Source: an uncultured Pseudomonadota bacterium
GTDB taxonomy: Bacteria; Pseudomonadota; Alphaproteobacteria; RF32; CAG-239
Direction of reading: 5' to 3'
Assembly: GCA_949289935.1 (NCBI GenBank)
Contig: CASEQD010000001.1
Span: forward strand, 81,375 to 145,374
DNA: 64,000 nt
This document shows positions 1 to 64,000 of this stretch, in pieces; position 1 is the first letter of the stretch; the number at the start of each line of letters is the position of its first letter. The notes below the pieces were generated by a model, which worked only from the letters and a program-made list of their open reading frames with translations, searched no databases and was not told the DNA's origin. The position numbers and the translations under genes are program-made.

Positions 1-2
1 AA

Positions 3-1379
3 ATTTCCGAAGACGGTGATTTTTCTCTTGAAAATTCCGCTTTACCTAAAAAAGAAAATAAAAATCCGGAGGCAACAGTTTCAAAAGCTTCTTTTGACGA
101 TATTCCTCCGGTTATTTCCGAAACAAATGTTCAGATTTCGAAGGATGAAGAGCAGCCGGACACCGTCGTTTTAGCCGAAATTGAAGAAGAAAATCTTTTT
201 ATTCCGCTGCAACACGACGGTAAACTCCCCGTGTACGCCAGCAATAAAATAACCATTGACGGTGAACAGGCCAAACGGCAATTGGCAATGAAAGACGCTT
301 CGCTTCCGTTAAAACCGGTTCCTTTTCCCGCTGCGGAGGGAAGCGGGGAGCCTGCGCCAAAACCGTCCCGGGACAACAGTTTACCCGCCAACTGGAAAAT
401 AATTTCCGATATAAGAACCCAACCGTCGTCTTTCGGGCATTTTTACGAAGCACAAAAAGTCGATGTTCCCGAAATTCTTCAAGAAGAGACAAAACAAGCT
501 AAAGAACCGGATGCTGCAAAAAAAGAAACCTCAGGCAAAAGCACAACGGAAGATAAAACTTCCACCCATCTTTCTTCCGCCGGAAACGAAGCAAAGCCCG
601 AAAACTTTTCAGAAGATCTTTTACAGGAAAAAGAAACAACCCGGACTTTGAGCGAAAAAATATCTTCCATTCCTCAGGAAAAACAAACAAAAGTCGCCGG
701 AGAAGTCGTCAAAAATATTCTCATTCCCATTCCTGAAGAAATCATCAAAGATAAGAACCTCACTCCTCAACTGACATCGGATCCGAAAGACAAAGCCCTG
801 GAAAAAGAACTTGAACAGGAAGAAAACCTTTCCGGAGACGTCAAAAACGAAAGTTCTGTTTTTTTGCCGACGCATCCTCCTTTTTCTTCACAGACAGATG
901 AAAAAGAAGAAGGCGGCTTTTTTAAAAGTCTGACATCCATTTTTTCCGGCAGCAAAGGTTCTACCGGCCGGCCGGTAGATGAGGCAGATAAAAAAACTGT
1001 TTCGGAAAGCGAAAAAAATGATTTCGGCCTGCCGGAGTTGAAAGGAAAAATACTGCCTACGGAAATGAGGCTGACTTTTCAGGCCAACCGTGCGGCTATT
1101 TCGGGAAAAACATTAAAATGGGTACAGGCTTTCGGAGAAAAAGCCAAAAACAGCGAAGATATTATTATTGAAATCCGCATTGACGGAGCGACGTCTTATA
1201 CCCTTCAACAAAAGAGATTAAATTTGTTATACAATATTTTAACTAATTTGGGTTTAGACTATAACAAAATTAAAACGGTTTTCACCGTCAGAGATGCCAA
1301 TTCCTTTATTCTCAGGACGGTAAAAATGCGCGAAAACAATGAGAAAGCCATCGATCCGGCGGCGATGTACTATTTGTAA
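3..1379 (+). CDS. 5'-truncated low-complexity (E/K/S/P-rich) protein with a possible degenerate OmpA-like C-terminal domain
   Basis: Frame is open from position 3, so the start lies outside the window; C-terminal LTFQANRAAISGKTLKWVQAF...IEIRID...KRLNLLYNIL resembles the OmpA_C pattern. Confidence 0.5.
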   Translation: MSEDGDFSLENSALPKKENKNPEATVSKASFDDIPPVISETNVQISKDEEQPDTVVLAEIEEENLFIPLQHDGKLPVYASNKITIDGEQAKRQLAMKDASLPLKPVPFPAAEGSGEPAPKPSRDNSLPANWKIISDIRTQPSSFGHFYEAQKVDVPEILQEETKQAKEPDAAKKETSGKSTTEDKTSTHLSSAGNEAKPENFSEDLLQEKETTRTLSEKISSIPQEKQTKVAGEVVKNILIPIPEEIIKDKNLTPQLTSDPKDKALEKELEQEENLSGDVKNESSVFLPTHPPFSSQTDEKEEGGFFKSLTSIFSGSKGSTGRPVDEADKKTVSESEKNDFGLPELKGKILPTEMRLTFQANRAAISGKTLKWVQAFGEKAKNSEDIIIEIRIDGATSYTLQQKRLNLLYNILTNLGLDYNKIKTVFTVRDANSFILRTVKMRENNEKAIDPAAMYYL

Positions 1380-1477
1380 GTAAAGCTGGTAATAAGTTGC
1401 GACTCGACCTTGATTATTTGTTTTCAACCTGTATTATGGATGTAAAAACATAAAAAAAGTTGCTAAAGGAACACATT

Positions 1478-2125
1478 ATGATGAAAGTCAAATTAAAATT
1501 AACGGCAATAGCCCTGACTCTCTTTGTTTTGTCAGGGTGCGCAGGTATGTGGGAGCCGGCGCCGGAAATGCCTGTGGTTCCCTGTGAGGAGGAAACTTCC
1601 GACAGCAATTTTGAACAGCCGTCCGGCAATGAATTTGTCAACTATACTCAGACGGCTGCAAATTACCGAGAATACGGTGAAAGAACGCCGCGGGATCAAT
1701 ATATTACCCAGGCCGGTGCGGGAAACAATCTTTCGGCAGCCATTCCACCCCGTATAGAAGATGAGTTTATGGACTATGAAGAGGGAATACAATCAGCCGA
1801 AGGCAACGGTGATGAATATTCCGGAGATACCGTTGAAGGCTACACGCCGGAAGATCCCGTGGAAGATTGGCTGGCTGAAGAAGGCAAAACCCTTAAAGCT
1901 CTTTTGTCCGAATGGAGCGAAAAATCCGGCTGGCGTCTGGTTTGGAAATCAAACCGTAATTATACTTTGACAGCAGGCGCTATGTTCAGAGGGCGTTTTG
2001 CAGATGTCAGTTCTGCCCTGATCAGAGCTTTTGCCCGAGCAAGGCCCGCTCCGGTAGCGACGTTTTATAAAGGCAACAGAGTGTTAGTCGTTGAAACTTT
2101 TGAGGATGAGAATGCATATGAATAA
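1478..2125 (+). CDS. Type IVb pilus lipoprotein with TcpQ-like C-terminal domain (PilL/TcpQ-like)
   Basis: Lipobox LSGC; C-terminal WLAEEGKTLKALLSEWSEKSGWRLVW...FRGRF...FYKGNRVLVV; overlaps the secretin gene. Confidence 0.8.
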   Translation: MMKVKLKLTAIALTLFVLSGCAGMWEPAPEMPVVPCEEETSDSNFEQPSGNEFVNYTQTAANYREYGERTPRDQYITQAGAGNNLSAAIPPRIEDEFMDYEEGIQSAEGNGDEYSGDTVEGYTPEDPVEDWLAEEGKTLKALLSEWSEKSGWRLVWKSNRNYTLTAGAMFRGRFADVSSALIRAFARARPAPVATFYKGNRVLVVETFEDENAYE

Positions 2126-3725
2126 TTTATTGAAATACGGCGCCGGTTTAGCTCTTGTTACTATCGCGGCTGCGTGCTCCATGTCTACCAGCATGGATGC
2201 CACCCTTGAAAAAGAAGTTAAAACAACGTCTATGATGCTTGAAGCGGCAAAAGCGCCGACAGAACTGGCTCCGGATGATGTCGTCAGAGTTAAAAACGAT
2301 ATCTGGCTTGGAGATACCAGCAAAATTGAATATGACGGAGATCCGCTTCCCGGTTATCTTGAAGGCCGTGAAGGGATTACGCTTATCAGCAACCGTCCCA
2401 TTACGCTGTTTGAAATCGGCGACATGATTACGAAGATTACATCTGTTAAAGTCCGTTTTGCACCCGATGTCGGAGACGAGACGAAAAAAAGCGCCGAAAC
2501 AAACAAACCGACGCCGGAAACACTCAACGCCGACTGGACTGAACCGGACAAAATGCTTGTTTCATACAGAGGGCCGTTAAGCGGTTTGCTGGATGAAGTC
2601 GCTTCCCGTTTCGGCATTTGGTGGAAATATGACAAGCAGGAAATTTATTTTTATAAATATGTTACAAGAACGTTTGTTTTATACAGCCTGCCGACCAAGC
2701 CGTCCCTGTCCGTGCAAGTCGGCGGACAAACCGAAGGCGATAACGGCAATTCTTCCATTTCACTGACCAGCAGCGTGGAAGTTGAATTGTGGGCCAATAT
2801 TGAAAAAACAATCACATCAATGATTGAGAAAGATGCCAAACTGAGCATTGACTCGGCAAACGGCGTCATTTCGCTGACGGCAAATCCGAATGACATCAGG
2901 AAAGTGGCAAAATACATTAATGAACAGAATGCGCGTTTGTCCCGTCAGGTTGCCATCAGTGTAAAGATTTTGCAGGTTTCCGTTTCAGATTCAGATAAAT
3001 ACGGCCTTGATTTGAGCGCCGCTTTTGATGACGGACAATCGCAAGTTTCACTGCTGAGCCCGATTAACTCCCTCGGCGACGATGTTGCGAAGAATTTGGA
3101 AATGCGCATCATGCCGGGCAACTGGAATATCGGCGCCAGCCTGCAGGCTTTGTCCGAACAAGGGACAACCAACACCATTACCAGTGGTACGGTTACAACT
3201 CTAAATAACAAACCGGCGCCGATTCAAGTGGTTCGTAAACAAAATTATATTTCGGAAATTACAAAAACCAACAGTGGCGGCGACGGAGATTATTACGATA
3301 TTTCTACCGAAACCGAAGAAATCGAAACAGGTTTTACGATGAATGTTTTGCCGAGGATTCTGGAACACGGACGTATGCTTTTGATGTTTGACCTGACGCT
3401 GTCTGATTTGATTTCGCTGGAGAGAGTTCCTCTCGGTACCAATGCGGACGGTGAAGAAAGCGGGGAATATATTCAAAACCCGATTATCGAATCCCGCGGG
3501 TTTAATCAGGAAGTTGCTCTGAAATCAGGAGAATCGCTGGTTTTGACCGGCTATGAAAGAGCTGTAAACACAGCGGAAAAATCCGGCGTCGGTTCGGCGA
3601 CAAATTCTTTGTTTGGCGGTACGGCAACGGCAAGCAAAGACAGAAATATTCTCGTCATTATCCTGACCCCGGTTGTTTTGGAAACGCCGATGAATCCTGA
3701 AACCAGAGTAACAAACAGGATATAA
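2118..3725 (+). CDS. pilN: Type IVb pilus lipoprotein secretin (PilN/BfpB family)
   Basis: Lipobox AAAC; secretin motifs VTTLNNKPAPIQV, GFTMNVLPRI, LKSGESLVLTGYE, LVIILTP. Confidence 0.88.
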   Translation: MNNLLKYGAGLALVTIAAACSMSTSMDATLEKEVKTTSMMLEAAKAPTELAPDDVVRVKNDIWLGDTSKIEYDGDPLPGYLEGREGITLISNRPITLFEIGDMITKITSVKVRFAPDVGDETKKSAETNKPTPETLNADWTEPDKMLVSYRGPLSGLLDEVASRFGIWWKYDKQEIYFYKYVTRTFVLYSLPTKPSLSVQVGGQTEGDNGNSSISLTSSVEVELWANIEKTITSMIEKDAKLSIDSANGVISLTANPNDIRKVAKYINEQNARLSRQVAISVKILQVSVSDSDKYGLDLSAAFDDGQSQVSLLSPINSLGDDVAKNLEMRIMPGNWNIGASLQALSEQGTTNTITSGTVTTLNNKPAPIQVVRKQNYISEITKTNSGGDGDYYDISTETEEIETGFTMNVLPRILEHGRMLLMFDLTLSDLISLERVPLGTNADGEESGEYIQNPIIESRGFNQEVALKSGESLVLTGYERAVNTAEKSGVGSATNSLFGGTATASKDRNILVIILTPVVLETPMNPETRVTNRI

Positions 3726-3756
3726 AAGAAAACATATCGCATAAGGATGTATCAAC

Positions 3757-5031
3757 GTGCTAGAAGATGCAAAGCTATTAGATGAAGATTATGAAGAAGG
3801 CGGCACCAAAACCTGGGCGTCCAAGGTTACCGTCGACGGATTAACTTATGCTACCAACCTGTTCTGGCAGCCACTGCAAAACGTGGAAGATCCCATTTCC
3901 GATGTAAGCGAAGCTTCGGAAGGGATTTTGGAAGGCGCAGATTTGTTTTGCATCAAACAAGGCAAAGCACCTCAGTTTGGTATCTGCGTCTCCCAGCAGG
4001 GATATAAAAGCGGCGAACTGGTCGGCGCCATAACCGTTGCATCGGCATTGGAAGGCCAGTCCTCCTTCGTTGCCGTGTTTAAAGTCGATACGGGTTGGTG
4101 GTATATCTGCGTCAGAAACGATATTATTCTTTCTGACGGCGATATGGTTTTTCTGAATGAGGAAGACGCCAAAAGCCAGTTTATGTCAATGCTGGCCGTT
4201 CCGGACTGGGGCAAGAAAATTGCACCGGCAGAGTGGAACGTTGAAGGAACCGAAGAGATTGATCTTTCAACGTTGATGAAACGCGGCTCAAGAGGAAAGC
4301 TGCAAAAAATCAAGGCTTTGCGTGGTACAAAATTGCTGGTAGTGGTTTCAATTTCGGCAATTGTGGCTTTATGGCTGCTGTTTACGATTATTGACAGCAT
4401 TCTTTTGGCACCGCCCAAGCGGCCGTTGGTTGCACCGATTAAACCCAAAGTCGTTCAGCCGGTTAAAAAGATTCCCGAAATAAAGCCGTGGGAGAAGCTG
4501 ACTGACGCCAAAACACTGATGGTCAAGTGTTATGAAAATATTGCCGCCGTTTCGCAAATACTGCCGCCCGGCTGGGATATCGGCGAAGTGACATGTGACA
4601 AATCCGGCATTAAAACGGCCTGGAAGAGACATGTGGGACGGATTGTGTGGATGAACGAAGCTCTGGATAAGTCCGGCATAAAATTTTCGTCACGAAGCGT
4701 AACCGATGACGGAAACAGTATTTCAGTCGTTGCACCGGTGGGCGAGATTCCCAATGTTTCAGTTGCGCCGACGTTATCCGTCGGAGACCTGAAAGTTACT
4801 CTTAACGACTTGTTTCAGGCCATAGCTCAACCCGTGGCGATTTCGGACTATTCTTTCACGTCGCCGCAAAATACATTGTACCGTTCTGTAAAATTTAAAT
4901 TTTCTTCCGTCAATAATCCGATTGTATGGAAAGATTTGTTAACAAAATTTTCAGGACTTGAGATTATAATGATAAAATATAACAAAGACAGCGAAAGATG
5001 GGATTATGAAGGAGCGATCTATGCGTTATAA
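3757..5031 (+). CDS. Type IVb pilus accessory protein (PilO/BfpC-like)
   Basis: N-terminal NLFWQPL, WWYICVRNDIILSDGD, a single central TM helix; follows the secretin as in pil operons. Confidence 0.75.
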   Translation: MLEDAKLLDEDYEEGGTKTWASKVTVDGLTYATNLFWQPLQNVEDPISDVSEASEGILEGADLFCIKQGKAPQFGICVSQQGYKSGELVGAITVASALEGQSSFVAVFKVDTGWWYICVRNDIILSDGDMVFLNEEDAKSQFMSMLAVPDWGKKIAPAEWNVEGTEEIDLSTLMKRGSRGKLQKIKALRGTKLLVVVSISAIVALWLLFTIIDSILLAPPKRPLVAPIKPKVVQPVKKIPEIKPWEKLTDAKTLMVKCYENIAAVSQILPPGWDIGEVTCDKSGIKTAWKRHVGRIVWMNEALDKSGIKFSSRSVTDDGNSISVVAPVGEIPNVSVAPTLSVGDLKVTLNDLFQAIAQPVAISDYSFTSPQNTLYRSVKFKFSSVNNPIVWKDLLTKFSGLEIIMIKYNKDSERWDYEGAIYAL

Positions 5032-6520
5032 TATGAAAAACATTTTAAGTGGGACGGCTTTGGCTTTGTTCATCGGGCTGACGGCTCCGGCAGTTGTTTG
5101 TGCGCAGGCATTAACTCCGAACGATCTTCCCCAGCTGGATATTAATCCCCGGGGGCAGGATGCGGCCGGCGGCGTAAAAGAAATTGACGTTAATATAAAC
5201 GTTAACGAACCTATTCCTCTGGATAATGCGGCTCCGGCATCTGAAGCGCAGCCTCTTTCTTTGCAGGATAATTCTTTTGATCCTATTTTGCCGGCTGATG
5301 ACAATGCGCCTATTTTGCCGCCTGAAGGAAATGCTCCTATTTTGCCGGCAGATAATAACGCCCCTATCCTTCCGGCAGACAATGTTCATGCAGATCCGTT
5401 TCCTCCGGCAGCTCATGATCCGTTGCTGCAACCGGCTTCGAATCCGGTACCGGCTCGCGATCCGTTGCTGCCTCACGGAAATAATAACAGCCTGGATAAT
5501 GAAATTCCGGATTTAATTAATGTTGATTCAACTGAAGACGATTCTGCCTCCGGCGATGATATTCTGAATCAGATTGACAGCAACCTGTTTTCGAAAATGT
5601 CTTCCATTGAAAAGCAATCGGCGTTGCTTTCTTTGGAACTGAGACGGGAAAAAATCCGCAATGAAATTGCCGCCATAAAAGCACAGCGCAAACAAGCCGA
5701 GGAAGAAGAGCTTGCCCGTGAAGAAGAGCGGCGTATGAAAAAACAGGAATGGGAAAACGAACAACAACGGAAACTTCTGGTTGAACAACAAAAGCTGGAA
5801 GAGCTGAAAAACCAGCAAGAAGCCCTGCGTCAGGAAAAAATCGTCAAAGCCTATAAAGAAACCATGTTGCAGGAAAAGCAGGAATGGATTAAGCAGACGG
5901 CGGATATTTATAATCAGATGAAGCAGATTGAAGACGAACGCGATGCCATTATCAACGACTTCAAAATGAAGCTGAACAACCTGAAAAATATTGCCGCCAA
6001 AAACGTTGCCAGCGCACAATCGGCAAAAGAGCGTTACACGCAGGCCATTAACAGCCTGAAAACACAGTTGTCCATCGTTCAATCGAGACTGGATGCCGAA
6101 TTGAGCGCCAAAGTTGCCAAAAACAATCCGTTTGCCACAGTTCCCGATGAAAGCACAATAAAACTCAATGATGTTTATGTTATTATGGAAATTGCCGGCA
6201 AGGGAGAAAATCTGGCTGCCAAGCTGATGAATAAAAACGGCGATCGTTTTCTGGTCAGAAAGGGAACAATTTTGCAGACCGGACACATTATTGATGAAAT
6301 TACGGAGACTTATATCCGCGCGGATTTGGACGGCGTGAAAGATTATTTGTTCTTTGCGGCAGGCGGCATTCTTGACAGCGAACCACAAAAGAGTTCTGTT
6401 CTTAAGGATGCTCAGGCAGCTTTGGGCGGCGTTCAGGCTCAGGGTACGGCCGGCGGCAGCGCAGCCAATGTTAACACATCGGCAATTCCGAGCCTGGGTG
6501 AAGGAATGTTTGTCAGGTAA
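5021..6520 (+). CDS. PilP-like type IVb pilus biogenesis protein (signal peptide, Pro-rich repeats, long coiled coil, small beta C-terminal domain)
   Basis: Lies between the PilO-like gene and the ATPase; C-terminal IMEIAGKGENLAAKL...VRKGTILQTGHIIDEI. Confidence 0.6.
   Translation: MRYNMKNILSGTALALFIGLTAPAVVCAQALTPNDLPQLDINPRGQDAAGGVKEIDVNINVNEPIPLDNAAPASEAQPLSLQDNSFDPILPADDNAPILPPEGNAPILPADNNAPILPADNVHADPFPPAAHDPLLQPASNPVPARDPLLPHGNNNSLDNEIPDLINVDSTEDDSASGDDILNQIDSNLFSKMSSIEKQSALLSLELRREKIRNEIAAIKAQRKQAEEEELAREEERRMKKQEWENEQQRKLLVEQQKLEELKNQQEALRQEKIVKAYKETMLQEKQEWIKQTADIYNQMKQIEDERDAIINDFKMKLNNLKNIAAKNVASAQSAKERYTQAINSLKTQLSIVQSRLDAELSAKVAKNNPFATVPDESTIKLNDVYVIMEIAGKGENLAAKLMNKNGDRFLVRKGTILQTGHIIDEITETYIRADLDGVKDYLFFAAGGILDSEPQKSSVLKDAQAALGGVQAQGTAGGSAANVNTSAIPSLGEGMFVR
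5282..5389 (+). repeat. Four 27-nt coding tandem repeats (PILPxxxNA)
   Basis: cctattttgccg-type unit at 5282, 5309, 5336 and 5363. Confidence 0.9.
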
Positions 6521-6528
6521 ACCGGCTC

Positions 6529-8229
6529 ATGGCGGAAGATTCCGAAGAAATCAAAGAAGAACAGCCTCTGCAAAATCCGGAAGAGACTCAAACGCCGGAA
6601 GAAGCAAAGGCTGTTTCAGGTGTTGAGGCAAATGATGCTTATGACCGGCAAATAGAAAAACCGGTTAACAAAATTGAAGCTCTGTTTCAGCACGGAAACC
6701 GCCTGTTGACTCTTTCCAGCAATGCCAACCTCGTTATCAACGACGATACGCGGCGTCTGCTGGCTTTGTTTTCCGACGGGCGTTTTCTGGTGTCGGAAAC
6801 GCACAAGTTTGACGGACGCGTTCTCAGTTTTGAGGTTTTGGCCAGAAAGAAAAAGCTGCCCATCAGCAAACCCGAATATGTTTCGCAAAACGAACTAAAC
6901 GCCATTTATGCCATCGGCGAACGTTCGCAGGTTAATGTCGAGGGAGACGCGGACCTTGACCAGCTGCAAATGCAGAAAGACTTTGTTACGGTGGTGGCGC
7001 GCGCAGCATCTTCAAAAGTTTCGGATATTCACATTGTGGTCGGCAGCAGCACACAGATTATGTTTCGCACCAACGGCATGATGCAGGTGGTGATGGAATA
7101 CAGCAAAGAATGGGGCGAATCTTTTGTGCGTGCGGCTTTTGCTTCTTCGGACATTTCAGATTCCAACTATGCCCAAAACGAGTTTCAGGGTGCCCAAAAG
7201 CTTGGATCCACACCGTTGAGAGGTTCCAAGGGCAAATTGATGCTGCCGCATAACATTCTGGCTATCCGTCTGCAGTTCAACCCGATTGCTTTCGGCTCGC
7301 AATATCTGGTCATGCGTCTGCTTTATGCCGATGACAACCCGGACGGAAGCGGTGATCTGGCTTCGCTCGGTTTTGGCGAATATGAAGAAAATCTGTTTTA
7401 TCGTCTGCGGGCGGTGCCGGTGGGACTGAGTATCATCGCCGGTCCGACCGGTTCGGGAAAAAGCACAACCCTGCAGCGCAACATGATTAAGCTTCTGCAG
7501 GAAAAAAACTACGAAATCAACCTGATTACGGTGGAAGATCCGCCGGAATATCCCATTCCCGGCGCACGACAGATGCCGGTTACGAACGCCAACAGCGAAG
7601 AAGAAAAAGATGAAGAATTTACCAAGGCTTTGTCGGCGGCGCTGCGTTCCGACCCGGATGTGATGATGGTCGGCGAGGTTCGCTCCATCGCCGCGGCTGA
7701 GTTAACTTTCAAAGGCGCTTTGTCAGGGCACGGCGTGTGGACGACGCTTCACGCCAACAGCGCACCGGCAATTGTCACACGTTTGCGCGATATGGGCGTC
7801 AAAACCTTTATGTTAAACGATCCCGAACTCATCAAAGGGCTGATTTCGCAACGTTTGTTCCGCCGTCTGTGTCCGCACTGCCGGGTGTCGGTTAAGGAAC
7901 ATCTGGACTCGCCTTCCGTTCAACGACTGAAAATCGCGCTGGGCGATTTCGGAATTGAAAATACGTATATGCGCGGCCCGGGCTGCAAATATTGCGACAA
8001 TACCGGCATCAAGGGGCGCATGTGCGTTCCGGAAATCATTTTGCCGGATGCGACTTTTCTTGATTTGATGATATCCGGCGAAACGCGCAAAGCCATTGAC
8101 TATTGGACGAGCGACCTCAACGGGCGCACGCTGAAAGACGCGGCTATTGAACGCATGCTTAAAGGATATATTGATTTGGACGAGGTAGAGCGCTGGACGG
8201 GGCTGATGGATCAGCGCCCGGCTTATTAA
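6529..8229 (+). CDS. Pilus assembly ATPase (GspE/PilB family; PilQ/BfpD-like)
   Basis: Walker A GPTGSGKS, TVEDPPEY, LRSDPDVMMVGEVR, His box TTLHANS, CPHC...CKYC Zn motif. Confidence 0.93.
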   Translation: MAEDSEEIKEEQPLQNPEETQTPEEAKAVSGVEANDAYDRQIEKPVNKIEALFQHGNRLLTLSSNANLVINDDTRRLLALFSDGRFLVSETHKFDGRVLSFEVLARKKKLPISKPEYVSQNELNAIYAIGERSQVNVEGDADLDQLQMQKDFVTVVARAASSKVSDIHIVVGSSTQIMFRTNGMMQVVMEYSKEWGESFVRAAFASSDISDSNYAQNEFQGAQKLGSTPLRGSKGKLMLPHNILAIRLQFNPIAFGSQYLVMRLLYADDNPDGSGDLASLGFGEYEENLFYRLRAVPVGLSIIAGPTGSGKSTTLQRNMIKLLQEKNYEINLITVEDPPEYPIPGARQMPVTNANSEEEKDEEFTKALSAALRSDPDVMMVGEVRSIAAAELTFKGALSGHGVWTTLHANSAPAIVTRLRDMGVKTFMLNDPELIKGLISQRLFRRLCPHCRVSVKEHLDSPSVQRLKIALGDFGIENTYMRGPGCKYCDNTGIKGRMCVPEIILPDATFLDLMISGETRKAIDYWTSDLNGRTLKDAAIERMLKGYIDLDEVERWTGLMDQRPAY

Positions 8230-8251
8230 CCGCTGAAAGGAAAGGTTTTCC

Positions 8252-9382
8252 ATGGAAGAAAAAGAAAAGGAAAGAAAAAAGCAGACCTCCCTCGACAAGG
8301 CCATGAGAAGCCTTGGTACGGTGGAAGTGTATTATGCCAAAATGATTTGCCGGATGTCTAACGGCGTCAGGCTGAAAATCTACCGTAAGCTGGCATCGCT
8401 GCTCCGGAACCGTTTTTCGTTGATGAATGCGCTTGATCTTATTCATAACGGGTTCAGCAACGGCGGACGAAACCCCAAAGAGCCGATGGCCATCGCCATT
8501 GCCGCCTGGGGACGCGCGCTCCAAAACGGGCAGCCTTTTTCGGAAGCATTGCGCGGTTGGGCGCCGAATCGTGAAAGACTTATGCTTTCGGTGGGCGATG
8601 TATCGGACATGGAAAGCGCCATTCTCAACCTTATCCGTGTTTCGGAAGGTACGACAAAAATGATCCGGCCGATTGTGGGCGCCATTACTTATCCGTCTTT
8701 TTTGTTTATGATGTCGGTGTTGATTATTTATGCCATCGGGGCTTTTATGGTTCCGCCCATGCTCGAGGCGGCGCCGAACGTGCGCTGGCGGGGCATGGCA
8801 GCCGATTTGGTCGATTTGTCTTATTGGATAAGAGACAACTGGGTTTTTGCCTTTTCCCTTCTGCCGGTTATCGGCTGTACCATTTATTTTACCATCGGGG
8901 TATGGACCGGCCGGGCAAGAGCCTTTTTTGACCATATTCCGCCCTGGTCGCTGTATAAAATTTTTTCGGGATTAAGCTGGCTGTTGTCTTTGTCGGCTCT
9001 GGTCGGCAGCGGCACGCCTGTTTCAACAGCTTTGCGCGCGCTGCGGCGCGATGCCAACCGTTATCTCAAAGAGAGAATCGACAAGACGCTTGTTTTTGTC
9101 AACAACGGCGACAACCTCGGACAGGCTTTGTTTAAAACCGGGCTTGACTATCCGGATCCGGAAATTATCAACGATTTGAAAATTTATTCCGAACTGGACA
9201 ATTTTGAAGAAGCCCTGACGAATCTGGCTACGGAATGGCTGGATGAGAGCGTCTATATGATTGAAAACAAGGCTTCCATTTTGAACATGATTGCCATTCT
9301 GACCGTGGCGGGCATTATTGCCTGGGCGGTGATGGGCACGTTTGAAATGCAAGACCAGATTACCAGCTCTATGGGAATTTAG
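8252..9382 (+). CDS. Inner-membrane platform protein (GspF family; PilR/BfpE-like)
   Basis: Two GspF-like repeats with three TM segments; directly after the ATPase. Confidence 0.88.
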   Translation: MEEKEKERKKQTSLDKAMRSLGTVEVYYAKMICRMSNGVRLKIYRKLASLLRNRFSLMNALDLIHNGFSNGGRNPKEPMAIAIAAWGRALQNGQPFSEALRGWAPNRERLMLSVGDVSDMESAILNLIRVSEGTTKMIRPIVGAITYPSFLFMMSVLIIYAIGAFMVPPMLEAAPNVRWRGMAADLVDLSYWIRDNWVFAFSLLPVIGCTIYFTIGVWTGRARAFFDHIPPWSLYKIFSGLSWLLSLSALVGSGTPVSTALRALRRDANRYLKERIDKTLVFVNNGDNLGQALFKTGLDYPDPEIINDLKIYSELDNFEEALTNLATEWLDESVYMIENKASILNMIAILTVAGIIAWAVMGTFEMQDQITSSMGI

Positions 9383-9386
9383 CGGC

Positions 9387-10013
9387 ATGAAAAAATTAAC
9401 GTCCTTATGGAACGAAGCAAAGAAAAAAACAAAGGGAATCGCGGCAAAACTGTCTTTCAAAAAGCGGCGGCCGGCTCTTTCGCGGCGGGATTGGCAGATT
9501 GCCGGCGGACTTGCGGTTGTGGCGGCGCTTATCGGCATTATCATTGCTTCTCTTCCCAAGGCTGACAAACAGGCCGCCGCCGCGGTGAATGAAATTTTTG
9601 CTCTGGCGGACGGCATTCGCAGCACGTATCGCGCCAAACCCAATTATTGGGGGCTGGATACGGCTTCGGCGCTGGCAGAGGGAATCGTTCCGCCCGCGTT
9701 GGTAAAAAAAGGCGGAATCGTCAACAGTCTGGGACAGGATATGTTAATCGGCAGCGGGGCGGCAGCGGAAACGGTTATGCCCGGTAGCCGGGGGTTTGAC
9801 ATTGTGCTGCCCCGAACCGGCAAAAAGGCCTGCATGCTGCTGATGAGCGCCAAACTCAATGAACGGCAACAACTGGGACTGGCGGGCGTAACGTTGAAAA
9901 ACTCGGCGGAAACCCTTTATTCCTGGGGCGGAGAAAACCGTTTTCCGCTGGAAATTTTGCAAACCCGCAAGGCTTGCGAAAACAGCAATATTATTATCTG
10001 GCATTTTGAATGA
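9387..10013 (+). CDS. PilS-like pilin-fold protein without a canonical prepilin cleavage motif
   Basis: Basic N-terminus, TM helix, then IVNSLGQDMLIG...FDIVLP...KKACMLL...C, paralleling the neighbouring pilin. Confidence 0.6.
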   Translation: MKKLTSLWNEAKKKTKGIAAKLSFKKRRPALSRRDWQIAGGLAVVAALIGIIIASLPKADKQAAAAVNEIFALADGIRSTYRAKPNYWGLDTASALAEGIVPPALVKKGGIVNSLGQDMLIGSGAAAETVMPGSRGFDIVLPRTGKKACMLLMSAKLNERQQLGLAGVTLKNSAETLYSWGGENRFPLEILQTRKACENSNIIIWHFE

Positions 10014-10183
10014 AAAATTTACAAAAAATTAAACCTCTCGTGTTTATAATAGCTTAAATTCCCGCTGGGCAGACGAGTGATTTGTATATTAACATATTGT
10101 CAAAGCGTGAAAAATGAGCTATTATGTAAAATAGTGTAGTGTGTGAAAAAATTGCAACAGAATTTTATGGCAGGAGAAAAGAG

Positions 10184-10744
10184 ATGAAAAAGTATTATGA
10201 GTCTGAACAGAGCGGCCGTTCCATGGTGGAAATGCTGGGCGTGCTGGCGATTATCGGCGTTTTGTCCGTCGGCGGTATTGCCGGTTATTCCAAAGCCATG
10301 GCCAAGTTCAAAATCAATCAGGCGCTGGATCAGATTACAACCATGATTATCAACATTCGTTCAACTTTTTCCAGCCAGATTGATTTTACGGATGCGACGA
10401 CGGCCAATATTATTGCTTTGGGCATAGCGCCGGAAGAATCGCTTGATGCCGCCAGAACTAAGATGACCAATCCTTTTGCCGGTCAGATAACTATTGGATC
10501 AGTAGGGAATCCGGCAACAACCTTTACCATTACATATACGGGACTTGATTCCAACGCCTGTCAGAGTCTGGCGTTGGCAGACTGGGGATCTCAGGCTTCT
10601 TCCGGTCTGGTTTCCATGACAATCGGCGGTGCTCAGAAATATGAAACTTCAAAGGGAGATTTTCCTTTGTCAGTGGCTAATGTGGTTGCCGGTTGCACGC
10701 TGGCTGCCGGGGCGACGACCTCCATTACCTGGGAATACAGATAA
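10184..10744 (+). CDS. Type IV prepilin, likely the major pilin
   Basis: RBS AGGAG; MKKYYESEQSG|RSMVEMLGVLAIIGVLSVGG with Glu at +5; two C-terminal Cys; own intergenic region upstream and a terminator downstream. Confidence 0.9.
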   Translation: MKKYYESEQSGRSMVEMLGVLAIIGVLSVGGIAGYSKAMAKFKINQALDQITTMIINIRSTFSSQIDFTDATTANIIALGIAPEESLDAARTKMTNPFAGQITIGSVGNPATTFTITYTGLDSNACQSLALADWGSQASSGLVSMTIGGAQKYETSKGDFPLSVANVVAGCTLAAGATTSITWEYR

Positions 10745-10767
10745 TATTGCTTATGCTTTTCTGTTGC

Positions 10768-10795
10768 AGCCGCCGGTTTTTCCGGCGGCTTTTTT
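10768..10795 (+). terminator. Rho-independent terminator after the pilin
   Basis: AGCCGCCGG-TTTTT-CCGGCGGCT followed by a T run. Confidence 0.85.
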
Positions 10796-10802
10796 GCGTA
10801 AT

Positions 10803-11183
10803 CCTCTCTTCCCCTGAGTAGGGCGGCGGCAGAAAAACAATTCAGATAATTGGTTTTGAATCATACCCCCTCCAACTTCTTGCAGCGAAGCTGCTTCGGT
10901 CAACTGAATTGTAACGATTGTTTTCTTAGGCTGCCGCCTGTTCACAATCTAACAATTCAGACTCTGTCGTTGAAAAACAATTCACCGGATTGTTTTTCTG
11001 CCTCCAGCCCTATTCAGGGGAAGGAAATTAGATAATTCGTTTTAGATTCATACCCCACCCGCCTCCCCTACTCAGGGGAGGAGAAAATGGTGAGGGTTAC
11101 TCAGGGGAGGGAAAAAGAAGTGCCCTACTCAGAGGGAGAGAAAGTAAAGAGAGAGAAAGTGAGGAGCCCTGCTCAGGGAGAGA
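10803..11183. repeat. Composite intergenic repeat, locus 1: REP-like CCCT-ACTC-AGGG palindromes around a 101-bp core
   Basis: Six motif copies, perfect CCTCCCCT-ACTC-AGGGGAGG at 11062-11081; core at 10884-10984. Confidence 0.88.
10884..10984 (+). repeat. 101-bp structured element, copy 1 (possible ncRNA or MITE)
   Basis: 97/101 identical to 27219-27319; nested inverted repeats. Confidence 0.9.
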
Positions 11184-11203
11184 GAATATGCCGGACGGAA
11201 AGA

Positions 11204-11917
11204 TTAATATTTATTATCCCGCCGGGTTGCCGTAACTTTCTGATACATGCCCAGTCCGTAAACAGACTTTGTCCAAAAATAATCGGTAACATCAACATTT
11301 TGCGCATAGGTATCAATCCCGCGTTCCCAGATTTTTTCGGCAAAGGGCTGATAAAGGCGGTTAAACATCCGCATCAGACTGCGCAGGGGATGCCATTTGC
11401 AGGGATTATGATAATCTACAAAAACCGCCTTTCCGCCGGGCTTTAATGCCGCCAAAGCGTTGCTGACGACTTGCACTTTTGAAAGCGGCGGCAATTCATG
11501 CAAAAGGTTATAACACACGACATTGTCATATTTTTTGTCGGTTTTCAAACCTGCGGCATCGGCTTGTTTTAAGCGGATATTATCAAATAAATAATCATAT
11601 TTCCGCCGGCAGCGCATCAGCTGTTTTTTATTGTTGTCAATGATGGTAAGCGAGCCGTTTTCTCCAACCTGATAAGCCAGTTCTTCAATCTGCAGGCCGA
11701 AAGTGCAGCCCATTTGCAGCACCTGCGCACCAGGCTTGACCTCCCGGGCAACGCTTTCGGAAAGTTTTTTGTGAAAACCAAGCGTTATCAGGTTAAGCAA
11801 AAACGGACTGTCAAAAAAATCATAAATGTCTTTTTTGTTATACAGCCAATCGTATATGCCGTTAACTTTAACGGGAAGAGTAACAAATTCTCTTGTTTTT
11901 TGCGTTTGTTGCATCAT
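11204..11917 (-). CDS. rquA: Rhodoquinone biosynthesis protein RquA homologue (class I SAM-MTase fold)
   Basis: YDWLY, PGAQVLQMGCTFG, LLHELP, KPGGKAVFVDYHNP..WHPL, QPFA...W and C-terminal GMYQKVTA follow the RquA pattern. Confidence 0.75.
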   Translation of the reverse strand: MMQQTQKTREFVTLPVKVNGIYDWLYNKKDIYDFFDSPFLLNLITLGFHKKLSESVAREVKPGAQVLQMGCTFGLQIEELAYQVGENGSLTIIDNNKKQLMRCRRKYDYLFDNIRLKQADAAGLKTDKKYDNVVCYNLLHELPPLSKVQVVSNALAALKPGGKAVFVDYHNPCKWHPLRSLMRMFNRLYQPFAEKIWERGIDTYAQNVDVTDYFWTKSVYGLGMYQKVTATRRDNKY

Positions 11918-11936
11918 GTGTTTCAAATCCGGTTTT

Positions 11937-12284
11937 TTACGGCCGGAAATAAGGTTCTGCCTCTTTAATGCTTTCCAGCCAGATGTTTTTGCTGTTTTTG
12001 ATTTTTTTACCTGTTTCTTCGGAAAAATCTCCGGCAACAAGATTATTTTCTATTTTTGTACACAATTCTGCAAATTTGTCAAGACCAAAAATGAGCGAAG
12101 AAGATTTCAGGCTGTGAAAAATAATTCGCAGATTTTCCGCATCCCGGCCGGATAGATAAGCCGCCGCTTTTTCAAATTTTGCCCCGGCGTCGGATAAATA
12201 TTCTTCCCAAAGCTGCAAAAACTTTTGTTCTCCCAGCATTTTTTTATAGGTTTCGGGCATTTCTCTGTTAAAAACCTCAGACAT
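11937..12284 (-). CDS. Stand-alone Hpt (histidine phosphotransfer) domain protein
   Basis: FHSLKSSSLIFG...LCTKIE Hpt motif; ATG 12284 with an AAGGAAG-type RBS. Confidence 0.8.
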   Translation of the reverse strand: MSEVFNREMPETYKKMLGEQKFLQLWEEYLSDAGAKFEKAAAYLSGRDAENLRIIFHSLKSSSLIFGLDKFAELCTKIENNLVAGDFSEETGKKIKNSKNIWLESIKEAEPYFRP

Positions 12285-12297
12285 GAGGCGCTTCCTT

Positions 12298-13056
12298 TCA
12301 ATTCTTTTTCCAATCGCCGGCAATAGCCTGCCAACAGGCCAGCGCTGCCGCTGCCGCCGTTTCAGCACGAAGGATTCTTTTTCCCATGGAAACGCTCCGG
12401 GCAAAATCCGCCTGCCGCAGCAGCTCAAATTCGTCATTGCCGAATCCGCCTTCGGGGCCGACTAACAGTGCGGCTTTGGTTGTTTCTTCCGCCGCTGCCG
12501 CGCTGAACGCCTTATAAATGTTTTCGCCGCCGCCGGTTTCGTCCATATAAAACAATTTTCGCGTTTTGTCCCAGGCTGATAAAAGTTTTTTTAAGGGAAC
12601 AGGTTTAAAAACTTCCGGCAAATCAACCCGGCGGCATTGCTCGGCAGCCTCAACGGCCTGAGATTTGAAACGCTCAAGACGAACCTTTCCGGCAACCGTC
12701 CGCTGCGTGATAACCGGAACAAGCGCCCGGGCGCCGAGTTCCGTCGCTTTTTGAATAATATAGTCTGTTTGTTCTTTTTTGACCGGCGCAAACAAAAGCA
12801 TGATGTCCGGAACCTGTTCAAACGGGCGTGTTTTTTCGGCAACACGCAGAAAGGCGTCTTTTTTTGAAATTTTCGAAACAGAGCATAAATATTCGCCGCT
12901 CCTGTTGTCAAAGGCTAAAATTTCATCTCCGGCCGCAGCCTTCATCACATGAAAAAGATAATGGCTCTGAGCGTCGTTTAACTTTATCTCAAAGCCCTTA
13001 TCCATCGCGGTGTCAAAAGTATCTATATACAACCTTATTTTATTCTTCTTTTTCAA
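12298..13056 (-). CDS. rsmE: 16S rRNA m3U1498 methyltransferase
   Basis: QKATELG, EAAEQC, VGPEGGF, ILRAETAA. Confidence 0.95.
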   Translation of the reverse strand: MKKKNKIRLYIDTFDTAMDKGFEIKLNDAQSHYLFHVMKAAAGDEILAFDNRSGEYLCSVSKISKKDAFLRVAEKTRPFEQVPDIMLLFAPVKKEQTDYIIQKATELGARALVPVITQRTVAGKVRLERFKSQAVEAAEQCRRVDLPEVFKPVPLKKLLSAWDKTRKLFYMDETGGGENIYKAFSAAAAEETTKAALLVGPEGGFGNDEFELLRQADFARSVSMGKRILRAETAAAAALACWQAIAGDWKKN

Positions 13057-13059
13057 TGT

Positions 13060-13557
13060 CTAAAATATCCTGACCTGTAAAACTTTGGAAACAACCGCCA
13101 GCCCGTTTTCCAGTTTGTCAAAATTAATCCGGCTGCTGCCCGAAGCGCTTGCCCGATACAAAAGGATGACGATATCTCCCCTCTTTTCGCTCTTAATAAA
13201 TTCCAGCGCGCTGCCGCGGTTTTCAAAATGCCATCTCGTATTTTCTTCCTCATCCAGCCTGACCGCCAGATATTGTCCTTCGCTCAAGACCAGAGATGTT
13301 GTATAACTATTCAAATCTACCAATTTTATAACCGGTTGTTGAGTTTTTTGCTCAACAGGCTTTTGAACCGGTTTTGTTGTTTTGTTTTCCCGGGAATCCT
13401 GATGAGTGTTTCCGCCCAGCCCGTAGCCCGGTTCAAAAACCTGACGTTTCATGGCCTGGCCGGCATTCTCGACAATCAAACCCGCCTCTGCGGTTTGGGC
13501 AAAAGCCAAAAAACCGGCAAGGAAAAGGATTAATATTTTCGTCGAGTACCTCATCAT
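13060..13557 (-). CDS. Secreted hypothetical protein with a small beta-sandwich C-terminus
   Basis: Signal peptide ending AEA; C-terminus loosely chagasin/I42-like (uncertain). Confidence 0.55.
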   Translation of the reverse strand: MMRYSTKILILFLAGFLAFAQTAEAGLIVENAGQAMKRQVFEPGYGLGGNTHQDSRENKTTKPVQKPVEQKTQQPVIKLVDLNSYTTSLVLSEGQYLAVRLDEEENTRWHFENRGSALEFIKSEKRGDIVILLYRASASGSSRINFDKLENGLAVVSKVLQVRIF

Positions 13558-13703
13558 ACCCTCACTTATAAACAACATAATATGCTATGTAAATATGCAA
13601 AAGTATTTAATTTTTATACTTTTATAATTGTATAATAACACAGATATGATATGAGAGAAAGAAGTTTTATGTGAAGTTTTTGTAACAAAAAAGGGGAAAG
13701 ACG

Positions 13704-14378
13704 ATGATTATCACCATTGACGGCCCCGCCGCCGCCGGAAAAGGAACTCTGGCTGCCGCTCTGGCAGATAAATATAAACTGGCGTATTTTGATACCGGGA
13801 TGGTTTATCGAGCCGTCGGCGTGGAGATGATCGAAAACAGCCGGGATGTATCTGACGAGGCCGCAGCAGCGGATCTGGCCCGAAAACTTACTTTTCAAAA
13901 AATGATGAAGTTGTCCGAACATCCCGAATTCCGGGGACCTTTGGGCGGAAAAAACGCTTCGGTAGTTTCTTCTTATCCCTCTGTCCGCGCCGCTCTTTTA
14001 AAAATGCAGCGTGATTTTGCGCAAAGCCCTGTGTTTAAAGACGGAAGCCCAGCCAGGGGCGTTGTTTATGACGGACGCGATACGGGAACGGTTGTCTGTC
14101 CTTCCGCCGATATTAAACTGTTTGTCACTGCTTCGCCTGAAGTGCGCGCAGAACGGCGGTTTAAAGAATTCCGGGAAAAAGGAATCGATATCTCTTATGA
14201 GAACGTGCTGGCAGACATAAAATCCCGGGATGAACGGGATTCCCAAAGAGCTTCCGCCCCTCTGAAACCGGCTCCCGATGCGGTTATCATAGATACATCG
14301 GCGCTTTTCGCCAATGATGTGATGGAAAAAGTCTGCCGGATAATTGAGGCAAAGATAAAGAAATCGCTTGAAAAATAA
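13704..14378 (+). CDS. cmk: Cytidylate kinase
   Basis: IDGPAAAGKGT, DTGMVYR, DGRDTGTVV; upstream of rpsA. Confidence 0.95.
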   Translation: MIITIDGPAAAGKGTLAAALADKYKLAYFDTGMVYRAVGVEMIENSRDVSDEAAAADLARKLTFQKMMKLSEHPEFRGPLGGKNASVVSSYPSVRAALLKMQRDFAQSPVFKDGSPARGVVYDGRDTGTVVCPSADIKLFVTASPEVRAERRFKEFREKGIDISYENVLADIKSRDERDSQRASAPLKPAPDAVIIDTSALFANDVMEKVCRIIEAKIKKSLEK

Positions 14379-14500
14379 TATTTTCCATGTATAAAAATGA
14401 CACAGCAGCGCTGCGGTGCGGCGGGCTGCTGAAGTTTAACGCGCACAAGTCCGCCCGCTTATGATGCGGGGCAGGCATTTTGATGAATAAAATTTTTATG

Positions 14501-16180
14501 ATGAATACAGATGTAAAAATTCCGGAAATGACAGAAGATTTTGAAGCCCTGTTGAACGAACAGCTTGGCGACAACGGTATTACCGGTTCTGTCGTTAAAG
14601 GAACAATCATTCGCTTAACGCCGGATTTTGCAACCGTTGATGTCGGATTGAAATCCGAAGGACGTATTCCTTTGCGCGAATTCGGCCAAAATGCAGAATT
14701 GAAAATCGGCGATATCGTCGAAGTTTATGTTGACCGTTATGAAGACAAAGACGGCAATATTGTTCTTTCACGCGAAAAAGCCCGCCGTGAAGAAGTATGG
14801 CAGGATTTGGAAAAATCCATGAATGCCAACGAACGCGTTAACGGCATTATTTTCGGACGCGTCAAAGGCGGCTTTACGGTTGATTTGAACGGCGCTATTG
14901 CTTTTCTGCCCGGTTCGCAAATCGATATTCGTCCGATTCGCGATATTACGCCGCTGATGGGAATTTCCCAGCCGTTCCAGATTTTGAAGATGGACAAAGT
15001 CAGAGGCAATATCGTTGTTTCCCGCCGCGTCGTTCTTGAAGAAACCCGTGCGGAAGCCCGTGCCGAACTCATTGATACTCTGAAAGAAGGTTCCGTTCTG
15101 GACGGCGTTGTCAAAAATATCACCGATTACGGTGCATTCATTGATTTGGGCGGCGTCGACGGCTTGCTGCATGTTACAGACATTTCTTGGAAAAGAATCA
15201 ACCATCCGGCTGAAGTTTTGTCTGTCGGTCAGACGGTTAAAGTCAAAGTTATCAAATTCAATGAAGATACGCAGCGCATTTCTCTCGGCATGAAACAGCT
15301 GGAAGAAGATCCGTGGCAGCATGTTGCCGAGAAATATAAAGTCGGCGACGTCTATACCGGCAAAGTAACCAATATTACCGATTACGGCGCATTTGTCGAG
15401 CTTGAAGACGGTATTGAAGGTTTGGTTCATGTCTCAGAAATGAGCTGGACCCGTAAAAACGTTCATCCGGGTAAAATTGTTTCCACTTCTCAGGAAGTTG
15501 AAGTCAAAGTTCTGGAAGTCGATCCCGAGAAGAGAAGAATCAGCCTCGGCATTAAACAGTGCACTCCGAATCCCTGGGCGGCATATGTTGAGGAACATCC
15601 GGTCGGTTCCGTTATTGAAGGAAAAATCAAGAACATTACCGAATTCGGTTTGTTTATCGGGCTTTCCGATGAAATTGACGGAATGATTCACCTGTCTGAT
15701 ATTTCCTGGGACAAGAGCGGCGAAGAAGCTGTTAAAGATTATACCAAAGGTCAGGAAATTCAGGCTAAAATCATTGATGTTGACGTTGAAAAAGAGCGCA
15801 TTTCCCTGGGCATTAAACAGTTGACCGAAGACGCTGTTTCCAGTGCTCTTGAAGGTCTGAAAAAAGGCGATGTCGTTAAAGCAACCGTCGTCAGTTCCGA
15901 TGATAAAGGCGTGAGCGTCGAAGTCAACGGTATTTCGGCTGTTATAAAGAAAGCCGATTTGTCCAAAGATAAGGCTGAACAAAATCCGGAAAATTTCAAA
16001 GCCGGCGATGTTGTTGAAGCCAAAATCACTTCCGTAGACCGGAAAAACGGTAAAATCGGTCTTTCCGTGAAAGCGCTTGAAATTGAAGAAGAAAAGAAAG
16101 TTCTTGAAGAATATTCCAACACTTCTTCAGGTTCAACGCTGGGGGATGCCCTTGGTGAAGCCTTGAAAAAAAATGCTTAA
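14501..16180 (+). CDS. rpsA: 30S ribosomal protein S1
   Basis: Repeated S1 domains (ITDYGAF...GLLHVTDISW); exact start uncertain. Confidence 0.97.
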   Translation: MNTDVKIPEMTEDFEALLNEQLGDNGITGSVVKGTIIRLTPDFATVDVGLKSEGRIPLREFGQNAELKIGDIVEVYVDRYEDKDGNIVLSREKARREEVWQDLEKSMNANERVNGIIFGRVKGGFTVDLNGAIAFLPGSQIDIRPIRDITPLMGISQPFQILKMDKVRGNIVVSRRVVLEETRAEARAELIDTLKEGSVLDGVVKNITDYGAFIDLGGVDGLLHVTDISWKRINHPAEVLSVGQTVKVKVIKFNEDTQRISLGMKQLEEDPWQHVAEKYKVGDVYTGKVTNITDYGAFVELEDGIEGLVHVSEMSWTRKNVHPGKIVSTSQEVEVKVLEVDPEKRRISLGIKQCTPNPWAAYVEEHPVGSVIEGKIKNITEFGLFIGLSDEIDGMIHLSDISWDKSGEEAVKDYTKGQEIQAKIIDVDVEKERISLGIKQLTEDAVSSALEGLKKGDVVKATVVSSDDKGVSVEVNGISAVIKKADLSKDKAEQNPENFKAGDVVEAKITSVDRKNGKIGLSVKALEIEEEKKVLEEYSNTSSGSTLGDALGEALKKNA

Positions 16181-16197
16181 TTAAAAGTGTTTTTCAC

Positions 16198-16231
16198 AAA
16201 AAAGCCGTCGGTTAACGTCCGGCGGTTTTTT
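16198..16231 (+). terminator. Terminator after rpsA
   Basis: AAAAAGCCGTCGG...CCGGCGGTTTTTT. Confidence 0.75.
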
Positions 16232-16313
16232 GTCGGTTAAATATTAATCATAAAAAGCGTGGAAATATAATAAAAAAATGATATGATAAAAAACAAAAAA
16301 ACAGGAGAATAAT

Positions 16314-16655
16314 ATGAAATATGCGACCGCTTTGTTTATGCTAATGTTTTGCGCCGGCTGTGCTTCCCGTCATTATTCCGTGTGGAAAGACAACAGCGAC
16401 TGTGATTATGCCCGGGAGGGAATTATCCGCATTGTTGACAATGAAACCGGTAAAATCGGCTATGCCGATCCCAATGGCGAAATTTTAATAGAACCACGCT
16501 ATGCTTACGGTTTTCCTTTTGAAAACGGAAAAGCAAAAGTAACATATACCGGTATGAAAAATATGATTCGGGATTCTTTCGGTGAATATCATTATTGGGA
16601 CAGTCGCGATTGGTTGTATGTAGACCGCGAAGGCAATGAAATGAAAGAAGAATAA
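16314..16655 (+). CDS. WG-repeat lipoprotein
   Basis: Lipobox CAGC; GKIGYADPNGEILIEPRY...FENGKAKV. Confidence 0.75.
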   Translation: MKYATALFMLMFCAGCASRHYSVWKDNSDCDYAREGIIRIVDNETGKIGYADPNGEILIEPRYAYGFPFENGKAKVTYTGMKNMIRDSFGEYHYWDSRDWLYVDREGNEMKEE

Positions 16656-16697
16656 AAAGAAACTCCGGTTTGAGAACCACCGCATAATAAAGAAGAA

Positions 16698-16774
16698 TGG
16701 CGTCAGCGGCGGGACTCGAACCCACTACCCACAGTTTAGGAAACTGTTGCTCTATCCTGATGAGCTACGCTGAC
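16698..16774 (-). tRNA. tRNA-Arg(CCT)
   Basis: Reverse complement folds as a cloverleaf: GTCAGCG acceptor, ACAGT-TTCCTAA-ACTGT anticodon arm, GGTTCGAGTCC T-arm, encoded CCA. Confidence 0.96.
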
Positions 16775-16884
16775 AACCTGTTATTTGTTTATAACGTAAA
16801 AACCTAAAAATCAAGTTTCTTTTATAACTATCATAAAATTAAACAAGTTTCATTTTTCTTACTTTAGCGACTTAAGTTTTGGCT

Positions 16885-17994
16885 CTATTTTTCAAGAGCC
16901 AGCTTATCCAGAAACCGGGTTTGAATTTCCGCAATCTGCCGAACAGAATTAATGTCGACAAACTCGCCCTTGGCATGCATGCCGCCGCCGCTGCCCGAAT
17001 GCATAATGACTATGGATCCTTTTTCGGCAAAAACCCGGGAATCCGTGGCTCCGCCGATATGTTCAAACTCAATTTTCTTTCCCAGAATATCTTCGGCAAA
17101 TTTTTTATAAGCCAGAATATGCGGGTTTTGTTCGTCCATAACCACCGGCGTGCTTTCTGAAACAATTTTATACGAAACACCGTCAACCATACAACTATCC
17201 AAATTCTTTCTTAAATTTTCCACGGAAGAATTTTCCGTCAGCCGGAAATCAAGCAGCGCTTCGGCATGGTTTGAAATTACATTGGCGACATCTCCTCCTT
17301 CTATTTTAGCAAAATGAACCGTATCAAACCATGTATCTTCGGGCAAAGGAAGCTCTTGGGAATAATAAGGATAAATTTTGCGAATATTCAACCAGGTCTG
17401 CATAAGCTTTTCGTTAGCATCAATTCCTTCCCAAGGGGTAGAACCATGGGCTTCTTTTCCTTCTGCCTCAATTTTCACAAAAACCGGATTTTTGCATTTG
17501 CTGACAAGTTTCCGAATATCACCGCCCACATCATTGTCCAACACGATTTTGGCGCTCATTTCCGGATATGCTTCCATAAAAGCATGCGTACCGGCGCTGC
17601 CTTTTTCTTCATCACTTGACAGAATGACGGCAAATTTAACCGGCAGCTTTTTTTCCAAAACATGGAACATTGAATTTAAAGCCACGGCAGCAAAAGATTT
17701 CATATCCAGCGTTCCCCTGCCGAACATCTTTCCATCTTTAATATACGGCTGAAACATATGATCTTCGGCCGGCACTACGTCAATATGCCCCAGGCAGAGT
17801 ACATCAAAATTTTGCACATCATGATTCCGGATAAAAATAACCGGGGAAACGCCGTCTTTTCGGAAAATGGTTGTCTGTGCACCGGTATTTTGAAACAGTT
17901 TTTCAATATAAGCAAATGCCTTTTCAATTTCCGGCAGATTTCCCGTTTCGGTGCGAAAGCGAATAAGCTCTTGAGTAAGATTTAACAGATCCAT
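16885..17994 (-). CDS. M20 family metallopeptidase/deacylase (ArgE/DapE-like)
   Basis: GHIDVVP, GRGTLDMK, DEE, HGSTPW, GGATD, C-terminal H. Confidence 0.9.
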   Translation of the reverse strand: MDLLNLTQELIRFRTETGNLPEIEKAFAYIEKLFQNTGAQTTIFRKDGVSPVIFIRNHDVQNFDVLCLGHIDVVPAEDHMFQPYIKDGKMFGRGTLDMKSFAAVALNSMFHVLEKKLPVKFAVILSSDEEKGSAGTHAFMEAYPEMSAKIVLDNDVGGDIRKLVSKCKNPVFVKIEAEGKEAHGSTPWEGIDANEKLMQTWLNIRKIYPYYSQELPLPEDTWFDTVHFAKIEGGDVANVISNHAEALLDFRLTENSSVENLRKNLDSCMVDGVSYKIVSESTPVVMDEQNPHILAYKKFAEDILGKKIEFEHIGGATDSRVFAEKGSIVIMHSGSGGGMHAKGEFVDINSVRQIAEIQTRFLDKLALEK

Positions 17995-18091
17995 TGCCTT
18001 TTTCCTTTTATTTTTTACACTTTTTTCATTAAATACAGTTAAATATAATCATAAATAATTAACAGAGAATAAAAAGGACGGTAAAAGAAAA

Positions 18092-18592
18092 ATGAAGAAA
18101 CTTATTTTTGCGGTATTGCTTGGCATTTTATTTGTTCCCGATGTTTATGCCGGAACCGAAGCAGATGACAGCGGTTTGCCCGTTCCGCGAATGGTTTCTT
18201 TGCGTTCATCTGTTGTCAATGCCCGTTCCGGTCCCGGAGCGCGCTATCCGATAGAATGGGTTTACCGTCAGGAAGGGGCACCGGTCGAAATTATTGCCGA
18301 ATTTGAATTTTGGCGGAAAATCAAAGACTGGGAAGGAACTGAAACATGGGTGCACAAAGCCATGCTGTCCGGAGAACGGACAATCAAAATGACAGCCAAA
18401 GGAGAAAGTAATATTTATGCCCGGCCGGATTATAATTCCCGGGTGATTGCCAAAACAGAAGATCAGGTTATCGGCAAGATTGAAGAATGCCCGGCCGGCA
18501 GTGCTTTTTGCCGGATTAGATTCGGTTCATCGGTCGAGGGATGGGTTCCCCGGCGTCATTTTTTCGGTGTATACAGCGGTGAAGAAATTTAG
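18092..18592 (+). CDS. Secreted SH3 (SH3_4/YgiM-like) domain protein
   Basis: SGLPVPRMVSL...NARSGPG.RYPIEWVY...WRKIKD.EG..WVH. Confidence 0.85.
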   Translation: MKKLIFAVLLGILFVPDVYAGTEADDSGLPVPRMVSLRSSVVNARSGPGARYPIEWVYRQEGAPVEIIAEFEFWRKIKDWEGTETWVHKAMLSGERTIKMTAKGESNIYARPDYNSRVIAKTEDQVIGKIEECPAGSAFCRIRFGSSVEGWVPRRHFFGVYSGEEI

Positions 18593-18670
18593 TAAACTTT
18601 TTTCTTGATAAAAAAGCGCCACACGGCTATACTCCTCAGCAATTATTTATTTTTATAAAATTATTATAAT

Positions 18671-19273
18671 ATGAAACAGAGTATAAAAACAAAGAAAATT
18701 TTCCTTTGCCGTCATGGAGAAAGTCAGGCAAATGAAAAGAACATCTGGTCCGGGCAGCGGATAGATGCAGAATTAACCGAAGCAGGAAAAAAACAGGCCA
18801 TGCTTCTGGGAGAAAAACTTTCACGTTATTCAATAGATGCTGTTTATGCCAGTCCTTTGATACGAGCGTGTCAGACAGCAGAGATTGCCGCTGATTTCTT
18901 AAAATTACCATACAGCTTTGATCCCCGTCTGAAAGAAGCTAATTATGGACAAGCCGAGGGATGTTCTTTTGATGAAGTCAGAGAGAAATGGCCGGGTATC
19001 CGCGAATACTGGATTAATCCCGTCCCAATGCATTTTGACGCCCGTTTTCCCGGAGGCGAAAGTTTGAGAGATGTTCAAGACAGAGCATGGCAAGCGCTGA
19101 AAGAGTTGGTTGAAAATAATGATTATTATCATATTGCCGTTGTTACGCATGCCGGCGTTATTTGTTCTCTCTTGTCTTCTCTTTTCGTTTTGTTTCCGCG
19201 AATCAAGAACTGTCAGGTTTTTCCGCTGGTGTATGAAAAAAAGACCTTTCGGGTAGGAGGAAAGATTTTTTAA
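18671..19273 (+). CDS. Histidine phosphatase family protein
   Basis: RHGES, SPLIRA, PGGES, VTHAG. Confidence 0.9.
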   Translation: MKQSIKTKKIFLCRHGESQANEKNIWSGQRIDAELTEAGKKQAMLLGEKLSRYSIDAVYASPLIRACQTAEIAADFLKLPYSFDPRLKEANYGQAEGCSFDEVREKWPGIREYWINPVPMHFDARFPGGESLRDVQDRAWQALKELVENNDYYHIAVVTHAGVICSLLSSLFVLFPRIKNCQVFPLVYEKKTFRVGGKIF

Positions 19274-19291
19274 TTAACTGCTGAAATTTTT

Positions 19292-19328
19292 AAAAGCCTT
19301 AAATCGCAAAGATTTAAGGCTTTTTTTT
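19292..19328. terminator. Bidirectional terminator
   Basis: AAAAGCCTTAAATC-GCAAA-GATTTAAGGCTTTT between convergent genes. Confidence 0.85.
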
Positions 19329-20715
19329 ATTTTCCTGTCAAAATAGTTTCAATCAATTTTTTGACCGTCGGCACGCCTTCCCGATACAATGGATCCGTTG
19401 CAAAACGGTAAACGTGATGTCCGGCAAACAACAAATTGTCTTTTACGCTGCCGTTATGCCCGATGTCATACAAAGTTTTATGAATGCAATATGAACGCGG
19501 ATCAGGAAGCTTTCCGGTTGTTCCTTCCGCCTTAGACCAGGTAGAAAACTGGCATTGCGACAAACAACCGAGACAATTTGCCCGGTCGTTTTTCATTTGC
19601 TTAACCTCATCCGGCGTCATAAAAACAATTGTTTTATCCGGAGTTTCCTGAACAGACGTAAAACCTGCCCGGATTTGTTTTTCTGCTTTTGCGGCATCAT
19701 CGGCTTTTATATAAACCGTTTTATATTCATTTAGCGGGAATTCCAATGCAAATTCTTCATTTTGTTCTTTTGAATAAGGGATTTCACCGTTTTTCCGGTT
19801 AATAAGCTTCTGCAGGAAAGAATTTCTAATCGCCGAAGAAAAAAATCCGGTCGGACTAAATCTTTGCAAAATAACATCGCCTTTTTTAACCTGCATCATA
19901 ACTTTTTGCCAAGCTTCACTCACAGGACTTTCTTTGGTAATCATCGGCCGGGTACCAAACTGAAAAGCGATTTTGCCGATTTCCGGATTATTGATATAAT
20001 CCTTCCATTCATCCAGATTCCAAACGCCGCCGGCAATAATAATCGGAATATTTGAAAGATTTAATTTATTCAAGACCTGCCGCAATTCGACTAAGCGGGC
20101 GTAAGGTTTTTGCGGTTCATTCGGGTTTTCGGCATTGGAAAGACCATTATGTCCGCCGGCCAGCCACGGATCTTCATAAACAACGCCGCCCAAAAATTCG
20201 GTAAATTTCGAATAGGCCCGTTTCCATAATACCTGAAAAGCTCGTGCGGAAGAAACAATCGGATAATAATAAACACCGAATTTTGAAGCCAGCTCTCCCA
20301 GATGATAAGGCAGTCCGGCACCGCAGGTAACACCGTGAATCAAACCTTTGGCTTTTTCCAAAACACCTTCGATAATTCGTTCTGAATCGGCCAGTTCCCA
20401 CAACATGTTCATGTGTATACGGCCGTTTCCTCCGGAAATTTCATGGGCAACCTGCGCTTGGGCAATTCCGCCCTTAATAGCATTTTGCACCATTTCTTCA
20501 TGACGTTCCAAACGATTTTTGGAATGATATTCCTGAATGACGACACTTCCGTTTTCATCATAAAAATCGGGACTAACGCCGGAAAAAGTGCCGACGCAGT
20601 TTTCTTTTGCCCAAGCCCCCGAACTGGAGCCGTTGCTGACGTTAATGCCTTTTCCACCCTCAATTAAGGGTAAAACTTCCTTCCCGGAAATCATTATAGG
20701 ATCTAATTTTATCAA
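19327..20715 (-). CDS. Nitronate monooxygenase/FabK-family flavoprotein with a Cys cluster
   Basis: IEGGKG, GAGLP, PIVSSAR, AGGHNG, AGGVW, QFGTR; CLGCLSQC...C. Confidence 0.85.
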   Translation of the reverse strand: MIKLDPIMISGKEVLPLIEGGKGINVSNGSSSGAWAKENCVGTFSGVSPDFYDENGSVVIQEYHSKNRLERHEEMVQNAIKGGIAQAQVAHEISGGNGRIHMNMLWELADSERIIEGVLEKAKGLIHGVTCGAGLPYHLGELASKFGVYYYPIVSSARAFQVLWKRAYSKFTEFLGGVVYEDPWLAGGHNGLSNAENPNEPQKPYARLVELRQVLNKLNLSNIPIIIAGGVWNLDEWKDYINNPEIGKIAFQFGTRPMITKESPVSEAWQKVMMQVKKGDVILQRFSPTGFFSSAIRNSFLQKLINRKNGEIPYSKEQNEEFALEFPLNEYKTVYIKADDAAKAEKQIRAGFTSVQETPDKTIVFMTPDEVKQMKNDRANCLGCLSQCQFSTWSKAEGTTGKLPDPRSYCIHKTLYDIGHNGSVKDNLLFAGHHVYRFATDPLYREGVPTVKKLIETILTGK

Positions 20716-20809
20716 AGCACTTCCTTAAATCTTATTTTTTTAAACTGAATTTACTATAACATAAAAAAATAAATTGTGTAGCAGAAAATGCCATTTGTTA
20801 AAAGCGTTT

Positions 20810-22282
20810 CTACAAAGCCAAATCCAGCAACCCGTCGGGAATTTCGTTAATAAAGACCAGAGCGATAAGAATGCAGATAAATGCATAAACCTGCAGCATC
20901 TGAGTAAAAGATCTGTTTTGAAAAGCCGGAATTTTTGTGCTGTATTCGGTAAAGATTTTATGAATGGCAAACATTAACAGCGTAATCGCAAATCCCTGAA
21001 TTCCAACGCCCATATCAATAATAAAATCTTTAACAGGATCAAGAATCATATAAAGGCAGCCGAAAAAAACCATATAAACGGCAACAACGGCAATGGTAAT
21101 CTTTCTGATCTTGGCATTTTCACTGATTTTTTCGGCCTTGTTTTTTCTAAGATTTTCAACTGAAATTGAAGAAATCTCCATTCCCCGGATCATTTGCGGC
21201 GTTTCTTTTTGCCGGCGGATGTCTGACATTGTTCCCCTGAACCGTTCCTCAGCGGCGCATAAACCACAGCCTTTGGCCGTAAAATAAACATGATCCGGAT
21301 TTTTTTTGCAGGGCTTCATATTGTGCAGCAGATTGTGCAGATGTTCCTGCCATTCCTGAGCCGAAGGTCTTTTTTCACCGCGGGCAAAAACCCGTTCGAA
21401 AAGTTCAAGGGTTTTCTTGTCAAAATATTCATGCAATGAATAGGGATGCGGCGCCTGATAAGTATCCGGCCATAAACCGTAGGCATAATGATATTGTTCA
21501 ATGCGGTTTTGGATGGTGAGCATTTCGCCGTCATTTTTCCTTGGCACGCCCGAAAAAGGATGTATACCATTATTCAGCAGTTTGAAAATCATCACTGCTA
21601 GGGCAAATTTATCTTGTTCTTCACCCATTTCGTCGCAAGACTGGGTCATGCCTTCAGGATAAATGTATTCTTCACTCACAAATTCGGCCGGGTAACGGTT
21701 GTTCCTTTCTCCTTTGATGGAAAAACCGTCGCAGTCAACCATGGCCACCATCATGGAATCTTTATAAACCGAAACATTGGAAGGTTTCAGGTCAACAATG
21801 TAATGTCCGCAACTGTGAAGAGCCGCTACCATTGAAGCAACATTGTAAGCCGCAAAAACACGGTAAGCATATTTTTCCGGCAACTGCAGTTTTTTACGGA
21901 TGGCCTTTTGCATCAGATGGTCAAGAGATACGGCTTTGCTCATGTCTATCAGCGGCATTAAATAGCCGACGCAAAAACCGTTTTCATCATCCAGAACGGC
22001 TTCCGGCCATGCAATCTGTACATATTCGATTCCATCTTTAACGGCAGGCGGAAAATTCGGCCTGTTCAACAACATAGCTTCAAGTTTTTTACGGTTGACG
22101 GCGCTTTTGTTTTTATTATGAAAAATTTTTGCCACCAATTTCGGATGCCCTTCCGCCGCATAAATTTTCCCGGCAGCGCCGCCGCGGTTAATCAGCCCGC
22201 CCAATCTGATTTTTTCAAAATGCCCGTCGGCATATAAAGCTGTATAAACAGCCGGAGCGGTATTATCAATCTGTCCTTCCAT
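20810..22282 (-). CDS. TerY-P triad Ser/Thr kinase-like protein with Zn ribbon and C-terminal TM helices
   Basis: GGAAGKIY, AKIF, IAWP, DLKPSNV, DCDGF, HPF, C....H......CGLC; start overlaps the phosphatase stop (TGATG). Confidence 0.85.
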   Translation of the reverse strand: MEGQIDNTAPAVYTALYADGHFEKIRLGGLINRGGAAGKIYAAEGHPKLVAKIFHNKNKSAVNRKKLEAMLLNRPNFPPAVKDGIEYVQIAWPEAVLDDENGFCVGYLMPLIDMSKAVSLDHLMQKAIRKKLQLPEKYAYRVFAAYNVASMVAALHSCGHYIVDLKPSNVSVYKDSMMVAMVDCDGFSIKGERNNRYPAEFVSEEYIYPEGMTQSCDEMGEEQDKFALAVMIFKLLNNGIHPFSGVPRKNDGEMLTIQNRIEQYHYAYGLWPDTYQAPHPYSLHEYFDKKTLELFERVFARGEKRPSAQEWQEHLHNLLHNMKPCKKNPDHVYFTAKGCGLCAAEERFRGTMSDIRRQKETPQMIRGMEISSISVENLRKNKAEKISENAKIRKITIAVVAVYMVFFGCLYMILDPVKDFIIDMGVGIQGFAITLLMFAIHKIFTEYSTKIPAFQNRSFTQMLQVYAFICILIALVFINEIPDGLLDLAL

Positions 22283-23031
22283 CAGATTTTTGCCCACAAC
22301 AAAGTTTTGTCATCAGAGTTCAGTCTTTTGGCCAGAGGCGTATTTAACGTATTGTTCAATGCCCTGACAGCTTTGTTTTTGCAGCAGGCATTACAGAGAA
22401 ATTCATTAATCGGAGCGATAAAGCCCTTTTCAATCCGCGAAAAGTCCGGAGAAAAAGCAAAATTTGTCAGTCCGTCGCTCATCAAAAAAATTGTATCGGC
22501 ATTTTCAAAGTCCGTAAAACGCAGGCTGTCCAACCAATCATCCATGGTATAAAAAAACGTTTCACAGGCAAAACGTCCGTTTTCGGGCAGAGAAGCCGTA
22601 AATTGTTCATAATTGTCCCGTTTCAGAGCAATGGCCGCACCATCGCCGATATGAAAGAATATCCCCTTTCCGGCACAGCAGGCGGCGCCGACCACCGTTG
22701 CCGAAAAATCAATCATTCCGGCATTGTCTTTGTTTTTGTTCAGGCGGTGGCGCATGATTTTTTTTCTGGCCACTTCAATAGCCAGAGGAATTTTTTCTTT
22801 TATCTTGTCAAACGGACAGTCAGCCAGCAGATCGACCAGTGTATCGCAAACGGTTTTTGCCCCGATTTTGCCATATTTTGCCGATCCGGCACCATCAGAC
22901 ACCACGGCAACAAAATTTTTACCGCCGGTTTTGTGCTTAAAATAGTCTTGACAAGGAAGTTTGCAATATTTATGCATCGGTCCGCAGACGCTGGCCGCCA
23001 CTACTTTGATTTTGCTATTGTTCTTCGTCAT
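22282..23031 (-). CDS. TerY-P triad PP2C-like phosphatase
   Basis: H....PCQD, VSDGAGSA, HIGDG, MSDG, DDKT. Confidence 0.9.
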   Translation of the reverse strand: MTKNNSKIKVVAASVCGPMHKYCKLPCQDYFKHKTGGKNFVAVVSDGAGSAKYGKIGAKTVCDTLVDLLADCPFDKIKEKIPLAIEVARKKIMRHRLNKNKDNAGMIDFSATVVGAACCAGKGIFFHIGDGAAIALKRDNYEQFTASLPENGRFACETFFYTMDDWLDSLRFTDFENADTIFLMSDGLTNFAFSPDFSRIEKGFIAPINEFLCNACCKNKAVRALNNTLNTPLAKRLNSDDKTLLWAKI

Positions 23032-23713
23032 CCCATTCCCCGGTATCTTCCAACAAATCAGGAACATTCGGCGCGGCCTTTGAAACACAGGATACACTGC
23101 GCGACAACCACAGGAAAAATTCCGTAAATTTAAGACCGGTCAGCCGTTTGGGCGAGATAGTCGAAAATTTTGCCAGCTTTTCCAGATTTGCCCCCTGGGT
23201 TCCAACAGCATGAATAACTACTTTTTTGTTTTTTTGCGCATAGCGACATTTTTCCGCCACAATTTCCCAGTCATAATCCGTCGGTTCGCCGTCGCTGATA
23301 AGAAAAATCCACGGCCGTTTGGAGGTAATGCCACAGCTGTCATACAGGCATTTCTGTTCTTCAATTTTTTGCAAGGCCAGTTCCATGGCTTTTCCCAAAG
23401 GCGTCAAGCCGCCGGCTTCCATTTCCGGGGCTTCGAAATTCATGGCGTCAATCCAGTCGGAAGAAACAAGGGCTTCATCTTTGCCGAAAGCTTTGATAAT
23501 CAGGAGTTGCACGCGCGAGCTGGCATCAATGTCTTCTTTAAGTTCTTTTTCCAGCGCTTTCAACCCGGCATTAAGCTGCTTAATCGGCTCGCCGCGCATG
23601 GATCCCGAACAATCAAGCACCAACACACAGGGAGTGCGCTCGTTGGCATTGTCGGCAAACTCCACATAGGGAATCATTTCTTCAATATATTTATTTTCGT
23701 TTTCTTCGGCCAT
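23015..23713 (-). CDS. terY: TerY-like vWA domain protein
   Basis: MIDAS LDCSGSM, GLTPLG, RPWIFLISDGEPTD, FFLWLSRS. Confidence 0.88.
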   Translation of the reverse strand: MAEENENKYIEEMIPYVEFADNANERTPCVLVLDCSGSMRGEPIKQLNAGLKALEKELKEDIDASSRVQLLIIKAFGKDEALVSSDWIDAMNFEAPEMEAGGLTPLGKAMELALQKIEEQKCLYDSCGITSKRPWIFLISDGEPTDYDWEIVAEKCRYAQKNKKVVIHAVGTQGANLEKLAKFSTISPKRLTGLKFTEFFLWLSRSVSCVSKAAPNVPDLLEDTGEWDDEEQ

Positions 23714-23734
23714 GGCAGAAACTCGCTTTCTCAA

Positions 23735-23863
23735 TTATCTGTGCGGATAAGCATGCGGATATCCGCTTCCCTCAACGGGCTTCGGCGCGGAGACTTTTCC
23801 GCAGGCAGACAGGCTTCCCGCCAGCAAAACGGCCGCTGCCAGAAGAAACAACATTTTTTTCAT
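23735..23863 (-). CDS. 42-aa lipoprotein (LptM/YifL-like), absent from the ORF track
   Basis: Manual translation MKKMLFLLAAAVLLAGSLSA-CGKVSAPKPVEGSGYPHAYPHR; lipobox LSAC. Confidence 0.8.
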   Translation of the reverse strand: MKKMLFLLAAAVLLAGSLSACGKVSAPKPVEGSGYPHAYPHR

Positions 23864-23957
23864 GATTTTGAAACCTTTTTGCTGTATTTATATTAAGTAT
23901 AGTAGATTATATACTATTAAACAGAGGTAAACACAAACCTATATTTGAGTTATTACC

Positions 23958-24488
23958 ATGATAAAAAAATTTTTGCTGGCAATATTTTTGTGCGCAGGGT
24001 TTGTTGCCACAGCCGCAGCAGGGGAAAAAGGCGTCAATATTTATGATTCGCCGCGCAAAGTTCCGTCCAAAGAGCTGCTGCACAACGACATGAAACGTTA
24101 CAAACTGTCTGATTTTAAAGACAAATTTGTTTTGGCAATGTTTTGGTCGCGCAACTGCACTCCCTGCGTTAAGGAGCTGAAGAGTGTTAATAATATGGCT
24201 CAAAAGGTAAAAGACAACGGCATTAAAGTTGTGTTGATTTCGCCCTCCCAAGAATGGAAAGACACTGCCGAACAACGTCGTTTCCTTGATAAATTCGGTG
24301 CCAAAGACATTGATTTTTATACCGATGAAAAAAGCGGTCTTGCCTCTGAATTCGGCATATTTACGTCGCCACATACGGTGCTGATAAACAAAAAAGGTGA
24401 AGAAATCGGCCGCATCCGCGGGGCTGCAGAATGGGACGACAAAGATGTGATAGATTATTTGTACAAGCTTCAGGCCGAACACGGGTAA
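23958..24488 (+). CDS. TlpA/ResA-like thiol-disulfide oxidoreductase
   Basis: Signal peptide; FWSRNCTPCVKE. Confidence 0.88.
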   Translation: MIKKFLLAIFLCAGFVATAAAGEKGVNIYDSPRKVPSKELLHNDMKRYKLSDFKDKFVLAMFWSRNCTPCVKELKSVNNMAQKVKDNGIKVVLISPSQEWKDTAEQRRFLDKFGAKDIDFYTDEKSGLASEFGIFTSPHTVLINKKGEEIGRIRGAAEWDDKDVIDYLYKLQAEHG

Positions 24489-24506
24489 AAAAAACAGGTA
24501 AACAAG

Positions 24507-24935
24507 ATGAGCGAAAAATATTATATCAGCTGGGAAGAATTTCATCAAGATGCCAAGCATCTGGCGCAAAAGCTAAAAAACGGCGGTTACAACAAAATTA
24601 TCGCCGTCAGCCGCGGCGGGCTCCTTCCGGCGGGGATTTTGGCTTATGAGTTGGATATTCGCAATTCACAGGCAGTTAATGTTTCCAGTTACGACAATGA
24701 CGAGTTTCGCGCCGATGCCGATGTTAAAATAGATTGTCCGGCAGGAGAGGCGGATGAACACACACTGATTGTGGATGATCTCTCCGACAGCGGACGCACC
24801 TTCCGTCTGATGCGGACATTATTTCCGCGGGCGCATTTTGTTGCGGTATATGCCAAACCGCGGGGAAAAAGCGTGGTAGATACCTGTGCGCGCGAAATTC
24901 CCGACAACTGGGTTGTTTTTCCCTGGGACATATAA
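24507..24935 (+). CDS. gpt: Xanthine-guanine phosphoribosyltransferase
   Basis: ISWEEF, AVSRGGL, IVDDLSDSGRT, WVVFPWD. Confidence 0.9.
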   Translation: MSEKYYISWEEFHQDAKHLAQKLKNGGYNKIIAVSRGGLLPAGILAYELDIRNSQAVNVSSYDNDEFRADADVKIDCPAGEADEHTLIVDDLSDSGRTFRLMRTLFPRAHFVAVYAKPRGKSVVDTCAREIPDNWVVFPWDI

Positions 24936-24984
24936 AAAAACCGGGGGTTTTCCCCGGTAAAACAAAAAAATATTCTGTTGCGGC

Positions 24985-25950
24985 TTATAAATCCGGAAAC
25001 ATATTCATTCCTTTGGACAAACGGGTCATCTGCGTTTCCATGGATGTTGCCAGATTCAACTTGCCGCTTTTGATAATGCCCCGCACCTGATCGCCTTTGT
25101 TGGTGTCCGGATTGGCAAACAGATAAGTGAGTTGCGGATGACGACCGGCGCCGATTCCGACCAGAGTTTGATGCAAAACGCCAAGCATACCACGAGAAAA
25201 CAGATCATAAGCCAATTCTTCACTCATGGAGGTTGATGAAGCATATTTTACCACCGAGTTGATGGCATCAGCCACGTTGTTGCCGTGGATGGAAGACAGC
25301 ACCAAGTGCCCGGATGTTGCCGCACGCAGCGCTTCACTGGCGGTTTCCGGTGTTCTTATCTCACCTACCAAAATATAGCGCGGTTTGGAACGCAGAGCCG
25401 ATTTCAGGCCTGCCCCCCAGTCTCCGTCAGGCGGAATATTCTGCTTGCACAACCCAAGCCCGCCGCTGCGGGAGTGATATACGCCATCCAGCGGCATTTC
25501 GCACGGGTCTTCAATTGTATAAGCAAAACCGCCTTCCGTTTGCAAATATTCTTTCAACAGAGCAGAAAGGGAAGTTGTTTTACCCTGTCCCGTCGGCCCC
25601 GCCCACAGGATAAGACCGGAAGCGTTGCTCAGGCTTTTGAGATAAGTAACCAGATTTTGGTCAAATCCCAGTGTGGAAAGCGGCGGTACCTGCTTGGGCA
25701 TTTTTCGTCCGCAATATTGCGGGCCGTAAATGCTCATTGTCCGTTCAATACGGTAAAACACACCGTCATACAACAGTGAATAGCTGGGATTGTGTCCGTC
25801 CCAGGCTTCTTGCAGCTGCTTGTAGAATTCTTCAAAATCTTCCGCCGGCAGGATGGCAAGACCGTTCCGGGTTTTTCCGTCCGGAATAAATGCCTTCTTG
25901 TCCGGTGTAACATAAATATCCGAAAATTTTACATCATTAATTTTTACCAT
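24985..25950 (-). CDS. PilT/BfpF-like secretion-family ATPase (putative retraction motor)
   Basis: GPTGQGKT, TIEDPCE, ALRSKPRYILVGEIR, SGHLVLSSIH; short (~320 aa) with no Zn-Cys motif. Confidence 0.82.
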   Translation of the reverse strand: MVKINDVKFSDIYVTPDKKAFIPDGKTRNGLAILPAEDFEEFYKQLQEAWDGHNPSYSLLYDGVFYRIERTMSIYGPQYCGRKMPKQVPPLSTLGFDQNLVTYLKSLSNASGLILWAGPTGQGKTTSLSALLKEYLQTEGGFAYTIEDPCEMPLDGVYHSRSGGLGLCKQNIPPDGDWGAGLKSALRSKPRYILVGEIRTPETASEALRAATSGHLVLSSIHGNNVADAINSVVKYASSTSMSEELAYDLFSRGMLGVLHQTLVGIGAGRHPQLTYLFANPDTNKGDQVRGIIKSGKLNLATSMETQMTRLSKGMNMFPDL

Positions 25951-26070
25951 TGTTTCAAACACCTAAAAGAACCACACTTTTTCTCAGTTTAGCGGGAATA
26001 GGTTAAGAAAAGATAAACCTGTTTCTTCCAACATCAGGCTTTCTTTTCCCTACGGCGGAAATAAAATCAT

Positions 26071-27042
26071 CTAGAACTCAATCACCGGACGGACAGAGTT
26101 GGCGGCGTCCTTAGCTATGTTAATGCGTCCGAATCCACCTGTAACCGACATGTCAAAGTTCCATGCGTAACGTTGATTGTTTTCGGAGGACGACCACCAC
26201 ATATCGTAAGCAATGTTTACTTTGTTGATTCTGATCAGGCTTTGATTTATAATTGTTTTATTTTTATAAATGCTTTCTAATACACCTCCGGCCGGTAAAC
26301 ACCATTTGCCTTTTGTTTCCGTTGATGGGGCATAGTTGTACACCTTCCAAAACGCCGGGTAATATTTAGAGGCACTATCTCCGTATTGTTTATAACTGTA
26401 ATCAATAACAGTTTTCGTATTTTCACAGCTGGCAAAATCGTTTGTCGGAGCATTGCTGTAATTCGGTAAATCTGGAATATCAATGTCTTCCGTTGACCAT
26501 TCAAATCCTCCCAGTCCTTCCAGAGCCAAGGCCTGTCCGCAGCCGTCCCCGCCGATATAGGCCACAACGCCGACCGGTTCAACCCCGCTGACGCGGTAGT
26601 CCGAACAGCTGCCGTCAATATTTAAGATTTGCCCGATTTTACAGTTTTTGGCATAGCCGGTGCACTGGCCGAGAATCGCTCCGGCTCTCTTTGTGCATTT
26701 TCCATCTTTCCATTCATAACCGGAAGCGCAGGCGCAGGAAGCATATTTGTTATTGCAGGGCGTTCCGCTGCCGGAAGCATAGCCGGTACCGGAACAATCG
26801 TATTTGAAGCCGTATTCGGCGCAGGTTTCTTCCTTGCTGGACGGGCACGCCCATTTATCGCCGAACGGGCATTTGATGCCTTTGCCGTTCGGGCAGGAAG
26901 TTTCGGTATAACCCAAAGTGGCGCAGTCGGTGGTTGCGATACATTGGGCGGAAACAGAAACTGGGAACATAAAAGAAGAAGCCAGCAGGATAAAATATTT
27001 ACCTCTGGCGGAATAAGAAATCACACACATTTCATTCTCCAC
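26071..27042 (-). CDS. Secreted Cys-rich protein with a C-terminal CLec/DUF1566-like domain (DGR-target-like)
   Basis: Signal peptide, Cys-rich N-terminal half, WCLPAGG and terminal WWSSSE...AW...K.....VRPVIEF. Confidence 0.75.
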   Translation of the reverse strand: MENEMCVISYSARGKYFILLASSFMFPVSVSAQCIATTDCATLGYTETSCPNGKGIKCPFGDKWACPSSKEETCAEYGFKYDCSGTGYASGSGTPCNNKYASCACASGYEWKDGKCTKRAGAILGQCTGYAKNCKIGQILNIDGSCSDYRVSGVEPVGVVAYIGGDGCGQALALEGLGGFEWSTEDIDIPDLPNYSNAPTNDFASCENTKTVIDYSYKQYGDSASKYYPAFWKVYNYAPSTETKGKWCLPAGGVLESIYKNKTIINQSLIRINKVNIAYDMWWSSSENNQRYAWNFDMSVTGGFGRINIAKDAANSVRPVIEF

Positions 27043-27137
27043 ACTTTATTACACTGGTTTTAGTGTAGCATGGATTTTGCAATTGTTCAATCATTATTTT
27101 CATGTAAAAGTGAAAAAAATGAAGAGGATTTTTTTAT

Positions 27138-27440
27138 TGAATCATACCCTCCCTAACCCTCCCTACTCAGGGAGGGAATGCGAGGGGCACTACTCAGGGA
27201 GGGAATGAGGGGGGGTAAAGCGAAGCTGCTTCGGTCAACTGAATTGTAACGATTGTTTCCTTAGGCTGTTGCCTGTTCGCAATCTAACAATTCAGACTCT
27301 GTCGTTGAAAAACAATTCAGATGATTGGTTTTGAATCATACCCTCCCTACTCAGGGAGGGGAAAACGGGGATTACTCAGGGGAGGAGAAAGAAGAGGCTA
27401 CTCAGAGAGGGGATATAAGGAAAGGGGCTACCCGGAAGGA
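27138..27440. repeat. Composite intergenic repeat, locus 2: REP-like palindromes around the 101-bp core
   Basis: Perfect CCCTCCCT-ACTC-AGGGAGGG at 27157-27176 and 27341-27360 plus degenerate copies. Confidence 0.88.
27219..27319 (+). repeat. 101-bp structured element, copy 2
   Basis: Direct repeat of 10884-10984 with 4 substitutions. Confidence 0.9.
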
Positions 27441-27509
27441 GAATATGGAGGGAAGCAGAAGAAAAGATAAAAGAGCATTCCAGTCATAAGAGGTGTTAGA
27501 GCAAGGGTT

Positions 27510-27989
27510 TTATTTTTTCTTTGAAACGATAAATTTTTTTAACAAGTTGGAACAGGCGGTTTCAAGCATTTCATACACCCGGTCAAATCCGTTATGATAA
27601 TAAGGATCGGGGACATTGATTCCGAATTCCGGCGCATATTTAAGGATTAATTCAATCCGGGCACGGTTATAACGGTCATCGCCCCGAGGACGACGGTATT
27701 CAAGTTCTTCCGCATTATTTTCATCCATCGCCAAAATCAAATCGAATCCGGCAAAATCATCGGCACAAACGGGACGAGAGCGCAAACTGCGGATATCCAG
27801 CCCATGATTCAACGCGCAAATAACCGCCCGGGCATCCGGTTCATCGCCGGAATGAAAGGCACTGATTCCTGCCGAATCCACATTTATTTCATCCGATAAA
27901 TTCTGTTGTTGCACCAGCCGCCGCATTATCCCTTCAGCCGTCGGCGAACGGCAGATGTTGCCCAGGCAGACAAACAATATCTTATACAT
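27510..27989 (-). CDS. Low-molecular-weight protein tyrosine phosphatase
   Basis: VCLGNICRS, VPDPYY. Confidence 0.93.
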   Translation of the reverse strand: MYKILFVCLGNICRSPTAEGIMRRLVQQQNLSDEINVDSAGISAFHSGDEPDARAVICALNHGLDIRSLRSRPVCADDFAGFDLILAMDENNAEELEYRRPRGDDRYNRARIELILKYAPEFGINVPDPYYHNGFDRVYEMLETACSNLLKKFIVSKKK

Positions 27990-30423
27990 TTGACCCCAGA
28001 CAGCCATAAGTTTCACGGGCATAGCGGGCATAGAGCCGATAATATTCGTCCAGTTTTTTCTGAACCATTCCGTTGACCGTTTTTTCCGGGTATTTTCCTT
28101 TTTTATCCGGTTTGCCGGCCGGAATTCCGGTTAAAAGCTCTATACCATCATCTACCGTATCAATCGCCCAGATATGAAACTGTCCTTCATCCACGGCCTT
28201 TTGAATATCTTCGCGCAACATAAGATTGCTGACATTCGTGCGGGGAATAATCACCCCCTGATCTCCCGTCAGTCCGTTGTGGCTACAAACATCAAAAAAT
28301 CCTTCAATTTTTTCATTTACGCCGCCAATCGGCTGAATTTCGCCAAACTGGTTAATGGAACCGGTAACAGCAATGTTTTGTTTTATCGGAATCTCAGAGA
28401 TTGCCGAAAGCAGGCAATAATATTCCGTTGAAGAGGCGCTGTCTCCGTCGACTCCGCCGTATGACTGTTCAAACACAATAGATGCGCTCAGAGACAAGGG
28501 TGAATATTTGGCAAAACGATTGGACAGCAGCGCCTGCAATATCAACACGCCTTTGGAATGAATCGGCCCTGACATTTCGACTTCGCGTTCAATATTGAAA
28601 AACTCACCCCGTCCTAGGCGAACCTGCGCCGTGATTCTGGCCGGTTTGCCGAAAGACGTGCGGGTAAAATTGTAAACAACCAACCCGTTAATCTGCCCTA
28701 CCCGGCTGCCTTTGACATCCATTAAAATCGTCCCGCGGTCGATTTGTTCCAACATGGCCTGTTTGATGCGGTCGCTGCGATAGATTTGCGCTTCAATTGC
28801 CTGTTCGATGTGGTTTTTGCCAATTTGGTTGGCTTTGGACTTACGCGCCCAATAATCGGCCTCCCGCAGCAAATCGCCGATTGATGCAATATGCGCCGTC
28901 AGTTTTTCGGTATCGTCCGCCATGCGCGAGGCATATTCAATCACTCTGGCCACGGCCTGTTTGTTCAGAGAACGGAGTTTTTTCTTTTTGGAAAGAGAAC
29001 CGATAAGCTTTGCATATTCAATTTCGTTTTCATCCGTCCGATCCATGATAACGCCGAAATCGGCTTCTACCTTAAAATAATCAGAAAAATCAGGATCACG
29101 TTCACTCAAAACATCGTACAGTTCGGCGTCACCGGTCAGGATGACTTTTACATCCAGAGGAATCGGCTCCGGATCAAGGGAAATGGTGGTAAAAGTGCTT
29201 TCGTCGCTGGGTGATTCAATTTTAATGTTTTTGGAGGACAAAGCCCGTTTTAACGAATCCCAAGAATATGGCTGGAGCAAAAGCTTCCGGGCATCCATCA
29301 ACAGAAAACCGCCGTTGGCCCGGTGCAAAGCTCCCGCTTTTATGAGAGTAAAATCGGTCAGCAATGCACCATATTGCTGAATGCGTTCAACCCGCCCGAC
29401 CAGATTTCCCTGCGTGGGATGATCAAGCAGAATTATTGGCGCTCCGGCGCCTTTTTCGTTTTTAACCACGACATTTACTTTGAATTTGGCAAATTTGTCT
29501 TCTTCATTTTTGTTCATTTTTGAGAGCAACATGGTCAGGGCGTCGCCGCCTTCCTCCTGACTGCGTTCCGGCGTTTCCGGCAGAAAATCATCAATATTCG
29601 AGATGATATGATTTTGCACATTGCGCAAAAAATCGCCGGCACTTTTATTTCCTTTATATTTTTTCCGCAATTCATCTATCGGCTGTTTAACGGCTATTTT
29701 TATGAATTTTTCTTTTAAGGCGCTAATCTCTTTGCGTTGTTTTTCTTCCCAATCCGGCAAATCGTGCGCAACATTTTCTATTTCCTGCTGCATGGCATTC
29801 AGATCTTCCATCAGACCTTTTTTTTCTTCTTCGGGAAGTTCTTCAAAAGCATCGGAACTCAAAACTTCGCCGTTTTTGGTTGGTGCAACAACAATTCCGG
29901 CCGGCATGTGCAATAAAGAAACGCTTTTTCCTTTGGCTTTCTTTTGCAAAATTTTGATATATTCATCTTTTTTCTGTTTGAATTTTTCCCGGATAATGCT
30001 CAGATTGGCTTTATATTCCTCACTTTCCAAAATGTCCGGAATCACCGTTGAAAAATCTTCAATCAAAATATCTATGTCCTTGGCAAACTCGGTTGCCTCT
30101 CCCGCCGGAAAACTTATGGCATGCGGGCGGTAAGGTTCGTCAAAATTGTAGACATAAGCCCAATCATCCGGCGTTGGCCGGTTTGCCGCTTCTTTTTTCA
30201 GGATGCGTTTAACCAGACTTGTTTTTCCCGTTCCTTCCGGGCCGAGGCAAAAAAGGTTATATCCTTTGGACTTGATGTTTATGCCAAGTTCAACCGCACT
30301 GATTGCCCTGTCCTGCCCCAAAGCCGAGAGACGTTCTTCCAGCTCTGCCGTGGTGGTAAAGTCAAATTTGCGGGAATCGCATTTTTTATAAAGCTGTTCC
30401 GATTTTAATTTTGATATAGCCAT
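27982..30423 (-). CDS. LonB/LonC-like AAA+ protease (S16)
   Basis: LGQDRA, GPEGTGKT, GALHRANGG, EQSYGGVDGDSAS, IGGVNEKIEGFF. Confidence 0.9.
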   Translation of the reverse strand: MAISKLKSEQLYKKCDSRKFDFTTTAELEERLSALGQDRAISAVELGINIKSKGYNLFCLGPEGTGKTSLVKRILKKEAANRPTPDDWAYVYNFDEPYRPHAISFPAGEATEFAKDIDILIEDFSTVIPDILESEEYKANLSIIREKFKQKKDEYIKILQKKAKGKSVSLLHMPAGIVVAPTKNGEVLSSDAFEELPEEEKKGLMEDLNAMQQEIENVAHDLPDWEEKQRKEISALKEKFIKIAVKQPIDELRKKYKGNKSAGDFLRNVQNHIISNIDDFLPETPERSQEEGGDALTMLLSKMNKNEEDKFAKFKVNVVVKNEKGAGAPIILLDHPTQGNLVGRVERIQQYGALLTDFTLIKAGALHRANGGFLLMDARKLLLQPYSWDSLKRALSSKNIKIESPSDESTFTTISLDPEPIPLDVKVILTGDAELYDVLSERDPDFSDYFKVEADFGVIMDRTDENEIEYAKLIGSLSKKKKLRSLNKQAVARVIEYASRMADDTEKLTAHIASIGDLLREADYWARKSKANQIGKNHIEQAIEAQIYRSDRIKQAMLEQIDRGTILMDVKGSRVGQINGLVVYNFTRTSFGKPARITAQVRLGRGEFFNIEREVEMSGPIHSKGVLILQALLSNRFAKYSPLSLSASIVFEQSYGGVDGDSASSTEYYCLLSAISEIPIKQNIAVTGSINQFGEIQPIGGVNEKIEGFFDVCSHNGLTGDQGVIIPRTNVSNLMLREDIQKAVDEGQFHIWAIDTVDDGIELLTGIPAGKPDKKGKYPEKTVNGMVQKKLDEYYRLYARYARETYGCLGSNV

Positions 30424-30495
30424 TTTAAGAATTTCCTATTATGATAATTATTGTTTTTGACTATAACTTCAGAAAGCTAATTTAGTGTAAACATT

Positions 30496-31971
30496 ATGCT
30501 TTATGTTTTGCTTTTTTTATGTGTTTTTACGGCTGCCGCCATCAGTATTTTTTTTAAAAAAATGCGTCTGTACCATTTTCAAAGACTGGCGGTAAAGGGA
30601 ATGTTGAAAAAAAAACAGGCGGGACAGGCTGCTGCTTTTTTTTCTTCGGAGCAGATTTTTAAAATCGTCCGCAAACTTCTGCGCAAAGGCGCCAAACGCC
30701 CTTTGTTTTATTTGTGTTTCGGGAAAACTTTTCCGGCAGAACAATACCTTAGAAAAAACAATGATCTTTTCGGCGCAGCGATTTTAAAAGCTTTTGATGA
30801 TTATTATGAAGGAATCCGGCTTTTGCAAAAAATCACCAAACAACATCCCGACAATTACGAAGCTGAAGCCGAGCTTGCGGAACTGTTTTTTATTACCGGG
30901 CAAAAACAAAAAACCGATGCCGTTTTGCAAAAAATTCCCCGGCAGCGGATATCTTCTTATGTCCGGGCAAAAAAATGTTACTACAAAGCCTGTCTTTATC
31001 TTGATGCCGGCAACATGCTTGAAGCTTCCGAATGCGCTGCCCGCGCCGCCAAGCTGTTCCGGCGGGAAAAGGCTTATGTTGAAGAAGGAAAAGCCTATCT
31101 GCTGGCCGGAACAATCTATCGTGTTTCCGCCGTGGAAGACGTTGCTCATTTTATGTTTTGCCAAAGCCGTAAAATTTTTTCTTTTTTAAAATATCCGGAA
31201 GGCGAAGCCGAAGCTCTCGGCAATCTGGGAATGCTCTGGACAATGCGTGAAAATTTTACCGAAGCGGAAAACTGCTTCAGGCAAAGCCTGAAAATTTATG
31301 AAAGATGCCGTCCCGAAGCCGAAGGAATAATCAAAAATCAACTGGCTTTGCTTTTTTTGCTGCAAAAAGACTATTCCAAAGCCCATCGGACGGCAACGGA
31401 AGCCGCCAACTGTTTTCAAAAACACCTTTTTCCTGCCGGAACGGCTTTCAGTCTTGAAATTCGCGCTTATATCGCTTATGGTGAAAAAAAATGGAAAAAT
31501 TTGATTTCACTGGCAGGAAAAGCCGCCGGTATATATGAAAAACTGCATGACGTATCCGCCGAATTTGAGTGTTTATATCTGAAGTCGTGGGGAGAATATG
31601 AAACCGGGGCTTTAACACAAGCCGAAAAAAATCTGCGAAAAATTATTTCAGGCAAAAACAATCAGTCTCATTGTTTTCATTTGGGAAATGCTTATAATCT
31701 GCTCGGGCTTGTTTTTCTCAAACAAAACGACCTGCCCCGAGCCAAAGGACTATTTTTACAGTCGGCCGCGCTGGAACAAAAAGACGAAAGATTCAGCGGC
31801 GCCGCTGCCGATTATGCCAACATCGGCTTAATTGAATATCGTTCCGGAAATACCGAACAAGCTCTGAAAACTTATGAAACCGCTTTAGTTTATGCTTCGG
31901 CTTTTTCCGAGACGGAATTTTCCGCTTTTCTCCGAAAAAGAATCGAAAGCCTAAAGACCGAGCTTAAATAA
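30496..31971 (+). CDS. Membrane-anchored TPR protein
   Basis: N-terminal TM; repeats such as EAEALGNLG, AYNLLG, YANIG. Confidence 0.8.
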   Translation: MLYVLLFLCVFTAAAISIFFKKMRLYHFQRLAVKGMLKKKQAGQAAAFFSSEQIFKIVRKLLRKGAKRPLFYLCFGKTFPAEQYLRKNNDLFGAAILKAFDDYYEGIRLLQKITKQHPDNYEAEAELAELFFITGQKQKTDAVLQKIPRQRISSYVRAKKCYYKACLYLDAGNMLEASECAARAAKLFRREKAYVEEGKAYLLAGTIYRVSAVEDVAHFMFCQSRKIFSFLKYPEGEAEALGNLGMLWTMRENFTEAENCFRQSLKIYERCRPEAEGIIKNQLALLFLLQKDYSKAHRTATEAANCFQKHLFPAGTAFSLEIRAYIAYGEKKWKNLISLAGKAAGIYEKLHDVSAEFECLYLKSWGEYETGALTQAEKNLRKIISGKNNQSHCFHLGNAYNLLGLVFLKQNDLPRAKGLFLQSAALEQKDERFSGAAADYANIGLIEYRSGNTEQALKTYETALVYASAFSETEFSAFLRKRIESLKTELK

Positions 31972-32865
31972 TAAAGGCCGGTTGTTTCCTGATGTCCGGG
32001 ACAAAAAGACAATATCTTTGATGCCCAGCGCTTTATAACCAAGCAGATTATACGTCGGGCGGACAAACGGATTAAAAGAGCTTTGTCCGTTGCTGAGAAT
32101 AAAATGATTTTTTATGCTCAGTCCCGTGCGGCCAAGAAAATCCCTGAATGTTTTTTTCCAGGAACTGATGCCGAAATCTCCGACCAAAATCATTGGAATA
32201 TCCTGCTCTAAAACAAATTCTTCCAAATTTTTGAAAACAATTTTTTCATCTTCCCTTTTCATTGACGAAAAATCAATATTGACAATCATCAATTCCCGGC
32301 CGTTTTCAGGCAATACAACAGCATATGACGCTCCGAGTTTTTCGTTAAAGCGCACTATTCCCGAACGAACAACCGGACGGTTGCTCAAAATTACGCCCCG
32401 GCTCAAATCCGCATCATCATGAAACAAACGGTAATTGTCGTTAATGACATTTTCCAAACGGGTTGACGGATTTAATGCAACAACATCCGCCCCCGCAGAC
32501 GCCGCCTCGCCTACCAGCCGGGAAATATCGGCTCCCGTTTGGTTTTGGTAGATAATACCGAAGTCTTCCCCTCCGCTTCCGCTTATGTTAAAAAATATAT
32601 TAGAATATGCACTCAGACCGACATAATTGATGCCGATGAACAGCACAATGACGGCGGCATGAACGAAATATCTGACGGCAACAGCATAAACAAATAAAAA
32701 CAAAATCAGCAAATATCCCTGAAACTGCCAATCTACAAAAAAAGCAAAAAAACCATTTTCAGGCGCGGAAATATTTATTACCGTGAGCAATGCCATAAAA
32801 AAGATTGCGGTATTGAGAAAAGCAAACCGGCGCTCATGCTTTTTTTTCTGGCTTAAGTAACTCAT
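31951..32865 (-). CDS. Membrane-anchored, degenerate endonuclease/exonuclease/phosphatase-family protein
   Basis: Three N-terminal TM helices; ADVVAL, VILSNRP, PMILVGDFG. Confidence 0.6.
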   Translation of the reverse strand: MSYLSQKKKHERRFAFLNTAIFFMALLTVINISAPENGFFAFFVDWQFQGYLLILFLFVYAVAVRYFVHAAVIVLFIGINYVGLSAYSNIFFNISGSGGEDFGIIYQNQTGADISRLVGEAASAGADVVALNPSTRLENVINDNYRLFHDDADLSRGVILSNRPVVRSGIVRFNEKLGASYAVVLPENGRELMIVNIDFSSMKREDEKIVFKNLEEFVLEQDIPMILVGDFGISSWKKTFRDFLGRTGLSIKNHFILSNGQSSFNPFVRPTYNLLGYKALGIKDIVFLSRTSGNNRPLLFKLGL

Positions 32866-32981
32866 TCCGTAACTTTATTTATTGTTGTTTCCATATTTTT
32901 TATACTATGTCCGCAACTATAAATCAATGCTTAAAATATTGTTTTTTATTTTTGATAAAAACTTTTACCGTCTGCGAAAAA

Positions 32982-33644
32982 TTACGGCGTTTTAACGCAG
33001 ACATCCGGCGCCCTCAAATATAAAGGCTTGGGAAAATTAAGCGTTTTATTTAAAAATTTTTGCAGTCCGCACCAGGCCAGGGCTTCTACCGGAACATGCG
33101 TTTCCATACGGATGGCGTGAATGCCCAGTCCGGAAGGACGAGACAGAAAACGCTCGACGCCGTCGCCTATCAGCGTTACTCTGCCGCGGCGGAGCTGTGT
33201 GATAATTTCATCATAAACACCGGCAGACGGTTCGGTTATTTTTTGCCCTTCACGGTTAAACAGCTGATAATAAAAATCATCTCTTTTGGTTTCTATAATG
33301 ACGGCATTGATTTCGGCATATTCGTCTCTGTTCAGACTGTTCATATAAGCCTCAAAAGCCGAAACACCGGTAACGGCCAGTTTTTCATCCGTCAGCGAAA
33401 AAGCCCGCGCCGCAGCAACCGACGCCCGCACTCCCGTAAAAGACCCGGGGCCGTTGCAGACAACGACAAGATTGACATCGGCAAAAGATATGCGTTCTTT
33501 TCCCAGAATATTTTTAATTTCCGGGATTAAAACTTCAGCCTGCCCGAAATCCATTTCTTTTTCATACGTACGAGAAATTTTGCTATCTTTTAACAAGGCC
33601 ACGGAACAACAGGCCGCCGTCGTATCAAACGCTAATGTATACAT
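32982..33644 (-). CDS. tsaB: t6A biosynthesis protein TsaB
   Basis: LAFDTT, GPGSFTGVR, PLYLRAPD. Confidence 0.93.
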   Translation of the reverse strand: MYTLAFDTTAACCSVALLKDSKISRTYEKEMDFGQAEVLIPEIKNILGKERISFADVNLVVVCNGPGSFTGVRASVAAARAFSLTDEKLAVTGVSAFEAYMNSLNRDEYAEINAVIIETKRDDFYYQLFNREGQKITEPSAGVYDEIITQLRRGRVTLIGDGVERFLSRPSGLGIHAIRMETHVPVEALAWCGLQKFLNKTLNFPKPLYLRAPDVCVKTP

Positions 33645-33738
33645 TTTTTATTCACTACCCGATATTTTTAATTTTATTATTCGTGTTTATATTATAGAAT
33701 CCGAAAATAAACAATAAAATTTAATACGGACAGCAAAA

Positions 33739-35430
33739 ATGGATCAACGTCTGCTCAGCGATATGTATTATGCCGCGCCGGAATTGTGGTACGGAATATG
33801 TTTTCTGTTTGCCCTTTTGGTTCTTTTTCTGCTTTATGCCGTTGTTCTCATTTTGAAACTGAGGCAAAAAAATTATTTTTTGAACCGGGACAGAGAGCGT
33901 TATATTGAAACCTTGTATGCTTCGCACGACGGGTATTTTGCTTTTGTGCATCCTGATGAAAGAATTAACGATCCGAGAAAGCAAACCGCCGAATCCTGTT
34001 CCCGACGTCTGGCCGTTATGCTCAACCTTTCCGATGGAATAAAATCTTCTTTTGAGGATGTGCTCAAATGCTTTTACAAAGAAGATACCCGTAAAATTCA
34101 GAAATATGTTGATATGCTGCAGGCGGAAGGTATTTCTTTTGAAGAAACTTTTGAACTGAAAAACAGAAATTTTATCCGCCTTTCGGGCAGCCGAATCAGT
34201 GACGGCAACGGCAATGTTTATTGCGACGTCGTCTGGTTTCGGGACGTAAGCTTTGAAGAATCGCAGATAGACAATCTGCAGCAAAATTGTAAAAAAGCCT
34301 GGAACGGCGTTTTGGAATTAAACGACATTCTTGATCATACGGCTTATCCCGTCTGGCTGAGAGACGAACAAACCAGGCTGCGTTTCGTAAATAAAAAATA
34401 TCTTGAATATTCTTCCTGCAAAAACAAAGAAGAGGCAGTCGCTCTTAATGCGGAAATATGCGGCACGGATAATGAAAGCCTTTTTCAGCAGCTGGCTCAG
34501 GACGTGCGACGGAGCATAAAACCCAAAAAGAAAAACATACATTTGATAAAAAACGGGGAAAGGCGTTCTTTTGACATTATCGAAATTCCTTATCGGGCAG
34601 AAGGGATTTTGGATAAGATTTACAGCGTGGGATGCATGATTGACGTTACGGAGCTCGATGAGTTGCGGCGTAATTTGAAACAGCATCAAAACGCTCATTT
34701 GGAAATTTTGGGGGCTTTGGGAACGGCTTTTGCCGTCTTTGACGGCAAGAAAGAACTGGCTTATTACAACAAATCTTTTGCCAAGCTGTGGAATCTTGAC
34801 GACGCGTGGCTGGCCGGAAAACCGTCTTATGTAATGTTTCTTGAGGAAATCAGGGAAAAAAGACTGCTTCCCGAAGTTCCTGATTTTATTATGTATAAAA
34901 ATGACGAACAAAAAGATTTTAATACCATTCTGGAACCCCGGGAAGATTTGCTGCATCTGCCTGACGGTCGAACGTTCCGACGCGTGCGGGCTCAGCATCC
35001 GATGGGAGGAATTGTCTTTGCCTTTGAGGACGTTACCGACCGGCTGGCAACCCGGAGAGCCTATAACTCGCTTATTTCCGTTCAAAAAGAAATTCTGGAC
35101 AATCTTTCTGATGCCGTTACGATTTTCGGTCCAAACGGAAAACTGCTGTTTTACAACAAATCTTATCTGTCGCTGTGGAACTGCAAGGAAATTTTTCTGC
35201 AAAACGATCCTTCCCTGCAAGAACTTGTCGAATCTCAAAAAGAATTTTTTGCAAATTATGAAAACTGGGATGAACTTAAAAGCGACATTATCGAACATAT
35301 CACGAGCTTCACAACAAAATCGTTTGAACTGGTTCGTGCCGACAAGACAGCATTGGAAGTGGTTTCTTCGCTTCTATCCGACGGATCTGTCATGGTTACT
35401 CAAAAAAAACTGGACGGACGCAAATATTGA
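33739..35430 (+). CDS. DivL-like TM plus multi-PAS protein lacking kinase domains
   Basis: LLPEVPDF...HLPDGRT...HPMGG..FAFEDVT...YNSLISVQKEILDNL; ends after the last PAS domain. Confidence 0.72.
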   Translation: MDQRLLSDMYYAAPELWYGICFLFALLVLFLLYAVVLILKLRQKNYFLNRDRERYIETLYASHDGYFAFVHPDERINDPRKQTAESCSRRLAVMLNLSDGIKSSFEDVLKCFYKEDTRKIQKYVDMLQAEGISFEETFELKNRNFIRLSGSRISDGNGNVYCDVVWFRDVSFEESQIDNLQQNCKKAWNGVLELNDILDHTAYPVWLRDEQTRLRFVNKKYLEYSSCKNKEEAVALNAEICGTDNESLFQQLAQDVRRSIKPKKKNIHLIKNGERRSFDIIEIPYRAEGILDKIYSVGCMIDVTELDELRRNLKQHQNAHLEILGALGTAFAVFDGKKELAYYNKSFAKLWNLDDAWLAGKPSYVMFLEEIREKRLLPEVPDFIMYKNDEQKDFNTILEPREDLLHLPDGRTFRRVRAQHPMGGIVFAFEDVTDRLATRRAYNSLISVQKEILDNLSDAVTIFGPNGKLLFYNKSYLSLWNCKEIFLQNDPSLQELVESQKEFFANYENWDELKSDIIEHITSFTTKSFELVRADKTALEVVSSLLSDGSVMVTQKKLDGRKY

Positions 35431-35495
35431 CAAAATTTTCTTTTTATGTCATATTCTATTTGTGATATTTGTTTCACAAGCTACCGGAAAGCAAT

Positions 35496-36308
35496 ATGAG
35501 TATTGAAACCGAAGATTTGAACATAGAGTGGAAAAAAAGCAGCAAAGGAAAACTTGAAAGAGATTCCCGCCGAATCGACAATCAAAAAGCTCTCCAATAT
35601 AATCTTTCCAAAAAAAACAATATTTCTTCAACTCAAAAGCTTAGTTTGTCCGATATTCCCCGAAATCAAAATAAAATGAGAAAAAAAATCAGACAGGCTC
35701 AGGATGAGGAAGAGGAAGACGAAGAAAGTTTTTATCTGACAACGGCGCCGAATATCGCCAATTATGACGCCGCCTTGTTTAACAACCTTCAATTTGAAGA
35801 AAAGAAAAGCCTCGTCCAAAAGGAAAACAGGGAAAGGGTGGAGATGCAAAACCGCGCCGGAAGAATGAGCGTCGTCGACGCCATGAGCAAAACAGCTCAG
35901 AGTTCCGGATTAAAAAAACTGCGGAGAGAAACTTCCGCCATGTTGATGAATGACACGGCAGCAACCGACAGACTGGTTGAAAAAACCGTTCAATACGACA
36001 TCGGTAAACGTTTGAAAATAAAAAAAGGAAAAATTAATCCGCAAAATGTTAATGATTTTTTTCGGGGAATTAAAAGAATCGAATCCATCGGCGGAAAAAG
36101 CATTCTTAAAGGCATGGCCGTTAAAGATGTTATTTTTGCAGGCAAAACCAAAACCCACAACAACCACAAAATCGAAAAAACAATTTTGAAAAAAAGCGGC
36201 AGAAAAGCACCGACAAAGTTGAAAAAAAACACAAATCCGAAAAAAGCCCAAAGAGAATTCAACAATATTCTGCTGAAAAAAACCATGCTCAGCGGCATGG
36301 AAAAATAA
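35496..36308 (+). CDS. Lys-rich hypothetical protein
   Basis: Long ORF filling the gap between genes; no recognised motif. Confidence 0.6.
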   Translation: MSIETEDLNIEWKKSSKGKLERDSRRIDNQKALQYNLSKKNNISSTQKLSLSDIPRNQNKMRKKIRQAQDEEEEDEESFYLTTAPNIANYDAALFNNLQFEEKKSLVQKENRERVEMQNRAGRMSVVDAMSKTAQSSGLKKLRRETSAMLMNDTAATDRLVEKTVQYDIGKRLKIKKGKINPQNVNDFFRGIKRIESIGGKSILKGMAVKDVIFAGKTKTHNNHKIEKTILKKSGRKAPTKLKKNTNPKKAQREFNNILLKKTMLSGMEK

Positions 36309-36312
36309 ACGG

Positions 36313-36858
36313 TCAGCCAAAACGGCGCAGCAAAACCTGATAGGCATTGGTCAGTTGTTTGAATTTTTCTTCCGCGATTTCCTTATTTTCGGGATTTACA
36401 TCGGGGTGATATTTTTTTACCAGTTTTTTATATTGTTTTTTCAGAGTTCCGGCATTCAAATCCTTGGGGGTGATTTCCATAATTTCCATATAACGCTGTT
36501 CTTCTCTGGAATAATAAATGCTATCCATGGCGGAATAATCCGTATGGTAGTCGTCAAAAAATTCGTAATCGTCAAAAAAATTATATCCCCGGCTGTATTT
36601 TACTTTTGAACGGAAGCCGCGAAAATGCATGCGCGGTTTTTCTTCTTCAGGTTCATCCGTTGAAATTCCGTCATAATAATTCCATTTGGCATTATATTCC
36701 TGGACATGTTTCAGGCAAAACCAATAATATTCCTTCAATTTTCTGTCTTTGGGCGCACGATACTCCCCGGGTTCGCTACAACCGGGATAATCACATTTAT
36801 GCTGCGCCAAACCTTCATTTTGCGGCGCGTAGTATTTTTTTGCACGCACTTTTTTCAT
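36313..36858 (-). CDS. J-domain protein with N-terminal Cys motif
   Basis: CDYPGC...YRAPK...[15 protein letters not shown]; C-terminal HPD. Confidence 0.9.
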
Positions 36859-36923
36859 GTCTTTTTTCCTAAAACAAATGACATGACATTTTATAATATT
36901 CTGCAAGTAAAGGCAAGTTTTGC

Positions 36924-38012
36924 TTAAAAGAGACGGTATGCCAACAAAACAATTATCAAAAGCAGCAAAAACAATTTTATTGATGATTTTGACCGGCGGC
37001 GGCGCTGACGTTCTTCACGCCGGGAATCCAAAAGCCAGGCAATGGAACGGGGATCCGTGGTTTTGACCGGCGCCGAAAGTCCGATGCCAAATTCCGTCTG
37101 CTTCAGCGACTCCAGATATTTTTCATCCGGGATGATTTGTCGTTTTTCTTCAAAAGGCGCTTGTCGAAAATATTCTTCCCATATTTCACCGGGATTGATA
37201 TCCGGGCAAAATTTCCGCAACAACAGAAACGACGATACAAGACGGTGTTCTTCAAAGGAAGAAGGCGTTGTTTTCCGCTGCAGGTATTTTATGAAAAAAT
37301 TTTTCAAAGCACAATCTGCGTTCTGTAACGAATCGATATTGAAAAAATTGACTTTTCCCCGGGAATCGACAACAACGTTTGCCCAAAAAAGAGGAAAAGT
37401 TTCTTTTTCAAAAAACAGGCTTCCCCAAAGCAAAAACAACTCCGTTTGTTCCGCCTGCGTCAGAGAATCCTTAAAATGACATCCGTTTTCATGCGTAATG
37501 AAAATTTCATCTCTGGTTGTCAGATTCCAGTCAACTTCATAAACCGCCGCAGACAAAGACGCCGTTTTTTCAAGCAATTTTTCAACTTCCGCAGCATACA
37601 GGCGTTTGTCCCGCAACATGCCGCACCGGTTGCAGAAAGAATTATATAACGGCCGCAGACGAGGCGAACGCCGGATAATGTTTCGGAATAAATCATAATA
37701 AAAATCAGCATCTTCCCGGGAAATATTTTTTATGCCATCCAACGGAGAATCGATTGCCGTCGTCGGCGGAAACAGATTCAGACGGCAGGATAATTCCGTA
37801 ATAAAAACATTCAGCAGCGGATTTTGTTCTTTTTCCATCAGCGCCGTTAGTTTTTTTTCTTCATTTCCATTTTTTTCCCGTGAAAAAAAAGCAGCAATCC
37901 CTGATACAAAACCCATTGACGGCAGGCGGCGAATCGTCGACAAACAGCCGGCTCTGGCAAAAAGAATTGCTAACCGCTGTTTTTTTAAGAATTGTAAAAA
38001 ATGATTTATCAT
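36924..38012 (-). CDS. Highly degenerate UbiB/ABC1-like pseudokinase
   Basis: Residual motifs LSCRLNL, PRLRP...[27 protein letters not shown]; divergent from mutM. Confidence 0.62.
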
Positions 38013-38042
38013 TTATAATGCCTTTTGTTACGGAGGTTGAAA

Positions 38043-38882
38043 TTGCCCGAATTACCCGAAGTTGAAACAATTAAGAATGCCCTGATCAAAGGAATCGGTC
38101 AAGCCCGGATTTTGGATGTTATTGTTTATAACCGCCGGTTCCGGATGACGGTTCCCGATGATTTCAAAGAACGCATTCTTAACGCGACTATTTTATCTTA
38201 TCAGAGAATTGCTAAATATATTGTTATCAATTTGGATAACGGCATCAGCATTATCTGGCATCTGGGAATGAGCGGCCGGATTAAAATTGTGCAAAATATT
38301 CCGAAAAAAAACGAAAAACACGACCATGTCATCCTTTCCACCGACAAGGGATGCCTGATTTTTAATGATGCCCGGCGGTTTGGGTTGATAACTTACTGCC
38401 TTACCTCTTGTCTGGATAAATTTCCGCCTTTTGCAAAATCGGGAACCGATCCGTTTTCGGACACGATGACGCCTTTGTATCTTTTCAACCGGCTGCATAA
38501 TAAAAAAATTCCGGTTAAACAAGCTTTACTTGACCAGTCCGTAATTGCGGGAATCGGAAACATCTATGCTTCGGAAATTTTATATGACGCCGGAATTTCC
38601 CCTTTAAGAGAATCCGCCTCTCTTTCCCGCAACGACTGCCGGAAAGTTGTCGAATCCGTCAGAAAAATTTTGCAAAAAGCCATTGATGCCGGCGGATCAA
38701 CGTTAAAAGACTATCATAAACCGGACGGCAGCGAAGGTTATTTTCAGTTTGCCCACTGTGTTTATAACAAAACAGGCCAACCCTGCCCAAATTGTACTTG
38801 TCAGATTCAGAAAACAGGTGGTATACAGAAGATAGTCCAAGGCGGACGATCGACTTTTTATTGTGCAACGAAGCAAAAGTGA
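38043..38882 (+). CDS. mutM: Formamidopyrimidine-DNA glycosylase
   Basis: PELPEVET, HLGMSG, GIGNIYASE, Zn finger. Confidence 0.96.
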   Translation: MPELPEVETIKNALIKGIGQARILDVIVYNRRFRMTVPDDFKERILNATILSYQRIAKYIVINLDNGISIIWHLGMSGRIKIVQNIPKKNEKHDHVILSTDKGCLIFNDARRFGLITYCLTSCLDKFPPFAKSGTDPFSDTMTPLYLFNRLHNKKIPVKQALLDQSVIAGIGNIYASEILYDAGISPLRESASLSRNDCRKVVESVRKILQKAIDAGGSTLKDYHKPDGSEGYFQFAHCVYNKTGQPCPNCTCQIQKTGGIQKIVQGGRSTFYCATKQK

Positions 38883-38887
38883 TTCCA

Positions 38888-39268
38888 ATGACAAAAAACA
38901 AATTTATTCCTTTTTTTATTTTTCTGGCCTCGGCTCTTTTTCTGTTTGGCCAAAACGGAAATGCCGCCGGTTTTATTGACGGGCTTGAGGACATTCCACT
39001 GCCTGAATATATGCAGCAGACTTCACATGATGATTTGAGCTTCGGTAACGAAGAAAGCCGCTTTGTCGAAACTTATCTGACCGGAAAAAACGAAAACTTT
39101 GAAGAAGTCGAAAAGTTCTATATGGATACACTCCCCCAGCTCGGATGGCAGTTTGAAGGCAAACAGGGAAATACTATTTCTTTTTACCGGGATGGAGAAC
39201 GTCTGGATATTGCCAGAGAAAAAACTTCGCCCCTGACTGTCAGAATTACGCTTAAAAGCCAGAACTAA
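38888..39268 (+). CDS. Secreted hypothetical protein
   Basis: Signal peptide; FIDGLEDIPL...FY..TLPQLGW. Confidence 0.7.
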   Translation: MTKNKFIPFFIFLASALFLFGQNGNAAGFIDGLEDIPLPEYMQQTSHDDLSFGNEESRFVETYLTGKNENFEEVEKFYMDTLPQLGWQFEGKQGNTISFYRDGERLDIAREKTSPLTVRITLKSQN

Positions 39269-39279
39269 GAAGGACGGGT

Positions 39280-40038
39280 ATGGAATATAAATTTATAAAA
39301 ACAGAAATCAGAGAAAAAGTCGGGCTGATTACGCTTGACCGGCCGGAAGTGTTAAATACGCTTAATGAACGGACTCTTTGGGAATTGGCCGATGCTGCTG
39401 AAAATTTTGACCGGAATCCAAATATCCACGCCTTGTTGCTGCAGGGCAGCGAAAAGGCTTTTTGCGCCGGGCTCGATGTCAAAGAATTTTCTGAAAGAAT
39501 TAATGAATTTAATAATATTCTGGAAACTTTCAAAAATTGTTTTATACGAATTCATAAAATCAGGAAACCTGTTATTGCCGCTGCTTCCGGGTATGTTTTG
39601 GGACTCGGCGCCGAACTGCTTATGTGCGCCGACATTATCCTTGCATCCGACAGCTTCCGCCTTGCTCTTCCGGAAACAAGCCTGGGTATGATTCCCGGAC
39701 TCGGGGTTTTGAATAAACTTATTAAAAATATCGGCAAGGCCAAAGCAATGGAAATGGCGCTGTGCGAGAGAGCCATTCTTGGCGACGAAGCCGAAAAAGC
39801 CGGTCTCATCAGCAGAATCGTCCCGTTGCCCGATTTGTTCGACGAGGCTTACAAAACCGCTGCAAAAGCAGCTCAGGCGCCTTTGTTTGCCGTTTTGGCC
39901 GTCAAAGAATCCGTTTGTTTTGAGGAGAATTTTGAAAATACCAAAGGAATCGAAGACGCCGCCATGCGCAACAAACTGATTATAAATACAGAAGAATTCA
40001 GGGAATATATAAGAAATTTTAACCGCCAGAACAAATAA
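39280..40038 (+). CDS. Enoyl-CoA hydratase/isomerase family protein
   Basis: KAFCAGLD, KPVIAAASG, PETSLGMIPG; upstream of rpsT as in other Alphaproteobacteria. Confidence 0.9.
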   Translation: MEYKFIKTEIREKVGLITLDRPEVLNTLNERTLWELADAAENFDRNPNIHALLLQGSEKAFCAGLDVKEFSERINEFNNILETFKNCFIRIHKIRKPVIAAASGYVLGLGAELLMCADIILASDSFRLALPETSLGMIPGLGVLNKLIKNIGKAKAMEMALCERAILGDEAEKAGLISRIVPLPDLFDEAYKTAAKAAQAPLFAVLAVKESVCFEENFENTKGIEDAAMRNKLIINTEEFREYIRNFNRQNK

Positions 40039-40153
40039 TTTGTCATTTATTTACCGGAAATTCAAAAATTATGTTGACTTTCCGGGGGCTAAGAGTTTAT
40101 AAAAGCTAACAGAAATTTAAAAATGTGTTAACATAAAAGATAGGAATTTTAAA

Positions 40154-40420
40154 ATGGCCAATCATAAATCGGCAAAAACAAGAATTAAAAGAAACAACAA
40201 GCGGAATATTATAAACAGCGCCCGCAGAAGCAGAGTGCGTACTTTTGTGAAAAAAGCTCTGGAAGCAATTTCTTCTAATAATAAAGAAGCTGCCGAAGCT
40301 GCTTTCAGAACTGCAGAATCCGAATTGGCAAGAGCCGCTCAAAAAGGTGCGCTTGACAAACGGAAAGCTTCTCGCATTGTTTCCCGTCTGTCTCTGAAAG
40401 TTAAAGCTATTAACGCTTAG
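40154..40420 (+). CDS. rpsT: 30S ribosomal protein S20
   Basis: MANHKSAKTRI...ASRIVSRL. Confidence 0.96.
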   Translation: MANHKSAKTRIKRNNKRNIINSARRSRVRTFVKKALEAISSNNKEAAEAAFRTAESELARAAQKGALDKRKASRIVSRLSLKVKAINA

Positions 40421-40438
40421 TTTTTCGTCTTTTTTTTC

Positions 40439-40490
40439 AGACCAGAATTCTCTTTTGTTTAAAAAAGGGAATTCTGGTCTTTGCTTTTTT
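40439..40490 (+). terminator. Terminator after rpsT
   Basis: AGACCAGAATTC...GAATTCTGGTCT then T-rich tract. Confidence 0.75.
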
Positions 40491-40607
40491 ATATGCTGCA
40501 ACACCGCAGAATCCGGACGACTCTGAATCTGCTCCTGTCAAGAAATAAAATTTAAATGTTCTATAAAAGTTCTCTTGTAATTATTTTTTCCGACGTTTAC
40601 TATCCTC

Positions 40608-40622
40608 TTAAATTTTGGTTAA
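40608..40622. promoter_or_regulatory. Possible CtrA box (TTAA-N7-TTAA)
   Basis: TTAA-ATTTTGG-TTAA; AT-rich context, so a chance match is possible. Confidence 0.35.
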
Positions 40623-40674
40623 GAAATTTATTAAGAAGTTGGTAATTATTATGGAAATATCAGAAATTCTTTCA

Positions 40675-41105
40675 AAGAATATATTGAAGATACAGGAAAC
40701 CAAAACAAGTGCAAAAAAGTTACAATCCGCTTAGCCGGAAAAGAAAAAGTTTCCGGAGTTTGCAAACGGATGATTGTAAAAAAACGCAGTTGATTTAACG
40801 GGGAAAAGGAATCCTGCCTGAAAATATATGAAGGAAAGAGAATCCGAAACAAGTGCAAAAAAGTTACAATCCGCTTAGCTGGAAAAGAAAAAGTTTCCGG
40901 AGTTTGCAAACGGATGATTGTAAAAACAACACTGTTAATTCAGCGGGGAAAAGGAATCCTGCTTGAAAATATATGAAGGAAAGAGAATCCGAAACAAGTG
41001 CGAAAAAGTTACAATCCGCTTAGCTGGAAAAGAAAAAGTTTCCGGAGTTTGCAAACGGATGATTGTAAAAAAAACGCAGTTGATTCAACCGGGAAAAGGA
41101 ATCCC
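40675..41105. repeat. Three tandem ~144-145-bp repeats with internal inverted repeats, upstream of dnaA
   Basis: AAACAAGTGC anchor at 40703, 40847 and 40992; near-identical ~75-bp core. Confidence 0.93.
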
Positions 41106-41434
41106 GCGGGGCAAATATTTAGGGATATGCGCTCCCAGCAACAGAATGTTGAAAAAGGGAATTGCGGATAGATTTTGATGCCGTAAAAGCAGAAAAAGAA
41201 AGTTTATCCGGAATTACGGAAGCTTTTGATATCATGTTGAAACAAAGTAAAGAGATTGTCAGGACAAACAAGAATCAAATTGTTCGAAATCCGGTACCGG
41301 TTTGGTATTGTGTCGAGACAAAAGGCGACAACTTGTCAGAACGGTTGTTTGAAATGTTGAAACAAAAATCAAATTGCGATCCGGGGAAAAATTATAGATA
41401 ATTATTTTAATATCTAAAAAATGGGGAGTTAATA

Positions 41435-42868
41435 ATGGCAGAAACATTACAAGATAATTCGGTTCAAGATCAATGGAGCCAAATTTGCGACCAATTAAAA
41501 TCAGAGTTCGGAAATGTTGCTTTTGACAGCTGGTTAAAGCCGTTAACTTTGGGATCTTGCAGCGAAGGCGTTGTAAACATCTGCGTTCCGACAAGATTTA
41601 TGAGAAACTGGGTTATTGCCCACTATTCGGAACAAATTCACAGAATCTGGGAGAGAAAGAATCCGCAAGTCAAAGAAGTAAATTTTGTCGTTCAAGCGGT
41701 TAATGAAGGCGCAAAAGGCAGTTTGCACGATTTGTCGGGGCGTTCACTGCTTAAAAAGATTTCTTCCAGTCCGGCTCCTCAGAATATTTATCTTTCAGGA
41801 GCGGCATCACTGAACAGCGGCGAATATCAATCTTCAGATTCTTCTTTGTCCGTTCCTCTCAATCCGTTATATACATTTGATAATTTTGTGGTCGGCAAAA
41901 CCAATGAGTTTGCTTATGCCGCCGCCCGCAAAGTTGCGGAATCCCGTAATGTTTCTTTTAACCCGTTGTTTTTGTATTCCGGCGTCGGCCTCGGAAAAAC
42001 CCATTTGATGCACGCCATTGCCTGGCACATCAAACAACAGGATCCAACCCGGAATATTGTTTATTTGTCTGCTGAAAAATTTATGTATAAATTCGTCCGC
42101 GCTTTGCGTTATAAAGACACAACAGCGTTCAAGGAGCAGTTCCGTTCCGTTGATGTTTTGATGGTTGACGATGTTCAGTTTATGGGAGGTAAGGATTCTA
42201 CTCAGGAAGAATTTTTCTATACCTTTAATTCGTTGATTGAAGAAGGACGGCAGATTATTATTTCGGCAGATAAGTCTCCTTCAGATCTGGAAGGAATCGA
42301 AACCCGGCTGAAATCGAGACTCGGTTGCGGTCTGGTTGCCGATATTCATCCGACGGATTTTGATTTGAGAATAGGTATTTTGAACAAAAAAGCCCAACAG
42401 CTCGGCGTTAGTCTGCCGGTTTCCGTTGCCGAATTTCTGGCTCAGAAAATAACATCAAACATCCGAGAACTGGAAGGAGCTCTGCGCCGCATTATTGCTC
42501 ATTCGCAACTGCTGTCCGATAAGGAAATTACTTTGGATATGACACAGGATGTGTTGAAAGATATGCTTCGTTCCTATGATAAACGGACGACAATTGACGA
42601 GATTCAGAAAAAAGTTGCCGAGTATTTTAATATTTCGGTAAAAGAAATGCAATCGTCCCGCAGAGCCCGTACCGTAGCCCGTCCAAGACAAGTAGCCATG
42701 TATTTGGCCAAACAGCTGACTTCCCGTTCACTTCCGGAAATCGGGCGTAAGTTTGACCGCGACCACACTACGGTTATGCATGCAGTTCGAAAAGTGGAAG
42801 AATTGATTCTGGAAGATTCGTCTCTGGCTGAAAACGTAGACTCTTTGAGAAGAATTCTGGAAGCCTGA
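41435..42868 (+). CDS. dnaA: Chromosomal replication initiator
   Basis: NPLFLYSGVGLGKTHL, DDVQF, RELEGAL, RDHTTVMHA. Confidence 0.98.
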   Translation: MAETLQDNSVQDQWSQICDQLKSEFGNVAFDSWLKPLTLGSCSEGVVNICVPTRFMRNWVIAHYSEQIHRIWERKNPQVKEVNFVVQAVNEGAKGSLHDLSGRSLLKKISSSPAPQNIYLSGAASLNSGEYQSSDSSLSVPLNPLYTFDNFVVGKTNEFAYAAARKVAESRNVSFNPLFLYSGVGLGKTHLMHAIAWHIKQQDPTRNIVYLSAEKFMYKFVRALRYKDTTAFKEQFRSVDVLMVDDVQFMGGKDSTQEEFFYTFNSLIEEGRQIIISADKSPSDLEGIETRLKSRLGCGLVADIHPTDFDLRIGILNKKAQQLGVSLPVSVAEFLAQKITSNIRELEGALRRIIAHSQLLSDKEITLDMTQDVLKDMLRSYDKRTTIDEIQKKVAEYFNISVKEMQSSRRARTVARPRQVAMYLAKQLTSRSLPEIGRKFDRDHTTVMHAVRKVEELILEDSSLAENVDSLRRILEA

Positions 42869-42890
42869 TTTTATATTTCTTTAACGACCA

Positions 42891-42917
42891 AGCCTCCGGT
42901 TTTCCGGAGGTTTTTTT
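42891..42917 (+). terminator. Terminator after dnaA
   Basis: CCTCCGG-TTTT-CCGGAGG then T run. Confidence 0.8.
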
Positions 42918-43031
42918 ATAAAAAGAATAAAAAGCTGTTGAATATTTACGCTTTGGTCTTCTGATTTTGTGAGTTTATGATAGGATAGGTAATAAAAAGT
43001 TTTTAATTGCTGTTTTATTAGGATACACAAG

Positions 43032-44150
43032 ATGAAATTTACAATTGAACGCGCAACTTTGTTAAAAACTCTGAGCCATGTTCAGAGCATTGTAGAAAAA
43101 AGAAACACCATTCCGGTTCTGTCCAATGTTAAAATAGAAGCAATGGAAGACGGCATCAGCTTTAAAGCAACAGATATGGATACGGAAATTACAGAAGTTG
43201 TTGATGCCAAAGTTTCCGAAACAGGTGCAACAACGGCTCCGGCGCATATGCTGTATGACATTACCCGTAAACTAGCCGACGGCTCTGACGTGGAAATTAC
43301 TTTTCCCGATGAACGGGGACAATTGACAATTGCTTCAGGACGTTCGAAATTTGCTCTTTCAACAATCGGTGTTGAAGATTTTCCGGTTATTTCCGGTGAT
43401 CAGCTTCCGGTCAATTTTGTTATGCCGAAAGAAGAGTTAAAAGATGTTATAGACCGTACAAAATTTGCCGTTTCAACAGAAGAAACCAGATATTATCTGA
43501 ACGGTATTTATGTTCATGCCAAAAATGAAGGAGAGACAAAGGTTTTGCGCGTTGTTGCCACGGACGGGCATCGTTTGGCCTGTGTCGAATCTCCGTTGCC
43601 GCAAGGGGCCGAAAACATGAGTGGCGTGATTATTCCCAGAAAGACGGTTGGCGAAGCGCGCAAACTGCTTGATGATACTGGCGCCGAAAATATTTCCGTT
43701 TCTTTGTCTGAAAACAAGATCCGTTTTGTTATGGAAGATGTTACACTGACATCCAAACTGATTGACGGCACTTATCCCGATTATGAACGGGTTATTCCGA
43801 CAGACAATGATAAAGTTTTGGAGCTGGGTGTTAAAGATTTGTCCCAGGCTGTTGATCGTGTTTCCGTCGTAGCCGAAAGAACCCGTGCCATAAAAATGAT
43901 TACGGCGCCCAATCATGTTACCATTACAACGTCAAGTCCGGATTTGGGCAGCGCTCAGGAAGAAATTGAAGCAAAATATGACAGCGAATCTCTGGAAATC
44001 GGATATAATTTCCGTTATCTGCTGGATATTTTGAACGAAGTTAAGGGAGAAACCGTCAGAATAAGTTTTGCAGACGGATCATCGCCTTCCGTTATTCATG
44101 ACACTTCTGATGCCAGCGCTATTTATGTTTTAATGCCGATGAGGGTGTAA
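43032..44150 (+). CDS. dnaN: DNA polymerase III beta clamp
   Basis: EKRNTIPVLSN, ATDGHRL, YVLMPMRV. Confidence 0.98.
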   Translation: MKFTIERATLLKTLSHVQSIVEKRNTIPVLSNVKIEAMEDGISFKATDMDTEITEVVDAKVSETGATTAPAHMLYDITRKLADGSDVEITFPDERGQLTIASGRSKFALSTIGVEDFPVISGDQLPVNFVMPKEELKDVIDRTKFAVSTEETRYYLNGIYVHAKNEGETKVLRVVATDGHRLACVESPLPQGAENMSGVIIPRKTVGEARKLLDDTGAENISVSLSENKIRFVMEDVTLTSKLIDGTYPDYERVIPTDNDKVLELGVKDLSQAVDRVSVVAERTRAIKMITAPNHVTITTSSPDLGSAQEEIEAKYDSESLEIGYNFRYLLDILNEVKGETVRISFADGSSPSVIHDTSDASAIYVLMPMRV

Positions 44151-44151
44151 T

Positions 44152-45378
44152 TTGGGTGATGCGGCTTTAAAATTTTCAGAAATAAGCAGTGAAAAGTCAG
44201 GCGTTATTCGTCTGACTTTAACTAATTTCAGAAATTATGCTTATTTGCGCTTAAATGCCGCTTCGGGACCGGTGATTATTACCGGGGAAAACGGCAGCGG
44301 CAAGACAAATATTCTGGAAGCCATTTCTTTTTTGACTCCCGGACGAGGGTTGCGCAGTGCAAGATTGTCCGATGTAAAAAGAATTTCTCCCGTTTCCATC
44401 AACGATGAATATCTTCCGACAGAAATAAATCCAACGAGCTGGGCGGTTTCGGCTCTTGTAAACAGAGCCGGCGAAGAGACGGAAATCGGCACGGCGGTTG
44501 AGAAGACATTACGGGAAAATGAAGACGAATCCCGAAATTTTGACCGGAGAATCGTTAAAATAGACGGGCAAAAAATTTCATCACAATCCGAATTGGGAAA
44601 ATATCTTTCCGCTATTTGGATTACCCCGCAAATGGACAAGCTTTTTCGCGGCGGCTCTCAGCCGAGAAGAAATTTTCTTGACCGGTTGGTTTATGCTTTT
44701 GATGTGGAACATGCCAAAAGAATCGCAAATTTTGAGCATATGTATAAAGAATGGTATCAGCTTCTGAAAAGCGGCAGACATAATGACGCCTGGCTTTCAA
44801 CTTTGGAAGAAGGGATGTCGGCTTTAGGTGTGGCAATTGCCGCGGCACGTAGAGAACATACTGCCCGACTTAACCGGTTTATCGAATGCGAACCGGATGA
44901 TGTCTTTCCAAACGTAAGGTTGGAGCTGGAGGGAATCATAGAAAAACAACTTAACCGTCTGCCTGCTTTGGAGGTTGAAGATTTTTATAAAGCTTTATTA
45001 AAAAAGCAACGACAAAATGTGTTATATAATGATAATGTTGAGGGTATAAACAGAACTGATTTTAAAGTTTATTACCGTAAAAAAGGCATGCCGGCAGAGC
45101 TTTGCTCCACCGGCGAGCAAAAATCTCTTCTGGTCAGCATCATTCTCGCTCAGACAAAATGTCAGACCCTGGATAAAGGTTTTTCTCCGGTTTTGTTGCT
45201 TGATGAAGTTGCCGCTTATCTGGATGATTTGAAACGCGACGCTTTGCTTGATAAAATCAGAGATTTGGGATTGCAAGCCTGGATTACATCGACAGATCCG
45301 GCATTGTTCGGCCGGTTAAAAAATGAGGCGCAATTTTTAGAAGTAAAAAACAACCGGGTTATGGAAATTTCTTTATAA
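44152..45378 (+). CDS. recF: DNA replication/repair protein RecF
   Basis: NFRNY, GENGSGKTN, STGEQK, LLLDEV. Confidence 0.95.
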   Translation: MGDAALKFSEISSEKSGVIRLTLTNFRNYAYLRLNAASGPVIITGENGSGKTNILEAISFLTPGRGLRSARLSDVKRISPVSINDEYLPTEINPTSWAVSALVNRAGEETEIGTAVEKTLRENEDESRNFDRRIVKIDGQKISSQSELGKYLSAIWITPQMDKLFRGGSQPRRNFLDRLVYAFDVEHAKRIANFEHMYKEWYQLLKSGRHNDAWLSTLEEGMSALGVAIAAARREHTARLNRFIECEPDDVFPNVRLELEGIIEKQLNRLPALEVEDFYKALLKKQRQNVLYNDNVEGINRTDFKVYYRKKGMPAELCSTGEQKSLLVSIILAQTKCQTLDKGFSPVLLLDEVAAYLDDLKRDALLDKIRDLGLQAWITSTDPALFGRLKNEAQFLEVKNNRVMEISL

Positions 45379-45446
45379 AAAATCCCTGTTTCAAAATGAA
45401 CTGTCCAATTTCCGGAGAGTATCGTTCAAAAAGGAACAGGGATTTT
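45378..45446. terminator. Inverted repeat between convergent recF and accD
   Basis: AAAATCCCTGTT ... AACAGGGATTTT with a long loop. Confidence 0.5.
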
Positions 45447-45456
45447 GTTTGTTTTT

Positions 45457-46338
45457 TTATTTATTTTCCAGAGCCAGTGTGTTTATTCGGGGTTTGACAT
45501 GGGTCAAAATGCTCAAAACCCTGACTAAAGCGTCTTTCATTTCCTGACGGGTAACAACAATATCAACCATACCATGTTCACGCAGATATTCCGCCCGTTG
45601 AAAACCTTCCGGCAGCTTTTCACGAATAGTCTGTTCTATCACACGCGGCCCGGCAAAACCTATCAGACAACCTTTTTCGGCAATATTAACATCTCCCAGC
45701 ATGGCAAAGGAGGCTGAAACGCCGCCGGTAGTCGGATCGGTTAAAACAGAAACAAAAGGAATGCCTTTTTCTTTAAGTTGATTGATGGCAGCCGTCGTGC
45801 GCGCCATCTGCATAAGCGACAAAATTCCCTCTTGCATGCGGGCGCCGCCTGAAGCGGCAACCGTTACCAGCGGGTAGTTTCCCTTGAGACAGATTTCCGC
45901 AGCTTTGACAATTCCTTCGCCAACGGCCATTCCCATAGATCCACCCATAAAAGCAAAATCTATTGCGGCAACGATTGTGGTTATGCCGCCGATTTCACCT
46001 TTAGCTACCCGAACGGCATCTTCGCTTCCTGTCGATTTGCGATAACTTTTCAGCCGATCCGTATATTTTTTGGAATCTTTAAATTTTAACGGATCTTCTT
46101 TTAAATGCGGTAAAGCTATTTCGCTGTATTCACCATTGTCAAACAACATTTTCAGACGTTTATCAATGAACAAACGCAGATGGTGTCCGCAGCGCGTGCA
46201 AACGTACATACTCTTTTTTAATTCTTTAGAAAACAGCATTTGCCCACAATCCGGACATTTCAGCCAAAGATTATCGGCTATTTCAATAGGCGCCGTCTTT
46301 TTTATTTTCGGTCTTACAAAATCTGTTAACCAATTCAT
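45457..46338 (-). CDS. accD: Acetyl-CoA carboxylase carboxyltransferase beta subunit
   Basis: LWLKCPDC, FMGGSMG, SGGARMQEG, GFAGPRVIEQT. Confidence 0.97.
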   Translation of the reverse strand: MNWLTDFVRPKIKKTAPIEIADNLWLKCPDCGQMLFSKELKKSMYVCTRCGHHLRLFIDKRLKMLFDNGEYSEIALPHLKEDPLKFKDSKKYTDRLKSYRKSTGSEDAVRVAKGEIGGITTIVAAIDFAFMGGSMGMAVGEGIVKAAEICLKGNYPLVTVAASGGARMQEGILSLMQMARTTAAINQLKEKGIPFVSVLTDPTTGGVSASFAMLGDVNIAEKGCLIGFAGPRVIEQTIREKLPEGFQRAEYLREHGMVDIVVTRQEMKDALVRVLSILTHVKPRINTLALENK

Positions 46339-46367
46339 ATTTTTACACCATTTTTATTAACGATATT

Positions 46368-46772
46368 TTATGCCTCTTTTTTGCGAAAAAAATTTTTTAT
46401 TCTTTTTCCCAAGCTTATTTTAGGTTCTTTTTCCCTGATTGTTTTGTTTTCTTCTTTAAGGTTTTCAATGTTGTCTTTCAAATCAGAAACCGTTTCGTTT
46501 AAACGTTGTTGTTCTTTATTCAGACGACGGTTATCTTTTTTCTGTTGACGAAGAGCCTTGCGCATCGGGGAATAAGCCATAAAAGAATCCAGTTTTCCCA
46601 AAAGAAACCCAAACAAAACCAAAACAACAATAACAATACTCTGGGACACGGTTACTTCCACCAAAAACGGCCACAAACTGAATGTTACGAAATCATTGTT
46701 TACAAAAGCAAAGATTAAAACCGCAATGAAAATCGGCAATTCCATAAGCATTTTGATAAATTTCATCAGCAA
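46368..46772 (-). CDS. lapA: LapA-family membrane protein
   Basis: Two TM helices (FAFVN...) plus coiled coil; downstream of ihfB. Confidence 0.7.
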   Translation of the reverse strand: MLMKFIKMLMELPIFIAVLIFAFVNNDFVTFSLWPFLVEVTVSQSIVIVVLVLFGFLLGKLDSFMAYSPMRKALRQQKKDNRRLNKEQQRLNETVSDLKDNIENLKEENKTIREKEPKISLGKRIKNFFRKKEA

Positions 46773-46793
46773 CCGCCTTTCCGTTTTTTTCGC

Positions 46794-47075
46794 TTAGTGT
46801 TTGTTCAGCAACTCGTGCAACTGTTTTCCGGTTTTAAAATGAGGGATAAAGCGCTCTTCTACTTTAACCTGTTCTCCCGTACGCGGATTTTTCGCCGCAC
46901 GAGGCAGGCGCTTACGAACAGAAAAAGCCCCAAATCCGCGAAATTCAACTCTGTCGCCTTTTGCAAGAGAAGTAATGATTTTGTTGAAAACAACATCAAC
47001 AATATGCTCAACATCTTTTAGCAGCAAATGCGGATTTTTGTTTGCAATCTTTTCAATCAATTCAGATCTAGTCAC
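46794..47075 (-). CDS. ihfB: Integration host factor beta
   Basis: [31 protein letters not shown]. Confidence 0.9.
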
Positions 47076-47362
47076 TTTACATACCTCTTCAATTTTATGT
47101 TTGTTTTTAAGTTATACGTTTTTGTTTTATAAATCAATATCCCAATTAAAGAAAAAGTTAAATTTAATCCTTGTTTTATCCCCAAAAGCAACTTATTTAA
47201 TCTTTGTTGATTTTCCTTCCTGTTATTGAAATAACGTTTTTATGTTCGTGATTTCATAACCGTATCAAGCACCTTCCTCTAGCAATGAGAAAAAGGCAAA
47301 GGCGAAAAGATTTAAGATGTTCCGGTTATACATAATATAACAACAGGCGCAACAGAATGTTT

Positions 47363-48499
47363 TTAAGCTGATTTCGGGGCTGTCAACTGCTCCATGGGCA
47401 GAGGATGCTCTGACGAACCAAGTTCTATTTCTTCAATTTTTTCAATCCGGCGGGAGATTTTTCCCGATGAAATTTTTATATCGTTGATATCTTTTCCGGC
47501 CTGTTCAAAATGACGCCCCAGATTTTCAATCCGATCATCAAGGCGGGCGATATCTTCAATAAGACTACCCACTTCTTTTTGGATAACGCCGGCTTGTTCC
47601 CGCATGCGGGCATCTTTCAAAACCGCACGCACCGTATTCAGCGTCGCCATTAAAGTTGTCGGAGAGACTATCCAAACTTTTGCCCGGTAAGATGCTTCCA
47701 CAACATCTACAAAATTGGCATGCAATTCGGCATAAACACTTTCCGAAGGCATAAACATCAGAGCAGACTCGGCAGTTTCGCCGGGGATAATATATTTTTC
47801 GGAAATATCTTTTATGTGTTTCAGCACCGATGCACGAAAAAAACGTTCGGCTTCGGCTTTTTCACGATCAGACGAAGCATTGCGCAACGCCTGATAACTT
47901 TCCAGTGGAAATTTAGAATCAATCACGATTGTACCCGGAGGATTGGGCAGCTTCAAGACGCAGTCTGCCCGTTTCTGGTTAGAAAGAACAACCTGAAAAG
48001 CATATGCCGAAGGCGGAAGAATCGATGTTACCAAATCATTCAGCTGGATTTCTCCAAAGGCACCCCGCGCCTGCTTGTTGCTTAAGACTTCCTGCAAAGA
48101 AACGACCTGTTCCGAAAGGCTGGAAATTTTTTGCTGGGCAACATCTATTTTTGCCAGACGTTCTCGCAGATCGTTCAAAGTCTGAGCCGTTTTGTCTGCC
48201 GAAGTCTGGAGTCCCTGCCCTACGTTTTTGGTTACTTCCAGAAGTCTTTCATCCATGATTTTAAGCAAAGATATTTTTTGCTCCTGAATGGCCTGCGCCA
48301 ACATAGCCTGCTGCGCCGAATTGCTTTCGCTCATCTGGCTGAGACGCCCGGCCAATTCGCTTTGAGCCCGAAAAATGCCGTCGGCAAACAGAGACAGACC
48401 ATTGTCTTTGTTTTTGCGGAAAAGCATATACAACAAAATTATTGCAACAGCTCCGGTTAAAACAGTCAAAAGGAGCAAAATTGTTTTGATATCAAACAT
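47363..48499 (-). CDS. rmuC: DNA recombination protein RmuC
   Basis: RGAFGEIQL, IDSKFPL, MFMPSE, SPTTLMA. Confidence 0.93.
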   Translation of the reverse strand: MFDIKTILLLLTVLTGAVAIILLYMLFRKNKDNGLSLFADGIFRAQSELAGRLSQMSESNSAQQAMLAQAIQEQKISLLKIMDERLLEVTKNVGQGLQTSADKTAQTLNDLRERLAKIDVAQQKISSLSEQVVSLQEVLSNKQARGAFGEIQLNDLVTSILPPSAYAFQVVLSNQKRADCVLKLPNPPGTIVIDSKFPLESYQALRNASSDREKAEAERFFRASVLKHIKDISEKYIIPGETAESALMFMPSESVYAELHANFVDVVEASYRAKVWIVSPTTLMATLNTVRAVLKDARMREQAGVIQKEVGSLIEDIARLDDRIENLGRHFEQAGKDINDIKISSGKISRRIEKIEEIELGSSEHPLPMEQLTAPKSA

Positions 48500-48507
48500 C
48501 GGCAGAC

Positions 48508-49482
48508 TTAATTTTCAGGCAAATGACGTCCCATTTCCAAAAATTTTGCCGTACGGCTTTTTTTCAATTCTTCCGTATTGACCGGCAACAATTCCTTCAG
48601 GTGTTTAAAAATGACATCCCCTACTTTTTCAATGGTTCCCTGAGGATCACGATGAGCTCCGCCGAGCGGTTCGGGAATAATTTCATCAATAACGCCAAAA
48701 TGTTTCAAATCCTGCGCTGTCAGACGCAAAGCCTCCGCAGCTTCTTTTACTTTATCCGTTGAACGCCACAAAATGGAGCTGCAGGCTTCCGGCGAGATAA
48801 CCGAATAAATTGAATTTTCAAGCATTAATATTCTATCTGCAGCCGCTATGGCTATAGCGCCGCCGGAACCGCCCATGCCGATAATTGTTGAAATTATGGG
48901 AGTTTTGATTTTCAGGCACTTTTCAATAGAAGAAGCAATTGCCTCAGCCTGCCCCCGGGCTTCAGCATCCACACCAGGATAAGCACCGTCCGTATCGACA
49001 AAACACAAAACCGGCAAGTTGAATTTGTCGGCCAAAGACATCATTCGCTGAGCCTTGCGATAGCCTTCCGGTTTTGCCATGCCGAAATTATATTTAATCC
49101 GGCTTTCCAGATCGTGCCCTTTTTCCTGTCCGAGAACAACAACGGAAATTCCTTTAAAACGGCCGATGCCGGCAATCATGGTCGGATCGTCGGCGAATGC
49201 TCTGTCTCCGGCCAACGGCACAAAATCTTCAATCAAAGCATGGATATAATCCAAACATTGCGGACGATCCGGATGGCGGGCAACCTGCGCTTTCTGCCAA
49301 GGCGAAAGATTTGCATAAGCCAGACGCAGCTGTTTTTGAAGTTTTTCCTGCAGGCGGGAAACTTCACCGGAAATATCCACATCTTCCTCTTCCGCCAGTT
49401 TTTTCAAGCCTTCTATTTTGGCTTCGACTTCAACAATCGTTTTTTCAAAATCCAAAACCAAACTGTTATTATTTGAACTCAT
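48508..49482 (-). CDS. accA: Acetyl-CoA carboxylase carboxyltransferase alpha subunit
   Basis: ARHPDRP, PEGYRKA, GGSGGA, YSVISPE. Confidence 0.97.
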   Translation of the reverse strand: MSSNNNSLVLDFEKTIVEVEAKIEGLKKLAEEEDVDISGEVSRLQEKLQKQLRLAYANLSPWQKAQVARHPDRPQCLDYIHALIEDFVPLAGDRAFADDPTMIAGIGRFKGISVVVLGQEKGHDLESRIKYNFGMAKPEGYRKAQRMMSLADKFNLPVLCFVDTDGAYPGVDAEARGQAEAIASSIEKCLKIKTPIISTIIGMGGSGGAIAIAAADRILMLENSIYSVISPEACSSILWRSTDKVKEAAEALRLTAQDLKHFGVIDEIIPEPLGGAHRDPQGTIEKVGDVIFKHLKELLPVNTEELKKSRTAKFLEMGRHLPEN

Positions 49483-49643
49483 TTTTTTCTCTATTGAACA
49501 TTAAAACTTATATGTTTTTAGCACAAAAAAAATCAAATTTCGACTCTTTTTTGTTTTTCTGTGAATTTTGTCTTTCTATTCTGAGGATTTTCGTTACAAT
49601 TTTATTGAAATCTAATACAAACTGACTACTATGAAGTATCGTT

Positions 49644-51002
49644 TTGGTTTTGTTGAGGAGGCATTCCGTGCTGGCACTGACTTTTTTCATATCCGTTTTT
49701 TCCAGCGTTGTATGGCTGATTTATGCCGCATTATTTATTTCCGACAAGCTACAGGGAATTTCCCTGATGAACCTGGGGCTTATCGACGCTTCCGTTTATG
49801 CGGCGTTTCTGCTGCTGCCGGCTTTTTTTCTATGGACGATTTTCGGGCATATAAACCATTATATTTCTAACAAAAATATTTACGGCAACTTATCATCCCT
49901 GACCAGGCAGATGAAAAAAAGCATGGATTATACGGATTTGGTCGCCCGGATTTTGCTGGAGGCCGAACAAGAAATCAAAGACGGTTTTATGCTGAATAAA
50001 TTTGACGTTTTCATTGCCGATATGAACGAAGTTTTGTCCGAAATAATCAGACGTTGCAGCCTTGCTTCTTCCGAGCAAATCGAGAATCTGTGGACAAAGG
50101 TGCAAAACGGTGGAAAATGGTCTTTCGGCAAAGTCATCATCGAGGTCTGCCAAAATCAGCCTGATTTTTCCATGCGAATTATAAACAAGGCAAAAAACGA
50201 TATTGTCCTTGCCGGCTCTATCCTGGAATTTTCGGCACGTTATCAAAGTCTTATCAGCTTGCTGGAGCGTCATGACAAAGAACATGTTTTTTTGAACATG
50301 GTTGAAACCGGCGTTTTTGGAAAAGTTTTTTCCATTCTGGCGCCGATGGCCGATGAAATTAAACGCAGCAAGCAACAGGCAGCCAATCAAAACCAAAATC
50401 TGCAAACGTCTTTTTCGGCCGAAAGAATCAACTCCGAAGCGGCAGGAACGGAGAATGTTATCCGAAATACGAACATTGAAACAAAAAAGCAGAAAGATGA
50501 TTTTTCCCGCTTGTCATCCCCAACTTCGTCTCTGTCGTCAAAGTTTCATTTATTCAGAAAACGCCTGAAAAATCAGAATGAGCAAAACAATATACCGAAT
50601 ACGACTGTTCAGGAATCGGGAAAAGATCCGTTTACGCTGGCTTTGGAAAGGAGTTTCGGTACTGAGGAAAAACTTTCGGAAAAAGATGAAGAAGCAGATA
50701 CTTCCAACAATGTTTTTCAAGAAAGAAAGGAACCGACAATTTTGTCTTTTTCCGCCGATGAACGGGATGTTCACGACGAAAGGCAGCTGGATATTGAAGA
50801 TTTTACCGGTCATGTCAACAACATAAACCATAAAGGAAACAATGTCGCTCAATTCAGCGCAACCCGGAAAACGCTTAATTCCCTGCGGCGGGAGATGAGC
50901 GGTTTGCAAGATGTTTCTTCTCAGCAGCAAAAAGAGGAAAAAGATGTGCTCTCGGTTCCTCCGTTCAGCAACTGGACAGATGAAATTGCCGAAAAGAGAT
51001 AG
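49644..51002 (+). CDS. Hypothetical membrane protein (2 TM, helical domain, disordered tail)
   Basis: Long ORF with N-terminal hydrophobic segments. Confidence 0.65.
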   Translation: MVLLRRHSVLALTFFISVFSSVVWLIYAALFISDKLQGISLMNLGLIDASVYAAFLLLPAFFLWTIFGHINHYISNKNIYGNLSSLTRQMKKSMDYTDLVARILLEAEQEIKDGFMLNKFDVFIADMNEVLSEIIRRCSLASSEQIENLWTKVQNGGKWSFGKVIIEVCQNQPDFSMRIINKAKNDIVLAGSILEFSARYQSLISLLERHDKEHVFLNMVETGVFGKVFSILAPMADEIKRSKQQAANQNQNLQTSFSAERINSEAAGTENVIRNTNIETKKQKDDFSRLSSPTSSLSSKFHLFRKRLKNQNEQNNIPNTTVQESGKDPFTLALERSFGTEEKLSEKDEEADTSNNVFQERKEPTILSFSADERDVHDERQLDIEDFTGHVNNINHKGNNVAQFSATRKTLNSLRREMSGLQDVSSQQQKEEKDVLSVPPFSNWTDEIAEKR

Positions 51003-52809
51003 TTTGCTTTTTTTATTCCGGATAGCCGTTTTTTGCTGTTTTTTTCCGGCTTTTGCCGAAGCCGCACAGATTTCCGGGCATCTTTCTCTTTATGGCGAAG
51101 CGAAATACCGTGATGGATTTAAGCATTTTGATTATGTTAACCCTCAAGCTCCCAAAGGAGGAAAAGTTGTTTTTCCGTCCTATGGAAGTTTTGACAATTT
51201 TAATCCTTTTATTTTCAAAGGAACGGCAGCAGCCGAGGCTGCGGCTTTGACATTAGATACACTCGGTTTTTCTCCTGCAGACGATCCGTCAGTTGTCTAT
51301 CCGCTGATTGCAAAGAAATTTGAACAACCGACAGACAAAACCTATATCGGTTTTATTTTAGACGAACGGGCAAAATTCAGCAACGGAACACCGGTCAGCG
51401 CTGACGATGTTATCTTCAGCTTTAAAATCCTTACGGAAAAAGGAGCGCCAATTTACAGGGTTTATTACGGAGACGTCGATTATGTAAAAAAAATAAACAA
51501 TCATCATGTGCGCTTTTATTTTAAGAAAGGTTCCAACAACAAAGAACTTCCGCTTATTTTATCACAGCTTTCCGTCTTTTCAAAAAAAGACTGGGAAGGA
51601 AAGGATTTTTCCAAACCGTCTCTAACACCTTATGTCGGCAGCGGCCCGTATATTCTGGATCGTTTTCAGCCGGGAAAATATGTTGTTTTTAAAAGGAATC
51701 CCGATTATTGGGCAAAAGATATTCCGTCCCGCCGCGGCTTTTATAATTTTGATATTGTCGATTATGAATATTATCAGGATACAACAGTTACGCTTCAGGC
51801 GCTGTTTTCCGGAAACATTGATCTGCGGCAGGAATATATTGCCAAAATATGGGCGACGGGTTATGACAATCGTCAAGTTAAAAGCGGCCAAATCATCAAA
51901 GCCGAATTTCCGCATAATAAAACCGCTGTTTTGCAGATGTTCATGTTTAATCTCAGAAAAGATATTTTCAAGGACAGACGGGTGAGAAAAGCCATCGGTC
52001 TGGCTTTTGATTTCGACTGGGCCAATGACAAGCTTTTTTATAATCAATACCGGCGGCTGACCAGCTATTTCACCAACAGCGGCATGGAAGCTTCCGGCTT
52101 GCCGACAGGGAAAGAGCTGCACATCCTCAAAAAATATCGTTCGCAACTCGACGACGAAATCTTTACACAGCCGCCGGAAATCCCGTCTCATCAAACTCCG
52201 GTGCAGACAAGGAAAAATCTCAGAGAAGCCGTCCGTCTGCTCCGGGAGGCCGGTTATACGTTTAAAGACGGAAAAATGGTTAATATAGAAACCGGAGTTC
52301 CTCTTTCTTTTGAAATCATAGACAATTCCGCCAATGGCAAATCTTTTACCCGTGTTATGCTGCCGTTTATCCATAATCTGAAAAAAATAGGGATAGATGC
52401 GACTTTTCGTACGATTGAAGTTAATATTTATAAAAACCGTTTGGATAATTTTGATTTTGATGTTGCCATTATGGCTTTTGCCATGAGCCAGATGCCGGGA
52501 AACGAACAAAAGGAAATGTGGGGAAGCGCCTCCTCCATGGTTAACGGTTCTTATAACATCGCCGGCGTCGCCAATCCGGTTGCGGATGAATTAATCAATG
52601 GTTTTGTTACGGCTCAAAACAAAAATGATTATGAGGCCTATGTCCGGGCTTTTGACAGACTTATGCTTTATGAAAATTATATTATTCCCCAATGGTATTC
52701 ACCAACAGATAAAGCCGTTTATGCCAATAAATTTGAACTGCCGCGGACAAAGCTTAAAGTCGGGTTTCAACCGTTTACCTGGTGGATGAAAAAGGAATAC
52801 AGGCCATGA
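50980..52809 (+). CDS. Peptide ABC transporter substrate-binding protein (YejA-like)
   Basis: [34 protein letters not shown]. Confidence 0.9.
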
Positions 52810-53879
52810 GGAATTATATTTTTAAACGCCTTTTGCTGATTCCGCTTACTCTGCTGGGAATTATCTCGGTTAATTTTCTGATTGTTCAAGCTGCACCGGG
52901 CGGGCCGGTAGAACAGACTCTGGCGAAATACCGCGGCATGAATGTCGACGGCAAAGGCAGTCTCGGCGCCGCAGCACAGGCAGATGTTTCCCGTGCTTCG
53001 TCAAAATATCAAGGCGCACGCGGCGTGCCGGATGATCTGGTCAAAGAACTTGAAAAACAGTTTGGTTTTGACAAGCCGTTACACATTCGTTATTTGAAAA
53101 TGCTGAAAGACTATATTTGCTTTGATTTCGGCAAAAGCTATTATAAAGACAAAACCGTTTGGGAACTGATTGTCGAACGGATGCCGGTTTCGGTTTCGCT
53201 GGGACTGTGGTCAACGCTCATTATTTATCTGATATCCATTCCGCTGGGGATAAAAAAAGCGGTGCGAGACGGTTCGCCTTTTGATGTGTGGACGTCTTTT
53301 ATTGTGATTTTGGGCGCGGCCATTCCGGTTTTTCTGTTTGCGGTATTTTTGATTGTCTTTTTTGCCGGCGGAACATATTTTCAGTGGTTTCCGCTGCGGG
53401 GGTTGACGTCTCCGGGCTGGGAAAACCTGAGCATCGGGGGAAAAATAATTGACTATTTGTGGCATATTACCCTGCCGGTCATTACCATGGTTATCGGTGG
53501 TTTTGCCAGTTTAACCATGCTGACGAAAAATTCGTTTCTGGATGAAATAAACAAACCTTATGTATTGACGGCCCGCGCCAAAGGACTGAATGAAAACCGC
53601 ATTTTATACGGGCATGTTTTCCGCAATGCCATGCTGATTGTAATTGCCGGTTTTCCGAATATGCTGATTAAAATGTTGTTTACAGGTTCCGTTCTCATTG
53701 AGGTTATTTTTTCTCTCAACGGTTTGGGTTTGCTCGGTTATGAAGCAATTATGACGCGGGATTATCCGGTAATTTTCGGGACGCTTTATATTTTTGCCCT
53801 GCTGGGACTGATTCTCAAGCTTCTGAGTGATATTACCTATTCGCTGGTTGATCCCCGGATTAATTTTGAGGCAAATTAA
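52806..53879 (+). CDS. yejB: Peptide ABC transporter permease (YejB-like)
   Basis: [33 protein letters not shown]. Confidence 0.9.
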
Positions 53880-54610
53880 GCCCGCTCGCGGTTGTTGCTT
53901 TTTTGTTCAAGCAACCGTTGGATTTCTCCATCATCCAATTGTTTTCGGCGAGGCGGCGTTATTTGCGCCAAAAGTTCAGGATGCATATTCAACATTGTCA
54001 GTTTTTGCTGTTCCAAAGCCTGTTGGATAAGCTGCTGCTGCACTTTTAACAATTCCATAATTTGCGGATTTATGGTATTTAAGGCCATATTATCAGCCAG
54101 CCCGAGCTGCATTAAATCATTCCGGAAAAGACGATGTTGCTGTGATAAAGCTTCCTGTTCCTGATGTTTTCTTCTGACATCGCGGAAAATGGCAAAAGTA
54201 TCCATCCCTTCAAGCTGGTAAAAACGTTCATTATAAATGCGTTCCCGCGAAAAAGCCCGCAGCATATTTTCAGGGTCAAGCGTATTTTCGGTAAAATGAA
54301 TATGGTTACCGTCGTAAACAGCAATATTGTCGCGAAAAAATTCATATGAATGTTTTTTCTGGCGATGCTTGTCAATCCCGGCATAACTGTAAGCGATATT
54401 AACCAGGCTCTTGGTAAAACCTTCTCGTGCCAAAATCGGCAAATTCATTTCTGACGCCTGCGTTTCATAAGCTGCCTGAAGAATTGAAAACTGCCGCAAC
54501 TTTACCAGCTCCCAAAATTGTTCTTCTTTAAACGGCACATTGGAAGAAATGCCGTCCAAACCGGCTTTTTCGACCATAAACATCATTTTATCATGCAATC
54601 TGGGATTCAT
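53876..54610 (-). CDS. Hypothetical protein with Gln-rich C-terminus
   Basis: 244-aa ORF; no recognised motif. Confidence 0.6.
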
Positions 54611-54676
54611 TTTTCACCGCCATTTGTCAAATATGGCTGTAATATAGCATATTTTCAGCTTAATTTCTACAATTTT

Positions 54677-55153
54677 TTAAAATTTGTATTTTTCAATCAG
54701 CGGTTTGAAGTATTTTATGACCTGTTGGTAAACGTTTTTTTTAAAATCAACAACATTATCGGCGGCCGTTTCAATATCCGTCCAGCGCCAGCTTTTAAAT
54801 TCCGGTTCTCCGGTTTGCAGATTGATTTCCTTATCATTTCCCGTCAGTAAGAACAGACTCCAATATTGCTCCTGGCCGTCATTAAAAATTCCGCGCGAGG
54901 CATTGCTTTTTTTTATTTCGGGAGGAAAATCATATGTCAAAGGCTGCGGCAGAGAGGCAACATATTTTACCGATATCAGGGATGTTTCTTCCCGAAGCTC
55001 CCGGACAGCCGCTTCAACTGCCGTTTCTCCCTTATCTATTCCTCCCTGGGGAAACTGCCAGGCATTTTTAAAATTTCCAACCCGTTCGCAAAGCAAAACT
55101 TTTCGTTCGCGGTTAAACACAACTATGCCGGCATTTTTACGGTAATGTTTCAT
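54677..55153 (-). CDS. rppH: RNA pyrophosphohydrolase
   Basis: YRKNAG, WQFPQGGID, RELREET Nudix box, GQEQYW. Confidence 0.92.
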   Translation of the reverse strand: MKHYRKNAGIVVFNRERKVLLCERVGNFKNAWQFPQGGIDKGETAVEAAVRELREETSLISVKYVASLPQPLTYDFPPEIKKSNASRGIFNDGQEQYWSLFLLTGNDKEINLQTGEPEFKSWRWTDIETAADNVVDFKKNVYQQVIKYFKPLIEKYKF

Positions 55154-55162
55154 GTTTTTATG

Positions 55163-56356
55163 TTAATTCTCCACAACGACTTCGGACAAAGGAATCAGCG
55201 CAAACGGTTTTTCAATGGCGGTGATGTTTTTTTCTTTCATTTCTTCATAAGTATATTGCGGAGAAAACGAATTAACCCACCGATGCAGCTCTTGCAAAAC
55301 AACCGGTTTCGGCTCGACAGCCACCAGAACAAAACCTTTGTTTTGTGCGACCAGCTCCGCCTGCATAAAATTGCGGCGAATGTTTTCAACCGTATAATCA
55401 TGATCAATAACAATATCTGCTTTTTGCCGCGGAAGCCCTTTTATTGATATGCCGTCAACACCGCTTTCACCGGTGGCATCTATAAATAAAAGCCCCATAT
55501 TCAACACCTCGGCAAACAGCTCTTTCAGCCGCTCAATATTGCTTTCATCGGCAACGCCTTTGTTTATAACCACGCCGCCGATTGCCGCCGGAGACGATAC
55601 CGTCCGTTTCAGTCTGATTTTGTTTTCATCCTGATCCGCCGTAATGCTCATAGCCAGAGGCCCACTATCCGAACGAAGAAAATCTTTTGACGACAAATAT
55701 AAATCGACATAAGTTTCATGTCCGTTTTTTCTGGCTTCGGTTATGAGCTCATCATTCTCAAGCCCGTAAGGAGAGAAAGAAAGCGAAACTTCGGCGGGAA
55801 ATTTGGTTATGACAGCACGGGTCGTCCGCCGGTCCATGCCTAAATTTTTGACAACGACGGCCACTCTCGAAAAATTCGGCTGGACGGAGACGCTTTCCGC
55901 GGCATATTCTATCCAGGGCTTTCGTCCGTCTTCGGAAATTGCCGGGATTTTCAAACCATTTTCATCCCGGAGCAAAGAAGAATCCGCCTCAATAATTTTC
56001 AAAGGACGAACAGCAGCCACGTCATCTATCTTACTCAGGTTCGGTGTATTATTAACCAGTTCGCGCAGTTTGATTTCTTCTTCAGAAAGGCCGTCATAGT
56101 TCCGCCGCCGCGGTGTTTCTTTTTTATCTTCTTTACGTTCGGCTTTTTCCATTTTTTTTGATTTTGTTTTATCCGGCAGCGTAATGATGTATTTTGGCGA
56201 CTTGTTATCCGTATCAAACAACAATTTGTCAACTTTGCTATCGTAACGGGGTTTTGTGCTTTTATCCGCGACATAAAAAACCAATCCTGCCATTACCAGC
56301 AAAACCGATAATATTACGACTGCCGCCTTAAGTTTTTGTTTTGCTCCCGTATTCAA
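55163..56356 (-). CDS. Divergent polysaccharide deacetylase family protein
   Basis: LSFSPY, ARKNGHE, FIDAT; usual position after ctpA. Confidence 0.8.
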   Translation of the reverse strand: MNTGAKQKLKAAVVILSVLLVMAGLVFYVADKSTKPRYDSKVDKLLFDTDNKSPKYIITLPDKTKSKKMEKAERKEDKKETPRRRNYDGLSEEEIKLRELVNNTPNLSKIDDVAAVRPLKIIEADSSLLRDENGLKIPAISEDGRKPWIEYAAESVSVQPNFSRVAVVVKNLGMDRRTTRAVITKFPAEVSLSFSPYGLENDELITEARKNGHETYVDLYLSSKDFLRSDSGPLAMSITADQDENKIRLKRTVSSPAAIGGVVINKGVADESNIERLKELFAEVLNMGLLFIDATGESGVDGISIKGLPRQKADIVIDHDYTVENIRRNFMQAELVAQNKGFVLVAVEPKPVVLQELHRWVNSFSPQYTYEEMKEKNITAIEKPFALIPLSEVVVEN

Positions 56357-56368
56357 CCGATATCTTCC

Positions 56369-57688
56369 TTATTTTTGATTTTTACCTTGTTCGTAAATCC
56401 CCATGGCGCGCACCAAATCTATTGCCCGTGCCAGCTGGTAGTCTTTGGATAGCTCTTCTTTTTCGGCTTTGGCTTTTTTCTGCTTTTCTGCATCGGTTTT
56501 TTCTTCGGTTTCGTTTTTCAGTGCATTGTTATATTCGCCTTCGCTTAATTCAAACGGGCTTTCGATTTCTTCAACTTTTGCCGGTTTTACAGCAACATCC
56601 GGCTCAATTCCCTTTACCTGGATGGAACGTCCCGAAGGGGTATAATAACGAGCGGTCGTCAAACGCATGGCTCCGTGTTTTCCCAACGGAATAACCGTTT
56701 GCACAGAACCTTTACCAAAAGTCTTTTCTCCAAGGATAATTGCCCGTTTGTGATCCTGAAGCGCTCCAGCAACAATTTCCGAAGCCGAAGCCGAACCATC
56801 ATTTACAATGACGACTATCGGCAGGCCTTCTGCGATGTCTCCTTTTTCGGCATTGTATTTTACGGTATCTTCTTCATTGCGGGAACGGGTGGATACAATT
56901 TCTCCCTGATCAAGAAACAGATCGGATACGCTGACCGCCTGATCGAGCAAACCTCCGGGATTGTTGCGGATATCCAAAACAATACCTTTCAGTTTCCCCT
57001 TTAATTTCTTTTTGGCATCCTTAACTGCCTTTTCAACCATTTTGTCCGTATCGTCACTGAATGAAGTTATCCTGACGTAGACAACATCTTCGCTTTTGAT
57101 GTTGCTTTTTACGGTTTGGATTTTGATTTCTTCACGTTTGATTGTTACGTCAAAGGGCTTTTGATTAAAGCGGCGGATAGTCAGTTTTACTTTTGAGCCG
57201 ATTTTGCCGCGCATTTTGTCAACCGCGTCATTAAGGCTCATCCCGACAACGGATTCCCCGTCTATATTTACGATATAATCCCCCGGCTTCAACCCCGCTT
57301 TAAACGCCGGCGTATCGTCCAGAGGAGAAACAATTTTGACAACGCCGCTTTCCATGGTTACTTCTATGCCCAGTCCTCCGAATTTTCCTTTGGTCTGCTC
57401 GCTCATATATTTGAAATCTTTTCCGTCCATATAACTGGAATGAGGATCAAGAGAAATTAACATACCGTTAATCGCCGACTGAATCAGCTGTTCATCGGAT
57501 ACTTCGTCCACATAGGATGTTTTTGCCCGCTCCAAAACTTCTCCAAAAAGGTTCAGCAGCTCATATGTCTCCTCCGGAGAAGTTTCCACCGGTTTTTTAT
57601 CGGTTTTGGCAGCTTGAGCAACGACCGGCGCCGTCGTCAACATAACCAATAACGAAAAACAAGCTGATATTTTCTTTAACATTTTCAT
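56369..57688 (-). CDS. ctpA: C-terminal processing protease (S41)
   Basis: LDPHSSY, DIRNNPGGLL, SASASEIVAGALQD, FGKGSVQ. Confidence 0.94.
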   Translation of the reverse strand: MKMLKKISACFSLLVMLTTAPVVAQAAKTDKKPVETSPEETYELLNLFGEVLERAKTSYVDEVSDEQLIQSAINGMLISLDPHSSYMDGKDFKYMSEQTKGKFGGLGIEVTMESGVVKIVSPLDDTPAFKAGLKPGDYIVNIDGESVVGMSLNDAVDKMRGKIGSKVKLTIRRFNQKPFDVTIKREEIKIQTVKSNIKSEDVVYVRITSFSDDTDKMVEKAVKDAKKKLKGKLKGIVLDIRNNPGGLLDQAVSVSDLFLDQGEIVSTRSRNEEDTVKYNAEKGDIAEGLPIVVIVNDGSASASEIVAGALQDHKRAIILGEKTFGKGSVQTVIPLGKHGAMRLTTARYYTPSGRSIQVKGIEPDVAVKPAKVEEIESPFELSEGEYNNALKNETEEKTDAEKQKKAKAEKEELSKDYQLARAIDLVRAMGIYEQGKNQK

Positions 57689-57694
57689 TCCTCT

Positions 57695-58930
57695 TTAACT
57701 TTGAATCCAGGTTAGCGGATTAACCGGATGGTTGTCTTTGCGGATTTCGATATAAAGCCGGGCATTTTCATCATCAGGCATCTGTCCGACCGGCTCTCCG
57801 GCCAACAGAAGCTGTCCGAGTTCTATATCTATTGTATCCAGTCCGGCCAAAAGGCTTAAATATCCTTTACCGTGGTCTATAATAATCAGATTGCCGTAAC
57901 CCCGGAACGGTCCGGCAAAAATAACCGTTCCGTCAAACGGTGAAACGACTTGCGCCAGGCTGCGCGCCTGCACGATAATTCCCTTGGAACTGACGCCTTT
58001 TGCGGTTTCTTCGCCATAACGCGTTATCACCTTTCCTCTCACCGGCATGGGCAAACGTCCTTTGGCCTTGATAAAATCAGTTCCCTGTTCCTTTATATCC
58101 TCCGCTTTTATTTTAATCAAGCCGTCTTGCCGACTTTCCTCCTGTTTTTTACGGCGGAGTTCTTCCCGGCGCCGGGCTTCTTCTTTTTCCCGACGTTCTT
58201 TTTCCTGTTTCTCTTTTTCCAGTTTTTTCAGCAAATCTTTCAGATCCTGCGCCTGAGATGCCAGTTTATCAACCCGTTTTCTGGCTTCTTCCGTTTGAAG
58301 TTTTATACTGCTGCCCAATCTGGTTTTTTTCTGCATCAATTCTTTTAACCGGGTATGTTCTTTTTCGAGATTTTTTTTCTGAATTGAAATTTTATTTACC
58401 TGCGCTTCAATCTTTTTTTTCTGTGCATTTATTTGCTCCAGTTTTTTGCGAATCCGACGGGCATTTTGCTCTAAATGAGGAACAGTTTCCCGCAGAAGCA
58501 TGGCGCTACGGATGATTTCGACCGGCGTCAGCGGCTGGACAAACAAGGATTCCGTCGGTTTCAGAGCCAAATTCTGCAAAGCGGAAAGCGTGCGAATCAG
58601 GTTATCGTCTTCAATGGCAAAATTATTTTGCACGGCATCCAATTCTTCTTTGAGTTTTTTCAACCCGTTTTCCATTCTGGAAATTTTATCTTCATTATTC
58701 TGGATTTGTTTGGCCGAACGCACCATCTGCTTTCTTAAATTCCGCAGTTCTTCGTCTATTTTATCAGCCTGACGCTGCAATCGTTCTCTTTCCGCGGCCT
58801 GTCTGGCTACCTGAGCCTCCACTTTTTTCAGTTCCGAATGAGAAACTTCAACGGCAAACGGCTCTTTTGCCGGGAAAAATAATATTCCCAGCAAAAGAAA
58901 AAATAAGCCGGCTGCCGATTTCAATTTCAT
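57695..58930 (-). CDS. envC: Murein hydrolase activator EnvC
   Basis: Coiled coil plus degenerate M23 domain (FAGPFRGYG...LYIEIR). Confidence 0.88.
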   Translation of the reverse strand: MKLKSAAGLFFLLLGILFFPAKEPFAVEVSHSELKKVEAQVARQAAERERLQRQADKIDEELRNLRKQMVRSAKQIQNNEDKISRMENGLKKLKEELDAVQNNFAIEDDNLIRTLSALQNLALKPTESLFVQPLTPVEIIRSAMLLRETVPHLEQNARRIRKKLEQINAQKKKIEAQVNKISIQKKNLEKEHTRLKELMQKKTRLGSSIKLQTEEARKRVDKLASQAQDLKDLLKKLEKEKQEKERREKEEARRREELRRKKQEESRQDGLIKIKAEDIKEQGTDFIKAKGRLPMPVRGKVITRYGEETAKGVSSKGIIVQARSLAQVVSPFDGTVIFAGPFRGYGNLIIIDHGKGYLSLLAGLDTIDIELGQLLLAGEPVGQMPDDENARLYIEIRKDNHPVNPLTWIQS

Positions 58931-58934
58931 GTTT

Positions 58935-60467
58935 TTACTTAATCAACAAAGATTTTCCAGTCATTTCTTCCGGCTGTGCAATGCCCAACAAATCAAGCAG
59001 CGTCGGAGAAACATCCGCTAATTTTCCGTCACGCAGGCCTTTTATCTGAGGCCGGGCATTAAACAACACGGCACGGACTTTTCCGACAGTATGCGCCGTA
59101 TAAGGCGCGCCGGTTGTTTCATCAACCATTTTTTCGACATTGCCATGATCAGCCGTGATAAACAGTACGCCACCGGCTTTCTTTATGGCAGAGGCAACGC
59201 GTCCGACACATTCGTCCACCGCAGCCACGGCTTTCAACGCCGCATCCATAATGCCGGTGTGTCCCACCATATCGCCATTGGCAAAATTGCAGATAATCAC
59301 GTCAAAACGTTGATTTTCAATAGCATCTACCAGTTTATCCGTTACTTCATATACGGACATTTCCGGCTTCAAATCGTAAGTTGCCACCTTCGGACTGGGA
59401 ACAAGTATGCGTTCTTCGCCTTTGAATTCCCGCTCTTCTCCGCCATTAAAGAAAAATGTTACATGTGCATATTTTTCGGTTTCGGCAATACGAAGCTGAG
59501 TCAGTCCGTGTTCAGCCACCACTTCACCAAAAATGTTGTTTAAAGCCTCCGGTTCGAAAATTGTTTTCATAAACCGGCGGTGGTCGGCCGAATATTCCGT
59601 CATGCCGACACATTCGGAGAAGAGAATCGTTTTTTTGCGACTAAAACCGTTGAAGTCTTTATCTCCCAAGGCATATAAAATTTCACGGGCACGGTCAGCG
59701 CGGAAATTACACATCAATACGACGTCTCCGTCCTCCGCTCCGCCATAATCTCCAACTATGCAGGGAACCACAAACTCGTCATTGACACCGTTTTTATAAG
59801 AAGTTTCAATCGCCGACACGGCCGAATCTGCATGCCCGCCTTCTCCGGAAACAATTGCATTATAAGCAGCTTCTACTCTGTCCCAGCGCTTATCCCTATC
59901 CATAGCATAGAATCGCCCGGACACCGTTGCTATATTCACGTTTTTCAAAGAAGCCGTGTTTTTTTCAAACGCCGCAACATAGCCTGCAGCCGATGCCGGC
60001 GGCGTATCACGGCCGTCAAGAAAAGCATGAACTTTTACGGGAATGCCGTTTTCTGCCAAAACCGCACAAACCGCCTCAATATGTTTTTGAGAAGAATGAA
60101 CACCGCCCGGAGACATCAATCCCATCACATGGCAGCTTTTGCCGTTTTTTTTCAAAACATCAATCAATTCCGTCAAAACCGGATTTTTTTTAATCGAACC
60201 GTCTTTTATTGCCTGGTCAATCCGCGGAAGTTCCTGCATGACAACACGTCCCGCACCGAGATTCATATGCCCGACTTCGGAATTTCCCATCTGTCCCTCA
60301 GGCAGTCCGACCGCCAGCCCCGATGTCTCTACAAAACATGTCGGACATTCACTGACAAGTTTATGCCAGTTGGGCGTATGTCCTTGTTCAATGGCATTGT
60401 CTTCGGTAATTTTTTCACGATAGCCCCAGCCGTCAAGCACCAAAAGCATTACAGGTTTTTGCGTCAT
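58935..60467 (-). CDS. gpmI: 2,3-BPG-independent phosphoglycerate mutase
   Basis: LDGWG, MGNSEVGH, AETEKYAHVT, DMVGHTG. Confidence 0.97.
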   Translation of the reverse strand: MTQKPVMLLVLDGWGYREKITEDNAIEQGHTPNWHKLVSECPTCFVETSGLAVGLPEGQMGNSEVGHMNLGAGRVVMQELPRIDQAIKDGSIKKNPVLTELIDVLKKNGKSCHVMGLMSPGGVHSSQKHIEAVCAVLAENGIPVKVHAFLDGRDTPPASAAGYVAAFEKNTASLKNVNIATVSGRFYAMDRDKRWDRVEAAYNAIVSGEGGHADSAVSAIETSYKNGVNDEFVVPCIVGDYGGAEDGDVVLMCNFRADRAREILYALGDKDFNGFSRKKTILFSECVGMTEYSADHRRFMKTIFEPEALNNIFGEVVAEHGLTQLRIAETEKYAHVTFFFNGGEEREFKGEERILVPSPKVATYDLKPEMSVYEVTDKLVDAIENQRFDVIICNFANGDMVGHTGIMDAALKAVAAVDECVGRVASAIKKAGGVLFITADHGNVEKMVDETTGAPYTAHTVGKVRAVLFNARPQIKGLRDGKLADVSPTLLDLLGIAQPEEMTGKSLLIK

Positions 60468-60553
60468 TTCTTTTGTCCTTTTAATTCCATTAAATTTGCT
60501 GGTTCGTATTATATATAATAATTTCAAACATAAAAGCCTTATTTTGATTTTAT

Positions 60554-62353
60554 TTAATCTGTTTCTGACATAATTTTTTGCCATATCTGCGCCGGAAGAC
60601 CGCTGCCGCCGATGCCTTTCATCGGCGTGTTGTCATCATTACCCACCCAGACGGCCGCAACGTATTTATCGGTAAATCCGACAAACCAGGCATCTCTGTT
60701 ATCTTGCGAAGTGCCGGTTTTTCCGGCGGCAAAAAACGGCAAACGGGCTCTTTTTCCCGTTCCTTCATTGATGACTCTTTCCAGCATTTCGGTCATTTCT
60801 TCCGCTGCATAGTCAATAATTATACGCGTCGGCTCATCCGGTTCTCTCATATACAACTGATAGCCGTCCCGACTGTAAATTTCTTGAATGGCATGCGGCC
60901 AGACGGCATAACCGCCGTTTGCCACCGAAGCATAAGCTACGGCCATATCAATTACTTTTACTTCAAAAGCCCCCAAAGCCAACGACGGCGTATTTTCTAT
61001 CGTTGTGGTTATTCCCATACGTTTGGCCTGACGAATGATTTTCGATCGGCCGACGGCTTCCGACAAATTAATCGTCGCCAGGTTCAAAGATTTTGCCAAC
61101 GCTGTTTTTAACGTTACTTCGCCATAATATTTTTTATCAATGTTTTGCGGCTTCCATCCTTTTATGTCAACAGGCACGTCATAAACCACATCATTTGGAG
61201 AATAGCCGTTCTCCAGCGCCGTCAGGTAAACAAACATCTTAAACGACGATCCCGGCTGGCGCAGCGCCTGTGTTGCCCGGTTAAACTGACTTTTGTAATA
61301 ATCCACGCCACCAACCATGGCTTTAACCGCTCCCTGCTTGTCCAAAACGACGACCGCACCCTGAGTAACATTGCGTTTTTTATTGGCTGCAATCATTTCC
61401 CGAAGAATTTTTTCGGCTTTTTCCTGAAGGTTCTGATCCAATGTTGTGGCAACATAGATATCGACGTCCCGTTCGCCGATATAATCATTTACTTCGCCAT
61501 ACACCCAGTCGGCAAAATATTCTCCGCCCTCAACTTTGTAAGAGACATCTTCTCCGATTTTCATTTTCAGGGCATTTTTACGCTGTTCATCGGTTATTTT
61601 GTCGTTTTTTACCATATTATCAAGGACAACGGCCGCCCGTTCGCGCGCCCGTTCCTCACCCGCAATCGGATTATAACGCGACGGCGCTTTTAACATACCG
61701 GCAATTATTGACGCTTCAAGCAAGTTCAAATCCCGGGAAGATTTTTGAAAATATTTTTGAGAAGCCGCTTCTATACCATATGTTCCCGAACCAAGATAAA
61801 CTCTGTTCAAATAGAGCGTGAGGATTTGTTCTTTGCTGAGTTTGTTTTCCAGCCAAAAAGCCAAAAGAAGTTCCTGAACTTTGCGCTTTATGGTTTTGTT
61901 TGAAGTCAGGAAAAGATTTTTTGCAACCTGCTGGGTTATGGTCGATCCTCCCTGCACATAGCTCCGGTGCCACAGATTGACAATCATGGCCCGCGTGAAA
62001 CTGACAATATCAAAGCCAAAATGAGAATAGAAACGCCGGTCTTCCGTTGAAATAACGGCATCCGCCACATAAGGCGGCAATTCTTCAAGCGGCACAACTT
62101 CCGAATAAACATTTCCGAAGCTTTGAATTTCATTGCCGTTTTCGGCAATAATCATGGTTGAAGGCTGCCGGGTGCGGTTTATGGCTTTTTCCATATCCGG
62201 AAGCGTGAAAAAACACCAGGCAACATATGTCCCTAAAGTTATCACCAAAAACATAAAAAATTTAAACAGCAGCCAAAACATTTTAACTCTTTGTTTTGAC
62301 TCTCTTTTTTTTGTTTTTTTCTTGTTTTTCTTATGGTTAGCTTTTTTTGCCAC
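60554..62353 (-). CDS. Class A penicillin-binding protein (PBP1A family)
   Basis: EDRRF, GGSTITQQ, RQPGSSFK, SLN, KTGT. Confidence 0.94.
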   Translation of the reverse strand: MAKKANHKKNKKKTKKRESKQRVKMFWLLFKFFMFLVITLGTYVAWCFFTLPDMEKAINRTRQPSTMIIAENGNEIQSFGNVYSEVVPLEELPPYVADAVISTEDRRFYSHFGFDIVSFTRAMIVNLWHRSYVQGGSTITQQVAKNLFLTSNKTIKRKVQELLLAFWLENKLSKEQILTLYLNRVYLGSGTYGIEAASQKYFQKSSRDLNLLEASIIAGMLKAPSRYNPIAGEERARERAAVVLDNMVKNDKITDEQRKNALKMKIGEDVSYKVEGGEYFADWVYGEVNDYIGERDVDIYVATTLDQNLQEKAEKILREMIAANKKRNVTQGAVVVLDKQGAVKAMVGGVDYYKSQFNRATQALRQPGSSFKMFVYLTALENGYSPNDVVYDVPVDIKGWKPQNIDKKYYGEVTLKTALAKSLNLATINLSEAVGRSKIIRQAKRMGITTTIENTPSLALGAFEVKVIDMAVAYASVANGGYAVWPHAIQEIYSRDGYQLYMREPDEPTRIIIDYAAEEMTEMLERVINEGTGKRARLPFFAAGKTGTSQDNRDAWFVGFTDKYVAAVWVGNDDNTPMKGIGGSGLPAQIWQKIMSETD

Positions 62354-62422
62354 GGTTTTTTCCTTGCGTCGAATCCTGTTTCAGCGTATATATAATATCG
62401 TAAACAGGTTAAGGAAAATTTT

Positions 62423-62623
62423 ATGAATCATATTTCCGTTGACATCAGCGGTGAAATTTATTCCCGTTTGAAAGAAATTGCCCGGGAAGAAGGCTGCAGC
62501 CCGGAAGAGTGTCTGACGACCGCACTGACAGAATATATTGTTTCCCGGCAAGACAATTATCTGACAGATATGAATGCCGTCAACAGGGTTGAACGTGCTT
62601 TTTTTCTTTCTGCCGGAGAATAA
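62423..62623 (+). CDS. Small ribbon-helix-helix-like protein
   Basis: ISVDISGEIYSRLKEIAREEG.S...L..ALTEY. Confidence 0.6.
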   Translation: MNHISVDISGEIYSRLKEIAREEGCSPEECLTTALTEYIVSRQDNYLTDMNAVNRVERAFFLSAGE

Positions 62624-62656
62624 GTTTCTGTTTTTTATTTTTATCTGCAGGTGATT

Positions 62657-64000
62657 ATGACCAAAAAAGTTTGTCTGATAGACGGATCCGGATATATTTT
62701 CCGGGCATTCTACGGTTTGCCAATGATGACTTCTCCGGAAGGAACGCCGGTTAATGCCGTGTATGGTTTTACCAATATGTTTTTGAAACTGACAACCCAG
62801 ATTAAATGTGATTATTGTCTGGTTTTATTTGACGCCAAAAGGAAAAATTTCAGAAACGATTTCTTTGCCGAATATAAAGGAACCCGCAAGGATATTCCCG
62901 AAGAGCTGATTCCACAGTTTCCGATTATCCGGGAAGCCGTTGATGCATTAAATCTCAATTATCTGGAAATGGAAGGCTATGAAGCCGATGATTTGATTGC
63001 CACTTATGCCCGACAAGCCACGGACAAAGGATATGAAGCGGTGGTTGTTTCCGCAGACAAAGATCTGATGCAGCTTATCCGTCCCGGCGTGGAATATTAT
63101 GATCCGATGAAAGACAAATTTTTTACACCAGAAGACGTAAAAGAAAAATTCGGCGTTTATCCCGAGAGGGTCGTTGATGTTCAGGCTCTGGCCGGCGACA
63201 GCACGGACAATGTTCCGGGAGTTCCGGGAATCGGCTTAAAAACGGCGGCCGAGCTCGTCAACCTGTTCGGTTCGCTGACGGAAGTCCTTGACCATGCAGC
63301 AGAAATCAAGCAGAACAAACGTCGTGAAACTTTGCTGAACAACCGGGAAAACGCCGAAATTTCTTTAAAACTTGTTACATTGAAAGACAATGTTCCGGTT
63401 GAGCATGATATTGAAACTTTTCACTGCAAAAAGCCTGATATTGATGTTTTACAGGCTTTTGCCGACAAATATACTTTTCGCACGCTGAAACCAAGGCTGC
63501 AAAAATGGGCTGAAGAAATGTGCTGCCGACCCAATTATGCCGAAACAGGCAAAGACGCATCCGAAGCACCGAAAACAATACCCGAGCCTCAAAAAAATTA
63601 TGAGCTCGTACAAGATGAAGAAACTTTAAAAAAATGGATATCTTTGATAAAGAAACAACGTTTGTTTGCTTTTGATACCGAAACAGACGGACTCAATCCT
63701 TTTTTTAACAAAATTGTCGGCATGTCGATGGCCGTTGCTCCGGGACGAGCCTGTTATATTCCGATTGCGCACGAGCTTTCCTCAGGCGGCGATTTGTTCA
63801 GCAATTCGGAAAAAAAACAGGTTTTGAGCCAGCTTTCGCCGGAAATTCTAAAAAAACATCTGCTACCGCTGTTTGTTTCAAAATCTATTTTAAAAATCGG
63901 GCATAACGCTAAATTTGACATGCATTTTCTTGCTCAGATTTTCGGCAGAGACGTTGAGATTTTTCCTTTGGACGACACCTGCGTCATGTCTTATGATCTG
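62657..64000 (+). CDS. polA: DNA polymerase I (3' end outside the window)
   Basis: MTKKVCLIDGSGYIFRAFYGLP...GYEADD...DKDL...GDSTDNVPGVPGIG...FDTET; not in the ORF track because no stop falls in the window. Confidence 0.96.
   Translation, partial: MTKKVCLIDGSGYIFRAFYGLPMMTSPEGTPVNAVYGFTNMFLKLTTQIKCDYCLVLFDAKRKNFRNDFFAEYKGTRKDIPEELIPQFPIIREAVDALNLNYLEMEGYEADDLIATYARQATDKGYEAVVVSADKDLMQLIRPGVEYYDPMKDKFFTPEDVKEKFGVYPERVVDVQALAGDSTDNVPGVPGIGLKTAAELVNLFGSLTEVLDHAAEIKQNKRRETLLNNRENAEISLKLVTLKDNVPVEHDIETFHCKKPDIDVLQAFADKYTFRTLKPRLQKWAEEMCCRPNYAETGKDASEAPKTIPEPQKNYELVQDEETLKKWISLIKKQRLFAFDTETDGLNPFFNKIVGMSMAVAPGRACYIPIAHELSSGGDLFSNSEKKQVLSQLSPEILKKHLLPLFVSKSILKIGHNAKFDMHFLAQIFGRDVEIFPLDDTCVMSYDL

Follow-up and report, generated by a model that had tools for sequence, protein, structure and literature searches.

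Several described diversity-generating retroelements (DGRs) serve more than one target gene. In the accessible part of the survey by Wu et al. (PMC5758913), the maxima are eight adjacent and seven non-adjacent targets, while the Treponema denticola DGR, according to the portion of PMC4891356 at hand, has one template repeat (TR) per genome, an HRDC accessory gene and two to seven targets, mostly lipoproteins. The available text of PMC11661182 gives at most six target genes per MAG. For Thiohalocapsa PB-PSB1 and cyanobacterial DGRs (PMC10907252, PMC7517822), the reports count nine loci and 15 targets, with several reverse transcriptase (RT) classes and with domains for conflict or signalling, and the Bacteroides targets are, in the accessible part of 10.1101/2024.11.15.621889, mostly lipoprotein pilins beside stalk and anchor genes. 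Tandem TR arrays and DGRs of the present lineage are not described in the literature consulted, of which supplements and subscription papers may list cases.

The window (the whole 64-kb stretch of DNA analysed here) contains a gene for a secreted-type Cys-rich protein next to that of a PilT-like ATPase. We propose, with considerable confidence, that this gene is one of about 100 dispersed paralogues rewritten in trans by a multi-template DGR, and that its position beside a pilus motor gene is accidental. In the following, G000 denotes the source genome (a 1.72-Mb assembly), other G-numbers denote related genomes, and C-numbers are contigs of G000. The gene comprises:

26071–27042, minus strand: secreted-type Cys-rich protein with a C-terminal CLec/Lcl-C domain (103 phmmer matches in its own genome)
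26071–26196, minus strand: variable-repeat (VR) region, drifted from the present templates (comparison with TR1)
27043–27150, minus strand: 5' module common to the lectin family (57 copies, of which 46 sit immediately before a family gene)

The lectin family occupies 4.8% of the genome and is present in 14 of 14 congeners, with 28–93 matches in each. In a tree built in quick mode from rows selected for their resemblance to the window gene, 38 of the 40 paralogues from G000 group together on one side. The structure model of the window lectin (AF2, pLDDT 90.7) has 4EPS as its top Foldseek match (E 2e-7), with 8Q4E at E 1e-5; ESM Atlas yields only unnamed or Lcl_C clusters, and Pfam Lcl_C is matched in 22 of 83 aligned family members, the window copy not among them. 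The CLec fold and the WSSSE...RPVIEF frame bear out the DGR-type C-terminus that the earlier note had read in this protein. Its VR mismatches TR1 at 19 of 37 A and 30 of 83 non-A positions (p = 0.09); it does not pass the adenine-only test, none of 35 TRs from eight genomes fits better, and the VR has drifted synonymously away from the frame of the class-1 genes described below. The window copy has the look of an aged DGR product that has since drifted. The gene is also a mosaic, and in relatives identical VR tips occur on different scaffolds, both of which support the suggestion of gene exchange among paralogues; a site-incompatibility test for scaffold recombination was not significant (p = 0.37) and saturated. 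A signal-peptide cleavage motif of the AxA|QC type is found in 72 of 103 family ORFs and a lipobox in none of the 72, hence a route out of the periplasm would be needed. Class III signal peptides are absent from the family. A sigma-70 scan at the lectin found sites no more numerous than in shuffles, and the window locus was recovered in one run only, probably the source sample, and not in X2 or X3.

The machinery for rewriting these genes is present in G000. The one RVT_1 match in the genome is an open 454-aa frame on C30 with the motifs GLPIGNLTSQ and YVDD, and its best PDB match is the reverse transcriptase of 8UB7–8UBE (E 1e-30, versus 5e-6 for a maturase), which we take to be Bordetella phage Brt. 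The GxxxSQ motif that it contains is diagnostic of DGR reverse transcriptases. Avd is recognized by Pfam bAvd (64.4 bits, cut-off 40), falls below the NCBIfam DivGenRetAVD cut-off (60 versus 80) and has no PDB match by phmmer. Both the RT and the Avd reading frames are intact. Behind avd on C26 follow two tandem AAC-rich non-coding template repeats, TR1 and TR2, after which a possible third unit appears to break off; the cassette is thus split, with the RT on C30. The TR arrays have no Rfam match above the gathering score. One DUF559 gene lies upstream of avd.

Target C39:446-1570 differs from TR2 at 20 of 38 A and 0 of 98 non-A positions, and target C60:8018 from TR1 at 24 of 38 A and 1 of 75 non-A positions. 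Together with RT, Avd and tandem templates, such adenine-only TR/VR differences support the trans-acting DGR mutagenesis of lectins that had been suggested for the window, and on sequence grounds the scope of the DGR appears larger than the earlier note proposed. Twenty further paralogues (class 1, the largest VR class) share one frame in which variable codons change at positions 1–2; A is commonest at the changing positions (127/280), and third positions are C/T (129/140). These genes carry the apparent imprint of a template absent from the assembly, and no match to it was found in G000, 150 family genomes or metagenome contigs. Among the entries listed for the source run there is no extra spacer copy, a result to be read knowing that contigs cannot show absence. 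The same run holds a second TR2-colinear VR that is missing from the assembly and shows 17 differences, nearly all at template adenines. Its depth is 29, compared with 23 for C39 and about 39–48 for other paralogue contigs, so the two TR2-colinear sequences could be coexisting alleles, or one could be an unassembled paralogue. A downstream hairpin was rejected as a target mark: only 2 of 27 fresh-looking targets have one, as do 7 of 35 stale targets and 110 of 1205 background cases.

Relatives carry arrays of the form avd-(spacer-TR)n-RT with up to seven units (seven in G001, G008 and G020, six in G023, three in G007, two in G002), avd, TR and RT being contiguous in these six genomes and in G010. 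At least two units are found at 13 of 25 alphaproteobacterial RT loci. When folded, the array spacers resemble one another, and 8 of 26 pairs show both-side changes. Differences between TR and VR are adenine-only, or almost so, at adjacent as well as at remote targets. In G002, no more than five non-A differences separate 15 of the 16 remote VRs from their own TR (nine assigned to TR1, six to TR2), compared with 14–20 from the best foreign template; since the relatives' VRs were pre-selected by a template-derived motif, those tested make up less than half of each family, as with 16 of the 70 matches in G002. G001 and G020 each have two different TRs with a zero-non-A target, and in G007 the three templates account for just 4 of 34 VRs. 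No RT was found in G006, G009, G011 and G014, yet their lectin-family matches (28–93) are kept.

We thus propose that each array unit would yield its own template RNA, which a shared RT–Avd complex may copy, with errors at adenines, into frame-matching targets. Over time, new templates would arise and others vanish, the window copy being one of the old imprints left behind, and recombination would swap starts, scaffolds and tips among paralogues. The lectins are presumably exported by Sec and may act as variable binding proteins. It is possible, yet doubtful, that the DGR of G000 is instead a relic, with a broken cassette, most templates lost and variation now arising mainly by gene conversion, which would liken G000 to the congeners without an RT. 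The RT lies apart from avd-TR, whereas the two are contiguous in G001 and G008, only two array units remain against seven in the nearest relatives, with the third apparently breaking off, and the dominant, class-1 template is missing; the occurrence of the same VR on different scaffolds in relatives points the same way, and the accessible part of PMC4891356 provides a precedent in T. denticola targets left over without a core. Against decay stand the intact RT and Avd frames, the absence of any non-A difference between C39 and TR2 (0/98) and the second TR2-colinear VR, which differs nearly exclusively at template adenines.

The earlier note had linked the lectin to a distributed pilus system with a variable tip. 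The type IVb operon itself, seen to end in a pilin followed by a repeat, is confirmed by profile matches, and the set of PilN secretin, PilO, PilP, ATPase, platform and PilS-type pilin lies in a single operon:

1460–10744, plus strand: type IVb-like operon (TcpQ, PilN-type secretin, PilO, PilP-like, T2SSE ATPase, T2SSF, two PilS/Bundlin pilins)
1460–2125, plus strand: TcpQ-domain lipoprotein-like gene (Pfam TcpQ, E 1.5e-16)
2091–3725, plus strand: PilN-type secretin (TIGR02520, E 4e-82, slightly below cut-off; Pfam Secretin)
3757–5031, plus strand: PilO-like accessory protein (Pfam PAP_PilO, E 2.8e-12)
5006–6520, plus strand: PilP-like protein (TIGR03021, weak, E 3e-4)
6529–8229, plus strand: assembly ATPase, PilQ/PilB-like (Pfam T2SSE, E 1e-64)
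8252–9382, plus strand: platform protein, PilR/T2SSF (Pfam T2SSF, E 2.5e-23)
9342–10013, plus strand: pilin-like gene without the GRSMVE motif (Pfam PilS/Bundlin, weak)
10184–10744, plus strand: probable major pilin, G|RSMVE (Pfam Bundlin/PilS, E ~5e-15)
10768–10790, plus strand: terminator-like hairpin at the operon end (a hairpin lies between pilin and pilT in relatives too)

A motif scan finds only two pilin-motif genes in the genome, 10184–10744 among them. Type IVb pilins have a long leader and a hydrophobic +1 residue; this pilin departs from that type, with a leader of 11 residues from the ATG at 10184 and a predicted mature start R-S-M-V-E that places Arg at +1. Among the operon's annotated genes there is no prepilin peptidase. 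The window also contains dnaA/dnaN-like genes, placing the pilus locus on the chromosome. The features between operon and lectin, and those bounding them, are:

10806–11190, no strand: left repeat cluster, left end of the inferred inversion (core 10884–10997; hairpin z = -8.9)
11204–27042, no strand: block inverted relative to congeners, from gene order in five relatives (methyltransferase ... cmk, rpsA ... vWA, redoxin, PRT, pilT, lectin)
24985–25962, minus strand: PilT-like ATPase (TIGR01420, 112 bits versus a cut-off of 319)
27151–27460, no strand: right repeat cluster, right end of the inferred inversion (core 27219–27332)

The ATPase has Walker A, Asp box, Walker B and His box and lacks AIRNLIRE, the motif of PilT retraction ATPases; given this and its score below the cut-off, we call it PilT-like only. 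It has one match apiece in 13 of 14 congeners, in most of which it comes after the pilin. The Cys-rich ORF is indeed co-oriented with it at a distance of 108 bp, as had been read. The motor had been called remote, but it is not natively so: at 13 of 24 loci in relatives, pilT comes immediately after the pilin. Pilin and pilT are adjacent in all five relatives checked for gene order, and methyltransferase and LMWPc in two, those where the compared DNA extended far enough. The ends of the inverted 16-kb block fall in the two repeat clusters, and the distance of pilT from the operon is a probable consequence of this inversion. A lectin-family gene lies within 1.5 kb of pilT in 0 of 24 relatives' loci, the adjacency of the two occurring only in G000 among the genomes compared. 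Insertion of the lectin and a repeat-bounded inversion, which the short repeats may have seeded, are the likely cause of its position beside the pilus motor gene, rather than a functional link.

The same repeat does follow the pilin and precede the Cys-rich gene, in two copies of 114 nt (10884–10997 and 27219–27332) that are 93% identical and in the same orientation; in the left cluster, the core sits within inverted arms of ~36 nt, followed by short CCCTACTCAGGG-type units. It cannot serve as a two-copy link between pilin and lectin, for 51 core copies occur at 42 loci of the genome; 28 of these loci have a lectin-family gene no more than 500 bp away, and a pilin adjoins just one. Gaps beside lectin-family genes carry the repeat in 25 of 83 cases, versus 16 of 359 others (p = 2e-10). 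Mapped genome-wide, its proposed placement holds for lectin genes and fails for pilin genes: as a general dispersed element it shows enrichment at the former and none at the latter. Repeats of the Neisseria Sma/Cla type are confined to pilin loci, and the single pilin-side locus rules this type out. With its short purine/pyrimidine-skewed units in intergenic clusters, the element presumably resembles BoxC-like and other bacterial interspersed palindromic repeats, from which it differs in its 114-nt core, ~36-nt inverted arms and enrichment at lectin genes. Its copies are 88–98% identical, pointing to recent amplification in this species. It has no Rfam match above the gathering score, and a search for a RAYT/IS200 mobiliser found none, giving only one weak, broken match.

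Altogether, the distributed variable-tip system is unsupported: the repeat does not mark pilins, lectin and pilT meet only in G000, where an inversion probably accounts for the distance of pilT from the operon, and the PilV-like prepilin has a conserved C-terminus. This prepilin (weak Shufflon_N match) is single in 24 of 24 family genomes, with one C-terminal domain per genome that is 63–82% identical across 14 congeners. In the R64 shufflon, PilV can take different C-terminal segments by inversion, and a recombinase is encoded alongside; inspection of the ORFs neighbouring the PilV-like gene revealed neither alternative ends nor a recombinase, which speaks against this arrangement.

In the most tenable form of the earlier note's idea, the type IVb pilus would display or secrete the lectins, their conserved Cys-rich N-terminal module docking on the invariant PilV-like tip protein so that DGR and recombination vary the pilus tip. 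We consider this improbable, though it is compatible with the DGR explanation. The model is TcpF on TcpB, where the TcpF N-terminus hooks onto TcpB, according to the accessible part of PMC9565799. The AxA|QC-type motif without lipobox (72/103) and the single conserved prepilin in 24/24 family genomes would suit such docking, as would the top fold match, 4EPS, which is of the Bacteroides type V tip-pilin type in the available text of 10.1101/2024.11.15.621889, and the 26–82 pilin-like matches in genera without lectin expansion (G016, G021, G018) against 2–4 in this genus. However, the TcpF gene sits in its pilus operon and the lectin genes do not, which sets them apart from TcpF/CofJ-type pilus-secreted proteins. 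Moreover, no family gene comes closer than 15 kb to the operon or 3.1 kb to the second pilin, the PilV contig has no family gene, no relative (0/24) has a lectin beside pilT, and the family lacks class III signal peptides; with ~100 copies, one next to any of four pilus loci would be unremarkable. A complex prediction of three PilV-like C-terminal domains with the mature lectin (score 0.00, mark 0.32) speaks neither way. Equally improbable as a whole is an antibody-like repertoire in these small-genome gut Alphaproteobacteria, in which one RT–Avd pair and a CRISPR-like exchangeable template array would rewrite dozens of dispersed secreted lectins class by class, recombination would reshuffle them and an invariant pilus tip would carry them, sister genera amplifying pilins instead.

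Very unlikely, finally, is an assembly error through the repeats, with pilin, lectin, pilT as the real order: the genome is a short-read metagenome assembly, source-run contigs break at both repeat clusters with no listed piece spanning either, and repeat words lie on 33 of 134 contig ends, but the pilin flank and the lectin upstream region enter the repeat core in the same direction, so that the ancestral order should not be walkable through one core copy, both ancestral adjacencies are broken reciprocally, and the lectin would even then be a species-specific insertion.

The pilus claim is thus a useful negative, the apparent lectin–pilus linkage being probably due to an inversion and a common repeat. 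DGRs in the accessible literature reach at most 6–8 targets each, or 15–18 per genome when several DGRs are counted together. In G000 a single RT faces about 100 paralogues, and arrays in relatives comprise up to seven different templates, by which the targets are sorted. The system makes testable how DGR RNA arrays are processed, how templates turn over and how remote targets, most without a downstream hairpin, are recognized, and its natural multi-template cassette is a model for multiplexed DGR-based directed evolution.

Compared with R64 and TCP/CFA-III type IVb pili, the window shares the TcpQ/PilN/O/P/Q/R/S gene set and a PilV-like prepilin; unlike in these, the locus is chromosomal, the PilV-like C-terminus is single and conserved, the operon has no secreted partner and the pilin has a short leader with Arg at +1. 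The Bacteroides DGRs on type V pilus tip adhesins, as far as the accessible part of 10.1101/2024.11.15.621889 describes them, are likewise from gut bacteria and target a 4EPS-like CLec domain, whereas the targets here lack a lipobox and are not linked to pilus genes. Trans action on remote targets and intragenomic target duplication are shared with Thiohalocapsa PB-PSB1 (PMC10907252) and cyanobacterial DGR paralogues (PMC7517822), unlike which one RT and one array serve secreted single-CLec proteins. The T. denticola DGR resembles ours, in the portion of PMC4891356 at hand, in one chromosomal RT, dispersed targets and leftovers from lost templates, whereas the present system has Avd, several TRs and ~100 non-lipoprotein paralogues. 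Known multi-template DGRs, in the parts of their descriptions at hand, also have more than one template per RT and DUF1566-type targets, while tandem spacer+TR arrays of 6–7 units and remote targets sorted by template distinguish the present system. DGRs of Architecture B1 (avd-TR-RT; Wu et al. 2018, PMC5758913) share the relatives' gene order, the AAC-rich TR, the 3'-terminal VR in a CLec fold and the adenine-specific differences; unlike there, the TR is here an array of 2–7 spacer+TR units that differ from one another, tens of targets are spread over the genome, and the RT of G000 is detached.

The window covers positions 81375-145374 of contig C1 in the genome G000. Those of its features on which the argument bears, with some of their neighbours, are:

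1460-10744: pilus operon encoding TcpQ, a PilN-type secretin, PilO, a PilP-like protein, an assembly ATPase, a platform protein and two PilS/Bundlin pilins, and ending in a terminator-like hairpin
10184-10744: pilin predicted to begin, once its short leader is cleaved, with Arg (G|RSMVE), which is not typical of type IV pilins
10884-10997 and 27219-27332: 114-nt cores of the dispersed repeat, 93% identical
20810-23734, minus strand: triad of vWA, PP2C-like phosphatase and kinase (TerY-P type), kept in the congeners examined
24985-25962, minus strand: PilT-like ATPase
26071-27042, minus strand: Cys-rich lectin ORF, 108 bp from the ATPase
40634-41107: 145-nt unit in three and a part tandem copies, immediately upstream of a dnaA-like gene

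The anatomy described in the earlier note was right, since the operon, the pair of cores and the minus-strand pairing of the Cys-rich ORF with the PilT-like ATPase were all confirmed. The remote position of this ATPase is probably not native. The gene has one match apiece in 13 of 14 congeners. Of 24 relatives' loci, 13 have a pilin immediately upstream of it (among congeners, 10 of 13), and the two genes are usually separated by ~140 bp that include a hairpin. All five relatives examined over 31-40 kb share the order pilin-pilT-PRT-redoxin-vWA ... rpsA-cmk ... methyltransferase, and in the two for which the DNA retrieved extended far enough LMWPc comes next. In the window the same block is reversed, its ends lie in the two repeat clusters and the lectin stands at one end; two relatives (G007 and G012) carry lectin genes elsewhere within the same block. 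The inversion is probably real: each flank runs into the core in the same orientation as the other, and the loss of the two ancestral adjacencies is reciprocal. These two features argue against a misassembly, which is possible given that the contigs of the probable source run, while matching four unique stretches of the window without difference, stop short of spanning the repeats.

The repeat, put forward in the earlier note as a tentative link between pilin and lectin, turned out to be a general element with 51 core copies at 42 loci, one of them beside a pilin. Of these loci, 28 are no more than 500 bp from a gene of the lectin family (20 on the gene's 5' side); the remaining 14 include 11 at the end of a contig. 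The core is present in 25 of 83 intergenic gaps adjoining lectin-family genes vs 16 of 359 other gaps (p = 2e-10), yet no more than 21 of the 75 family genes that could be assessed have it upstream. A single long hairpin forms when the left cluster is folded (z = -8.9). Close copies occur only in this genome, 9 of 14 congeners having short, diverged matches only, and no IS200/RAYT-type transposase was found for the repeat in the genome.

The lectin itself belongs to a family of 103 ORFs on 47 of the 67 contigs (phmmer), which occupies 81.7 kb or 4.8% of the 1.72-Mb genome; 28-93 matches were found in each of the 14 congeners and 0-13 in other genera. In structure comparison its model (pLDDT 90.7) resembles Bacteroides 4EPS and the C-terminal domain of Legionella Lcl, and Pfam Lcl_C matched 22 of 83 aligned members. 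A PVxxF end is present in 72 ORFs, 51 being complete from signal peptide through this end, and an AxA|QC-type cleavage motif in 72, none of which has a lipobox. Identity of the window gene to C1:39574 is 97% over nt 1-100 and falls to 52% at 400-500, and that to C13:14115 is 47% over nt 1-100 and rises to 97% at 200-300. By these identities the gene is a mosaic. A common 5' module occurs 57 times, and in 46 cases a family gene follows it directly. Among database homologues, P0097 and P0111, for example, have near-identical scaffolds (96%) and differing tips (58%), and P0082 and P0100 identical tips (100%) on different scaffolds (78%); a formal recombination test on the family was non-significant. 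The Cys-rich N-terminal motif is also C-terminal in several other ORFs (C25:10637, C33:1, C39:1700, C53:14161, C58:2, C3:2), and may therefore be a mobile module.

The earlier suggestion that a trans-acting diversity-generating retroelement (DGR) varies such lectins was supported, and to an extent beyond that proposed, by a reverse transcriptase (RT), Avd, tandem template repeats (TRs), adenine-confined differences in variable repeats (VRs) and ~100 paralogues. The single RT (contig C30, 454 aa) is intact, and its named relatives come from uncultured gut Alphaproteobacteria including Ca. Scatocola and CAG:495. The single Avd, on contig C26, is followed by two tandem spacer+TR units, and the break in the cassette separates TR2 from RT. 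Upstream of avd, among short palindromic repeats, lies the genome's only DUF559 gene (C26:30869-31183); a DUF559-like gene also lies between pilin and pilT in a relative (L050, G013). C39:446-1570 differs from TR2 at 20 of 38 adenines and 0 of 98 other bases and, because of synteny with G001 and a contig-end overlap, probably represents the target adjacent to the cassette; in the remote C60:8018, 24 of 38 adenines and 1 of 75 other bases depart from TR1. A second TR2-colinear VR, in the source run and not in the assembly (depth 29 vs 23 for C39), fits either two alleles or an unassembled paralogue.

The full VR frame occurs in 62 genes, 8 of the template class of these two targets and 21 of a second class. 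In 20 class-1 genes, the variable codons differ in their first two positions, where A is the most frequent base (127/280), and have C/T at the third (129/140), the imprint that AAY codons would be expected to leave; no class-1 template was found in this genome, 150 family genomes or metagenome contigs. The window copy failed the adenine test against TR1 (differences at 19 of 37 adenines and 30 of 83 other bases) and has, at conserved class-1 codons, 8 changes that are synonymous and 5 that are not, and we therefore read it as an old DGR product, now out of template reach.

Between avd and RT there are seven spacer+TR units in G001, G008 and G020, six in G023, three in G007, two in G002 and one in G010; none matched in G003, G004, G005 and G012, where RT follows avd after ~140 bp (L027, L035, L028 and L029, respectively) and the template may be elsewhere or lost. 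G003 and G005 still have a target upstream whose VR looks fresh. Among 25 alphaproteobacterial RT loci in GTDB, 13 have at least two units, six have one and six have none or no room, leaving out four pattern matches inside target genes, excluded by eye. Templates of one array are 55-92% alike, except for one identical pair in G007, and the spacers have hairpins in common, 8 of 26 pairs showing changes on both sides. Among relatives' VRs, preselected by template motif and a minority of each family, at most five non-A differences were seen in 15 of 16 remote VRs of G002 (nine assigned to TR1, six to TR2), 9 of 14 in G010 and 3 of 7 in G008; a target free of non-A differences exists for each of G001 TR1 and TR4 and G020 TR1 and TR2. 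Targets follow their own genome's templates. In G007 only 4 of 34 VRs fit, most others sharing one frame that matches no template present; there, as in the 20 class-1 genes, the commonest imprint has no template in the assembly, possibly through template turnover or assembly loss. Four of 14 congeners have the lectin family and no RT was found in them. Downstream of an avd-like gene (L019, G015:C185), an ORF with, by eye, a flagellin-like N-terminus and a CLec-like W-S-S frame at its end suggests a DGR-varied flagellin-like protein.

Alongside the parts, adenine signature, template sorting, arrays and rearrangement, which are observed, established DGR biology suggests the following steps. Each array unit would supply template RNA, which RT-Avd would copy with adenine errors before replacing any matching VR in trans; templates would turn over, recombination would reshuffle modules, and the products would be Sec-exported binding proteins.

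A dedicated variable-tip pilus system was not supported, as the repeat is general and no lectin-family gene lies within 1.5 kb of the PilT-like gene in any of the 24 relatives' loci. The lectins could conceivably be displayed on the pilus as TcpF is on TcpB (PMC9565799). Such display is favoured by a PilV-like prepilin (C21, 932 aa), which occurs singly, with a conserved C-terminus, in 24 of 24 family genomes, and by 26-82 pilin-like matches in genera without lectin expansion, but no genomic coupling of lectin to pilus genes supports it. By inspection, the prepilin gene (C21:8986-11784, minus strand; L156) has a weak Shufflon_N match and lies far from the pilus operon, beside flagellar-type genes. 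A motif scan found the pilin motif in only two genes of the genome; a second, stand-alone PilS/Bundlin pilin with N-methyl motif is at C5:105106-105654, plus strand (L075:7107-7655). Expansions mirror each other within one bacterial family: G016, G021 and G018 have 82, 54 and 26 pilin-like matches and 0-1 lectins, the genus of this genome (g1) 2-4 pilins and 28-93 lectins. Three G016 copies examined are whole pilins of ~200-270 aa.

Full-text literature searches turned up neither a description of tandem TR arrays nor one of this lineage's DGR. In published work, maxima are 8 adjacent and 7 non-adjacent targets, with an architecture B1 (Wu 2018, PMC5758913), remote targets are given as not detected (Roux 2021, PMC8144416), and known systems comprise 2-7 targets with one TR (Nimkulrat 2016, PMC4891356), dispersed paralogues (Vallota-Eastman 2020, PMC7517822), 15 targets at 9 loci (Dore 2024, PMC10907252), tips of type V pili (10.1101/2024.11.15.621889), 18 TR/VR loci in Trichodesmium (PMC8867640), and six VRs with two TRs in Stenotrophomonas (Yan 2019, PMC6642488).
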